Assembly: GCA_043228905.1 (NCBI GenBank)
Contig: JBHGNT010000003.1
Location: forward strand, 11,160,001 to 11,224,000
Origin: Azolla caroliniana
Taxonomy: Eukaryota; Plantae; Polypodiophyta
Direction: 5' to 3'
DNA: 64,000 bases
Shown here: positions 1-64,000 of the stretch, one piece after another
Numbering within the stretch: position 1 is the first letter of the stretch
Layout: each line of letters opens with the position of its first letter
Notes under the pieces: generated by a model
Told to the model about the DNA's origin: nothing
What the model saw: the letters and a program-made list of their open reading frames with translations, nothing else
The model's database searches: none
Translations under genes and position numbers: made by a program

Positions 1-385
1 TCTATTGAGCGGATGGGCTCAACCGGATCCGGATCGGCTGAATAAGCCAAAGCCGGATCAGTATTCGGAACATAGAACTGGATAGGTATCTGGATCGGTA
101 TCCACAACCAAGAGCTAGATCGGAGAGACGGATCGGATTGTAACCGATAGTCCGTTAGAGCATTGAAGTACATGTCAGTCCTTTTAAGGACTTGTATAGA
201 AGTGCTCACTGAGCACATTGTATGTACATAGTGTTGTTATTTTGAATTCAGTTGATGTTATTCCGCTCTCTCTGTCTCTCCTATGTATTCTCTGCTCTGA
301 AGTTTCCATTAAACTTGTGCTTATTCTCTGTTGCTATCTGGTGAAGCCGGTTTCATCTATAAGCTTCCGCACGCATTTCTTTACA

Positions 386-399
386 TGGTATCACAGAGC
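386..399 (+). promoter_or_regulatory. Primer binding site (tRNA-iMet type) of copia A
   Basis: TGGTATCAcaGAGC directly after the LTR end: canonical TGGTATCAGAGC with a 2-nt insertion. Confidence 0.85.
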
Positions 400-496
400 G
401 AGGGTTGAGAACCTCTACTGGCGACAACTGCTCGAAACAAACAAACCCTAATCGCCGGTAATGAACAGAAGAAAGAAGAAAGATATGGACAGAAGC

Positions 497-848
497 ATGG
501 CGAGCTCGCTTCCTACAGAAAAGCTTGACTAGAGCAACTATGTGTCCTGGTCATATAAAATGCACCAGTACCTGCTAGGGCACGGATACTGGAGTTACGT
601 GGAAGGAGCAAATGTAGCATCGCCGGATTCGGCACACAAGTACTTCCCGGCATGGGAGCGAGGAGCGAGCAGAGTATTGTACTACCTCGCATCTTGTGTG
701 CAAGACCAAATGCTCAACTACATCAGGGATGCAAAAACGCTGAAAGAAGCTTGGGAGAATCTAAAAAAGATTTTCGCGGCAAGCACGATGGCCCGGAAGT
801 TGCAACTTCGACAAGAGCTCAACAACATCCGACAACGAGATATGTTAG
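497..848 (+). pseudogene. gag: copia gag N-terminal fragment (copy A), interrupted by copy C
   Basis: MASSLPTEKLD*SNYVSWSYKMHQYLLGHGYWSYVEG...ARKLQLRQEL, with an internal stop; ends abruptly at an inverted LTR at 849. Confidence 0.85.
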
Positions 849-1261
849 TGTAGAAGTTAATATGCGGAAGCTTATAACAAACCAGTTCAGCCAGATAGCA
901 ACAGAGAAAGTACAGGTTAATGGAAACCTTACAAGACACAGATAGAGGGTGGGAGAGAGAGACAGAGTAGAATAGCATAAACTATATTCAAAAAAATAAA
1001 ACTCTGTGCATAGGATGTGCTCAGTGATCACTCTTTATACAAGTCCACAAGGGACTGATAGAAGTACTATTTACTTCAATGCTCATATGAGCGGCTAACA
1101 CTAACTACGAGGACCATGACCACCTAGTAGTCTAGAAGCGTAGACCTCTAAACGGCCTACCGGTACACATGTGGGTCCGGCTCTCAAATCCAGCTCCCCG
1201 ATCCCGATCTGGATACGATCTGGCTCTAACTTATGCAGCCGATCCGGATCCAGTTGAGCTT

Positions 1262-4200
1262 TGTAAAAACAAATAGCGTGCGGAAGCAATAAGAAACAGA
1301 AAACAGAGAACGGGTTTAATGGAGAGCTTAACAATACGCGGGAGAGACAGAGAGAGAGAACAAGGATCTCTATTCAAAAATTATATCAATGCTCTATACA
1401 TCATATGTGTTCAGCGAACACTTTTATACAAGTCCATACAAATTGATAGAAGTACGGTGTACTTCCATGCTCACTTGAGCGTTTGACACTAACTACGAGA
1501 GTAATAACTCCCTAGTAGTCTAGTTGCTATTGGGCTTCCGGTTACTTATGGATCCGACCAACCGGCTCCCCAACTCACCGGCTCTTTTGCTCACCGGGTG
1601 CTCGCCGACTCACCGATCCGTCTCGCTCACCAGCTCAAGCTTATCCAGCCGATCCAGCTCCAATTGAGCTTGCCGCTCAACACTCCCCCTCAAGCTCAAC
1701 TTGAGGTCCGGTCGTAGTGTCAATGTCTGTGGCAACCGGTCCTTCTGCTCGGCTCCTTCTGGCGTCATTGTGCCTTGCTCGCGCTCCTCGTCCGGTCCGG
1801 TTCTGTTTGCCGCAACGCCTCTTGTTCTGCGCACCTCGGTCGGCTTGTCTGTTCAACATGCCCAATTCAGCTCCCTCGCTGTTGTGACTTCAGCGCGTGC
1901 CGGTTTGCCGATTCCTTCGTGTTGGCGTCGACTTTCGCTACCTTCTCGTCCTCTTGGCCTTGAATTGATCCGGTTCTTCCGAATCTGTTTGTCGAATCGA
2001 ATCAACTGTCTCTGATTCGTTCCAGCTCTTGTCCAAATCGGTTGCTCCCGATTCATCTTCTGGTTCCAGGCCCTTCACCACATCGGACCATGTCCGGGTC
2101 TTGGCCTTCTTCTTCCGGTCGGATCTGTCCTTTTTGATTCTGCCGCCGCTGCCGCTTGTTCCGACTTGTTCGGATGTGTCAACTTCCTTTGTCGACTCGG
2201 CTCCTTTCTTCTTCATGACTCTTCCTTCGTCGGTTCTTCCCTCGCCGGCGCAATCGGCAGTCTCTTTGCCTTTGCCCGTTCCGGTGTCTTTGCCCATTCT
2301 CCCCCTCAAGTGTGGCACGTCGAGATGCTGAACACCAAGCATTTTGGTGAAGTGTTGCAACTTGTCCGATCCGAGTGGTTTGGTGAAGATGTCGGCAACT
2401 TGCCGATCCGTGTGAACATACCGAAGTTCGACCTCACCGCTTAGGACACGCTCACGCACGAAGTGATAATGCACTTCTATGTGCTTTGTGCAAGCATGGA
2501 ATACGGGATTCTTGGCGAGCTGCATGTTGCTTATGTTGTCGCAGTAGATCAGAATCGGGGTCGGTACCTCGATCCGGAGGTCTTGCAACAGTCGCCGAAG
2601 CCAAATGGCTTCACAGGTGGCAATGGTAGCGCCCCAATACTCAGCCTCAATGCTTGACGGAGCAACTGTTGGCTACTTTTTGCTGCTCCACGCAACAACC
2701 ACGCTACCTAGGGAAAACATGTAACCGGAGGTTGATCGGCGATCTGAGGCATCACCGGCCTAGTTGGCATCTGTGTAACCGACCAGCACTTCGATTATAC
2801 CGCGCCGGTATAACAAGCCCCAGTCCTTCGTGCTGCTCACATACCGCAGTATTCGGTGCGCGCACTGAAGATGCTCTACGGTCGGCTTTTGCATGAATTG
2901 GCTAATCACACCGACCGGATAGCTGATGTCGGGTCGGGTGATTGTCAAATATATAAGGCTTCCGACAATTTGTCGAAACCGTTTCTCATCACAGACCGGT
3001 CCGGAGTCGGGACAGAGCTTCTGGTTCCGGTCTAGAGGAGTAGAGATACGTCGGCATTCCATCATGCCGAAGTTGTACAACATATTCAACACATAGTGCC
3101 TTTGTGAGAGCAATATGTCGTCGGGGGTTCGGATCACTTTGATCCCAAGGAAATAGTGAAGGTCCCCCAGGTCCTTCATCTCAAACGCCTCCGACAACTG
3201 GGACTTGACTTGGCTGATTTCACCGAGTCCGGGTCTGGTGATGACCAGATCATCAACGTACAACAAGATGCAAACCGGACCGTCCGGACCTTGCCGGATG
3301 AACAACGAAGAGTCAGACTTGGAGGCCGCAAACCCTATCTTACGCAACCAATGCGTGATCTTCGCATTCCAAGCTTGGGGGGCTTGCTTCAGGCCATAAA
3401 GTGACTTCTTCAGCCGGCATACCGCCGACTTGTTCATCTCCATCTGGAAACCGGGGGGTTGTATCATAAAGACCTCTTCTTCAAGATCTCCTTGAAGAAA
3501 TGCATTCTTCACATCCATCTGGTGAAGATGCCACCCCCTTGCCGTAGCAACCGCCAATACCACACGAACCGTCGTCATCTTCGCTACTGGAGCGAAGGTC
3601 TCGTCATAGTCGATTCCGTGGGTCTGTGCGTATCCCTTCGCTACTAACCGGGCCTTGTACCGATTAACTGAACCGTCAGCGTTGTACTTTACCTTGTACA
3701 CCCACTTGCATCCGATCAGTTTACTGTGACGGGGAGGGTCAACTAGGTCCCATGTGTCGTTGGCATCAAGTGCCCGCATCTCTTCTTCCATAGCGGCATG
3801 CCAATGTGCGTCCTTTGCCGCTTCAGCGTAGCTCTCCGGCTCACGCACTTCTGCCACCTTGGTCATGTACACATAGTGATGCGCCATGTACTCATTGTAC
3901 CCGTACTGCTTAACAGGTTTCTTCTGGCGGGTTGACCGGCGTAACCCACCGTTACCCGGTTTGAGGCCCTTCTTGGCCGGTTCGGTCTTTGGTGCCGAAG
4001 AACCGTCATTTTCCTTTCCGGAGTCGGATCCGCTCGGATCTGACTCATCATTACTGGTTTCATCATCCGACATCTTCTTCTTCCCCTTCTCTTTACGCGT
4101 GAACTGTCTCCTTGGTTCCTTGCGTGGGGAGAGCACGACAAAGTCTTCACTACTCGCCGGTTCTTCTTCTGACTGGTCAGATTGACCCAGTCTCTCGTTC

Positions 4201-6784
4201 GGCCCACTCAACCGAAACGATTCCAGACTCTCTTCTTGAGTCTCGGAGTCATCATCTTCTATCTGGACCGGTTCAGACTCACTAGCCTCATCCTCTTGTA
4301 TCGGGTCGGGGTCAGAAGTCAGAGTTGGTAAGGTATCACATGATGCCGTCTCATCAAACTCAACATCGCAGCTAACTCGGACCTACTTCGTCCGGGGGTT
4401 ATAACACTTATACCCCTTTTGCTCATGTGAGTAGCTGACGAGGATGCACTTCTCCGATTTTGCAGCCCGCTTCCTCCACTTCTCATCCGGCACATGCACA
4501 TATGCTATGTTGCCAAAAATCCGAAGGTGTCTCAAATTCGGCTTGCGCCCGAATTACAGCTCATGCGCGGACACCTTGTCACCGATCTGGTTTTGGATGT
4601 AGACGGCCATCTGGACCACCTCCGCCCAGTAGAAATGGGGCATGCTCTTCTCTTCCAGCATTGCCCTTGCCGCGTCGACAAGCGACTGATTCTTCCTTTC
4701 GGCCACACCGTTTTGCTCCGGTGTGTATCTGCAGCTGAACTCTCTCCGAATTCCTGTTTGCTGCAAATAACTGTTGAATTGGCCGGAAAAATATTCTTTT
4801 CCACCATCTGACCGCAGGCACTTGATCTTCCTCTCTGATTCTCGTTCCACCATGCTCTAGAGGTTCCAGAAACAATCGAAGACTTTGCTCTTCTGCTCAA
4901 TGAGGTAGATCCATGTGTGTCGGCTATAGTCGTCGATGAAGGAGACGAAGTATCGACTCCCGCCAAGACTCACGTTCTGTGTTGGTCCCCATACATCCGA
5001 ATGAATAAGGTCGAGCTTGTTACGGCTACGATTTTGTTCGGCGGGGAATGGAAGCCGGTGTTGCTTCCCAAGTTGGCAGGCTTCGCATACTTGGGCCTTC
5101 CGGCCACTGAACTTCGGCAAACCAAAAACAACTTGTTTCGTCTGCAGGTCTTGAAGCCTTCGGTAATTGACGTGGCCGATCCGGTTGTGCCACAGGTCGA
5201 TGTCCAATTTGACCTTCTGTCCTTTGGCAAACAAGGTTGTGCCGACGTCATTGGTGTCGAGGATGAATATCCTCCCATCTCTGCCCCCTTGCGCGATAAT
5301 CTGGCCCTCTTCCTCGTTGAAGCACCCGAGGTGTGTAAACCGCACCTGCATTCCCTGGTCGACGATCTGTCCGACCGACACCAGGTTCTTCGTGATAGTC
5401 GGAACATGTAATACGTTCATCAGCTTCCCCCTCTGTCCGACGTGGCTCAGGGGAACTTCTCCAACATGCACGATTGGGTGAGGAGTGTCATCTCCGGTTT
5501 CGACAACTCCCGGTTGTTCTGGTTTCTCCAAGAAGGAGAACCACTCTTTGTAGCTCATCAACGTACCGGAATCAACGTACCACACTTCCTCCAATTTGGA
5601 AGTGATCTTCTTCTGCCTCGTCCACCACGCCCACGGGGCTGATCCGCCTCCGTGTACAACATCCGACTGTCGGTGGGTGCATTTGTTGACGCACTGGTGT
5701 GGTTCTCCTCTACAAGGAGCATGGATTGTAAGTCGAAAAATGATGGCGTATTCTCCCTCGTACATACTGCTGTCCGGAAAGCTCGGAACTTAGACGCCAG
5801 GCCCCCAAGACAGACCTATACCATCTCGTCTTCCTCTACAGTAACATTGATAGAGGCAAGAGAGTCACAGATCTCTTTGATTCGGGTCGTGTAATCAGCC
5901 ACCGACATGTCCTTCTGTCAGACATTGCTCAACTCTTGTCGGAGTTGCAGCTTCCGGGCTGTGGTGCTTGCGGCGAACACCTTCTTCAGGTTTCCCCAAG
6001 CCTCTTTCGGCGTCTTGGCATCTCAGACGTGGCTCAGCAGCTGGTCTCCGACACTAGACGCAAAGCAGTACATCACTCTGCTTGCCGATTGTTCCCACAC
6101 CGGGAAGTCCTTGTGTGCCACATCAGGTGTTGTGTCGTTAGCTCCGTCGATATAGCTCCAGTAACCATGCCCAAGCAGGTACTGGTGCATCTTGTATGAC
6201 TAAGATGCATAGTTGGATCTGTCGAGCTTCTCCACCGGAAGCGAGCTAGCCATTCCTCTATCCATTGTTTTTTTTTTCTTCTGTTCTTTACAAAGGTTAG
6301 GTTTTCTTCTTGCGAAAGCGAATATCGGCTGCAAAGGTTCTCAACCCTCGCGCTCTGATACCATGTAAAATCGAATAGCGTGCGGAAGCAATAAGAAACA
6401 GAAAATAGAGAACAGGTTTAATGGAGAGCTTAACAGTACGCGGGAGAGACAGAGAGAGAGAACAAGAATCTCTATTCAAAAATTATATCAATGCTCTGTA
6501 CATCGTATGTGTTCCGCGAACACTTTTATACAAGTCCATACGGACTGACAGAAGTACGGTGTACTTCCATGCTCACTCGAGCGTCTGACACTAACTACGA
6601 GAGTAATAACTCCCTAGTAGTCTAGCTGCTACTAGGCTTCCAATTACTGATGGATCCGGCTAACTGGCTCCCCAACTCACCGGCTCTTTTGCTCACCGGG
6701 TGCTCACCGGCTCACCGATCCGTCTCACTCACCGGCTCAGGCTTATCCAGCCGATCCAGCTCCAATTGAGCTTGTTGCTCAACA
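1262..6784 (-). mobile_element. Full-length Ty1/copia copy B
   Basis: LTRs 1262-1682 and 6364-6784 (421 bp each, TG..CA, several substitutions). PBS GCTCTGATACCA 6352-6363, PPT 1683-1694. TSD AGCTT at 1257-1261 and 6785-6789. Confidence 0.95.
1938..6253 (-). pseudogene. gag-pol: copia gag-pol polyprotein (gag, protease, GAG-pre-integrase, integrase, RT, RNase H) with frameshifts and stops
   Basis: ORF pieces contain WYVDSG (PR), HSDVWGP/FIDDYSR/RSDGGKEY (IN), [14 protein letters not shown] (RT) and KHIEVHYHFVRE/ADIFTK (RNase H), in copia domain order. Confidence 0.95.
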
Positions 6785-8549
6785 AGCTTGCTCGTTCAAC
6801 ACTCCCCCTCAAGCCCAACTTGAGGTCGGATCATGGTGTTAGTGTTTGGGGCAACCAGTTCTTTCATCTAACTCCTTCTGGCGTCCTCCCACCTCGCCTA
6901 CACTCCTCGTCCGGTCCAGTTCCTCCTTCCGCGACCCATCCGGTTCTGTGCTCCTCAACCTCCTCGGTCAGTTTGTTTGCCCAACAAGCCCATCTTAGCT
7001 CCTTCGCTGCTACGACTCCGGCGCCATCTTCGATGCCCTCTAGTTCTCTTGGCCTTCAACATATTCGGCCTTCTTCTTCCAGTTAGCTCTTTCTCTCTTG
7101 ACTCCACTACCGTCGCCGCTCTCTCCGACTTGTCCAGATGTGCCGACTCCTTCGGTCGACTCAGCTTCCTTTTTCTTCTTGTCTCCCCCTATCTTGGTTC
7201 TCTCTTTCTCTCCGGCTCCTTGTCTGGTGCCATTACATATCTCCATTCTCCCTCTCAAGTGCAACACGTCGAGATGTTGGAGACCGAGCATCTCCAAGAA
7301 GTGTTGCAACTTGTTCGATCCGAGCAGCTTGATGAAGATGTCGGCAATCTATGTGCTTCTATGTGCTTCTATGTGATAATGTACTTCTATGTGCTTTGTC
7401 CAAGCATGAAATATGGGGTTCTTAGCAAGTTGTATGTTGCTTACGTTGTCACAATAGATCAGGATCGGGGTCGGTAACTCGATCTAGAGGTCTTGCAGCA
7501 ACCACTGAAGACATATAGCTTCACAGGTAGCAATCTTGCTGGTCCGTCCGACTTAGTCGCTCATTTGGCTCACTTAGCCGAAACGAGATTGAACTCTCAT
7601 GTAGAGTGTCGAACCCTTCTTCATCTTCTGCCCAGATCGTTTTGGGTTCACTAGCCGCATCCTCCAGAATCGAGTCAGAGTCGGACATCGGAGCCGGTAG
7701 AGAGTACCATGATGCCGACTCATCAAATTCCGGTGGCCTTTCTTGCCATAGTACCAACATTCCGTATCGGTTTTCCCTTGCTAGTTTCTGGCACCGCCTT
7801 GACTCCCCCTGCTAGTGGAGGGTTTGGAGCTACTATCGGCACTATCTCTGTGCCTCTGGTTCTGCTCTTGTCAGCCGCCTGCATTGCGTGCCGATCCACC
7901 TCGTCCTCCACGCCCACGGGGCCGATCCGCCAGGTGAGAATAGCATTTGGTTGTTCGATTGAGTGGTTCTTGACCCACTCGCGTGGTTTTCTTCGACCAT
8001 GAGCATTGATTGCAAGTCGAAGAAGGATGGTGGTTTCTCCCAGGTGAGAATAGCGGTCCGGATGGGCCCGTACCTTTGAGCCAGACCACCGAGGCAAATT
8101 TGCACCATTTTGTCCTCGTCTATCGTGACATCAATGGACCCTAATGCGTCACAAATCTCCTTTATCTTCGCGGTGTAGTCTAAAATTGACATATCCTTTT
8201 GTCGGATATTGTTTAGTTCTTGCCATAGTTGTAGCTTCCGAGCCATTGTACTTGCCGTTGTACTTTCAAATTTTCCCAGGCCTATTTCGGCATCTTAGCA
8301 TCTCTAAGGTAACCGATCATCTGGTTGTGCACGGAGGACGCAAGGCAGTACAGAACTCCGCTTGCTCCTTGTTCCCATGCCGGGAACTCCTTTTTTGACG
8401 ACTCCGACGCTATTTCATTTGACCCCTCAACATAACTCTAATATCCATGTCCGAGCATATACTAGTGCATCTTGTACAACCAAGATGCATAATTGTGTCT
8501 ATCAAGCTTCTCTGTCGGAATCGAACTTGCCATACCTCTATCCACACAG

Positions 8550-8735
8550 TAATAATAACAAGTACACTACCAAAGTGATTGCCCTAAGTCATATTTATAC
8601 TTATATGACTTTAGGGCTATTTACAAATATGGCCATAACAACCACACTAGAAACATATTTACAGATATGTCCCTAGATCCAGTTCACACCGGATCCATCC
8701 GATCTGTCTCATCTGGAGGGACCGAATTCCCAACA
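8550..8735 (-). mobile_element. Truncated LTR fragment of a second copia family (related to the LTRs at 53126 and 49927-50427)
   Basis: CCCTAAGTCATATTTATAC...GGGCTATTTACAAATAT...GGAGGGACCGAATTCCCAACA matches the reverse complement of the 5' part of the 53126 LTR. Confidence 0.8.
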
Positions 8736-10986
8736 GGTACTCTCTACCGACTTCGACTCCCAACTCTAACCCGATTCTTAAGGATGAGGCTAGTGAGTCC
8801 AACATGATCCGGACAGAAGAGGAAGAGGAGTTTGGTACTCTAGATGCAAGTCTGATCTCATTTTGGCTAAGCGGGCCGCATGAAGAGCGACTAAGTCGGA
8901 ACGACCAATCAGATGAAGAGCCAACGGGGAGTGGAGACTTAGTTGTGCTCTCCCCGCGCAAGGAACCCGAGATAGTTCATGCGTAAAAAGAAGGGGAAGC
9001 AGAAGATGTCGAAATACGACACCGGCAGAGACGAGTCAAATCAGAGCGAATCTGACTTCGGACAAAACAAAGACGGACCTTCGAGAATGAAGTCCGAGTC
9101 GGCCAAGAGGGCCTTTGAAATCTGCTAACGAGAAGTTACGTCGGTCAACCCGCTTGAAGAACCCCGTCAAATGGGTATAATGAGTACTTGGCGCATCACT
9201 ATGCATACATATCGAAACTGGCCGAAGTGCGTGAGCCGGAGAGCTACGCAGAAGCGGGAAAGGATGCACAATGGCGTGCCGCTATGGAGGAAGAGATACG
9301 GGCACTGGATGCCGACAACACATGGGACTTGGTTGACCGTCCCCGATATTGCAAACCGATCGGTTGCAAGTGGGTGTACAAGGTAAAGTATAATGTTGAA
9401 GGTTCGGTCAACAAGTACAAGGCCCGGTTAGTGGCCAAAGGGTATGCACAGACCCACAGAATCGACTCCAACGAGACCTTCGCTCTAGTAGTGAAGATGA
9501 CGACGGTTCATGTGGTACTAGCGGTTGATGTAGCAAGGGGGTGGCATCTTCACCAAATGGATGTGAAGAATGCGTTTCTTCATGGTGATCTTGAAGAACA
9601 AGTCTACATGATCCAGCCCCCTGAATTGTAATTGGAGATGAACAAGTCGGTAGTATGCCGACTCAAGAAGTCGCTCTACGGCTTGAAGCAAGCCCCCCGA
9701 GCTTGGAATTCCAAGATCATGCACCGGTTGCATAAGATGGGGTTTACAGCCTCGAAGTTTGACTCTTCTCTGTTCATCCGGAAGGTTCGATATGTATCTT
9801 GCTATATGTGGATGATCTAGTCATCACCAAACCTGGACTCGCTGAAATCGATCAAGTGAAGTCCCAATTGTCGGATGCATTTGAAATGAAGGACTTGGGG
9901 GATCTTCATTATTTCCTCAGGATCAAAGTGATCCATACCCCCAACGCCATATTGTTCTCACAATGACACTATTTGTTGAATATGTGGTACAAGTTTGGCA
10001 TGAAAGATTGTCGACCAGTCTCCACACCCCTGGACCGGAACCTAAAGCTTTGTCCCGACTCTAGACCGACTTGCGATGAGAAACGGTTCCAAAAAATTGG
10101 TAGAAGCCTTATTTATTTAACGATCACCCAACTCGACATTAGCTATCTAGTCGGTGCGATCAGTCAATTCATGCAGAAGCCGACCATGGAACACCTTCAA
10201 TGTGTGCACTGAATTCTGAGGTATGCTAGCAGCACTAAGGACTGAGAACTGTTATACCGACATGATATAACCGAAAAGCTAGTCGGATATACGGATGCCA
10301 ACTGGGCCGGTAATGCGTCGGATCGTCAGTCCACTTCCGTTTTTTCTTTTCCCTTGTTAGTGCGACTGTTGTGTGGAGCAGCAAAAAGCAAACGACTATG
10401 GCTCTATCGAGCACGGAGGCTAAGTATAGGGGCGCTACCGTTGCCACCTATGAAGCGATATGGCTTCAGCGGCTACTGCAAGACCTCCGGATCAAAGTCC
10501 CGACTCCGAAACTAATTTACTATGACAACATGAGTAGTATGCAGCTGGCCAAGAACCCTGTGTTCCATGCTCAGACAAAGCACATAGAAGTGCATTGTCA
10601 AACTCTGCGGTGAAGTCAAACTCCGGTATGTTTAGACAAATCATCAAGTTGCCGACATATTCACCATGGCACTCGGAATCGACAAGTTGCAACATTTTTC
10701 GGAGATGCTTGGTCTTCGGCATCTTCACATGCTACACTTGAGGGGGAGAATCGGTACTGATACGGGGAGAACCGGAACTAGAACAAAAACCGGGAAAACA
10801 GGCAAAGGCATTGAACAAGTAGCCAGAGAGAAGGAAACAACTGAAGCAGGGGGACACAAGAAGGAAAAGGAAGTCAAGTCAACTGAAGAAGTCGGCACAT
10901 CCAATAAAGTTGGAACAAGTGGCGACGACGACAAAGTCAAGAAGGACAAAGCTGACCAAAGAAAGAAGGCCAAGACCCGAATGTGA
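8736..10986 (+). pseudogene. pol: copia pol remnant of copy A (post-integrase region, RT, RNase H)
   Basis: [43 protein letters not shown] and SSTEAKY..TKHIEVH, with many frameshifts. Confidence 0.9.
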
Positions 10987-11386
10987 TCCGACGTGGTGAA
11001 GGGCCTGAAGGTTGAAGACGAATTGGAAACAACCAATTCGGACAAGAGCTGGAACGAATCAGAGGCAGCCGATTCGGAAGGAGAGTTCGATTTGGAGTAG
11101 CCGAATCAACAGAAGGCCAAACGGACGAGGAGGCAATGAAAGTCAACACTTACACAGAGGAACCGACAGGTTGAGAAGCACCAAAGTTGCAATAGCAAAG
11201 GAGTTGAGATGGGTCTGTTGAGCAGACAAGTCAACTGAGAAGGTCGAGAGGTGTAGAGCCGGATGGGTTGTGGGAAGTGGAACCGGACGAGTAGAGGAGT
11301 GCGCGAGTAAGGCGAGAAGAAGCCGACTACAAATCTCGACAAACACTGACACAACGATCCGACCTCAAGTTGAGTTTAAGGGGGAG

Positions 11387-11833
11387 TGTTGAGCGGACAA
11401 GCTCAACCTGATCTGGATCGGCGAAATAAGCCAGAGCCAGATCAATATTCAGAATGGAGAACAGGATAGGTATCCGGAACCAAGAGCCGGATCAGAGAGA
11501 TGGATTGGATTGTAACTGATAGGCCGTTAGAGGCCCACGGTCCTAGCATAGTATGTAGGCATATTTCTTGGAGTTAGTGCTAGTCGCTCGTATGAGCATT
11601 GAAGTACATGTAAGTACTTCTGTTAGTCCTTTTAAGGACTTGTATAAAAGTGCTCACTAAGCACATTGTATGTACAAAGTGTTGTTATTTTGAATTCAGT
11701 TGATGTTATTCTGCTCTCTCTGTCTCTCTTATGTATTTTCTGTTCTGAAGTTTCCATTAAACCTATGCTTATTCTTTGTTGCTATCCGGTGAAGCTAGTT
11801 TCGTTTATAAGCTTCCACACGCAATTTTTTACA
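11387..11833 (+). repeat. 3' LTR of copia A
   Basis: TG..CA termini, follows the PPT, homologous to 3-385 and to the inverted LTRs of copies B and C. Confidence 0.9.
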
Positions 11834-13534
11834 TAGTCGTACATGTATTGGAAGATATTTTCATTGTCAATACATTTTGGTTCAATGGCTAGTCTTCAAC
11901 ATATTCTTGTAAATCATCCTCTCGTTCATAATTACAACATATTAATTCTTTGCGATTCCTTGATTGTTCAAAAAATTTGGGATTGTTTTTTATTGCGCAC
12001 TTTCTCTAATCAATCTCCAAATTACAAAATTTGGACCAAGGTGATCCAAGAACAACTACATGTTGATTGTTAATGATACTAAACGAAATGACATGTCAAA
12101 TCAACCAAAGCCACAAGACACATGTCAAATCACATGCCACTTCATCTAAAGGAATATCGCATGTAAGAAGGCGAAAGATTGTTGCATAAGCCAAGTTACA
12201 ATGATCTCCTTATCACAATCTTTCGCCTTTGTTTCTCTCATTCTCATACTATTTGTATCTTCAAAGCTTGCTTGAAGTTCCTTCACAAGACCATCAAAAG
12301 GTGTCTTCTTGTGTAACTATTGTTTAAACCATGTTATTGTGTGCCTGTAAACAAAGCCCCAACTCGACTTGCATTCGTCAGACATCAATTAGGAGGCATC
12401 TAAATAACTTGACTCACGTGGTTTAGATTAAATCCTCAAATTGAGATATAATGTCATTGGATTTCCTTGGTAGGTTGATCTTTAACTCCTCGAGACAGCT
12501 TTGTAGTCGCGAAGCTTGTTTGTCACAAATATATTAGAGCTACATTGAGTTTATGGGTTCAAACGGATAGCTTGTGACGTTGCGAATCCCCAAGCAACCT
12601 TTGGTTTGATTGTTCTAATGCCACAGAATTTGGTTATTTAGTTGAGGCAAAACACACATGAATGTAATCTTGCTTGCCAATAATAATCTCAACTGCAATA
12701 ACGAAGCTCGGTAAGATTCCCAAGAACAAATGAAGGTATTTTGATTGAAACTCTCAAGGGCTGAAGCCAAATGCAACAAACCTTTTTTTTTTATAGATAA
12801 GAAGAACAATAACGACAAGTTTAAGCCGAAGATTTATGTTGAATTAAGATCATTTAACACAAACATGCTCTACCTTGCCAACACAAATTGTGAATGCCAA
12901 GTTATAATAAGGAACATGGGTAACCTATTGGGACACCGACATCCAATCATATATTAGTTTATAATCAATAGTGTGTATAACCATTTGAGGCAACCATGTG
13001 ATCCCCCCCAAGTGTTATTCAACAATGGGAGATGTCGGTCGCACACATAGTATAGTGCATTTGCGCCATCCCACCGACCCAATATGCTAGAAAAGTTCTC
13101 TCTTCCATGGACTCGGGTTTAAGATGGTGAACTAACATGGAGATACCAAGGGATTCCTTGTAATGTAGGGCTATAGGCGGGTCATCGTCGTGGTGGTCGA
13201 CATCATCAAGAGAAACACTACAAGAGTTAAGACTGTAACAGAGTTGAGCCAGTGAAGGTTCTTTTTTATTATTAAAAGAAGAAGAAGAAGAAGGGAGAGA
13301 ATGAGAAATGTATGTATGTATGTATACATATTGCTTGTGTTTCTTTTGCCTTCTCAAAATGTATGTATGTATTTATTCTACTTTTTATATTACATTAATT
13401 AATTAAAATATATTCAATTATTAGTCGACTGTTAAGTTCTGTTCTGGTCTCTTCTATTCTATTCTTCTTTCATCTGTGTGTGTCTCTGTGTCTTCTCTTC
13501 ATCTCTCTCTCTCTTTCTCTCTCTCTCTCAATTT

Positions 13535-13540
13535 TATAAA
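13535..13540 (+). promoter_or_regulatory. Probable TATA box of the expansin gene, followed by a 5' UTR exon and a 5' UTR intron (~13685-14181)
   Basis: TATAAAT after a CT-rich tract. CAG|GTACC donor at 13685, pyrimidine-rich interval, CAG acceptors at 14181 and 14186 just upstream of ATG 14202. Confidence 0.55.
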
Positions 13541-14201
13541 TCTGGGCCTCCATCGCGACTTTCTTCTCTTCCCTTCTTTCTTACTTCATTCATAAGCTGT
13601 GAGCAGTATTAAGTAAGTTAGACCTTCTTCCCACAAGCACTGCACTACGCCCTTCTTCTTCTTCTTCTTCTCACAGCGCAGCAGGTACCTCCTACATGCC
13701 CACCTCCTTGCGTTGATCCTCTCTACATTTGCTGTCTCCTTGTTTTCTCACGTATTTTTCACCATCATCACCTTCTTCTTCTTCTTCTTCTTCGTCTCTC
13801 TCTCTCTCGCTCCAAATTGCAAGCGCGGAGATTCCTCTGCGCAATCCTTCTTTCCCCCGCTCTTCTTTTCCCTCCAGTCTCCTCTCCCCTCTTCTGCCTT
13901 TTCTCCTCTACAGCATTCTGCATTTCTTCTTCTCACTCCCTGTTTCAATTAACCTTTCTACAGCATCCTGGATTTCTGTCGTCTCTGTATTAATTTTCTT
14001 TCTTACACCCTTCTGACCTCAACTACTCTTCTTTCTGTCTGTGTGCGTGTCTTCCATATGTGACGAGGACAAATCTCTCATGCGTCTGTCTCTCTCACTT
14101 CTGTAGTCCTTCGATGTTGATCTGTGTCTAAAATGTCCTGAAATAGCTCATTAATCTGAGGTTTGGTTTCTTACGACGCAGAGCAGGTGTTGCAGACAGC
14201 T

Positions 14202-15504
14202 ATGGCGAAGGTGCGCTTCTCAGCATGTTTCCTCTCGGCCGTCCTAGCTGTAGCTCTGTCTTCTGCCTCAAACATAAACATAGCCGAGAGCCAAGATGGA
14301 GGAGGGTGGAGCAGTGCCCACGCAACATTCTACGGAGGGAGCGATGCATCGGGAACCATGGGTGAGAGAGAGAGAGAGAGAGAGAGAGGTGTAGTGTAGT
14401 GTAGTGTAGTGTAGTGTAGTGTTGGGGCCACAAGGGGGTTTCCATGACTCCACGGACGGATAGACGGGGGCCGAAGCGCGAAATCTCTAGTCGTAGTAAT
14501 GTCTGATGAATTTAATTAATGAACTAATTACGCAGCTAGCTTCATTTTGGTTTGTGTGGAGGAAGACGGCAACAGAACAGACCCAAGTCAATTAATTAAT
14601 CATGTATATATATACACACACATGATTACACAGTAGTTTTTTGTTAAAATTTTTGGTGGGTTTGAGAAACGATGTATTGGTTGGGTGGCAGGGGGAGCAT
14701 GTGGGTACGGAAACCTGTACGATGCGGGGTACGGGACGTCGACGGCGGCGCTGAGCACGTCGCTGTTCAACGGAGGGCTGTCGTGTGGCGCGTGCTTCGA
14801 GGTGAAGTGCGCGGACGACCCGCAGTGGTGCGTCCCCGGGAGCCCCTCCGTCATCGTCACCGCCACCAACTTCTGCCCTCCCAACAACGCGCTCTCCTTG
14901 AGCGCCGGTGGCTGGTGTAATCCCCCGCTCCAGCACTTCGACATGGCGGAGCCCGCCTTCCAGCAAATCGCCCTCTACAAGGGCGGCATCGTCCCTGTCT
15001 CCTTTCGAAGGTTCTCTCTCTACTTACTCTCTACTTTCCTCCCTCCCTTCTTCTTGTTCCTCATACATCCATCCATACATGCATGCCATACATACATACA
15101 TATACATACATATGCCATAATACATACATCCTCAGGACACGCCCCTAACTTAGCCTACCCTAATCTTCCAACTCTTGTTGCCCTCCTTTTATTTTACTAG
15201 GGTTCCGTGTGAGAAGAAGGGCGGCGTCCATTACACCATCAACGGCCACGCGTATTTCAACCTCATCCTCATCACCAACGTCGGAGGAGCAGGCGATGTT
15301 CATGCCGTCTCAGTGAAGGGCTCCAACTCCGGATGGCAACCCATGACTAGGAATTGGGGTCAGAATTGGCAGAGCAATGCTGCGTTGTGTGGACAATCCC
15401 TCTCCTTCCTCATCACCACAAGTGACGGAAAAGTGCTCACTGACTACAATGTTGCACCTCCCGACTGGCAATACGGCCAAACCTTTAGTGGCTCTCAGTT
15501 TTAG
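14202..15504 (+). CDS. EXPA: Alpha-expansin, 3 coding exons: 14202-14361, 14692-15010, 15201-15504 (260 aa)
   Basis: Signal peptide; [34 protein letters not shown] motif, [20 protein letters not shown] introns in matching phases at the positions typical of EXPA genes. Confidence 0.97.
14364..14421. repeat. Compound microsatellite (GA)n-(GTAGT)n in expansin intron 1
   Basis: Directly visible right after the splice donor. Confidence 0.9.
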
Positions 15505-17373
15505 ATGGCATTACTGCGACTGCCAGTTTTAGATAAAGCTGTTCGGATTGGATCGAGGGTGCTGTGGTGGCTGCCTAGCTTAGTTTCTTTTCAACTATTA
15601 GTTTAACCCCTTTTTTTTCTCTTACCTCTTTGAGCTACCCGATCCCTCTCTTCATTCCCTGCTTTACGTTGATAATTAGGTATATGTAACGTATAACTTT
15701 ATTTTGTTTAAAGTGTAGTCTAGCCATAGGTAGGTAGGTAGGTAGGTTGGTTGCTTCGTACCTCCCTTCTTCCTCCTTTACCCTGAGAATTCCTATATAT
15801 TGTGGTACCACATAATTTGTATGTGAGCTTAGTTAGTTGGCTGTACTTTTTGAATGGGTACTTGCTCTACTCGTTTGAGCATTGGATTAGAGCGGAAGTG
15901 GTGGTCGATTTTTGCTCTGAAGCCACCCGCTGCCGAATCCGAGTCGCCCTCTCCTTTTCTCCCCTGCATGCATACATAGCATAGCATACATAGTACCCGC
16001 CCTTTTGAGCAGAAGCTTGGTGGTAAGCCCAATATCCCAATCCAGATTGTAATGTACTACCGGGCATACATACTCTCTTCTTTTAATGTACTCTCCTCTA
16101 ATACTGCTATTTTTGCAATTGTCATTTGCGCCTGATAATGATGGGACTCTTTTTGTTGATGTGCGTTAGTGGAAAACCTTGCACTCAAATTCAGTTCTGT
16201 TGATATATCTGTATGTGGTTCAAGAGAAATAATTTCTTTAGCATGTTCTGTGATGTGCAACTTTGTTGACTCCTATAAGATTCATTTCTGATTGGTACTT
16301 TAGTATGGATCGTTTAACACTTTTCTTTAAACGAAATTGTCATATGTATATTTGCGGTGCTAGCGGATAATGGTGAAGCACATCTTTCTCACATGCGCAT
16401 GCCCCTTCTAGCAATGGCAATGGGCATGGTGTAAAACAAATCCGTGAAAAGTTGTGTTTCTTTATGGCGTTTTTCCTACAGAGACAGATTTCGGAAAAAT
16501 TTCTGGATTTTCTTTCTATTCACGCCTTTTTTGGCTCCACGATTGAAGTTTCCCTTACTTCATTCCTCAATGTCGTAAATTATTTCAGTTTCGGTCGATT
16601 TTTTTAGCCGGTAACATGGAGAGTTGTTCGCTAGCATGGTATGTGATTGATTGGGCATTCAGATTGTATGTAGTTTAGGGTTGCTAGACATGCCATACTA
16701 GAATGTGTGAAGTGGTGTCACTGTGTAAGTAATCACATTGTCATTCTGTGTTGTGGGTAGGAGAAGTAAACCTTTCGCTATGTTCTTTGTCTAGAAATCG
16801 TTTTGAGATGAGAGCGAGGGAGACATCCAACACTATTTTTTCTCAGAGCACATGCTACGACGGTACTGCCTATGTTTGTCCATACATACCCAACAAATAC
16901 TACCACACTGTGTCTTTGTCTGTCTGCCTCTGGAGACTGTCGTCACATGTCATGTGTGAGAGACAGAACTGATTTAATATCATATAGTCTTGTTTTTATC
17001 GCAGTTGAAAATTCAAGAGAGGATGTACAAATTAATTAAATGTTGTGGGGGGTGTTTTTCAAGACAGTTATGGAGCCTCCATTTTTTTCCCTGACATGCT
17101 ATATATTCATAGAATCATATCCACGTCCAATCTTCCTTCCTTCCCCCTGTGTGGTTGATTGATTGATAGATTAATTAGGACTTAACGATTTTTCTTTTTT
17201 GTTGTTAAAAGATGAATGTGTTACGGATTAGGTGAATGTGATGGTAAAGAAGCTCTCTATTTTAGGTTATATATTACACACATACACTTCTGTATACATA
17301 TGTATATTTTCGTACATATAGGTAATACATACATACATACATAAATTTACTCACGTTCTTGCAAATCACGCGC

Positions 17374-17412
17374 GCACACACACACACACACACATGTATA
17401 TATATATATATA
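17374..17412. repeat. (CA)n/(TA)n microsatellite
   Basis: Directly visible. Confidence 0.9.
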
Positions 17413-19678
17413 TGTAAGTGAATGATTATTTAATAGTAATATAATTACCTCAATTAAAGAGATGAAATCATGATGGATGGGTGGATGCGTTTTCTTAAAT
17501 CGCGTGGTCTGTTTACAATTCAATTAAGAATCAAGACAAATTGAACAAGATTGGATTCTTTCTAGTCAACAGTTAGGCCTTCCTGGCAAGTATGCGAATA
17601 ACAATGCCCCCTTTTTGAACTGATGACCGTCCCTTCATTCATTTATCAGTCTAAAAATTAACTGATTTAGACTAGTTTGTGAGTGTGCTGCTGCTATTTT
17701 TATACAACTGAAATGTAACCATAAGTTATAACCACATTTGGACTAGGATTCTTCTGCTTCTTCTAGAATACTGTTTTTAGTCATGATGTTGTCGATTATT
17801 TCATGTAAAAAAGGCTGTTGGAGGGTCCAGACACTTGTTCTCTACAAGCTTCAGTCTGTCACTCTTGAGATGAAACCTTTGGGACAATACTCCATCGCAT
17901 TGAAGTTGATAAGTGGGAGAGGCGAATATTCACCCATATCTTGCCTTGCATCGGTAAATTTGGGTGGCACTACTACAATTAGATATATGCTTCTTGTCTT
18001 GACTTAAACCCATGGACGGATACTACTAATGCCGTTGAACTACGATGTTAGGACACACTTCTATTGAGAAGTATTAGTATCATTTCAAGGAACTCAACAT
18101 AATACATAGAACCCACATTACTAGTTAATTGTCGTTTCCATTAGAACCCTTCAACACTAAATCAATGACAAGATGAAATACATCGGAGACCACTTCCATG
18201 CAAACATCCCATTCTCATGAAGCAAATGGAAGAGACCTAAATTTGTAGAGAGAAATGTGTTCAAGAGTTTGTTTTTTGTAGGTAATAGGCAAATTGGTAA
18301 GCTTGCCCTAGGAAAACAAAGGGCCAATAATGTCCTTAAGTATCTTTATCTTGGCAATGGAAATATATCTTCAAGAATGTTTTATTTAGGGTTTTTGGTT
18401 GATGGCACATGGATGTTCGTTTGAATATTGCATTGTGCTGTGACACTAGCCCATAATTGGTCTATACCAACGTTAGGCTCTATATCCATATGATGAATGT
18501 GTTGGCATAAAGTTTGTCAGGATTTCCTTTTGAAGGGCAATGTTGTGACCATTGCTCACGTGCTAATCTCGTCTTTACCGTTGACGTTTGAGGAGGTTCT
18601 AACCTCTTTGCTTAACCTCCTTGCACCTAATAACGTTGTTGAAGGTTATAGTCTTCTTACTTAAGTTAGTAGTGATAAAGGGTGTACATCTTCTTTCATT
18701 AACTCAAGAAATTTTGAGATAACACTTCACACCTACTTACTTTCTAACAAGTACTAACTTTCTTGACTTCCTATTAATAGAGGGCCTTGCATCTTCTTTA
18801 TTCAAAACTCCTCTCATATTCCAAAGATATTCATTATGCCAGGGACAATTGTATGAGAACCATAATTTTGAACTTGCATATCACAACCTTTTCTATTTGT
18901 AATGTTTTTTTGTACTCGAATTGTAAATTTTATGGTAACACAATTTCTTGCTTTCATGTCTAACCTCATGCTAACTACTACTAGCTGTTGTAAGCATTTT
19001 TGAGTCCAAAAGCTTAAAAAATGAGATGGATGTTGAATATTTTTAAATGTTATCAAAAGGTTTTTCTAATGGTAATATACGTATTGTGAAAGCGATATGT
19101 ATACATGTACATCATGTGTGAGAGTATTAACGTCTCACCACATTGCATTAATTTACAAGGAAATTTTGACCATGGAACTCTCCTGATATTTGAAATTGGT
19201 TCCCCATTATACCATATTGATTCATGGAAGACAAAATAATTACACTCAATAATTCAAGGCAGCAAATTGTCACAATCTATGTGTATGTGCATTGGGAAAT
19301 TGTCAACATGAACATCTTTCAACTTCACTCTTGGGACATGCGAAAGGAAATTTTAACTATCACGACATGTTAAGGAAATTTGAGAATAGAGTTTGGGACA
19401 TGCGAAAGGAAATTTTAACTATCATGACATGTTAAGCACTTAGTATATATTGATAAACTCTATTCTCAAATTTAAAGCAGAAAGGAACTATGTGATTCTT
19501 CATAACTTGACAGGGTAATGAAATTGAGCATGTGTGACATGAATTGATTACACCAATGTATGGTATGAAAGCTGGGCTTTGGATAGAAGATCGATAATAA
19601 AACAAAATGTGATAGGGATGACCAGTGTCGTAAAATTAAACTTATTATATAAAAATTGGAATTTTAGTGTTGGAAACA

Positions 19679-19749
19679 GCGCAGCTGGTGTAGTGGTATC
19701 ATAGTACCCTCCCACGGTACTGACCGGGGTTCGATTCCCCGGCTGCGCA
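19679..19749 (+). tRNA. trnG-CCC: tRNA-Gly(CCC)
   Basis: Acceptor stem GCGCAGC/GCTGCGC+A, D arm TAGTGGTA, anticodon arm GTACC-CTCCCAC-GGTAC, T arm CGGGG-TTCGATT-CCCCG. T-runs follow ~15 nt downstream. Confidence 0.97.
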
Positions 19750-22700
19750 TTCATCTTATCTCGCTTTTGTTTTATGTGTTTTTTTAATTCTCCTTGAAAG
19801 AGCTCCTCCACTCACCTTTGAAGATTTTTCTTCCTCGTCATGGATAGAGATATATTATTTTACAGAGGTAGAGACCCAATGTGACTTCTACGTCTCTCCA
19901 TTTCTTTTAATAATTAATCAGGGAAAACTATTCCTTTGGGCAGTAATTTCTCCTTATTTCTTGAGAACGCTCTTCCAAAATAACAAAATTATGTGCAATA
20001 GACACAATCCATTCATCCCTCCTTTCCCCATTTATATGAGCTATTTGAGCAATTGTCTAAGCTTAATTGTCCAAAATGTCCAAGGACATAACGAAATGTC
20101 ATGAGCATTCTTAGGAAATGAAAAGAAACTCAAAATGTAATTTGAAGTTTTCACCTCTTCATTGTTATTGATTCAATTGTACGTGCTAATGTTTGAAGAG
20201 GCAATGTTTGGAGATGCCTCTTCGGTGTATTTATCTGGTCGAGTGATTCACACACACTCTTATGTTAAAGTGGTATCCAATGTTTGATGAGTTCTAGGAA
20301 TGAATCAACACACGTAAAAATGCCATCCAATGTTTTTATAAGTTCTAGGGCTCTATTCTCATGGGCCAAAGCGAAAACTATATTTAATCTGAAAAGAGAG
20401 AGTAGGATGTGTTCAAAGGTGGTCATTGTTCTAGTCCCCCAAAACACATTTGTACCCAAGTTTGGTCGTTGGGCTCAAAGGGGTTTAGGGAGGAATAAGG
20501 AATATTGAGATGGAATGCAACTTCATCAATTTAGCTAGAGATGTATGTGGACAACAATTGATTATCCAACATGTGATAGGGTTTGGTGGTTTTCACGTTA
20601 CACTATAAGAGCCATATGTGATTCATAACTCGAGCTATAGATTATTTCAACGAGAAGTTGACGTACTCCAAGCTTCTTTTATGTGGTTTGAGAATCAGGC
20701 AAATCGTGCAAAAGTGTGCCTTGAATTTCTTGGAGTGGAAGTAGATTCAATCCTTCATAATTGTGTCGTGATGTGGCGCGTCCAAAGGTAGAAATAGATA
20801 AATGGGGAACAACCATAAAAATTTAAATATCTATAAAGGAGAGAAAAAAGGAGAAGTAAGCAACCTAGTTGTTAAGGCTATAGATTGTTGAGCAAGGAGG
20901 TAGCCAATTTCATGCGGTTAGATGGTGGTGCCTTCTCTTTATAAAAAGAGGGACGGTGTCGCATAAACGTGAGTGTGTGTGCTACTCGAGCGAGACCACG
21001 GGGGTATTGGACTAGGGAGGACACAAGGATTAGGACGACGCCAACGTTTAGCGACTCCAAGCCTCCATGGAGTCAAAAGGTTGCGGAACTCGAATGCCCC
21101 CAAGAGTCAAAACCTTTTTCCTTTCTAATTTCACATTCACGTAGTAGATGAACGATTAACACACAAGACTAGGCTTGAAACTAGCCATTAACATAACGAA
21201 CATAACATTAAGGAGGGATAAACAAGATTAAGATCAAAGAGACCCTTTTTAGGCCAAAATCATTTAGATTAAACAAGAAAATCCCTTTATAAGATAGCAT
21301 GTACAATGGTTCGAGTAGACGATGGATTACAATGGTGGCAACAAACGTTAACCACTAAATAAGAAACAAAAACGAAAATAAGGGAGGTTGAAGCTTCTGG
21401 TGTAGGCGAGTTGAGTGGGCCACTGAGACGACGACTACCTTCGACAACTATGATGCTTGGAATCAGACTAGTGTTCTCGTGTCACTCCGTCCTCCTTTCG
21501 AACAACCAATGTGCGAGCTTACCAACCCCTTCTTAATGCCACTACTTCTTATAAGCTTGATGGTGTCGGAGACCATGTCGACCACCTAAGAAGAAGAGGA
21601 CGTTGAGAAGGAGAGATGGAGGGGGAGGGAGGGCGTTATACTTTCATGCTACTCCGAGGTCGAGCTCCAAAATGATGAAAGTCGAATGCCAAGTGTGGAC
21701 AACTGAATCCCCTTTTTCCACAATGTCGAAAGCTCTCAAAAATCTGAAGAAGGGACCCTCTAAAGCCCAAATGAAGAAGAAGACCAAAAATTGTGAGAGA
21801 GCCAAAATGAGGGCCCCTTTTTCCCTCCTTTTATAGGGAAAGAGGTGTCTCGTTTAGATTAAATGCAACTCTTCCTATATTTCTTCGGAAAAGAAAAAGG
21901 AATAAGTAGTCCTTAATTTGCGCTACACTGCAAACTTGATTCAAACTTTGCACTTATTAGCACAAGTTCAATGGCTTTAACCACTAGGTCATTCACCTTT
22001 TATTTATTTCATTGTTTTAAATAGATATCCATATCCTATTCCACGTTTTCCTTTCCTTTGTCCCATGTATTTACACCCTTTCTCGTTCTTCATTTTTACC
22101 CCCATTTCCACCTTCAAGCACGCCACATCATGACATCCCACACCACCAAACTACACATCCTCCAAACGTGGCCAATCATCGATTTCCTCTGCTTTGTTGT
22201 CCTCGAGAACTCTCACTTGTGATACAAATAGTGCTCGGCCACAACCGAGTCTCAAACTTGCAATAGAAGAAGTAAACAAAAAGTAGCAATGCACTTGGGT
22301 AAAAGCATGCGAGTGAAACCACTATTATAGCTAATTAGCTACTAAAATGGCCACAGCTAATTAGCTATTTATTTAGCTAGTTTATTGTAAGAAAATCATA
22401 AGGATGGTTTACAAAATTTTATGTTTTATTAGTTAAATACATGTCATTTAATTTATGAGAATACTCAAATATTTGAACATTGGTTTCTGATGTTGTGGAA
22501 CATGGGGAATAGTGCCATCATCTAAGGTCGACTTGAATGTCATCAAATTCCTGATAATCCTTAGTTCAAGTTCGAACTCCAAATAGATGGAGTACTCTGA
22601 GCGTGAACGCAGACGAAGCTCCCGCAGCAGCACAAAAACTCTGAGATCGACATTGCATCTTCAGAGCTACAACACATGACCAAGTCGATCCTCGTCGAGG

Positions 22701-22945
22701 TATTTGTCAATTACATATCAAATTTTTTTTTTCCCTTTCTGATAACTGTCTGTAAGTTTGGTGCCTGTTCATTTTTCCCAAAAATCGAATAGGGTGAAGT
22801 CGTTGGAGTCCCAAACAAGGATGTCTTGAAGATCGGGGTGTAACAAGAAGTGTGTTTTTGATTGATAGAATTTCGTAGTACGGTTGATTTCTGCCTTTAG
22901 TGATGATTAGGGTTTGTGTTTCCCTTAAGTGGTTTAGGGTTTTAG

Positions 22946-23006
22946 ATTACAAATTTCAGATTACAAGTTTCTGGTTACAATTTTCTAATTACAAATTTTT
23001 GATTAC
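22946..23006. repeat. ~14-bp tandem repeat (GATTACAAATTTCA-like) in intron 1 of the accessory gene
   Basis: Four to five imperfect units visible; related units recur near 23110-23130. Confidence 0.7.
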
Positions 23007-24589
23007 TGTCGCAATGTGTTGTAAATTTGCACCAATTCTCATGACAAATTTTGATTAGGGTTTCTGATTTTTTAAGTGGTTGATTTCTGATACATGTTGA
23101 AAAGGACAAATTACAAATTTCAGATTACTATCTCAAATTGTTGTAATTTTGCACCAAATTCACATTAAATTTTTTGTTTTTGCACCAATTTTGATTACTG
23201 ATTTTCTATTTCAGGTGGCTCGTTCCTCCCTATCCTAGAGTGCTGAACTTCGCAAAATTTTGCGAGACAAAGGAAGACTTTCACAACATATATGGTCTGT
23301 CGCTCGAGGGTATTGACCCTGCTATTCTAACATATAGATACATTAGTGATGTAGACTGGATGTCAGTATATAAAGTGCCTAGAGTGAAAGGCAAGGTCAA
23401 GCTCAAGCATGTACGACCGGACCTATACGACGACTGCATGAGACTGCACCAGAAAGTACATCAAGAGATCCCGGTCAACAATGAGTTGTCTGTTTTATTT
23501 GCCAGAGCTTTTGCATACGAGTATTGCGAAACAGTGAAGGAATCTCTTGACCCTGAAATGTACAGTAGCTTGGGCAATTTATGGTGAGGCATCGGTAGAA
23601 AGATGTCGGAAGATGGGGAGCTTGCAACAAAAAATGGCAAGATTTTGGAGCATGGCAATTGATGATGCAACTGCCGACTCCCAACAAACCCGCAAGTATA
23701 CGCCACACAGACACACAATGAAATCCAATGTCAATGATACAGGTGAGACATTGATTAGCTATATGCTTAAAAAAGGTCCATGAAGCCTGTGAGACATTGG
23801 AGTTTTTTAAGACTGATTTAGAGAAAGCAACATTGGCTATTGCGATGGAGAGCAAAGTCACTTTGGTAGTTACAACAATCAGAAATAAGATTCAGGTACC
23901 TATTGTTTTGCTAGTATGCAATATGTTATAAATAACTTGTACATGAAAATGTGCTACCACGGCATTATCTAGAACAGGTTGCTCAACATGAGCTTGGAAT
24001 TGAGGGGTCGCCGAATCCCCAACGGAAAATTCAACTGTAAACAGGGATCCTGGTTCTTTCAATGAACCTGGACCTTCTAGGTGTAAATACTGTCGTAGAT
24101 TACAATTTGGACAAGCTACAAGTATGTTAATGATTCTTGTTTCTTGTTAACTTTTTGTATCTTCCTCATTAAGGAATAATTAATTGGTAAATTTCTCGGC
24201 TGCGTTGAAGGAACAATACTCCCGTCAAGAATAGATAGTTAGCTGCCTTAAGAAGCAGCTACATTTTGCGGAGGGGATGGTAAGGAGTAGACAAGAATTG
24301 GACCTGGATATTCTTGCTCCCTTACCAAATGAAGGACAACTAGGAAATGATATATTGACTGTTCAAGCACGTTGCATCGCTTGTGGATTACGTGTAGAGG
24401 ACAAATCTGCTACTCTGTTGGTTCACCTACAACCATGCCAACACACATACCATATTGTTTGTTTTCAATATGCCTATCACATTGATGCATTTTGTTTGGG
24501 GGATTGTAGTACAACTCTCCTAGATGAGTGGAGAAAACTAACAAGTAAAATTGTTGCTTGTGACCATAGTGTCGCGAATTAGTTCCATC

Positions 24590-25615
24590 TTTGCTAATTA
24601 GCTAAGCCGTATAAAATGTGAAAACTATTTAGCTGTTATGGTTATAGTGTAGTAGCCAATTAACTAACATGTAGTTAATTAGCTAAGTGGTAGCTAATTA
24701 GCTACTACCATACTTTAGCTGAGTAGCTAATTAGCTAACTGGTAGTCAATTAGCTACTACCATAGTTTAGTACAGTAGCTAATTAGCTAAATGGTAGCTA
24801 ATTAGCTACAACCATAATTTAGTTGAGTAACTAAGTAGCTAAGTGGTAGCTAATTAGCTACTACCATAGTTGAATACAATAGCTAATTATCTACTACCAC
24901 AGTTTAGTTGAGTAACTAATTAGCTAAGTGGTAGCTAATTAGCTACTACCATACTTTAGCTCAGTAGCTAATTAGCTAAGTGGTAGTTAATTAGCTACGA
25001 CCATACTTTAGTTGAGTAGCTAATTAGCTAAGTGGTAGCTAATTAGCTACTACCATAGTTTAGTACAATAACTAATTAGCTAAGTGGAAGCTAATTAGCT
25101 ACTACCATAGTTTAGTATAGTAGCTAATTAGCTAAGTGGAAGCTAATTATCTACTACCATAGTTTAGTTGAGTAACTAATTAGCTAAGTGGTAGCTAATT
25201 AGCTACTACCATATTTTAGTACAATAGCTAATTAGCTAAGTGGTAGGTAATTAACTACTACCATACTTTAGTTATAGTGGCTAATTAGATACTACCATAC
25301 TTTAGCTGAGTAGCTAATTAGGTAAGTGGTAGCTAATTAGCTACTACCATACTTTAGCTGAGTAACTAATTAGCTAAGTGGTAGCTAATTAACCACTACC
25401 ATACTTTAGCTGAGTAGCTAATTAGCTACTATCATAGTTTAGTACAATAACTAATTAGCTAAGTGGTAGCTAATTAGTTACTACCATACTTTAGTTATAG
25501 TGGCTAATTAGCTAGTACCATCCTAAGTGAAGTAACTAATTAGCTCAATGGTAGCTAATTAGCTACTGTCATAGTCTAGAAGAATAGCTAGTTAGCTAAG
25601 ATGTAGCTAATTAGC
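24590..25615. repeat. Minisatellite with ~52-bp unit (ACTACCATAGTTTAGTACAG-TAGCTAATTAGCTA-AGTGG-TAGCTAATTAGCT) carrying two palindromes per unit
   Basis: Directly visible; lies inside predicted intron 24545-25631. Confidence 0.95.
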
Positions 25616-26412
25616 GACCATGTTGTTGTAGAATCTTGTGAATTAAGGAGGGCGCATGAGGTGTCTGGTGCTGATGACGCTGCAACTGATGAGGAGATAG
25701 TTGCCAACGTGGCTGAAAGTAAGAGTCCTGCTATCACATCTCCTTCAGATCAGCTTCACCCTATTCTTTTGGAAGATGGTACTGAATTAGGCAACGATGT
25801 GAAAAGCCATGAAAGATTGGAAACAACATGTAAATCTGAGGTTCACAACAATAGTGTTTTTGAACACTTGATGCAACATTTCTTCGAATCCCAAAACCTT
25901 GATTCCACCCCACTGAGCCCAACTACTGATAATGTCCAAATAGATCCCACTGTAATGGAAAAGCTAGCGCAAGACGCGGCTAATGTGCAAGCCGCTGCTG
26001 AGGTGATGGAAAGGTTGTCAAAGGAGGACACACTTGCACAATGGGTCAAAGAAGCAAGGCTAAATGGGCAACCGGCTAGAAAAAGGTTGAAGAAGGGGCC
26101 ACGATCGGGGACAAGACCGGTTACTCGATCAAGGGGCTAATTAATTGGAGCGAAATACTTATTAGTGGGATATGATTGTTAGCGATTTTCCTAGGGTTTT
26201 ATGAAGTTTTACTATGATCTATTTGGACAAGTAAAACCTCAGATTGGTTGTTGCTTGATCCACATTATGTAATGGAACTCTATGATGTTTCTCCAAGATA
26301 ATTATGTTCATGTTGTTCTATTATGGAAAATATTTCATATTCATTATGTTGTTTTGTGATACTGTTAGTTACTTTGTGAGTGTGAATATGTTGGTGTTTT
26401 CTAATGTTGCAG

Positions 26413-27356
26413 AGTCTAAAGAGTTTGAATCTATTGCTCCTAAGACCGATGGAAGTGTGGAAACTGTTGATGTTGCTGCGTGTTTAGAGGGCCACATCTT
26501 GAAAGTAGATGTAGCAACTGACACAAATGATCTGGTCACGCAAGTTGATCAAGAATGTTGCACAGATGATCTGATTTTGCACGTAGATGCAACATGTGAT
26601 ACCAATGGGCTAATATCGATCAGATGAGTATCTGCATGCACCGAGCCAATGACTAAGTCGACAACACAAGAGCACCAGGCCCAACACAGTCGACCAGGGG
26701 TTTGAAGAGGAAATGGACACCAATTGTGCCGACAGAACTTGAGTTGATTGAAATTGATCGTGTGCTACCAGTAATTGGTGTAACAGTGGCTCAGTTACAG
26801 GAATGGAAACCTAAACCATTAGAAGTGGAAAGAAGGGCCTTGATCTTGGAGCTTGATAAAGTCCTGATGAGTGTGCGATATATGACACCAAGGAGGGACG
26901 CAAATCAATTTCTGGAGTGGGTTGTGCAATACTTTGATTTGTTTATTTGGAGTGAAAAACCACGTACAGATGTGTGGAAGTGTGTAGAAAGATTCTTCCC
27001 AAAGTGGCAACAACATTTCAAGGGTCTGTGGACACGAGAGAATTGTGAGCAGAAGGATGTTGCAAGATTCAAATGACTTTCTAATTTTTGGACCAGATTA
27101 TAATGCCGACAATACGTTGATTCTAGATACAGAACATTTCCGGCATTACATCAACATTCGTAGATGCTGTCTCATTCTACCCGATGAAATGCCTAAACGC
27201 TACTTGGTGAAAACATTGAGCTAGCAACTAGCTACACGGTTGTGGACTCCATACTGATCTTGGTATGTAGATCATATATGTAGAGAAGTTCCACTGATAA
27301 GCAAGAGCTTAGCTGTTTATAGGCGATTTGAAGACATTGGCAATGGGATGTTATAA
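26413..27356 (+). pseudogene. Exon encoding an FCP1/SCP (NIF, HAD-family) phosphatase-like domain, catalytically degenerate
   Basis: ALILELDKVL...RRDANQFLEWVVQYFDLFIWS...LWTRENC...FK*LSNFW / YNADNTLILD resembles the NIF pattern LxLDLDxTL..RP...FL..IWS..W.R..C..KDL..NTLLIDD. TTGCAG acceptor at 26412. Confidence 0.6.
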
Positions 27357-27708
27357 ATATGTAATTTGATGACAGATTAATCAATGAAGAATTAAATTGC
27401 TTGTTTTGAGTAACTTATCTACTGTGTAATTTTAAGAGTATGTTCAGGATTGGTGATTTCATGATAGTGCTTTTTCTTAAAATTATGCAAACTATTTTAA
27501 CTTTTACATGGTTCACTTGAGTAAATCTGTATCTCAGAAAGAAGAACCTTAACCGATATTATTAAACTCTATATCACAAAGAAGACTGTATATAAAAAAG
27601 ACACACGATTTTTTTGCGAAAGAAGCACAACAGGTCCATTAAACTGTTTATTTTGCAATACATGTGCTTTGTTTGTTTTACAAGAAAACTGGTAATTGGT
27701 ACTTGTAG

Positions 27709-30497
27709 CTACAAATTCCATGGCATACTATTGTAAATACATTCATACACATTAGCATTAATTGTGTATAAATCTGAGCAGCTATTGTATTGCGACATTG
27801 GGACATTGATGCACCTGACCAAATAAGAGTACATGTACGCCACCGGTTTGTCTTCTAATATCCTATACACATAATTGTAATCATCTAGTCTTGCATAAAA
27901 AATACCTTTGATGTAGAATGTCCCGGTAGATACAACATTTCCCCAAGCATCTAATATATTCTACGTTGCACATTGTTTACTAACCGTGCACTTCAATATA
28001 TAGAAATCAACACCCTCTGAATTGCCTTCTTCTGCATTTATAGCGAAATTATCCCAACATTTAAGACATCACTCAGAGTATCTCCACGTCCTTGATATGT
28101 GAAGTCAACATTCTTTTCTGTTTCTCCATCAATTGCTTCCTTATCATTCAATGTATGATACTCCCAATTCTGAATATATGCTTTGTTTAAACAATACCTC
28201 CAATTTCCCTGCACACAATGGAAGCAAAAACAAGTTAATTCTCTAACCGCAATACAATGACCATCCAATCTAGAATAACCGCGAACAACATGGAGAGATC
28301 GCAATTCGGGAATTCCTTAGCACTCCCACGTCTTCTCCCTATTTACTTCATCTATCTTCACTTCCCAAAATTCACGTTTGATATCTCAGACCTACGAGGA
28401 ATAAACACCAGTTGCACTTGTTGACATATTAGCTCTTAAAAACTCAACTACATGTGTTGCACAATTCATCTGCACACCATTTGCCTTTAGTTGTTCATGG
28501 GTAAGTGCCCGCTTTATAACAACACCTGCACCATCATGTTCACCTTTACCATGGCCAAACCCAAAAAGATTCCATCTTATCTCCAAACCTGTTATAACAG
28601 GATACCTCCCCACAAAATAAAATGGACGTCTAGCCTTGAATTGTGACGCAGCTCCATCAGACTAGACCCAATGTTGAGTAAGCTCCAAACGTTTAGCTAA
28701 TAACCATTGCCAATGTAAGTTAAAACAATGTTGGACAAACAAGGTATCATGCTTCTTATCATCAAAAATAAAAAAATGAATTACTTTTTTAACATCACCT
28801 AAAACTCAAAAATATGTTATGTGCACAAAAATGGTTACCTGCGCTAAACACCAATGAATAGATTGAATTTCATTCTGTTGCTTGAAAGTATAATTCTCTG
28901 CGAAATCTACTACTGAGACTACTACATCATTTGGAAAATCAGATATGCAAGTCTTAAACTAATGGGCTGAACGTAATAAATAAATCGACCTGCGTAATAA
29001 AATAGACATATTGATTAGTTCTATAGCTAAGTGGTAGCTAACTAGCCACTACCATAGTTTAGTTTAGTAGCTAATTAGGTAAGTGGTAGCTAATTAGCTA
29101 CTACCATAGTTTAGTACAATAGCTAATTAGTTAAGTGGTAGCTAATTAGCTACTACCATACTTTAGTTATAGTGGCTAATTAGATAGTACCATACTTTAT
29201 CTAAGTCGCTAATTAGCTAACTGGTAGCTAATTAGCTACAATTACCATACTTTAGCTGAGTAGCTAATTAGCTACTACCACAGTTTAGTACAATAGCTAA
29301 TTAGCTAAATGGTAGCTAATTAGCTACTACCATAGTTTAATACAGTAGCTAATTAGCTAAATGGTAGCTAATTACTACTACCATAGTTTAATACAGTAGC
29401 TAATTAACTACTACTATAGTTTAGTACAATAACTATTCTAGTAGGGGATTAGCAGTTCTGGTAGCTAATTAGCTATAGTCATAAGAAGCTAATTAGCTAT
29501 TGTTATAGGCAACTAATTAGCTATTGTGGTAGCTAAATAGCTATGAATGGTAGCTAATTAGCTATATTGGTAGCGATATTCTTAGGGAACTAATAAGCTA
29601 TTACTGGTAGCTAGTTACCTATGGTCATATTTTGAGGTAGGTAATTAGCTATTCGGGTATGGTCATATTCGGAGGTAGCTAATAAGCTAACTAACTAATC
29701 TCAAAAGTCAAAACAAATGTTGAGATAAATGTAAATACTTGAGGTACATCAAGAGGATAAATGGGATGCTCCTCGTATCGACTCCTTCCAACACATTTCC
29801 TGCATAAATCCTTCTTATTGGGTGAAACCCTACTCTCATTAGTCCAAAATATTGTGATTATATCCTTGATTTCTGATGTTACGGGTGTCATTGGCTTACA
29901 TCTTTTTGTTAGCTTTAGTAGACTAGTCCCTTCACCGGAGGAAACTATCCAATTCAATGTATTGTACACACTTTTTCTACTAACACCAATTACCTTAGAT
30001 AGTACACTAATGTTAATATCGTCAACATCACTATTAAGTAACATCATTATACTAGACCTTTTTAAGACAAGATCATCTTCTGACCTGCTCATGGATACGA
30101 AACTATTACAGAGATTATTTACTAGTACAGATGTTATGTTTCCATTAAGACCATCACAATCAACTAACTCCTTTATCGATGGATAATTTAATATTCTTTA
30201 AAGTACTACCTTCTTGTCTTCATTGCTGATGTGCTTGGTTTGAACATTGAAATACTCTACAACCTTTCTCTCTATGATAGTAGTCTCATTACTTCCATTC
30301 TCAGTGATATTTAGACCTATATCGCAACCAATACTATCTTTACCTTAAGTGAGTGTGGCTTCGTATCCTTCAACAATTGACGATGTTTTTTTTTTTTCTG
30401 CCCAATACTTTCGTATCGCTTCTTGTGTCCTGATAGCGTCATCCCTATCCTGATGATCATTGAGGGGTAATTCGAAACACCCTCCTTTCCCTTCCAT
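27709..30497 (-). pseudogene. Sola2-type DDD transposase, spliced and decayed
   Basis: Hand translation gives VVDFAENYTFKQQNEIQSIHW..QVTIFVH..DDKKHD..WV*SDGAASQFK..WNLFGFGHGKGEHDGAG..CFCFHC. N-terminal exon ~30497-29739 (FWTNESRVSPNKKD). The intron ~29738-28990 holds a repeat array. Confidence 0.85.
29020..29695. repeat. Second TAGCTAATTAGCTA array, inside the transposase intron
   Basis: Same ~52-bp unit and + strand orientation as 24590-25615, degenerating to shorter units after ~29440. Confidence 0.95.
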
Positions 30498-30649
30498 TTG
30501 GCTTGATGGGTTTAAACCCTAATTTTCCCGAAAATAAGACACGTATTAAAGATGGGCTATGAACAACAACAATACACAAAAATATTCCACAATACACAAG
30601 ATTATACACAACAATACACAAGATAATCAATAGATAGAATAGTTATTCA

Positions 30650-31160
30650 AATCCAAGACCGAACAGTGGGGGTAATCCATGGCCGAATAGTGGCGGCAAC
30701 TGAGTGTAGAATGGCAGCAGTGGAGGAGTGACGAAAACTGAGAGTAGAATGACACCAGTGGAGGAGTGAACTCCTTCGGATCGAAAAGTGGCAGCAATAC
30801 ACGACCGAACAGTAGCGGCAACTGAGTTTAAAATGATGGCAATGGATGAGTGAACTCCGTCAAATGGAAAATTGGCAACAATCCAGGACTGAACAGTAGC
30901 GACAACTGAGTGTAGAATGATGGCAATGGAGGAGTGAACTCCGTCAGATCGAAAAGTGGTAGATGATGCTTAGAACGCACAGTGACGAAAACTAAGAGTA
31001 CAATGGCGGCAATGGAGAAGGAGTGAACTCCCTTGGATTGAAAAGTGGCAGCGATACACAACCGAACAATAGCGGCAATTAAATGTAGAATGATGGCAAT
31101 GGATGAGTGAACTCCGTCAAATCGAAAAGTGGTAGCAATCCAGGACCGAATAGTAGCGGC
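30650..31160. repeat. ~84-bp minisatellite upstream of the transposase; continues at 36951-37006 and 49611-49630
   Basis: GAACAGTAGC recurs at 30807 and 30891; unit core GGCAACTGAGTGTAGAATGATGGCAATGGAGGAGTGAACTCCGTCAGATCGAAAAGTGG. Confidence 0.85.
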
Positions 31161-31623
31161 TGTCAAGACTGAGAGAGAGAAAGAGAGAGAAAAAGAGATA
31201 GAGAGATAATTGAAAGAGAATTATTATATTGAAGCGTAAAATGGATTACAAAGAGTAGGCTACAAAATGGCGTTGAACCAATTTAGGTTTGGGATGGGTG
31301 GTAGATCCCTATTTATAAGTAATAGAGAACTCTCTAGAATATTCTAGGTTATCCTAGAATGTAGAGTAATCTAGAAGATCTCTAGAGTATTCTAGAAGGT
31401 TCTAGTGGTATAGAACACTCTAGAATATTCTAGGTCATTCTAGAATGTAGAGTAATATAGAATATTCCTATGATATTAGATTTCATATTCTAGAGACTAT
31501 ACATATAAGAATATCAATACAATGGTTAAGGATTTGACATGTGTACAACAAGGTCGTGGGTTCAAATCCTTTCGAGTCATAATGTGAGTGTCATGATCCT
31601 TTCGATGCATGATGTGACTGTTA

Positions 31624-34600
31624 TCATGACACTATCCCCCTTCTTCGACGACACGTCTCACGGGTCGTAGGGTTTGTATTAGGACCTGGTTTACAAGGAT
31701 ATTGGCGATGAAATGCATTGACGAATTCTGCAGCATTGGAAAGATTTGTGGCAGGTTCCCAAGTTCGATCATTGGGGGTATAGCCTAGCCAATCGACCAA
31801 GTAATACAACTTGTTGCGCACGATTTTAGAATCGAGAACGGCAGCAACTTCAAATTCAGGCCCGTCCAAGAACTCGACAGGTGGTGGGGGTGTCGTAAGA
31901 TGGCCCGGAATTGAACTTGTAGTATAAGGTTCCAAAAGGGATACATGAAACACCGGATGAAGATGCATGTGCGGAGGGAGGTCAAGACGAAATGCAACAT
32001 CACTTATCTTACCAGTGATCATGTAAGGGCCAAAACGTTGGTAATCCAATTTACTGCAAGGTCGAGTGGTCTTGATGTTGTGTTGGAGAAGCCATACATG
32101 ATCCCCAATGCGGAACTTTTTTGAGGAGTCTAGACGATGACGATCGGCAAGCCTCTTGTGTGTAAATTGAGCATCGTGCAAATTGTGGAGAATGTTAGCT
32201 TGAATTTCTTGGAGGCGACTAAGACGATCCTCGGCAGCAGGGTTGGTAGGAACTTCTGGATGCGCATTCATCGTCCATCGAGGATGACAACCCGTATTTG
32301 CGAAAAATGGGGAATATCCTGTAGAAGAATGGGCTGAGTTGTTGTAAGCGAATTCCGCCAAGTGCAAAAATGCAACCCAATCATCTTGTTGATAGTTGAT
32401 GAAACAACGAAGATATTGTTCCAATGTCTGGTTGGTACGCTCTGTTTGGCCATTTGTTTCAGGATGATAGCCTGAAGAAAGCTTAACTGAAATGTGGAGA
32501 AGTTTGAACAGGTGCTTCCAAAACTTTGAGATGAATTGTGGACCACGATCACTAATAATATCATCTGGCAGACCATGATGCTTAAATACCTCCCGCATAA
32601 CGAGATCAGCCGTCTCTTGACTAGTAATCGACTTTGTACATGGCAAGAAATGTGCCATTTTGGTAAATCGATCAACCACTGTGAGAATTGCATCAAAACC
32701 TTTTGAAACTGGGAGATCAGTAATGAAGTCCAAGGATATAGACTTCCAAGGTGTTTCCGGAATGGGAAGTGGTTGTAGTAAGCCATAGGGTCGGTGACGA
32801 GGATTCTTTGATCGACAACATATATCACAACTCCGAACATACTCCTCAACAAAATGACGAAGGCGAGGCCACCAATAGTGTCGAGAAATTAATTCTAGAG
32901 TCTTGTGAACTCCAAAATGACCAGCCATTGGTGAGTCATGGCAATGTTGCAAAACTTGTAGCCGTGGGGGACCATCAGGAACATACAATAAATTTTGTCG
33001 AAATAGAAAACCATCATGCCAATAGAACTGACAATAGTCATTACGAGGATTTTTCGACTGTGAGCAAGAAGCACGATCCGGGACGATATGATCCAAAACA
33101 TCCTTGGCGAAATCATCAGTGGCCATATGATCTCGAATGGAATCAAGAAGAGTGGAATTTTCAAGAGCTGTTATGGCGTTAACTACCATTAATCGTAATC
33201 GATTAGGACCCAAAAGGATTTGTTTTTGATGCTCAAAAGCAGGTTCCCCTGGACGAAGTTCCATATAAGAGCGCCGAGAAAGAGCATCTGCTTTGCCTTG
33301 TTGCATCCCAGGGCGATATATGATGATAAAGTCGAAGTGAGTCAAAAATTGCGCCCACCGGGCTTGTCGCCGACTCAAGACTCGAGCATTTTGGAAATAA
33401 GTCAGGTTCTTATGATCATTGTAGACAATGATCTGCTGAGAAGAACCTTCTAGGAAATGTCGCCATTGTTGAAACGAATCCACAATTGCAAGAAGCTCTT
33501 TGTCATGGATCTCGTAGTTGATCTCTGCAGCTTCAAACTTTCGTGAATGAAAGGCGACAGGGTGTAGTTGTCCATCATCTCCAGTCTGCGAGAGGACACT
33601 CCCTAGTGCAAAATCAGATGCATCGGCTTCGAGGATGAAGCGTTTTGTTGGGTCGACATGTGCTAAGATAGGTGCCGTTGTAAATGCTCGTTTTAAGCTT
33701 TCGAATGCCTCGGATGCATCTGAACTCCATATAAATGGTTGATCTTTATGTGTGAGCTGAGTAAGCGGAAGCACAACCTTGGAATAATCTTTAATAAATT
33801 TCCGATAAAAATTTGCAAACCCGAGAAAACATTGCACATCACGCACTGAAAGGGGCGTTTGCCACTCTAAAATTGCCTGTACCTTCATGGGGTCCATAGC
33901 AATACCATTTGACGATACAACATACCCCAAAAATTCCACTTGATTCTGGCCGAAACTACACTTTTCTAATTTTGCGTAGAGACCATATTCTCGGAGTCGG
34001 CATAGTACTTGACGAACATGTGCATCATGCTCCTCTTGGGTCTTTGAGTAGATTAAAATATCATCTAGGTAAACTATAGTGAAGATATCAAGAAAATCTC
34101 GAAAAATATCGTTCGCCATATGTTGGAAAATAGCAGGTGCATTCGTGAGACCAAATGGCATCACTGTATACTCAAAATGTCCATAGCGAGTGCGGAAAGC
34201 TGTCTTCCATTCATCCCCCGGGCGAATCCGAACTAGATTATATGCTCCGCGAAGGTCCAACTTCGTGAAATATTTTGCACCACTGAGACGTTCCAAAAGA
34301 TTCGGGATTAATGGTAGAGCATATCTATTTCGGATAGTCACTTTGTTTAGCCCTCGATAATCCACGACCAACCGAAGAGTCCCATTCTTCTTCTTAACGA
34401 AGAAGATAGGTGCACCAGCAGGGGATCTAGAATGCCGAATGAATCCGTTTGCCAGATTCTCATCAATATATTCTCGCAAAGTCTCTAGCTCTACAGGGGA
34501 GAGATTATAAATTGGGCCCCATGGAGGTTCTTTCCCTGGTTGTAAGTCAATAGGGTAGTCGTATGGCCGATGCTCCGGCAATGTATTGGCCTTCACCTTA

Positions 34601-35274
34601 TCAAAGACATCTAAAAACTCCTTGTATTTCTCTGGTAGTTTAATATCCGCGTCACGTGAAGTGGATGATGGAGTTGCTACTATTGCGAAGACGAACATGG
34701 CCTCGTTCCCCCCTTCCTCCCGCAACTGTCGTAAAGAGATGGGCGATAACTCCGGGGATCTATTAGCACATGTAGGAGAGAGGGATGCGGGATTTGTGCT
34801 TTTTTCCCGAGTCTCCTCAATTGTTCTTTTCATCCAATCAATCTTCGGGTTATGGAGTTCAAACCAGGGGAGACCTAGAACTATTGGGTGGTCCGGACTA
34901 CGAATAATATTGAAAGAGATTATGCTTGCCAAATTGCCAAGAACTATCCTAATTGGCCCGGACTCCTCGACTATATCTCCTGATGCTATGGGACGTCCAT
35001 CGATGACTCCTACGACTACTGGGTTGGGAAGCTTATTCAAGAGGATGTTTTGTGACAAGGCAAATTCACGATCCATGAAACAAGAGTTGGCTCCAGAATC
35101 TAGAAGGGCAGAGGCTAGGACTCGATGACATGTAGATGTGGTAAGCTTGACTTGTGCTGAAAAAACTCGACTCACTTGATTTGATGAAATGGAACCACGA
35201 CTAGGAACTAACTCTACATAGCTAGGATGGTCCAGCCAAATGGCTCCTATTTTGGCCGGACTTACTCGTTTAAC
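31624..35274 (-). CDS. pol: pol (protease, RT, RNase H, integrase, chromodomain), in the -1 frame relative to gag
   Basis: LLDSGA, YLDD, DAS..ELLAI..DHKNL, HHCC zinc finger, SLDFI..SDRG..ERTN, FEVAAVLDSK..YLVDWLGY..TWEP. The frame is open back to the slippery site at 35268-35274. Confidence 0.95.
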   Translation of the reverse strand, partial: VKRVSPAKIGAIWLDHPSYVELVPSRGSISSNQVSRVFSAQVKLTTSTCHRVLASALLDSGANSCFMDREFALSQNILLNKLPNPVVVGVIDGRPIASGDIVEESGPIRIVLGNLASIISFNIIRSPDHPIVLGLPWFELHNPKIDWMKRTIEETREKSTNPASLSPTCANRSPELSPISLRQLREEGGNEAMFVFAIVATPSSTSRDADIKLPEKYKEFLDVFDKVKANTLPEHRPYDYPIDLQPGKEPPWGPIYNLSPVELETLREYIDENLANGFIRHSRSPAGAPIFFVKKKNGTLRLVVDYRGLNKVTIRNRYALPLIPNLLERLSGAKYFTKLDLRGAYNLVRIRPGDEWKTAFRTRYGHFEYTVMPFGLTNAPAIFQHMANDIFRDFLDIFTIVYLDDILIYSKTQEEHDAHVRQVLCRLREYGLYAKLEKCSFGQNQVEFLGYVVSSNGIAMDPMKVQAILEWQTPLSVRDVQCFLGFANFYRKFIKDYSKVVLPLTQLTHKDQPFIWSSDASEAFESLKRAFTTAPILAHVDPTKRFILEADASDFALGSVLSQTGDDGQLHPVAFHSRKFEAAEINYEIHDKELLAIVDSFQQWRHFLEGSSQQIIVYNDHKNLTYFQNARVLSRRQARWAQFLTHFDFIIIYRPGMQQGKADALSRRSYMELRPGEPAFEHQKQILLGPNRLRLMVVNAITALENSTLLDSIRDHMATDDFAKDVLDHIVPDRASCSQSKNPRNDYCQFYWHDGFLFRQNLLYVPDGPPRLQVLQHCHDSPMAGHFGVHKTLELISRHYWWPRLRHFVEEYVRSCDICCRSKNPRHRPYGLLQPLPIPETPWKSISLDFITDLPVSKGFDAILTVVDRFTKMAHFLPCTKSITSQETADLVMREVFKHHGLPDDIISDRGPQFISKFWKHLFKLLHISVKLSSGYHPETNGQTERTNQTLEQYLRCFINYQQDDWVAFLHLAEFAYNNSAHSSTGYSPFFANTGCHPRWTMNAHPEVPTNPAAEDRLSRLQEIQANILHNLHDAQFTHKRLADRHRLDSSKKFRIGDHVWLLQHNIKTTRPCSKLDYQRFGPYMITGKISDVAFRLDLPPHMHLHPVFHVSLLEPYTTSSIPGHLTTPPPPVEFLDGPEFEVAAVLDSKIVRNKLYYLVDWLGYTPNDRTWEPATNLSNAAEFVNAFHRQYPCKPGPNTNPTTRETCRRRRGIVS

Positions 35275-36386
35275 ACATCCTCTAATTGACTCAAGACATC
35301 GAATCTATTCTCATGACATGGACTATGAGGCTTATTTATGTTATTAGAAGTAACAATAGAACTCGACGTAGGGTTTTCATGGGCACTTACTTGGTATACT
35401 TGACGCCTAGGTTTATGTGGACAATTTACAGCTATATGTCCTGGACCACCACAATACAGGCAGAGGCGATGCGCTCGACGTCGTTGCTTCTCAGCATCTG
35501 ATAACGGCCCACGACGTTGTGTTGACTCTATTTCCATCGGAGTTGGGCCATCCCTTGTAATGGGTCTAGAAACTTGTGGAGGCGTTGCGACTACGGAAGC
35601 GTAAGTCTGTTCAGGTTGGCGGCGTAACATTTGTTGGCGCTCAGAACGTCGCTCAAATAGGCGATTATCACATCGCACAGCTCGACTAATGGCTTCTGTA
35701 AGTGACTTCGGATCTTCAGGGAAAGTAAGAAGAAGATCTTTGACATCATTTCTCAAACCTTGACGGAATTGATCCATTAAAGCTACCTCATCCCAAGGGA
35801 TATCGCATGCCAAGAGACGGAAATCGGCTGCATAAGATGACGCGGGACGATCTCCTTGTCGGAGCCTACGAATCTTGTTTATCGCTGTCCTAGTGCTGTC
35901 GGTGTCTCCGAAACTAGCTTGAAACTCTTTAACAAAGGCCTCGAAATCCTCCAGCAATGGTGATTTCTTCTCGAGAAGTGGTGCGAACCATGCTAACGCC
36001 GTACCGCATAGCAAAGTTCCCACTAATCCCACACGAGCAGCATCAGTTGGATACCGATTGGGATGTAGTTGAATAACTAAACGAACTTGATTCAAAAAGC
36101 CTCGAAATAAAGACCTCGTACCATCAAACTTGGCAGGGAGGCTGATCTTTGGCTCTCTAGGGGAGTTCTGAGCCCCCGACGCTTGCTCTCGTAATGACAA
36201 TATAGTCGCCTCAAGTTGATGAACCCGCTGTGATAACTCTTCATATTGTTGAGCTTTTTCGGCGCTCACGTGTTGTAGATCTCCAAGTAGCCTTTGATTC
36301 TCATGCTCTAATGCCACAAATTTATTCGTGAGCATGTCGAGCTCAGAAAGAACACGCATGTATTCTTGTTTGCTCACGGACTCCAT
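35262..36386 (-). CDS. gag: gag (coiled coil, capsid, CCHC zinc knuckle), 374 aa
   Basis: PAKFDG, LRQG...Y..DF, PTPMEI and CLYCGGPGHIAVNC; uninterrupted ORF. Confidence 0.95.
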   Translation of the reverse strand: MESVSKQEYMRVLSELDMLTNKFVALEHENQRLLGDLQHVSAEKAQQYEELSQRVHQLEATILSLREQASGAQNSPREPKISLPAKFDGTRSLFRGFLNQVRLVIQLHPNRYPTDAARVGLVGTLLCGTALAWFAPLLEKKSPLLEDFEAFVKEFQASFGDTDSTRTAINKIRRLRQGDRPASSYAADFRLLACDIPWDEVALMDQFRQGLRNDVKDLLLTFPEDPKSLTEAISRAVRCDNRLFERRSERQQMLRRQPEQTYASVVATPPQVSRPITRDGPTPMEIESTQRRGPLSDAEKQRRRAHRLCLYCGGPGHIAVNCPHKPRRQVYQVSAHENPTSSSIVTSNNINKPHSPCHENRFDVLSQLEDVLNE

Positions 36387-39300
36387 AGCTTATGAGGGGA
36401 GAGGAGAAGGAAGAAGAGAACTTGTTAGGGTTTGTGGAAGACGAAGAGATGAAAGGAAGAAAATTGGTTCAAACTGTCAAGACTGAGAGAGAGAAAGAGA
36501 GAGAAAAAGAGATAGAGAGATAATTGAAAGAGAATTATTATATTGAAGCGTAAAATGGATTACAAAGAGTAGGCTACAAAATGGCGTTGAACCAATTTAG
36601 GTTTGGGATGGGTGGTAGATCCCTATTTATAAGTAATAGAGAACTCTCTAGAATATTCTAGGTTATCCTAGAATGTAGAGTAATCTAGAAGATCTCTAGA
36701 GTATTCTAGAAGGTTCTAGTGGTATAGAACACTCTAGAATATTCTAGGTCATTCTAGAATGTAGAGTAATATAGAATATTCCTATGATATTAGATTTCAT
36801 ATTCTAGAGACTATACATATAAGAATATCAATACAATGGTTAAGGATTTGACATGTGTACAACAAGGTCGTGGGTTCAAATCCTTTCGAGTCATAATGTG
36901 AGTGTCATGATCCTTTCGATGCATGATGTGACTGTTATCATGACAGCGGCAACTGAGTGTAGAATGATGACAATGGAGGAATGAACTCCGTTAGATCGAA
37001 AGCGGCAACACTATAAAAGAGGGCACTAGGCATTATGTTGAACCAAATTGGTTCAACGCCAATCTTTAGCCTCATAGCCCTTTTGTACTTACTCTTCTTA
37101 TAATACATAATCTGTTATCATCATCTCTCTCTCTCTCTCGTCCTCGCTATCTATCTCTCTCTCCTCTTCTCTCTTCCTCTCTCGGGAGTCTTACGCAGTC
37201 CCGTCCTCTTAGTACTAATAGTACTTCCCTTCTCTAGTACTAATTCTCTCTCTGTTTAGTACTAATCCTCTCTCTGTTTAGTACTATTCTTGACAGTTTG
37301 AGCCAATTTTCCCTTCTGTCTCTCTCCCTACATACTAATCTCTTATTCCTCTTTTCTTTTCATCCCATGGCCACAGTTAGCGCTCAGGAATATCAATCTG
37401 GTTTCTCGGAGTTTCAATGCTTGAAAGAGAAGTTCCTTGCTTTGGAACAAGAAAATCAACGGTTGCTGGGGGATCTTCAACAAATCTCCTTAGAAAAGCA
37501 GCAAACGCAACAACAACATGGGGAACTTGCATTACGCATGCAACAACTCGAAGCAACCATCGTAGCGATGCAACAACAAGGCCCCGGAACACAAGGGATT
37601 CATAAGGAACCCAAGATTGGCTTTCCCACGAAGTTCGATGGAACACGATCGCAGTTTAGAGGGTTCCGTAATCAGGCACGATTAGTTATTCAAATGCATC
37701 CTTCCCGATATCCTACCGATGCATCACGAGTGGGTTTAGTAGGGACGCTGTTAAGTGGCTCAGCGTTGGCATGGTTCACTCCACTGTTGGAAAAGGAGTC
37801 TCCATTACTCAACAACTTTGAAGAGTTTATTTATAGGTGAGTTTAAAGCATGCTTTGGGGATACTGACAGCATAAGGACCGCAATCAACAAAATCCGGTG
37901 ATTACGCCAAGGAGACCGTCCAGCCTCCGCATACGCTGCAGATTTCCGCCTACTCGCCGCTGACATCCCTTGGGATGATCAAGCGTTGATGGAGCAATTT
38001 TGTTATGGTTTATGCAACGATGTCAAGGATTTACTCTTGACTTTCCCTGAAGAGCCAAATTCCTTAACAGAAGCAATCAGTCGCGCGGTGAGATGTGATA
38101 ACCGCCTCTTTGAGTGACGTTCAGAACGACAGCTACAGATGCCGAGGGCAAGATCAGAGCCCACCTACGCCTCAATGGTAGCAAAACCTTTACCCAGGGA
38201 GTACTATAATGCACCTCCAGTGAATACTCCGACTTCGATGGAGATTGACACTACACGTTGTCGAGGACCATTATCTGAAGAAGAAAAGCAACGACGCCGA
38301 ACAAATCGACTATGTGTCTACTACGGTGGACCAGGACACAGTGCAATAAATTGTCCCCATAGGCCAAGAAGACAAGTAAACCAAATAGTTGCTAGTTCTA
38401 ATTGTACTAAACCCGAGCCTATTATAGTAGGGATATCTAATAGTACTAATAAGCTAGATCTAGCGAACAAATTTGATGTCCTTCGTCAGTTAGAAGAAGA
38501 GTTAAACGACTAAGTCCAGCCAAAATAGGAGCCGTTTGGTTGGACAACCCTAGATTTGTGCATCCCATTAGTGGTTCCATTCCCTCTAAGCAAGTTAGCA
38601 ATGTGTTCGTGGCCCAAGTAACAGTTAGTACTAAAAGTACCCCTCTAGTACACGTCTTAGCACTTCTAGACTCTGGAGCTAATTCTTGCTTTATGGATAG
38701 GAATTTTGCCCAAGCTCATTAGATATCTCTTAGAAAACTCCCGTGTCCACCCTCTGTAGTTGTCATTGATGGTCGTCCGATTGCTTCCGGAAATATCATA
38801 GAAGAGTCAGAACCCGTTAATATTGTCCTAGATAACTTAGCATGTGTAGTATCATTTAACATTATTAGAATCCCAGAACATCCCCTCGTTTTGGGATTAC
38901 CATGGTACGAGTTACATAACCCAGACATAGATTGGAGAACAAGAGAAATCCGGTGTCGACAAACCCGAGGATCTACTTAGAAGATTGCCACCATTTCACT
39001 ACATCAGTTGCGGGAAGAAGGACGCAAGGAAGAAATGTTTCTCTTCGCAATATCACTAAAACCCTCCGACACCATTAAAGAGGAGTCCAACGTTCAGCTT
39101 CCAAAGAAGTATCATCAGTATGCCGATGTATTCGATAAAGTACGAGCCAATACGCTTCCTCACCATCGACCATATGATTGCCCCATCGATTTACAACTGG
39201 GGAAAGAGCCACCATGGGGACCGATCTACAATTTGTCACCAACCGAGCTAGAAGTCCTTCGAGCCTATATAGAGGAGAATTTGGAGAATGGATTCATTCG

Positions 39301-41677
39301 ACATTCGAAATCTCCAGCTGGAGCACCCATTTTCTTCGTCAAGAAAAGGGATGGCTCACTTCGTCTAGTGGTAGATTACCGTGGCTTGAATAAAGTTACA
39401 ATCCGCAATAGGTATGCACTTCCCCTTATCTCAAGTCTTTTAGAATGGATCAATGGTGCTAGGTTCTTCACAAAGATCGACTTACGGGGGGGGCCTATAA
39501 CCTCGTATGGATCCGACTAGGAGATGAATGGAAGACCGTGTTCCGCACTAGATATGGGCACTTCGAGTATACGGTCATGCCGTTCGGCCTCACTAATGCA
39601 CCAACAGTCTTCCAACACATGGCAAATGATATATTCCGAGATCTCTTGGATGTGTGTCTGATCATGTACTTGGATGATCTACTGGTTTATTCAAAGACCG
39701 AAGAAGAGCATTATTCTCATGTACTGTTAGTACTAAAACGACTTCGAGAACATGGTCTTTACGCAAAGCTAGAATGGTAGAATGGCAGGCTCCACGCTCG
39801 GTGCAGGATGTGCAATGCTTTTTAGGCTTTGCCAATTTTTACCGGAAGTTTATACAAGATTACTTAAAGCTCGTTCTACCTCTCACACAGCTTACCAGGA
39901 AAGGACAATTGTTCGTTTGGTCTGAAGAAGTAGATATGGATTTCGAGAGTCTTAAAAAGGCATTTACATCGGCTCCAATTCTAGCTCATGTTGATCCGGA
40001 ACAACCATTCATTATCGAAGCTGACGCATTGGATTTCGCATTGGGGAGCATTCTGTCACAACGGGGTCATGATGAGAAGCTACATCCTGTGGCTTTTCAC
40101 TCATGCAAGTTTGACGCCGCCGAAATCAATTACGAAATTCATGATAAGGAGCTATTGGCAATAGTGGACTCGTTTATGCTATGGAGACATTTTTTAGAGG
40201 GATCCTCTCATCAAGTCACCGTATTCAGTGACCATAAAAACCTTGCCTACTTTCAGGATGCTCGTGTGTTAAATCGACATCAAGCTCAATGGGTCCACTT
40301 CCTCACGTGTTTCGATTTCAAAATTACATATCGTCTGGGGAAGCACCAAGGGAAGGCAGATGCATTATCACGACGTTCGTATATAACACCGCATCTCGAC
40401 GAGCTGGATTTCGATAACCAAAAGCAAGTAATCTTGGGACCGGCACGACTGCAAGCAACACAGGTTTTTGGCATGCCCATGGATTCCCACGTTATCAATA
40501 TCATACGTGTGGACCTGAAGACAAATGCTTTCGCCCAAGCTATACTAGCACAAATTGATCCCTCTCGAGCGTCGTGTTCACAGTCGCAACTACCAGGTAT
40601 GGACTATAGGCAATTCAAATACCATGATGGATTACTCTTCTTTAAAGAACTTTTGTATGTTCCTAATGGTTCTTGCCGCCTTCGAGTAGCACAAAATTGT
40701 CATGACACATATATAGCTGGGCATTTTGGTAGTACTAAAACATTAGATTTAGTACAAAGATAATTCTGGTGGCCCCGTATGCGACAATTTGTCGAAGATT
40801 TTGTTCGGACTTGTGATACATGCTGCAGAGCGAAAATGCCAAGGCATCATCCATATGGTTTATTAGAACCATTACCAATTCCAAGCAAGCCGTGGCAATC
40901 CATTGCTCTCGACTTCATCACAGATCTTCCAATCTCTAAGGGGTTCAATGTGATTCTAACAGTGGTAGATCGATATATGAAGATGGCTCATTTCTTGCCA
41001 TGTACTAAGGAAATATCCAGTGAAGACACCGCCGAAATTGTCATGCGTGAAGTATGTTAGCATCATGGACTTCCGGATAGTATTGTCAGCGACCATGAAC
41101 CCCAATTCGAGTCAAAATTTTGGAAGCACCTTTTTAAAATGCTCAAGGTCACTTGTAACCTCTCCTCCGGCTACCACCCACAAACCAACGGCCAAGCCGA
41201 ACGAACAAATGAAACGCTGGAGCAGTATCTGCCGTGCTTTCTCAGCTATCATCAGGATAACTGGGCAGATATTCTCCACTTCGCCGAATTTGCCTATAAT
41301 AACTCTATCCACGCATCGACTAAAGTTACGCCATTTTATGCTTATACGGGATGTCACCCTCGGTGGAGTGTACTTGAAACCCCAGAGGTGTCCACAAATC
41401 CTTGTGCGGAGGATCGTTTGGAGCAGTTATGCCAGATACAAGCAGATTTATCTACTCATCTCCAGCAAGCTCAACAAACACACAAGGTCTACGCGGATCG
41501 TCATGGACTTCCATCTAGTTTTAACATTGGAGATCGGGTGTGGCTGCTACGACGACACATCAAGACTACTCGCCCATATGAGAAGTTGGATTATCGGCGA
41601 TTAGGTCCTTTCCGTTGTCGCGTTGTTACACGCGTGCTTGTAGAAAGGGGTGGGACCACGGGGGTCTTGAACCGAGG

Positions 41678-41759
<82 letters not shown>

Positions 41760-42417
41760 AGATACACGGAGTGAGAAGGAGAGATATAGAACGTAATACT
41801 TGATTTCAATAAGAAGAGAACACAATAACAAGAGAATACAACTCTGACGGTTACAGCCGACAAGGCGGCGATGGATCCGACACGGGGATCCTACTCACAC
41901 ACACAGACAACACTCGCTCGACTCCCAGAAACAAAACAAAGGGGGAGAGCCTCTGTTGGAAGCGCACGGGCTGTCCACAAAGCAGAGGCAGCGAACTCCC
42001 GACCCACAGAGACCGACAACCGGAGAAGAAGAGAGAGCTCGGCACTCAGATCTGCAGCAACACTTTGTCCTCCCTAGCGCGCGATACCTGTTCCTTCCTC
42101 CTCTCCCTCCTTAAATAGTTCCCCAAAAGGGGGTGCCCCCTTTTTCTTAGCGAAACTGCTTTATTCCCTGTCCCTGTCGACAGAGATACGCACAAAATTC
42201 CCTAATAAATGTGCACTACCTAGTATTTACACCAGTCGCCTTAATTACGAATTATGTACAATATATCAATCCTCGCGTCCACCCGTGTAAGAGCCGGTTC
42301 ATGCGCCTTTTTCTTCGATTCTGCCTATGGCCGGTTTTCTTCACGACATCCACCCCCACCAAACCGCGCATCCACCGGCATGCGCCAGAGACGGGTAGAC
42401 ACCGAAGAAAACCGGCT

Positions 42418-45400
42418 TCACTCGTCGGTCTCCGATTCTCCGCCGGACCCGAATTGATCGTTGTCGTTACTCTCGCTCGCCGGCTCCGGCTCGTCTTCGA
42501 ACCGCTTCTTGAACTCTTGGATCTGCTTCCCGGCCACTGGCACCGCTAACTGTGTACCATCGAGTTCCGCGAGGTGGTACGTGCCGTTGTCATTTGCACT
42601 CGTCACCATGTAGGGCCCGAACCATCTCCTAGCGAACTTTCGCACTGCCTTGTGCTGATTGTCGAGGCTGATGTCGTATACCAAGACCCAATCGCCTTCC
42701 TCGATCTTCTTTGGTCGCAACCGGTGCGTCCGGTTGAACCGGGTCTTGTTCCGCTCCCTTGCCGCTCGCAACTTTTCCTTCGCCTGTATCACGTCCTCCG
42801 GCCTCCGCTCAAGTTGCCGAATCCGCGCCGCCAGCAACTCCTCCCGGCTCATTTCGTCCTTCCAATCTACCGCCGCCCATGAAGAAATCGTCTGTTCCAC
42901 CGGCATGATCGGCTTCTGCCCGTACATCAGCTCTGCCGGCATAAACCCTATCACCGAACTGTGCGTAGTTCGGTCCACCCATTCCCGACCTGCGCTCCGC
43001 ATGCACGCACCAACGCCTTTACGATCGGCCCGTGCCCACGTTCCACCTTTCCGTTTGCCTCCGGATTGTACGCCGTAGTGAGGGAGAGTTTGACGCCTAG
43101 CTGGTCGAACAGCTCCTCCGCCTCCAGCGCATCCAGCTCTCCCCGGTCCGCCACGATCTTCCCGACGCACCCGTACCGACACACCACTTCTTCGATCAGG
43201 AACCAGCATACCGCCGTGGTTGTCTTGCTTTGCAGTGCACGACCTTCCACCTGGTTCGTTAAGTCTTCCCATGCAACCACCAGGTATCGCATCTGTACGA
43301 CCCCAATCGGCATTGTCACCAAGTCTACCATCCACTTGAAATGGACCGTAGGCGGGTAGGTCGGGTGTAGCTCGTCCCGGTGTCGGACTACGGAGTGCAT
43401 CTGACAGCTTTCGCAAGTCGTTACGAACCGATGCACGTCCTGGTACAGCCCCGGCCACCAGTACTTCTCCTTCAGCTTCTCAAACATGGCTCACGTTCCG
43501 TCGTGTCTGGCCCAGGGGCTCTCGTGAAATGCCTCCAGTAGTTTCCCCTATTTTTCTTTCTTTGCCACTACTCGGAGTGGGATGCCACTTCTTTTCTTTG
43601 GGTGCCTCCAAATGCACCCGTCCCGCAGGAAGAATCGGTACGCCTTCTTCCGTACCCGGCTCGCCTCCTCTCTCGCCCATGCCGCGTTCGGCGTCATCAT
43701 CCGTAGGAACCTCCCGATTTGGAGCCACTCCCCGTCGTACCTGCTTTTGTCAAATTCGTTAAGCGCGCCGGAGTGTTCCTTTTCCTCGTTGTTATGTTAG
43801 CCGACCCAAAGAAGTCCTCGCCGACTTCTTCATCATCCGAAACCATGCCGTCTTCGTCGTTGAACCTTGCCCTCGAAAGCATGTCCGCCATGGCGTTGTC
43901 CTTTCCGGAGATGTGCCATATCTCCGGGTTCATGGACTTAATGTACGCTATCCACCGGAGCATTGCTAGGTCCGGCGTCGCGCATCCGGAAACCATGCCG
44001 AGTATCGGCAGGCAGTCCGTCTCGATGATCACCTCTGTCCCGATCAGATAATCCTTGTTGGCCTTGACTGCCAAACCAACACCCCAAAGCTCGCGCTTAA
44101 CTTGGGCATATCCTCGCTGCCACTCGCTCAATACCTTTGCCCCGAACCTGATCGGGAATCGTACGCCGTCCTTTTCCTCCTGACTGATTACCCACCTGAT
44201 CCCGGTCGGCCTTGTGTCCACCGTCACGCAGATGGGAACATCCTTGCCGTAAACCGTTGTACGGAGAGCCGGCGCTACCGTAAGCGCCTCCTTTAGTCTC
44301 CGTGTCGACTCTGTGTGCTCCGTTCTCCACTCAAAGCTACGCCCCTTTTTCAATAGTCTGTAGGGGGGTTCCGCGACATGTGCGTAATGCGGGATCCAAA
44401 TGTGGTAGAACGCGCATGCTCCCAAGAATCTGCGGACCTCCGTGACCGAATTGCAGTCATGCTTCATCGCGGAGATGGCTTCCAGCTTGGCCGGAGACGG
44501 TTTCCGACCGTATGCTCCGCATAGGTGCGCGACGACAATGATCTCTGATTGCCCGAAGGCCGATTTTTCCCCGGAGAAGGTGAGCCTTGCGCCTTCTAGT
44601 CTCTACAACACCTTCTCATAGTCATCGATGTGGGACGCCACGAAATTCCGACATCCGTCCGACCCGATTGCCTCGTCCTTTTCCTACACCGGGCATCCCC
44701 TGATCGGGATGTCGTCTAAGAATGGCATGGTGATGTCCGGGATACAATCCCTGAGCACTTTATTCATCGCGTTCACCATGTGAGCCACTGAGTTCGTCCC
44801 TCCTCGTGGCAGGGTACACATCCGCACTATGCCGAGAGGAGTCCGCATCGTCGTAATGTCTCTGCTCTCCACGGGTAGTTGGAACTGATTGTACCTCAAG
44901 TACAGATCACCGACAGAATAGATCGACCTTCCAGCGAAGGCCTCTGCGAACTCGTCTATGGTCGGTCCGATTCCTGCATTACGGATGGTCACCTTGTTGA
45001 CCGGTTGCAGGTCCTGAATGAAGCACATCGTGCCGTTCTTCTTTGGCACCGTAAACCACCGATTCGAATACAGGGCACTCGACGGTTCGAGGATGCCCAT
45101 CTCCACCGTTTGCTTGAGGAGCTCCATCAACTTCGGGATGTGAGCTCTCGGCACCGGGATCGGCTTGAGATTCCACGGTACATGCGGTACCGTGAAGATC
45201 ACCATCGGTTCAACAACTGTCGGGTCTACGCACCCGATCTCCTCCGGTGAGAATGCGAAAGCCTTCCCATGCCTCCCGAGCCTTCTCCGAAACCGGTCCT
45301 CCTCCGCCGGCAGTAGAAAGCCGCCCCCACCGACCTTGAGCTCCCGTAGTGTTATGTCGGTGAACCGGTGCCCTATGCCAGGCGGATTCCGTAAACTTGG

Positions 45401-48011
45401 GTCCAACGCGACCCCTTTTATCCGCTCCTCGCTGCCCTCCGGCAAGGGTGCTGCGACTGGCCTCACCTTCCAGTCCACAGTCTTGTACTTTGTATCCACA
45501 CGGGCCATCCGATCCGGCCCGATCCTTTCCTCGAAGTCCGCAATGACTTCGTACATTCCCATTGACCCTACCGGAACGGTCCGGTCTTCTCTAAGGTCTT
45601 CACTGATCACCTTTCGCAGTTCACCCAAGGTGTCGTCAAAAGAGACCGCCTCCACGGCGCCGCTGATGTCTTCGTCGGGGAAGAGGACTCCGCATCCCCT
45701 GAGCCGCTTCTCCGCTCGCTTCCTCTCCCGGCCGTTGATGCCGGTTATAGTACAACCTCCGTTGTCGGAGAACCAAAATTTCCTACTTATGGTACAGGTC
45801 TTCTTCTGTACTGTACATTTGTGGGGTTCTTCCCGGGTGTCTGGACTATCGCGGCCCCGCGCCTTGATAGCCCTCTCTAAAAATCCCCTCGGGTTTCGCC
45901 GCTGAGGGTCTCACAGTTACGCTCGTGGTTTGGTCGCACAGTTAGGAACTGGACCGAGTGACGCCCGTCTTGGCTCTTGACTCTTGCATAGGCTGAACCG
46001 TTGTCCAGCACCTTGGTCTCCATCCGTGCCGCCATGATATATGGCTCTCCTTGTATAACCGGATGCGAGGACGTCTCCTGCACGAAGAAGTGCTAGTCGA
46101 TCTCGACATCGCCGATTTTCACCCGTACGTTCGGCAAGCCCCATGTAGTTCTTCCGTGGCGCACATCGCTACCCGTATCTTCCAGCCGTGCTTGGTGTTG
46201 ATCGGCCATTTACCCTTCTTGTAGAAATCCATGGACATCAGGTTGATTTCGGATCCATGTTCTACCAACGCCACCACCGGTTCCAGAACGTTGCCGATCC
46301 GTACAAGGGTTTCCGTAGTTGCCCTGGCCCAATGTGGCTTCGTGTAGTGGCTTCCCGCCAGCTCGTCTTCTAGGGCTTCGTCTTCCAGGTGCGTGGTCCG
46401 CACCTCCACCGGCTTCTCCGGTTCCGGCTCCGTCAAGAGCCTCTTCCGCTTCACCAAGTCTACGATAGAGTCGTGGAACTCCCTCTTGGCGATTCCCAAC
46501 ACCTCCCGCAATGATAGCTCCACTTTGCTGTCGAGGATACGTTCCTCCAGGACCTTTCGCAGGTCTGTGGTCCTTTCGATTTTGGTGCTCAACCGAAACC
46601 CCGCCTGCTTCTTTCCGTCTGGCGCGCCTAGGTTGCTGGCACCGGTCGGTTTCGGTCCGAACCGGGTCTCATACCTCTGCGGAGGACTGACCCCTCCGGC
46701 CTTTCCTGCCCGTTTGTCTTCCACTAGAACCTCGTAATTCTGGCAAGCGGCTGCTACGAAGCCTGTTTTCTCTTCGACCAGATTGTCCCAACTGGTGACC
46801 TCCTGGACCCGTTGTTCCGCGTGGTCCGCCTCTTCCTTCTTCAACCGAACTCCGGAGAGACCTTCTAGCACTAGTAGCTAGAATCCGGAGTCCTTCGCCT
46901 TCCGGGTGTCATCACCCCCGACCCGAATTCCCCCCGACACTGAGTAGTTAACGGCTTCGACGTGCCGTGCCGCGACCTCTTCCATCAACCTCTTCATTCC
47001 GCCGCGCCCCGTATTCAGTTCTAGGGCTCTCCTGGTCTCGCTCGCGTGCACCCGCCCGTTCCAGAGGTACACCACATTGGTCCTGAGTGCGTCGGTGAAA
47101 TCCGCACAATCCTTTCGAATGTGACTGATTGCGTCACACCACATGCACCGCTGCCCAGCCGGCGGTCTCCGGTCGCGAGGTTGTTCGCCGCTGTCTCTCC
47201 GAGCCTGTGCGATTTGCAGGTCGCGCACCATCTGTGTCAGCTCCTCCAGAGCCGCTCCTCCAGATGGGCCTCTGACCACGTCCTTCGTTGCCTACCCCGA
47301 CTCTGGCCAGATTCAGGTCTCTTCCTTCCTACCGGCTGGCACTGATACCGGCTCCTCCAGCCTCCTCCCCGGGACCGGCCCCGACCCCGACGAGCTTCCG
47401 TCGCTCCAATCGCGCCAATTGTCGAAACGCCTGCAGACCCGTTTTACCACGGCCCAGTCAGCCGTCAGCCCTTCGTCCGTTTCCAATAGGGGACCCACCT
47501 TTTCCCTATCGAGCGCGTCCACCGACTTGACAAACAATAGTACTCGACTTGTTTCGAGCACCGTCCGGTCCAGCGTCGACAGCCGCGCGAACCGTTTTTC
47601 GAACTCCTGGAGGAGCACCGACGTGTTCCTCCCCTTTCCGGGGCTTTCCACCCACGCCATGAAGTCCCGCCTCGACAGCCTAAGCGAGTCGTCAAACCTG
47701 TACTTCTCGAGGAGCTGCAGCTCGAACTCCTCCCAAGTCTGGCATCCGGCCACCACCTTGAGCACCTCCACGTGGATGCTCGACGTTACCACCCGAGGGA
47801 ATCTAGACAACCGCATGTCCACCGGGATATCCCTCATGATCATTTCGGCCCGGTAAGCCTCCAAATAACTTGTGGCGTCTTTCCCTCTGAACAGGCCTAT
47901 AGTGCCAATGATAGATTCAATGGCTCTGTCGAGGGTACCCGTCCCCCCACGAGCGCTTACCAACCGGTCGACGGCTACCACCATTGCCTCTGCTAGCTCC
48001 GATCCCCTCAT
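42418..48011 (-). pseudogene. gag-pol: gag-protease and pol (RT, RNase H, integrase) of element F, with stops and frameshifts
   Basis: CMWCDAISHIRKDC knuckle, ALVEHGSEINL protease-like, LPRGGTNS/PFLDD RT, IIETDC..ADMLSR RNase H, WMVDLV..ADRGE..ERGH integrase, WFGPY. Confidence 0.9.
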
Positions 48012-48034
48012 CTTTCAAATCCTTTTCCGCCTCG

Positions 48035-48052
48035 TTCACGTCGGTTTCACCA
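48035..48052 (-). promoter_or_regulatory. PBS complementary to the tRNA-Trp 3' end
   Basis: + strand TTCACGTCGGTTTCACCA versus the recalled plant tRNA-Trp 3' end TTCACGTCGGGTTCACCA (one mismatch); 4 nt from the LTR. Confidence 0.75.
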
Positions 48053-48114
48053 AATATGTTGCGTTGTTACGCGCGTGCGTGTAGAAAGGGGCGGGACCAC
48101 GGGGGTCTTGAACC

Positions 48115-48158
<44 letters not shown>

Positions 48159-50116
48159 AGATACGCAGAGCAAGAAGGAGAGATATAGAACATAATACTT
48201 GATTTCAATAAGAAGAGAACACAATAACAAGAGAATACAACTCTGACGGTTATAGCCGACAAGGCGGTGATGGATCCGACACGGGGATCCTACTCACACA
48301 CACAGACAACACTCACTCGACTCCCAGAAACAAAACAAAGGGGGAGAGCCTCTGTTGGAAGCGCACGGGCTGTCCACAAAGCAGAGGCAGCGAACTCCGG
48401 ACCCACAAAGACCGACAATCGGAGGAGAAGAGAGAGCTCGACACTCAGATCTGCAGCAGCACTTCGTCCTCCCTAGCGCGCGATACTTGTTCCTTCCTCC
48501 TCTGCCTCCTTAAATAGTTCCCCAAAAGGGGGTGCCCCCTTTTTCTTAGCGAAACTGCTTTATTCCCTGTCCCTGTCGACAGAGATACGCACAAAATTCC
48601 CTAATAAATGTGCACTACCTAGTATTTACACCAGTCGCCTTAATTACGAATTATGTACAATATACCAATCCTCGCATCCACCCGTGTAAGAGCCGGTTCA
48701 TGCGCCTTTTTCTTCGATTCTGCCTATGGCCGGTTTTCTTCACGACACCGTATTATCGGAAAGATTAATGATGTCACTTTTCTTCTTGATCTACCTCCTC
48801 AACTTCGGATACATCCGGTGTTTCATAGTTCTCTCCTCGAACCCTATCACGAGAGCACCATCCCAGGATGTATTATACAACCTCCACCCCCGATTGAGCT
48901 TGAAGATGGACCAGAGTACGAGGTTGCCGCCATCCTTGATTCCAAGATTGTTCGCAACAAGCTCTACTATCTAGTCGATTGGCTAGGCTATAGTCCCAAC
49001 GAATGTACTTGGGAACCGATCGAGAATGTGACCAATGCTCGTGCGCTTCTTGAAGACTTCCATCGTCAATATCCACACAAACCGGGTCCTCCATCCAAAA
49101 CGTTTCGTGACACTCGTCGTTTTAAAGGGGGGATAGTGTCATGATATGGCAAGACTCGAACCCATGACCTTAGGTTATATGGGTCGAGCTCTTGACCATT
49201 ATATCATCTATTGTAATACGTAAGATATTATTTTCATTTACATTTTATTATAGGAAATTAATGTATATTCCAGATTTCTCTGGAACATTCTAGAAGCTTC
49301 AGGATTACTCCTAAGAACACTATAAAAGAGGGCACTAGGCATTATGTTGAACCAAATTGGTTCAACGCCAGTCTTTAGCCTCATAGCCCTTTTGTGCTTA
49401 CTCTTCTTATAATACATAATCTGCTATCATCATCTCTCTCTCTCTCTCTCTCTCGTCCTCACTATCTATCTCTCTCTCCTCTTCTCTCTTCCTCTCTCAG
49501 GATTCTTACGCAGTCCTGTCCTCTTAGTAGTAATAGTACTTCCCTTCTCTAGTACTAATTCTCTCTCTGTTTAGTACTAATCCTCTCTCTGTTTAGTACT
49601 ATTCCTGACAACAACAATGGAGGAGTGGATTCAATAGGGTTTAGCAACAATGGTAGTAATCTAAGCCTGATACTCAACCAAAGATGGCCCACGTGATGTG
49701 GCAAAGGATCATGCATAATGGACCTAGGAATTCGGTATATAATTTATGGTGCACATATCAATTTATGTTGCACATTTATGGTGCTCATTTATATAATTAA
49801 AACTCTCTACTATTTTCAATGGTAGCTTTATGCATAGCTAATTTATCAATGGTAGCTTTTTGCATAGCTAATTAGCTATGTCAAGGAAATAGCTAATTGT
49901 TTCGACTCGCATGCTTTCACCCACTTACATAGACAACAGAGTCAACACCGAATGTTTATGTGGAAAACCCTGATCGGGAAAAAAAACCACGGGAGCCCAC
50001 AGACTCCAAAGTATCACTCTGATAGGAAGGGTACAATGGGAGACTCAGAGGTAATGAGCTTGAGCTCTATCTTCGCCTATTCGCGGTTACATCAGAGAAA
50101 CGACTTTTTGTATCTC

Positions 50117-50147
<31 letters not shown>

Positions 50148-51269
50148 CGTTGTCTCTATGCTCTCTATACAACAATAATGATAACACCAACCTAATGAAC
50201 ACTGTTGCCTTAGTTATATTTATACTTATATAACTTTAGGACTATTTACAAATATGAATTGCAACAGTCACATCGGAACTTATACATAAACTAATGTTTA
50301 GCCGGATACCAAACCAGATCCATCTGGTTTTCTAGATATCTTCCGGATCCATCCGGTTTGGTTCTTTCCTTCGGCTCGTTTGATCTGGCTTGTCCGATTC
50401 TCATCTAGAGGGACTGAATTTCCAACAACTTGCCCATCTTAATGCTCTTCTTTGAGGTTATCGAGGTTCAACTCATCTTCATGCTGCTTCTTCCTGGCTC
50501 ATGAAGTTGTCTTATTGTTGTTGGTAAAAGCTCTACCCCGCTCACCTTGTTCTCGGATGACATTTGTTACGGGCATGACCATTTAATATCCCGTGGTGAG
50601 AATTTACCGTAGTATTCTATACACGTGGATAAGTGTGAGGGTTAAATGAGAGTGTAAAGAAGGGGAGGATTACTTTAAATCCTCGGGATTGAGACAACCC
50701 ATTAGGTCAAGTGTGAACTTGCCTGGGGGCCTTGGTTATCGCTATAAATAAGAGGCCTAGCTACCCTCATTTGATCATCTTTTTTACTACATCGAGACTC
50801 TGCTCGTGTGGTGGGTCAACTCTTGTAGTGAGCGCGCCAGCACCAGGTACGACTCGACGCCACGGCGGTGGTATGGGACGCCGATCGAGGCTCGAGTCCG
50901 TCTCGATCCCTTCGCTCGGGGGTGGTCGGGTGGATCGACACCCTTCTTTCTCTTTCTCCTTTCTATCTATCATTAGTTTATCCTTATCTTAAGCTTACTT
51001 TAGTACCTAGATCTCTAATATTTGGTATCAGAGCTATGTACTAATGTTTCTTTGTTTGTCTTTTGTCTTTTGATTGATGGTGATCGATCGATGTGAGGTC
51101 GGCCTTGATCCAGACAAAGATCAACAAAGAACTTTGGTAACTCTTTCCGTAATTGTTTTTTTCTATCCTCTCTTCTCCCATCTAATCATGTGTTTAGTTT
51201 ATATGTCATTTTTTCATTAAGTCAATGATGTTGTAGTGGTCTTTAATTGATTATCTAAAACGTTTACAT

Positions 51270-51530
51270 ATGTGCATGAGGTCAATACCTCGTTTGACAT
51301 ATCAATAATATGTGATGAGTGTCGTATGCGTACGAGGTTAATACCTCAATTACGTATTACGTTCATGAACATCTGTTACATTTGCGTATGAGTTTAATAC
51401 CTTGATTTGTTGTAAAGGATATGCGTTTGGTCTCGTATGCGTAAAAGGTCAATACCTCAATTGCGTATTACGATGATCTCTTATTTGTGGATGTTTCGTG
51501 TGCATAGAGGTATATACCTCGATTACGTAT
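51270..51530 (+). repeat. Five ~56-bp tandem units each with a GAGGT-N4-ACCTC hairpin, in the leader of element G
   Basis: Hairpin cores start at 51278, 51334, 51390, 51445 and 51507; the third and fourth are imperfect. Confidence 0.75.
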
Positions 51531-53125
51531 CTCGATCACACCATTTGTGGCTATTTAATATAACGATATGTTTAATATAGGCATATGTGGTCACGTATAT
51601 ACGTATTTGATCGTATATATGTGATAAGTAAACATATGTGTATATTCGTTATTACGTGATTATATCGAAAGTTGTCCTTGTCGGGAAAAGGATGTTGGTG
51701 GCCGTCCTCACATTTTTGTGAGAATGGCGTTGTCACCATCCCTTTTTCAACAATTTTTGATTGTTGACAACCCCGTTGATGACCTCGATTTTGTTACGTA
51801 AAGAAACGCCTATAGCCATAATGATGTTGAGTACGTAGGGCTTGACCCACTTCAAGTGAGGTCGCTCCAATGACACACGTATCCAACATCCCTAACTCGT
51901 TACATGGTCAAATGCCTCGCATATCTCTTATACACATCAAACATTAAGCATTCGAGAAGAGCAACTTACTTGGTTGGCTCAAGTGTTTAATGTATTTGTT
52001 CTCGAGGTCTCGAGTTCAAATATGACTAAGACCATACAACATCCTTGATAAACATTTTTTTCGTGTATAAACTACTCATCATCTCATACGTCTAGAGGGG
52101 TATTGACGTGAGATCATGATATTGATTAATGTTTGCCCATGATATGTTTACATCACGACATGATGTTATGACTATCTCTCCGACCTTATCCTATTTCTTT
52201 TCCAGAAATAATCTTTAATGGCTCAAATTAACGACCCAATGTCATCCGCTCAAGCGGAAGGAGCTCAAGGGAATCCTCCTGGACAAATGTCCACTAAGAT
52301 GTATTTGGCACAAATAAGCCAATACCTTGGTTTCACCGCTCAACAAATGATTGAACTTCGGCAATCTCAGAGTGCTCTTGAGGCACGTGTCATTAGTCTA
52401 CAACGTGAGACTAATAGACCTGATGAGCGACAAGGTGAACCATCATTTGTCGTTAATCCATTTACGGGAGACAAAAAGGAAAGAACCGAAGAAGCAATCT
52501 ACACATGACTGGGACGATGGGAGTCTCATTTTGAGCTCTATCCCACGCCAGATAGTACGAAGATTGCATATGTCGGCGGAGAACTCGGGGGTAAGGCCGC
52601 CGCCTGGTGGCGTGGGCTCCGTACTATGGGGAAATTGCCCGATACCTAGACAGATTTTGTCACGGTTTTTAAGGGCCAATTTCTGCAACCTCCCTCTCGA
52701 ACCGAGGCAGCACAAGCTTTAATGAACCTCTCTAGCAGGAAATTTTCCTCGCTAGAAGACTATGTTCACCATGCTAGAACCCAAATCCAAAAATCGGGTC
52801 TAGGAGGGGACAATTGGTTGATAGCTTCTTTTGTCAATGGCATCCCCAATTCGGACTATCATTGGATAGTGCACGATAAGGATCCAAAATCCTTCAAAGA
52901 GGCCGTTGAAATAGTTCTTCGTTATCAACGCACTTCGAAGAAGGACCACAACAAACCCAACAAAGTGCCCGAGACTAAGCAGTCGCAATTCGTTGGGAAA
53001 CGCAAGACACCCAACGAATTCATGGATCGCGATTGTAAGCGACAACATCCTTTTTGCGTATTCTGGAAAAAGAAGGGTCATACAAAAGAGCAATGTCAAA
53101 AGCTCCAACGGAAAGAGCACGATAG

Positions 53126-56100
53126 TGTTGGGATTTCGGTCCCTCCGGATGGGATGTCCGGAGATGAATGACGGCAAGCCCGGAGGCTGTTACGGAACCG
53201 TATGATGAAGAGTACCCGGCATGAAGCCGGATGAAGAGTACCCGGTTACGGAGCCGGATGCTGAAGACCCCGGTTACGGAGCCGGATGACGTATGTACCC
53301 GGAGAGAGATCCGGATGCGGGGACATATCTGTGAATATGTTTGCCAAGGGCCCTTGAGGCTATATTTGTAAATAGCCCGAAAGTCATATGTGTATAAATA
53401 TGACTTAGGGCAAACAGTTTTATGTTGTTGCTCATTTTTCTGTTTTCCACTAAGAGGGAGCGAAGTGAGAGCAGCCGAGAGAGAGTGAGAGAACGAAGAG
53501 GAAGGAAGAGGTCGACGCCTCTGTGTAATACCGCCGCCTGTGGCGAGGACAACGAGCTCAAGGTCGTCGCCTTGCAGCTCGCCATTGTACATTCCCGCGC
53601 ATAGTGATAGTTGGAGTCTTGCACTCCCGTGGTTTTTTCCCATTTAGGGTTTTCCATGTAAAACACCCTGTGTACTCTTCTCTCTATTGTCTTCGTGCAT
53701 TCTTGTACTTCCCGTTCTCTGTGAATCGATCCTGTTTCTCGGTGGTGGCCGAGCACGGAATTACGACAAATTGGTATCAGAGCGACGGTAACACAGAAAA
53801 TGGAAGGCGGCAGCAGCGGGCAGCCGGGGATGATGGTGCTGAATGCGCAGAACTACGCCGACTGGAAGATAAAGATGGAGGATCTGCTCATTGTTCGGGA
53901 CCTGTATGAACCGATCGACAGGTCGGAAATACCCAAGGGGGTACTTGAGACGGAGTGGAGGCTTTTGAACCGGAAAGCCGTTGCAACCATTCGGCAATAC
54001 GTCGACGTGAGCGTTCTACAACACGTGGCGAACGACACCAACGCATATGAGATGTGGCGGAAGCTGTCGGGCCTCTACGAGAGGAAGAATGCGTTGAACC
54101 GGACCTCCCTGATGAGAAAGATAGTGAACCTCAAGTACCGGGACGGCGAGAGTATGGTGGAACACGTAAGCACGTTCATGGGATTCGTGAACCAGCTTGC
54201 GGCGATCAAGTTCCCGTTGGAGGATGCAATGCAAGCCATCATCCTGATGTGTACATTGCCGGACAGCTGGGAGAACTTGGTGGTGACTCTCAGCACCTCC
54301 TGCACCGAAGATAACTTGTCCCTACAAACGGTAAAGACAAGTATCTTGAACGAAGAAGCGCGTCGGAGAGATAAAGAACCGGCCTCCGACTCGAAGGCGC
54401 TGCTTACCGAATCAGAACGGGGAAGACAATGGAACCGGAGTCCGCAAAGACGGGAGAAGTCGGGGACCCGGTCGCAGTCAAGAGGAAGACCCACATGCTT
54501 CCACTGTGGGAAGCCGGGGCACTTCCGGAAGAATTGTCAGCATTACCGAAAAGACAACGGAGCCGACGACACCGATTCGAAGAAGTCACCGGAGAGAAAC
54601 GGTGCATACCGGGGAGCCACGGACCGGAGAGGTCCGGATCGGCGAGGGCAGGACCGGAAAGGAACGACGGCACTCGCGGCAAGTGAGGAAGAAATCATGC
54701 TCATTACCGAAGAGAGGGAGCTGAACCTTGCCGGTGTAGAGACGACCTGGGTGGTTGATTCCGGAGCGTCGTTCCACCTGACCCCAGAGAAGAAATACTT
54801 CTCATCCTACACAGCCGGTGAGCACGGCTGTGTCCGGATGGGAAATGAAGGCACATGCCGGATTGCCGGCATAGGAGACGTGTGGCTGTTGACATCAACC
54901 GGATGCAAGATGCTGTTGAAGGATGTGCGACACGTTCCGGAGGTCCGATTGAACCTGATCTCGGCCGGGAGGCTAGATGATGAAGGCTACACGGGTAGCA
55001 TCCGGAACGGTGTCATGAAGTTCAGCAAGGGGAGCCTGATAGTGGCTCGGGCCCGGAAGGTCAACACCCTGTACCTGATGAATTCCCGGCTATGTCCGGA
55101 GGAGCTGAACGTGGCAGCCGACACTGCCGGTGAGCTGTGGCACAAGAGACTGTGCCACATGAGCGAGAAGGGGATGAAGAGGCTTGCAGAAGACAACCTC
55201 ATTCCAGTGAAGCATGTGCATCTGGAGAAGTGCACCGATTGCCTGGCCGGTAAGCAGAACCGAACCTCCTTCCACTCAAGGCCACCGACGAGACGTAGCG
55301 CACCATTGGAGTTGGTGCACACTGATGTGTGTCAGGTAGAAACGAAGTCACATGGCGGAGCCCAGTACTTCGTAACATTCATTGATGATCACAGCCGGAA
55401 GCTGTGGACGGCGCCGTTGAAGACAAAGGACCAAGTGTTGTCCGTCTTCAAAGAACTCCACGCGAGAGTGGAAAGAGAATCCGGCAAGAAGCTGAAAGCG
55501 ATACGAGCGGATAACGGAGGGGAATACCGGGGGCAGTTCCAGGAGTACTGTCGCTCGAAGGGAATCAGGCTCGAGTTTACTGTGCCGAAGACGCCGGAAC
55601 TAAACGGACTGGCCGAGAGGATGAACCGGACCATAATGGAGAGGGTCCGGAGTATGCTGGCGCATGCGAAATTACCCAAGGGGTTTTGGGCTGAGGCAAT
55701 GTCGACGGCGACATACGTGATAAACAGATCACCCTCAGTACCTCTGGACGGAGACACGCCGCAGAAAGTGTGGACCGGTAAGGAAGTGTCCTACCGGCAT
55801 CTGAAGGTGTTCGGGTGTCTCGCATACGTGCATGTGGCAAAGGACCGGAGAGGAAAGCTAGATCCAAAGACCCGGCCATGCATATTCCTCGGTTACGGCG
55901 ACGACGAGTTCGGCTACCGAGTATGGGACCCGGTCGACAAGAAGATATTCAGGAGTCGAGACATCATCTTCATGGAGGACAAGACACTCGCCGACTGGGA
56001 GTCGGAGAAGAAGATGAAGAGCTCCAAGTCGACCGGTGAGGATCAACTCTACGAGGAGCAGTCCCGACCGGCAAGGGACCGGTTAACACTCGAGGATCCG

Positions 56101-58518
56101 GCCGAAGACTATGAAGAAACAGAACCGGCCGAAGAAGATGAAAATGATACCAGAACCGGCCCCGATCCCGAAATGGATTCGGATGAAGAAGAATCGGAAG
56201 AACCGGTTACCGAAGCTCCGGAACGGAGATATCCTCTAAGAGAGAGAAGGGCCCCCAGGAGATTTCCGGAACCAGAGCACGTGCTGCTAACCAACGAAGG
56301 GGAGCCGGAGAGCTTTGAAGAAGCAAAGCATGACACCCAGAGCCGCAGGTGGTTGAGTGCCATGCAGGACGAGATGGATTCCCTGCATGAGAACCACACA
56401 TATGAACTTGTGGAGTTGCCGAAAGGAAAGCGGGCACTTCGAAACAAGTGGGTGTTCAAGCTGAAACCGGGAGATGCCGGAAACCCCCCGAGATACAAAG
56501 CCAGGATCGTGGTGAAGGGGTTTCAGCAGAAGAAGGGCGTCGACTTTGACGAGATATTCGCCCCGGTAGTGAAGATGACCTCCATCCGGACGGTGCTGAG
56601 CATAGCGGCAAGCATGGACCTCGAGGTAGAATAGATGGACGTGAAGACGACATTCCTTCACGGTGACCTCGAAGAAGAGATCTACATGCAGCAACCGGAA
56701 GGATTCGAGAAGAAAGGGAAGGAGCACCTGGTATGCCGGTTGAAGAAGAGCCTTTACGGACTGAAGCAGGCTCCCCGGCAATGGTACCGGAAGTTCGACT
56801 CCTTCATGACCGACGAAGGGTACCACAAAACGCAGTCTGATCACTGCGTGTTTGTGAAGAAGTTCGAAGGAGGAGACTCTCTAATACTCCTCCTGTACAT
56901 GGACGACATGGTGATCGTCGGACGGGACCAGGTCAAGATACGGACGCTGAAGAAAGCACTTCACCGAACCTTCTCAATGAAGGACCTGGGTCCGGCGAGG
57001 CAAATACTAGGGATGCACATCATCCGGGACCGGAAGAAGAAGCAGTTGTGGCTGTCACAGGAGAAGTACGTGACAAAGGTGCTTCACCGGTTCAACATGT
57101 CGGAAGCAAGACCGGTCGGGTCAACCCTCCCGGGAAATTGCAAGTTGTCCAGCAAGCAAAGCCCCAAGACAAAGGCTGAGAAGGAGGACATGATGAAAGT
57201 ACCATATGCCTCTGCCGTCGGAAGCTTGATGTACGCAATGGTGTGTACAAGACCGGACATAGGATATGCAGTTGGAGTGGTGAGCCGGTACATGAGCAAT
57301 CCCGGCAAAGAGCACTGGAACGCGGTCAAGTGGATACTCCGATACCTGAAGGGCACGGCAAACGTGTGCCTCCGATTCGGCTCCGGTAAGCCCGAATTCG
57401 ACGGCTTTACCGATTCGGATATGTCGGCTGATGCAGATACCAGCCGGTCCACATCAGGGTATGTGATGACGTATGCAGGTGGAGCTGTTTCGTGGCAGTC
57501 GAGGCTGCAGAAGACGGTTGCGCTGTCAACCACGGAGGCGGAGTACATGGCGGCTGTTGAAGCCGGCAAGGAAATAATATGGATGAAGGACTTCATTAGA
57601 GAGCTCGGTATCCGGCAGGAGGAGTACCGACTCTACTGCGATAGTCTGAGTGCCATCCACCTTGCGAAGAACGCGGCCTACCATTCCCGGACGAAACACA
57701 TCCAGCGTAGATACCACTGGATTCAGGAAAGAATAGAAGACAAGGAGTTCGTGCTGACGAAGATCCACACGGACGAGAACGGGTCGGATATGCTGACCAA
57801 GGTGCTCACACCCGACAAGCTGGAAGCATGCCGGAAGAGGATCGGGTTGGAGAGACATCCCATGCCGAAGTGAAGGGGGAGTTTGTTGGGATTTCGGTCC
57901 CTCCGGATGGGATGTCCGGAGATGAATGACGGCAAGCCCGGAGGCTGTTATGGAACCGTATGATGAAGAGTACCCGGCATGAAGCCGGATGAAGAGTACC
58001 CGGTTACGGAGCCGGATGCTGAAGACCCCGGTTACGGAGCCGGATGACGTATGTACCCGGAGAGAGATCCGGATGCGGGGACATATCTGTGAATATGTTT
58101 GCCAAGGGCCCTTGAGGCTATATTTGTAAATAGCCCGAAAGTCATATGTGTATAAATATGACTTAGGGCAAACAGTTTTATGTTGTTGCTCATTTTTCTG
58201 TTTTCCACTAAGAGGGAGCGAAGTGAGAGCAGCCGAGAGAGAGTGAGAGAACGAAGAGGAAGGAAGAGGTCGACGCCTCTGTGTAATACCGCCGCCTGTG
58301 GCGAGGACAGCGAGCTCAAGGTCGTCGCCTTGCAGCTCGCCATTGTACATTCCCGCGCATAGTGATAGTTGGAGTCTTGCACTCCCGTGGTTTTTTCCCA
58401 TTTAGGGTTTTCCACGTAAAACACCCTGTGTACTCTTCTCTCTAATGTCTTCGTGCATTCTTGTACTTCCCGTTCTCTATGAATCGATCCTGTTTCTCGG
58501 TGGTGGCCGAGCACGACA
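53126..58518 (+). mobile_element. Near-intact Ty1/copia retrotransposon (element H, Tnt1/Tork-like)
   Basis: LTRs 53126-53768 and 57884-58518 (about 5 substitutions and one 8-bp indel by eye). PBS TGGTATCAGAGC 53772-53783, PPT GAAGGGGGAG. TSD GATAG at 53121-53125 and 58519-58523. Confidence 0.97.
53800..57873 (+). pseudogene. gag-pol: copia gag-pol polyprotein with a single in-frame TAG (56632-56634)
   Basis: CFHCGKPGHFRKNC, WVVDSGASFH, HTDVC..FIDD..RADNGGEY, LEVE*MDVKT, LYMDD, TKHIQRRYHWI..SDMLTK. Both ORFs are in the same frame. Confidence 0.95.
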
Positions 58519-59395
58519 GATAGCAAACCTAAAGCTTTAGACCATAAAGGTCAGATTCCTAATGTCCTTAAGGTCTATACACATCATTTAAGTAATTGTC
58601 AATGTTCTTTCCCTCACTATGTATTGGGTCCCAATGATTTACTATGTACAAACGGGTATATCAATGGATCTCATGTACAATTTTTATTTGATTCGGGAAG
58701 CTCACACAATTTTGTGAATGATCGTTTGGTTCAGATATGGGAATCCAACCCACCGTAAGTGATCACACCTACACGGTGCACTTGACTGATGGAAGAGTAC
58801 AATACATCAACGGGGCGATTCATTCATAGTAAACTTCCATGTAATGAATCTTTGTACCACCGATGTAATACTAGGTTATCCCTGGTTTTATAATAAAAAC
58901 TCTTCTTTATTTATTGATTGGGTTCGCCATTCCATTTCTTTTGTACTGAACGATTCTACGCATTTTATTCAATGTATCAAAAAACAATCCCTCTCGATTG
59001 TTTCCTCGTGTTCATCAAAATCCGAGTTGTCTTGTTCTACGTTATTTTATTGTGTACTTGATCCAGACATTCATGTTTACAATATCGATAATGTCCTGGT
59101 TCAATTAACATATTTTGAACAACAACAACTTGATGAAATCTTAAATGATTTTCATGATGTTTTTCTAAGTGAACTACCTGATGGGTTACCTCCTAAATGT
59201 AATATAGACCATCGTATAGATATTGTACCTGGTGTTGCACCAATAAGTATACCTTCGTATCGCTTAAGTCGATCTGAAGAAGATGAGGTATCTAAGCAAC
59301 TCAAGGACTATTTACGAATGGGTTATATATGTTATAGTAAATCTCCATGGGGTGCACCAGTTTTCTTGGTAAAAAAGAAAGAGGGCAAATGGCGT

Positions 59396-62300
59396 TGTCG
59401 TGCCCTTCGGCTCCGGATCGTTGCGTGAGTCGGGTGGGAACCGCCGAGGTTTTGGACAAGGAGGAAGAGGAATACAACTTAAGGCTAGTTATGAATAATA
59501 GGAATAGAAGTAAGGTAGTAACCTCGTGAATCCCACGAGTTTAGTGTAATTAAAACAATATTTAGATTATTAGAGCAATTAGATGGCAAAATTCGTGAAT
59601 CCCCGAATCTATTAGATTGATCAATTCTTCTATATTAATCAACAACCATATACATATTTCTCTCCTCCTTATATAAAGATGGAAGAGGCTAAGCATGGCT
59701 TCATGCTTTTTCACCTAAAGTGTCCATGCACACTAAATGTGCATGTGATGCTTTGTCATTTCCTAAATATAGGGCTCATGCACGCTAGATGTGCATGAGT
59801 CACTTTTAATGTCACGTGTAAATAAAATATTCACACTCTAAAGAATACATGATTTTTACCTTTTAATAAAGGTATGTATAAATAAAGGTCTTATACGTAT
59901 TAAATCTATATTTATAACACTAAAGATAAGTTATTACAATGGTAAAGTTGGGGTTTATCTACGTGGAGGTGCATGGTTCGAATCTTGCCCTATGCACGTG
60001 ATAAATTCCTTTTATTTATTTATTTATATGTATCTAAATTATTTTATGGTTTTCACGTAGTGTGCGGAATACACTACGACATTCGCCCCCTCCGAACCCG
60101 CACATCCTCCGGTATGTGCCGAAGTTCTCGATCCCCCATATCCGTCTTCACCCAAAGCTTCCTCCGATTCTCCCCTTATGTCGACTATGAGTTATAATTC
60201 ACTTTCTTCGCTTCCCGCATCACCGTGGTCTTCGTCCGATTGCTCCTCGTTGTCGGCCTTGGCTTGGATCACATAGGGTTTGTCGTCGGTCTGCTTCTTG
60301 AAAATCTTCACCCGCTTCCCGGCTATAGGCACTCGTAATATTGTTCCATCCAACTCGGACAGTCGGTACGTTCCGTTGTCGAAGACTTTCCGAACCTCGT
60401 ATGGCCCGAACCACCTTTTCGCGAATTTCCGCATCGTTGTATGTTGATGGTCCAAACTACTGTCATAGACGATCACCCAATCTCCTTCTTCAATCCTCCT
60501 CGGTCGTAGTCGGTGCTTTGTGTCGAACCGGCTTTTGTTCCTTAATCGTGCTTCTTGTTGTCGGCGTATTGCTTCCGCTATGTCTGCCGGTCTTCCCTCT
60601 AGTTGTCGTATCCGGACCGCTAGTAGTTCTTCCCGGCTCATCTCTTCCTTCCACGGTAGCACTGTCCATGTTGCGATCGCGGTTTCCTTCGGCATTACCG
60701 GTGCTTGTCCGGTCATGAGTTCTGCCGGCATGTAACCGGTTATGGAACTATGCGTCGTCCGATCCGCCCATAGTGCATACGGAAGCATCTGCGGCCAATC
60801 CTTCACCTTTCCATCGCATGCCTTCGCAAGTGCTTTCACGATCGGACTATGTCCTCGTTTGATTTTCCCGTTGGCCTCCGGATTGTATGCCGTTGTCAGC
60901 GATAACCGAACTCCGTGTTTAGCGAAGAATCCCCTAGCTTTGTCCGAGTCGAGTTCTCCCCGGTCCGCAATCACTTGTCCTACGCACCCGTACCTGCAAA
61001 ATACTTCCTCCAAAAGAAATTGGCATACCGCGGAACACGTTTTCCTCTGAAGCGCTCGACCTTCTACTTGATTCGTGAGATCTTCCCGAGCTAATACCAA
61101 GTATTTCTTTTGTCCGATCCCGGTCGGCATGGCCACTATGTCAACCATCCACTTGAAGTTGATTGTCGGTGAGAATGTTGGATGTAGCTCATCTCGATGT
61201 CGAACCCTGGAGTAGACTTGACATTTCTCGCAGCTTTCCGTGAACTCCGCGACATCTTTGTACATTTTCTTCCACCAATATTTTTGCTTGATCTTCACAA
61301 ATGTTGCCCATGTTCCTTGGTGTCCAGCCCAATCGGATTCGTGAAACTCGGACATTATCCGGTTTCGTTGCTCTTTTGTTCCGACTACTCGAAGTGGTAT
61401 ACCATCCGGTCTTTTCGGCGCCCTCCATATTTTAATCCGTTTTCCAAGAAGAACTTTTGGACTTGTCTCTTCTTCCTTCGGATCTCGGCTCTTCTTCCTT
61501 TATCGTTTGTTGAATCCTCGGCCTCTTGTAATATCTTCCCGATCATCAAGCTTTCTCCCTCGTATTCTTCTTCCCGGAATTCCTGGATTACGTTTACTCG
61601 GCATATGTGCTCCGACGCGAAGTAGTCTTCGGAAGCTTCTTCATTATCCGATTCGGTTATGTCGTCTCCGAACCGAGCCCTTGATAACATATCCGCTACC
61701 GCATTGTCCTTCCCCGAGATGTGTCGAACCTCCGGATTAAGCGACTTGACATATGCAACCCACCTTAGCATAGCTACATCCGGTATCGTACAACACCGCA
61801 TCATCCCGAGTATCGGAAGACAATCCGTCTCGATCACCACTTCGGTTCCGATCAAATAATCCCGATCCGATTTTATCGCCGACACGACTCCCCACAGTTC
61901 TCTTTTGACTTGCGCATATCCACGTTGCCTTTCGTTGAGAACCTTTGCTCCGAATCGGATCGGATACCGCGAACCATCCGAGTCGGCTTGATTGATGACC
62001 CACCCGATACCGGTTGGACTTGTATCAACCGTTACTATGATCGGTCGGTCGGTCATAGCTCGGCTTCTTAAGTGCTTCCGCCCTCCGAAGTGTCTTCTTC
62101 AATTTCTTCATGGCTTTGGTGTGTTCCGGTTTCCATTCGAATTTCTTACCTTTCCGCAACAAGTGGTAGAGCGGATCCGCTATATGTGCATAGTGCGGAA
62201 TCCATATGTGATAGAATGCACATGCACCGAGAAACCTTCGGACTTCAGATGTTGACTCGCATACTTCCTCCATAGCTTGAATCACATCGATCTTTGTTGG

Positions 62301-64000
62301 TGACGGTCTTCGGCCGTAGGGCCCACATAGATGTCCGACCACCAATATTTCTTCTTGCCCAAATGCCGATTTCTCCCCGGAAAGTGTTAGGTGCACATCT
62401 TCTAGCTTTCGCAACACTTTCTCGCAATCATGAATATGGTCGACCACGAACTTTCGGCATCCCCGATTATCCATAGTCTCATCTTTTTCTTCTACCGCAC
62501 ATCCTTTCATCGGAATGTCATCGAGGAACGGCATCGTTATCTCCGGAATGCAGTCTCGAAGCACCTTGTTCATCGCGTTCATCATATGAGCAACCGAGTT
62601 TGTCGCTCCTTGTGGTAGTGTGCACATTCGGACTAATCCTATCGGTGTTCGCATGGTTGTGATGTCTCGGCTCTCCACGGCTAGTTGGAATTGGTCATAC
62701 CCCGATTATAGGTCTCCGATGGAGTATATCGCACGACCGGCAAAAGCTTCCGCAAATTCGTCCACTATCGGACCGACTCCCGAGTTCCGGATCGTGACCT
62801 TATTCACCGGTTGCAAGTCTTGGATAAATCGGAGTGACCCATTCTTCTTCGGAACCGTAAACCATCGATTTGAGTACGGAGCAGTTGATGGCTCTAGAAT
62901 CCCCATCGCCACCTTCTCCTTGACCAAGTCAATGACTTTCGGAATATGCGCTCGTGGTACTGGAATTGGCTTCAGGTTCCACGGTACATGGTCAATCGTG
63001 AAGATCACCATCGGCTCCACTATTCTCGGATCGACGCACCCTATCTCCCTTGATGTAAATGCAAATGCTTTGCCGTATTGCTCCAACATCTCGCGAAACC
63101 GTTCTTCTTCTTTTGTAATAGGAACCCACCTCCACCGATCCGAAGTTTCTTCCGGGTCTCATCCGTGAAGGCATGTCCGATATCCACGGACTTCCGAAGT
63201 GTCGGATCTCCCGAGACTTCTTTCCTCTTTTGTTCGCTATCGGCGGGTAGTGGTCCCGCGGCCGGTTTCACCTTCTTCTCCACAGTCTTGTACTTCGTAC
63301 TTACCATTGCTTCTTCTTTGCGGAGCGTATCCGGCTCCATTTTCTCAATGATCTCGTACATCTCGACCGATTCCACCGGGACTACCCAGTTCCCTTGGCT
63401 TTTATCTTCCGCAAGCTCTTCAAGTCGTTGTAGCGTGCTCCCATAGAACACTTCTTCGACTATCCCCACGATTTCTTCATCTTCTTTTATTATTGATGCC
63501 GACCGCAACTTATCCTCCACTTGTCGGTATCCTTTCTTCAATCCTCCGGTTACGGTCGTGTACGTAGATGCCCCATCCAGACCGATTCGTACATGTTTTG
63601 CTCCGAGAGTTTTCTTCCTGTGTGGGGTATCAGGGCTTCTCGGACTATCACTTCCCCACTCCGCAACAGTCCGCTTTAAAAATCCATTCTCACTTGGGAC
63701 AAGAGTTCCCTCTTGTTCCTTTCGTGATTTGCCGGCACCGTTAGGAATTGGACGGATTTCCCACCGTTTTGGCTCCGAATTCGCGCAAGCACCGCTATCG
63801 AGCACCTTCGTCTCCATCCGTGATGCCGTGATAAAGGGTTGGCCGAGGATGACGGAATGTGAAACCTCATCTTGCACGAAGAAATTTTGGTCGATCTCGA
63901 CATCCCCGATCTTCACCGTCACATCCGGACAAGCCGCAAATAGATCTTCCGTTGCTTTGGTGGCCGCCCGAATCTTCCATCCATGGTTGGTGTTAATAGG
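59396..64000 (-). mobile_element. Ty3/gypsy element I (same lineage as F), running off the window end
   Basis: 3' LTR 59396-60081 (TGTCG..CGACA) with PPT next to 60082; pol is similar to that of F. Confidence 0.92.
60192..64000 (-). pseudogene. pol: Protease end, RT, RNase H and integrase of element I, with frameshifts
   Basis: LPQGATNS, PFLDD, TVDTSP..IETDC..ADMLSR, WMVDIV..IADRGE, WFGPY. Confidence 0.92.

What the first reader, a model, noticed from the sequence alone, without database searches (positions are those of the whole stretch)
31515..59990. Antisense tRNA-like A-box/B-box cassettes in the U3 of three different gypsy LTR families
Seen: D has ACAATGGTTAAG..GGTTCAAATCC (31515-31569 and 36829-36883, + strand). 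E has ATAATGGTCAAG..GGTTCGAGTCT (49152-49206, - strand). I has ACAATGGTAAAG..GGTTCGAATCT (59935-59985, + strand). TGG-to-GTTC spacing is 36-37 nt, against 35 in the real tRNA-Gly. In each case the cassette is antisense to the element and within ~150 bp of the LTR 5' end, although the LTRs are otherwise dissimilar and I belongs to a different lineage. Weaker look-alikes occur at ~21935-21995 and ~51970-52035. Established: B boxes bind TFIIIC and can act as chromatin barriers; Cassandra TRIMs carry 5S Pol III promoters in their LTRs. Inference: convergent use of Pol III/TFIIIC sites as insulators or antisense promoters.
Basis: partly seen in the sequence, partly recalled or inferred. Interest (0 to 1): 0.7.

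Follow-up and report, generated by a model that had tools for sequence, protein, structure and literature searches.

The report
tRNA promoter boxes inside retrotransposon ends
Many families of protein-coding jumping genes in this likely moss genome carry the two promoter boxes of a tRNA gene, mostly pointing backwards, a short way upstream of their own predicted start site, which likely lets them borrow the host's tRNA-gene factor TFIIIC to keep that start site open in silent chromatin.

Summary
The cassettes in D, E and I are real, antisense, and beat 1000 of 1000 shuffles each. A box pattern hits 7,979 places genome-wide, against 0 for the control; 26 of the first 30 are LTRs, all antisense. 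Selected without using the boxes, 22 of 30 Tcn1-type LTR starts carry the cassette (0 sense), but only 2 of 30 Phygy-type starts do; 32 copia LTRs have none. Across families the A-box and B-box letters and their spacing are kept, while the spacer and tRNA stems decay. Orientation is not absolute: the 21937 look-alike is a sense copy, and the 51970 one is chance-level. Pairing with the primer tRNA is disfavoured. 'Convergence' is not shown. Best reading (0.5): a DNA-level TFIIIC site about 110-260 bp upstream of the predicted TATA box that likely keeps the LTR promoter open; binding and transcription are untested. Closest known: Helenus TRIMs, which are non-autonomous. My look-ups found no earlier scan note of this cassette.

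The parts
31161..36945 (-). Element D: Tcn1-type chromovirus; LTRs 31161-31631 and 36475-36945 identical; 5-bp TSD GCGGC
31515..31569 (+). A-box/B-box cassette in D 3' LTR U3, antisense, LTR position 63-117, 15.7 bits
36829..36883 (+). Same cassette in D 5' LTR
31310..31318 (-). Predicted Pol II TATA of D LTR (LTR position 314), 197 nt from the cassette
   Evidence: TATA role inferred
36461..36474 (-). D primer site: no tRNA PBS; 12 nt complementary to LTR positions 348-359 (predicted self-priming)
   Evidence: PMC6317226 passages
49137..49610 (+). 3' LTR of element E (Tcn1-type chromovirus, interrupted by G; 5' LTR remnant 37007-37295)
49152..49206 (-). Cassette in E 3' LTR U3, antisense, LTR position 16-70, 18.6 bits
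49320..49328 (+). Predicted Pol II TATA of E LTR, 114 nt from the cassette
   Evidence: TATA role inferred
59396..60081 (-). 3' LTR of element I (Phygy-type non-chromovirus; TSD GCGT; tRNA-Trp PBS; 5' LTR beyond the window end)
59932..59985 (+). Cassette in I U3, antisense, LTR position 97-150, 17.8 bits; T4 run about 24 nt past the B box
59668..59676 (-). Predicted Pol II TATA of I LTR, 256 nt from the cassette
   Evidence: TATA role inferred
21937..21991 (-). Decayed cassette in SENSE orientation in a Phygy-type LTR (family K; LTR 5' end 22135 after a decayed PPT; predicted TATA near 21835)
41616..48747 (-). Element G, Phygy-type, no cassette (negative comparison)
19679..19749 (+). tRNA-Gly(CCC) gene (reference)

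Best explanation
Autonomous gypsy retrotransposons of two lineages carry a tRNA-type A-box/B-box pair in the U3 of their LTRs, kept at tRNA spacing while the tRNA fold has decayed, and it likely acts as a DNA binding site for host TFIIIC that would keep the predicted Pol II promoter about 110-260 bp downstream open in heterochromatin. Shown: sequence, position, strand bias, box-over-spacer conservation across families, loss of stems, lineage distribution. Inferred: origin from a tRNA or SINE; TFIIIC binding; a barrier or nucleosome-excluding effect. The usual antisense direction would place TFIIIB inside the LTR, on the side facing the TATA box, and send any Pol III away from the Pol II start (inference).
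For: (1) 7,979 genome matches vs 0 control. (2) Box-blind sampling: 22 of 30 Tcn1-type starts antisense, 0 sense; 18 of 28 Tcn1-type clusters score at least 12 bits, best sense score -2.1. (3) Anchored on the B box alone, TGG lies 34-37 nt upstream in 19 of 28 clusters and at most 2 at any other distance. (4) Majority-letter frequency is 75-100% at positions 8, 14, 18, 19, 53-56, 58, 61, against 32-60% in the spacer and 32-67% upstream. (5) Stems decayed: T-stem pairs 49-51 at 32/54 (Tcn1) and 18/42 (Phygy) vs 70/72 in tRNAs, about equal to permuted controls. (6) Distance to the predicted TATA (112-256 nt for antisense copies) varies less than distance to the LTR end (11-499 nt). (7) Tandem duplicates (families F17, J) and sense copies (K in U3; J downstream of TATA) fit a DNA element that tolerates either orientation. 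(8) tRNA genes and ETC sites are TFIIIC-dependent heterochromatin barriers in yeast (PMC12409998, passages); the related moss element RLG1 has a chromodomain, sits in heterochromatic islands and is transcribed in unstressed tissue (PMC7466625, passages).
Against: No binding, chromatin or strand-specific RNA data. Not needed for success: 28 of 30 Phygy-type starts lack it, and these belong to very abundant families (5,348 PPT matches). Within E-like copies box sites were not significantly more constant than flanks (1/10 vs 21/76, p=0.21); only I-like copies were (0/10 vs 34/103, p=0.023). Positions 44-47, outside the classical boxes, are as conserved (82-89%) as the boxes. Clusters are related, so counts are not independent events. 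A B box alone can suffice for a barrier, so keeping the A box and exact spacing fits an active Pol III promoter equally well. No TFIIIC barrier has been reported in plants (PMC9540200, passages). The window's young D copy carries C at position 8.
Confidence: 0.5

Rival explanations
1. The cassette is an active Pol III promoter whose product matters: a short antisense RNA running out of the LTR (or into the PPT/integrase end) that tunes the element's own expression or silencing.
For: A box, B box and 34-36 spacing all kept; strong antisense bias; T4 within 48 nt in 12 of 14 Phygy-type cassettes.
Against: T4 inside the LTR in only 7 of 18 Tcn1-type cassettes, and T runs are common in this AT-rich DNA; no conserved RNA fold or spacer sequence; sense copies exist in K and J.
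Confidence: 0.22
2. Neutral relic: a SINE or tRNA fell into an ancestral LTR of each lineage and is carried along; the boxes look conserved through relatedness and my scoring.
For: Most Phygy-type copies do without it; E-like within-group test not significant; SINE-like tRNA-headed repeats exist in the genome as possible donors (L279, L282).
Against: Across Tcn1-type clusters down to about 57% chromodomain-region identity the spacer and flanks are scrambled, yet the boxes and spacing persist, also in the B-only anchored test; diverged tandem copies each keep both boxes.
Confidence: 0.12
3. RNA-level pairing: because the cassette is antisense, the genomic RNA is complementary to tRNA T and D arms and holds the primer tRNA at the 3' end, as in the bipartite PBS of Ty3, or binds tRNA fragments.
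For: Ty3 places such sites in U3 (PMC5371799, passages); a tRNA-Lys3-like stretch in HIV-1 U3-R aids strand transfer (seen only as a passage and reference title in PMC6468702). Geometry near the PPT fits Tcn1-type copies.
Against: D and E have no tRNA PBS and show a self-priming complement (PMC6317226). For Phygy-type cassettes the primer tRNA-Trp ranks 4-21 of 24 tRNAs, median 12.5, in duplex energy, and they carry G52 where tRNA-Trp has T. Sense copies cannot pair. My tRNA set lacked several isotypes, including initiator Met.
Confidence: 0.07
4. The TFIIIC site serves genome position, not transcription: it tethers copies in tRNA-gene clusters or steers new insertions.
For: TFIIIC sites are linked to genome organisation (PMC12409998, passages); carriers are densely nested here.
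Against: No positional test was made; D's insertion site in this window is not next to a cassette.
Confidence: 0.09

Closest known systems
Helenus TRIMs / TRIMp3 (Kojima 2024, PMC10886601; read parts 1-5 of 6, supplement searched for five terms)
   Same: tRNA-like sequence in both LTRs, conserved at boxes A and B, not a functional tRNA, proposed SINE origin.
   Different: Helenus is non-autonomous, 311-1263 bp, and its boxes are proposed to make the element's RNA; the only plant case is Selaginella. Here the hosts are 5.3-7 kb elements with gag-pol, a predicted TATA box, and mostly antisense boxes that cannot make the genomic RNA. The paper notes other Repbase LTRs with tRNA similarity but analysed only TRIMs.
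Cassandra and Ajax TRIMs (as described in PMC10886601)
   Same: Pol III internal promoter captured in an LTR.
   Different: 5S-type promoter, non-autonomous; in Cassandra it drives the element's transcript.
tDNA and ETC barriers of yeast and animals (PMC12409998, PMC9540200; passages)
   Same: B-box/TFIIIC element next to a Pol II unit at a chromatin boundary: the proposed working principle.
   Different: Host loci, not carried by a mobile element; not reported in plants; occupancy untested here.
Ty3 bipartite PBS (PMC5371799, passages) and HIV-1 U3-R tRNA-Lys3-like sequence (PMC6468702 passage and reference title; the primary paper was not held)
   Same: Sequence complementary to tRNA arms in the U3 of the genomic RNA.
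   Different: Those match the element's own primer tRNA; here Tcn1-type carriers are predicted self-primers and Phygy-type cassettes do not favour tRNA-Trp.
Tcn1 and Phygy lineages (Neumann 2019, PMC6317226; Novikova 2010, PMC2864245; passages)
   Same: Host elements match these lineages by domain order, priming and TSD.
   Different: No Pol III boxes are mentioned in the passages I saw ('polymerase III' 0 hits in PMC2864245).

Membership tests
Helenus (TRIMp3) | tRNA-like sequence with boxes A and B in the LTRs | tested here: met
   one family's copy matches Rfam tRNA at 26.5 bits, below the cut-off of 29
Helenus (TRIMp3) | non-autonomous, under about 1.3 kb, no coding capacity | tested here: not met
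   D is 5.8 kb with gag and pol; I is about 7 kb
Helenus (TRIMp3) | Pol III promoter oriented to make the element's RNA (proposed in the paper) | tested here: not met
   antisense in D, E, I and 26 of 26 assigned pattern hits; T runs follow the sense copies in K and J
Type 2 Pol III promoter | A box, B box, tRNA-like spacing | tested here: met
Type 2 Pol III promoter | TFIIIC/TFIIIB/Pol III occupancy and transcript | not testable with these tools
   only contig-level runs were offered
tRNA gene | cloverleaf stems | tested here: not met
   ARAGORN 0 genes in 30 pattern loci
tDNA/ETC barrier | B box at a Pol II unit | tested here: met
   (TATA predicted by motif only)
tDNA/ETC barrier | blocks heterochromatin spread, TFIIIC-dependent | not testable with these tools
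   needs a reporter assay
Ty3-type bipartite PBS | U3 site complementary to the element's own primer tRNA | tested here: not met
Tcn1 chromovirus (D, E) | chromodomain at the integrase end; self-priming instead of tRNA PBS | tested here: met
   aromatic-cage residues judged from recall
Tcn1 chromovirus (D, E) | RT/RH/INT tree placement against REXdb references | not tested
   no reference sequences held
Phygy (I, G) | no chromodomain, short internal part, 4-bp NCGN TSD | tested here: met
   (GCGT, CCGT)
Phygy (I, G) | tree placement against REXdb references | not tested
   no reference sequences held

The most novel reading that the evidence does not exclude
Two lineages of autonomous moss retrotransposons carry their own tDNA-type insulator: outward-facing TFIIIC/Pol III cassettes (in family J on both sides of the TATA box) that shield the LTR promoter from heterochromatin, putting roughly 8,000 TFIIIC sites across the genome and giving plants a TFIIIC barrier of the yeast and animal kind.
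Probability: 0.33. Interest if true: 0.82.

Novelty: new variant of a known kind. Interest (0 to 1): 0.62.

Why it matters
If the boxes bind TFIIIC, this would be a cis anti-silencing device in elements that insert into heterochromatin yet must be transcribed there. It would also give a ready test of an open question, since the DNA elements that form chromatin barriers in plants are largely unknown (PMC9540200). At least 7,979 exact matches mean that LTR-borne boxes would likely outnumber tRNA genes as TFIIIC targets. Carrier and non-carrier Phygy-type families in one genome form a natural control, and mosses allow precise gene edits. Even without a barrier role, it extends tRNA-derived LTR sequences from non-autonomous TRIMs to protein-coding elements.

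Tried and rejected
Rfam and ARAGORN on the window: no hit at the cassettes. Viral contigs: no relatives. Sequencing runs: only contigs, of uncertain kind; two RNA-library contig sets cover a D-like LTR, but strand, start and level cannot be read, so they are not used as evidence. 29 metagenome loci with 40-54% identity (23 with at least 500 nt downstream) gave no hit of 14 bits or more, but their LTRs were not delimited, so absence is not shown. A G-element look-alike that I noticed by eye scored -5.5 bits and was dropped. The 51970 look-alike was rejected. Cloverleaf conservation was rejected, apart from a slight acceptor-stem excess in Tcn1-type cassettes (0.38 vs 0.32 +/- 0.03). No donor tRNA could be named: best identity outside the boxes was 0.60. 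A shared origin of Tcn1 and Phygy cassettes was neither shown nor excluded. An upstream TATA-like element for Pol III was seen in 14 of 18 and 5 of 14 cassettes with no control, so not used. Flanks of further K and J copies could not be obtained beyond two short junctions, so K's orientation rests on the window copy's decayed PPT and TATA direction. Nine answered literature searches (plus 73 for HIV) found no description of such cassettes in moss or autonomous gypsy LTRs; subscription papers, Repbase entries and most supplements were not searchable.
Full report
SETTING. The window is G000:C3:11160001-11224000 of a 523-Mb assembly. It is a nest of LTR retrotransposons. The host is likely a moss: this is inferred from Tcn1-type and Phygy-type elements, which PMC6317226 (passages) reports from moss and club-moss, and Phygy from Physcomitrella. 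Earlier scan notes filed under 'same genome' call it a fern; I did not test that. D (31161-36945, minus) has identical LTRs, gag, pol and a chromodomain. E (plus; 3' LTR 49137-49610) is a related chromovirus, interrupted by G. I (3' LTR 59396-60081, minus) and G lack a chromodomain, have NCGN 4-bp TSDs and a PBS matching tRNA-Trp. First-look candidates for the D, I and E LTRs were 1,113, 3,389 and 2,470 (not copy numbers).

OBSERVATION. All four cassettes are at the stated places and antisense. I built an A-box/spacer/B-box score from 21 tRNA genes of this assembly only (they score 23-36 bits). D, E and I score 15.7, 18.6 and 17.8, and 0 of 1000 shuffles of each LTR reach these values. The look-alike at 21937-21991 is a decayed sense copy; the one at 51970 is chance-level.

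EXTENT. I scanned 1.264 Mb in 11 stretches. These were not random: several were placed near known copies. There were 73 hits of at least 14 bits against 2-5 in five block shuffles, and 43 of at least 20 bits against 0-1. Of the 73, 49 fell in the LTR library, all antisense. The other 24 were, by context: 1 tRNA gene; 12 further copies in or similar to carrier families (antisense where an LTR could be oriented); 5 sense copies (3 in family J downstream of the TATA, 2 in family K U3); 6 unexplained or chance-like. Genome-wide, an exact two-box pattern gave 7,979 matches and the reversed control 0. Of the first 30 by position, 26 map to carrier LTRs, all antisense; none is a tRNA gene; 2 are SINE-like and 2 unassigned.

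BOX-BLIND TESTS. The first 30 of 1,585 Tcn1-type PPT+LTR starts: 22 antisense at 12 bits or more, 0 sense. The first 30 of 5,348 Phygy-type starts: 2 antisense, and 3 weak sense hits of 12.4 bits near the 3' end. In a second set, 113 chromodomain hits gave 66 usable LTR starts in 30 clusters; I dropped 2 clusters of tRNA-Met-primed chromoviruses (under 40% identity, no cassette). 18 of the remaining 28 score at least 12 bits; several misses are visibly decayed or longer-spaced copies. Anchoring on the B box alone puts TGG at 34-37 nt in 19 of 28. None of 32 copia LTRs exceeds 8.1 bits. Metagenome relatives: 29 of 44 loci from one accession series with enough downstream DNA carry an antisense cassette; hosts are unknown and some are near-identical to this genome's families, so they are not independent.

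WHAT IS KEPT. Box positions 8, 14, 18, 19, 53-56, 58 and 61 hold 75-100% majority letters across the 28 clusters; spacer and upstream flank hold 32-67% (the frame was chosen by best score, which inflates box values in weak rows). Positions 44-47 are also kept (82-89%). Stems are not kept: T-stem 49-51 pairs 32/54 and 18/42 against 70/72 in tRNAs; acceptor 48/126 and 31/98 against 156/167; all near permuted controls. Within groups, shared variants avoid box sites in I-like copies (0/10 vs 34/103, p=0.023) but not significantly in E-like copies (1/10 vs 21/76, p=0.21). One family's cassette still matches Rfam tRNA at 26.5 bits (E 0.072; 1 of 5 loci given).

ANATOMY. In 12 carrier LTR types examined, antisense cassettes begin 11-499 nt from the LTR 5' end, but the nearest lies 112-256 nt upstream of the predicted TATA in the 11 with a motif match; K's sense copy is 83 nt upstream. 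Where several TATA-like motifs occurred I took the one upstream of the R-like region by eye. F17 and J have two diverged tandem copies; J has a third, sense copy downstream of its TATA. J's orientation is fixed by PBS and PPT.

HISTORY. In an integrase tree of 27 Phygy-type rows (thinned from 45), all 6 carriers lie in one clade of 9 rows (support 97/97); the 18 rows outside it have no antisense cassette; the root is uncertain. Outside the boxes, Tcn1 and Phygy cassettes are no closer to each other (0.31 spacer, 0.28 tail) than to tRNAs. Either two captures or one old transfer fits.

MECHANISM. Kept DNA motifs, lost RNA structure, tolerance of orientation and copy number, and a position tied to the Pol II promoter point to a DNA-binding role. 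A and B boxes are the TFIIIC site, and tDNAs and ETC sites are barriers in yeast (PMC12409998, passages). RLG1 of Physcomitrium, a chromodomain element, lives in heterochromatic islands yet is transcribed (PMC7466625, passages). I therefore favour a TFIIIC site that keeps the LTR promoter open (0.5). An antisense Pol III RNA is the main rival (0.22), and the two are not exclusive. Primer-tRNA pairing as in Ty3 (PMC5371799, passages) is disfavoured: D has a 12-nt self-priming complement and no tRNA PBS, and tRNA-Trp ranks mid-table among 24 tRNAs for Phygy-type cassettes. A neutral relic is less likely but is helped by the success of cassette-less G-type families. No step beyond sequence is shown; the RNA runs offered could not address it.

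KNOWN SYSTEMS. The closest is Helenus (PMC10886601; parts 1-5 of 6 read, supplement searched: no moss entry). The cassette meets its LTR feature but fails on autonomy, size and orientation, so it is not filed there. That paper says other Repbase LTRs resemble tRNA, so unreported precedents may exist. My searches found no account of this arrangement; closed-access papers were out of reach. Scan look-ups returned no note of this cassette, only other tRNA-headed elements.

VERDICT. Real, widespread and apparently maintained; new variant of a known kind; interest 0.62.

Noticed in passing
window 30657-31160 and 36946-37006: E's 5' LTR has its U3 replaced by about 84-bp tandem repeats, into which D inserted; a related repeat array lies at C3:11306821-11307189, next to another Tcn1-type element.
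   Followed up: partly
L186 (C7:10051102-10052246), L435, L436: Family J: abundant Phygy-type LTR (2,436 first-look candidates) with two antisense cassettes upstream and one sense cassette downstream of the predicted TATA, bracketing the promoter.
   Followed up: partly
window 21300-22135: Old Phygy-type LTR (family K) with a sense-oriented cassette; two related LTRs in the sample score about 20 bits.
   Followed up: partly
L279, L282 (about 1250-1570): About 320-bp SINE-like repeat with a tRNA-like head whose ends can pair as an acceptor stem; possible SINE family.
   Followed up: no
C5:7051591-7051770 and C13:5073250-5073432: Two cassettes facing each other about 70 bp apart in a shared repeat of unknown type.
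   Followed up: no
L245:9-194: A tRNA-Lys-like gene interrupted by about 110 bp that resembles the end of the tRNA-Met-primed chromovirus LTR.
   Followed up: no
window 31547-31569 (D): On the element's RNA strand the B box reads TTTGAACC, the same 8 letters as D's self-priming site; E matches less well, so probably coincidence.
   Followed up: no
window 24619-25618 and 28911-29564: 52-bp satellite arrays with internal palindromes.
   Followed up: no
window 14637-15200 (+): Expansin-like DPBB-domain reading frame among the transposons.
   Followed up: no
G000 C8:17.80-17.82 Mb, C16:4.99-5.11 Mb, C5:17.9-18.0 Mb: Large single-isotype tRNA gene arrays (Trp-type pattern hits, Lys).
   Followed up: no
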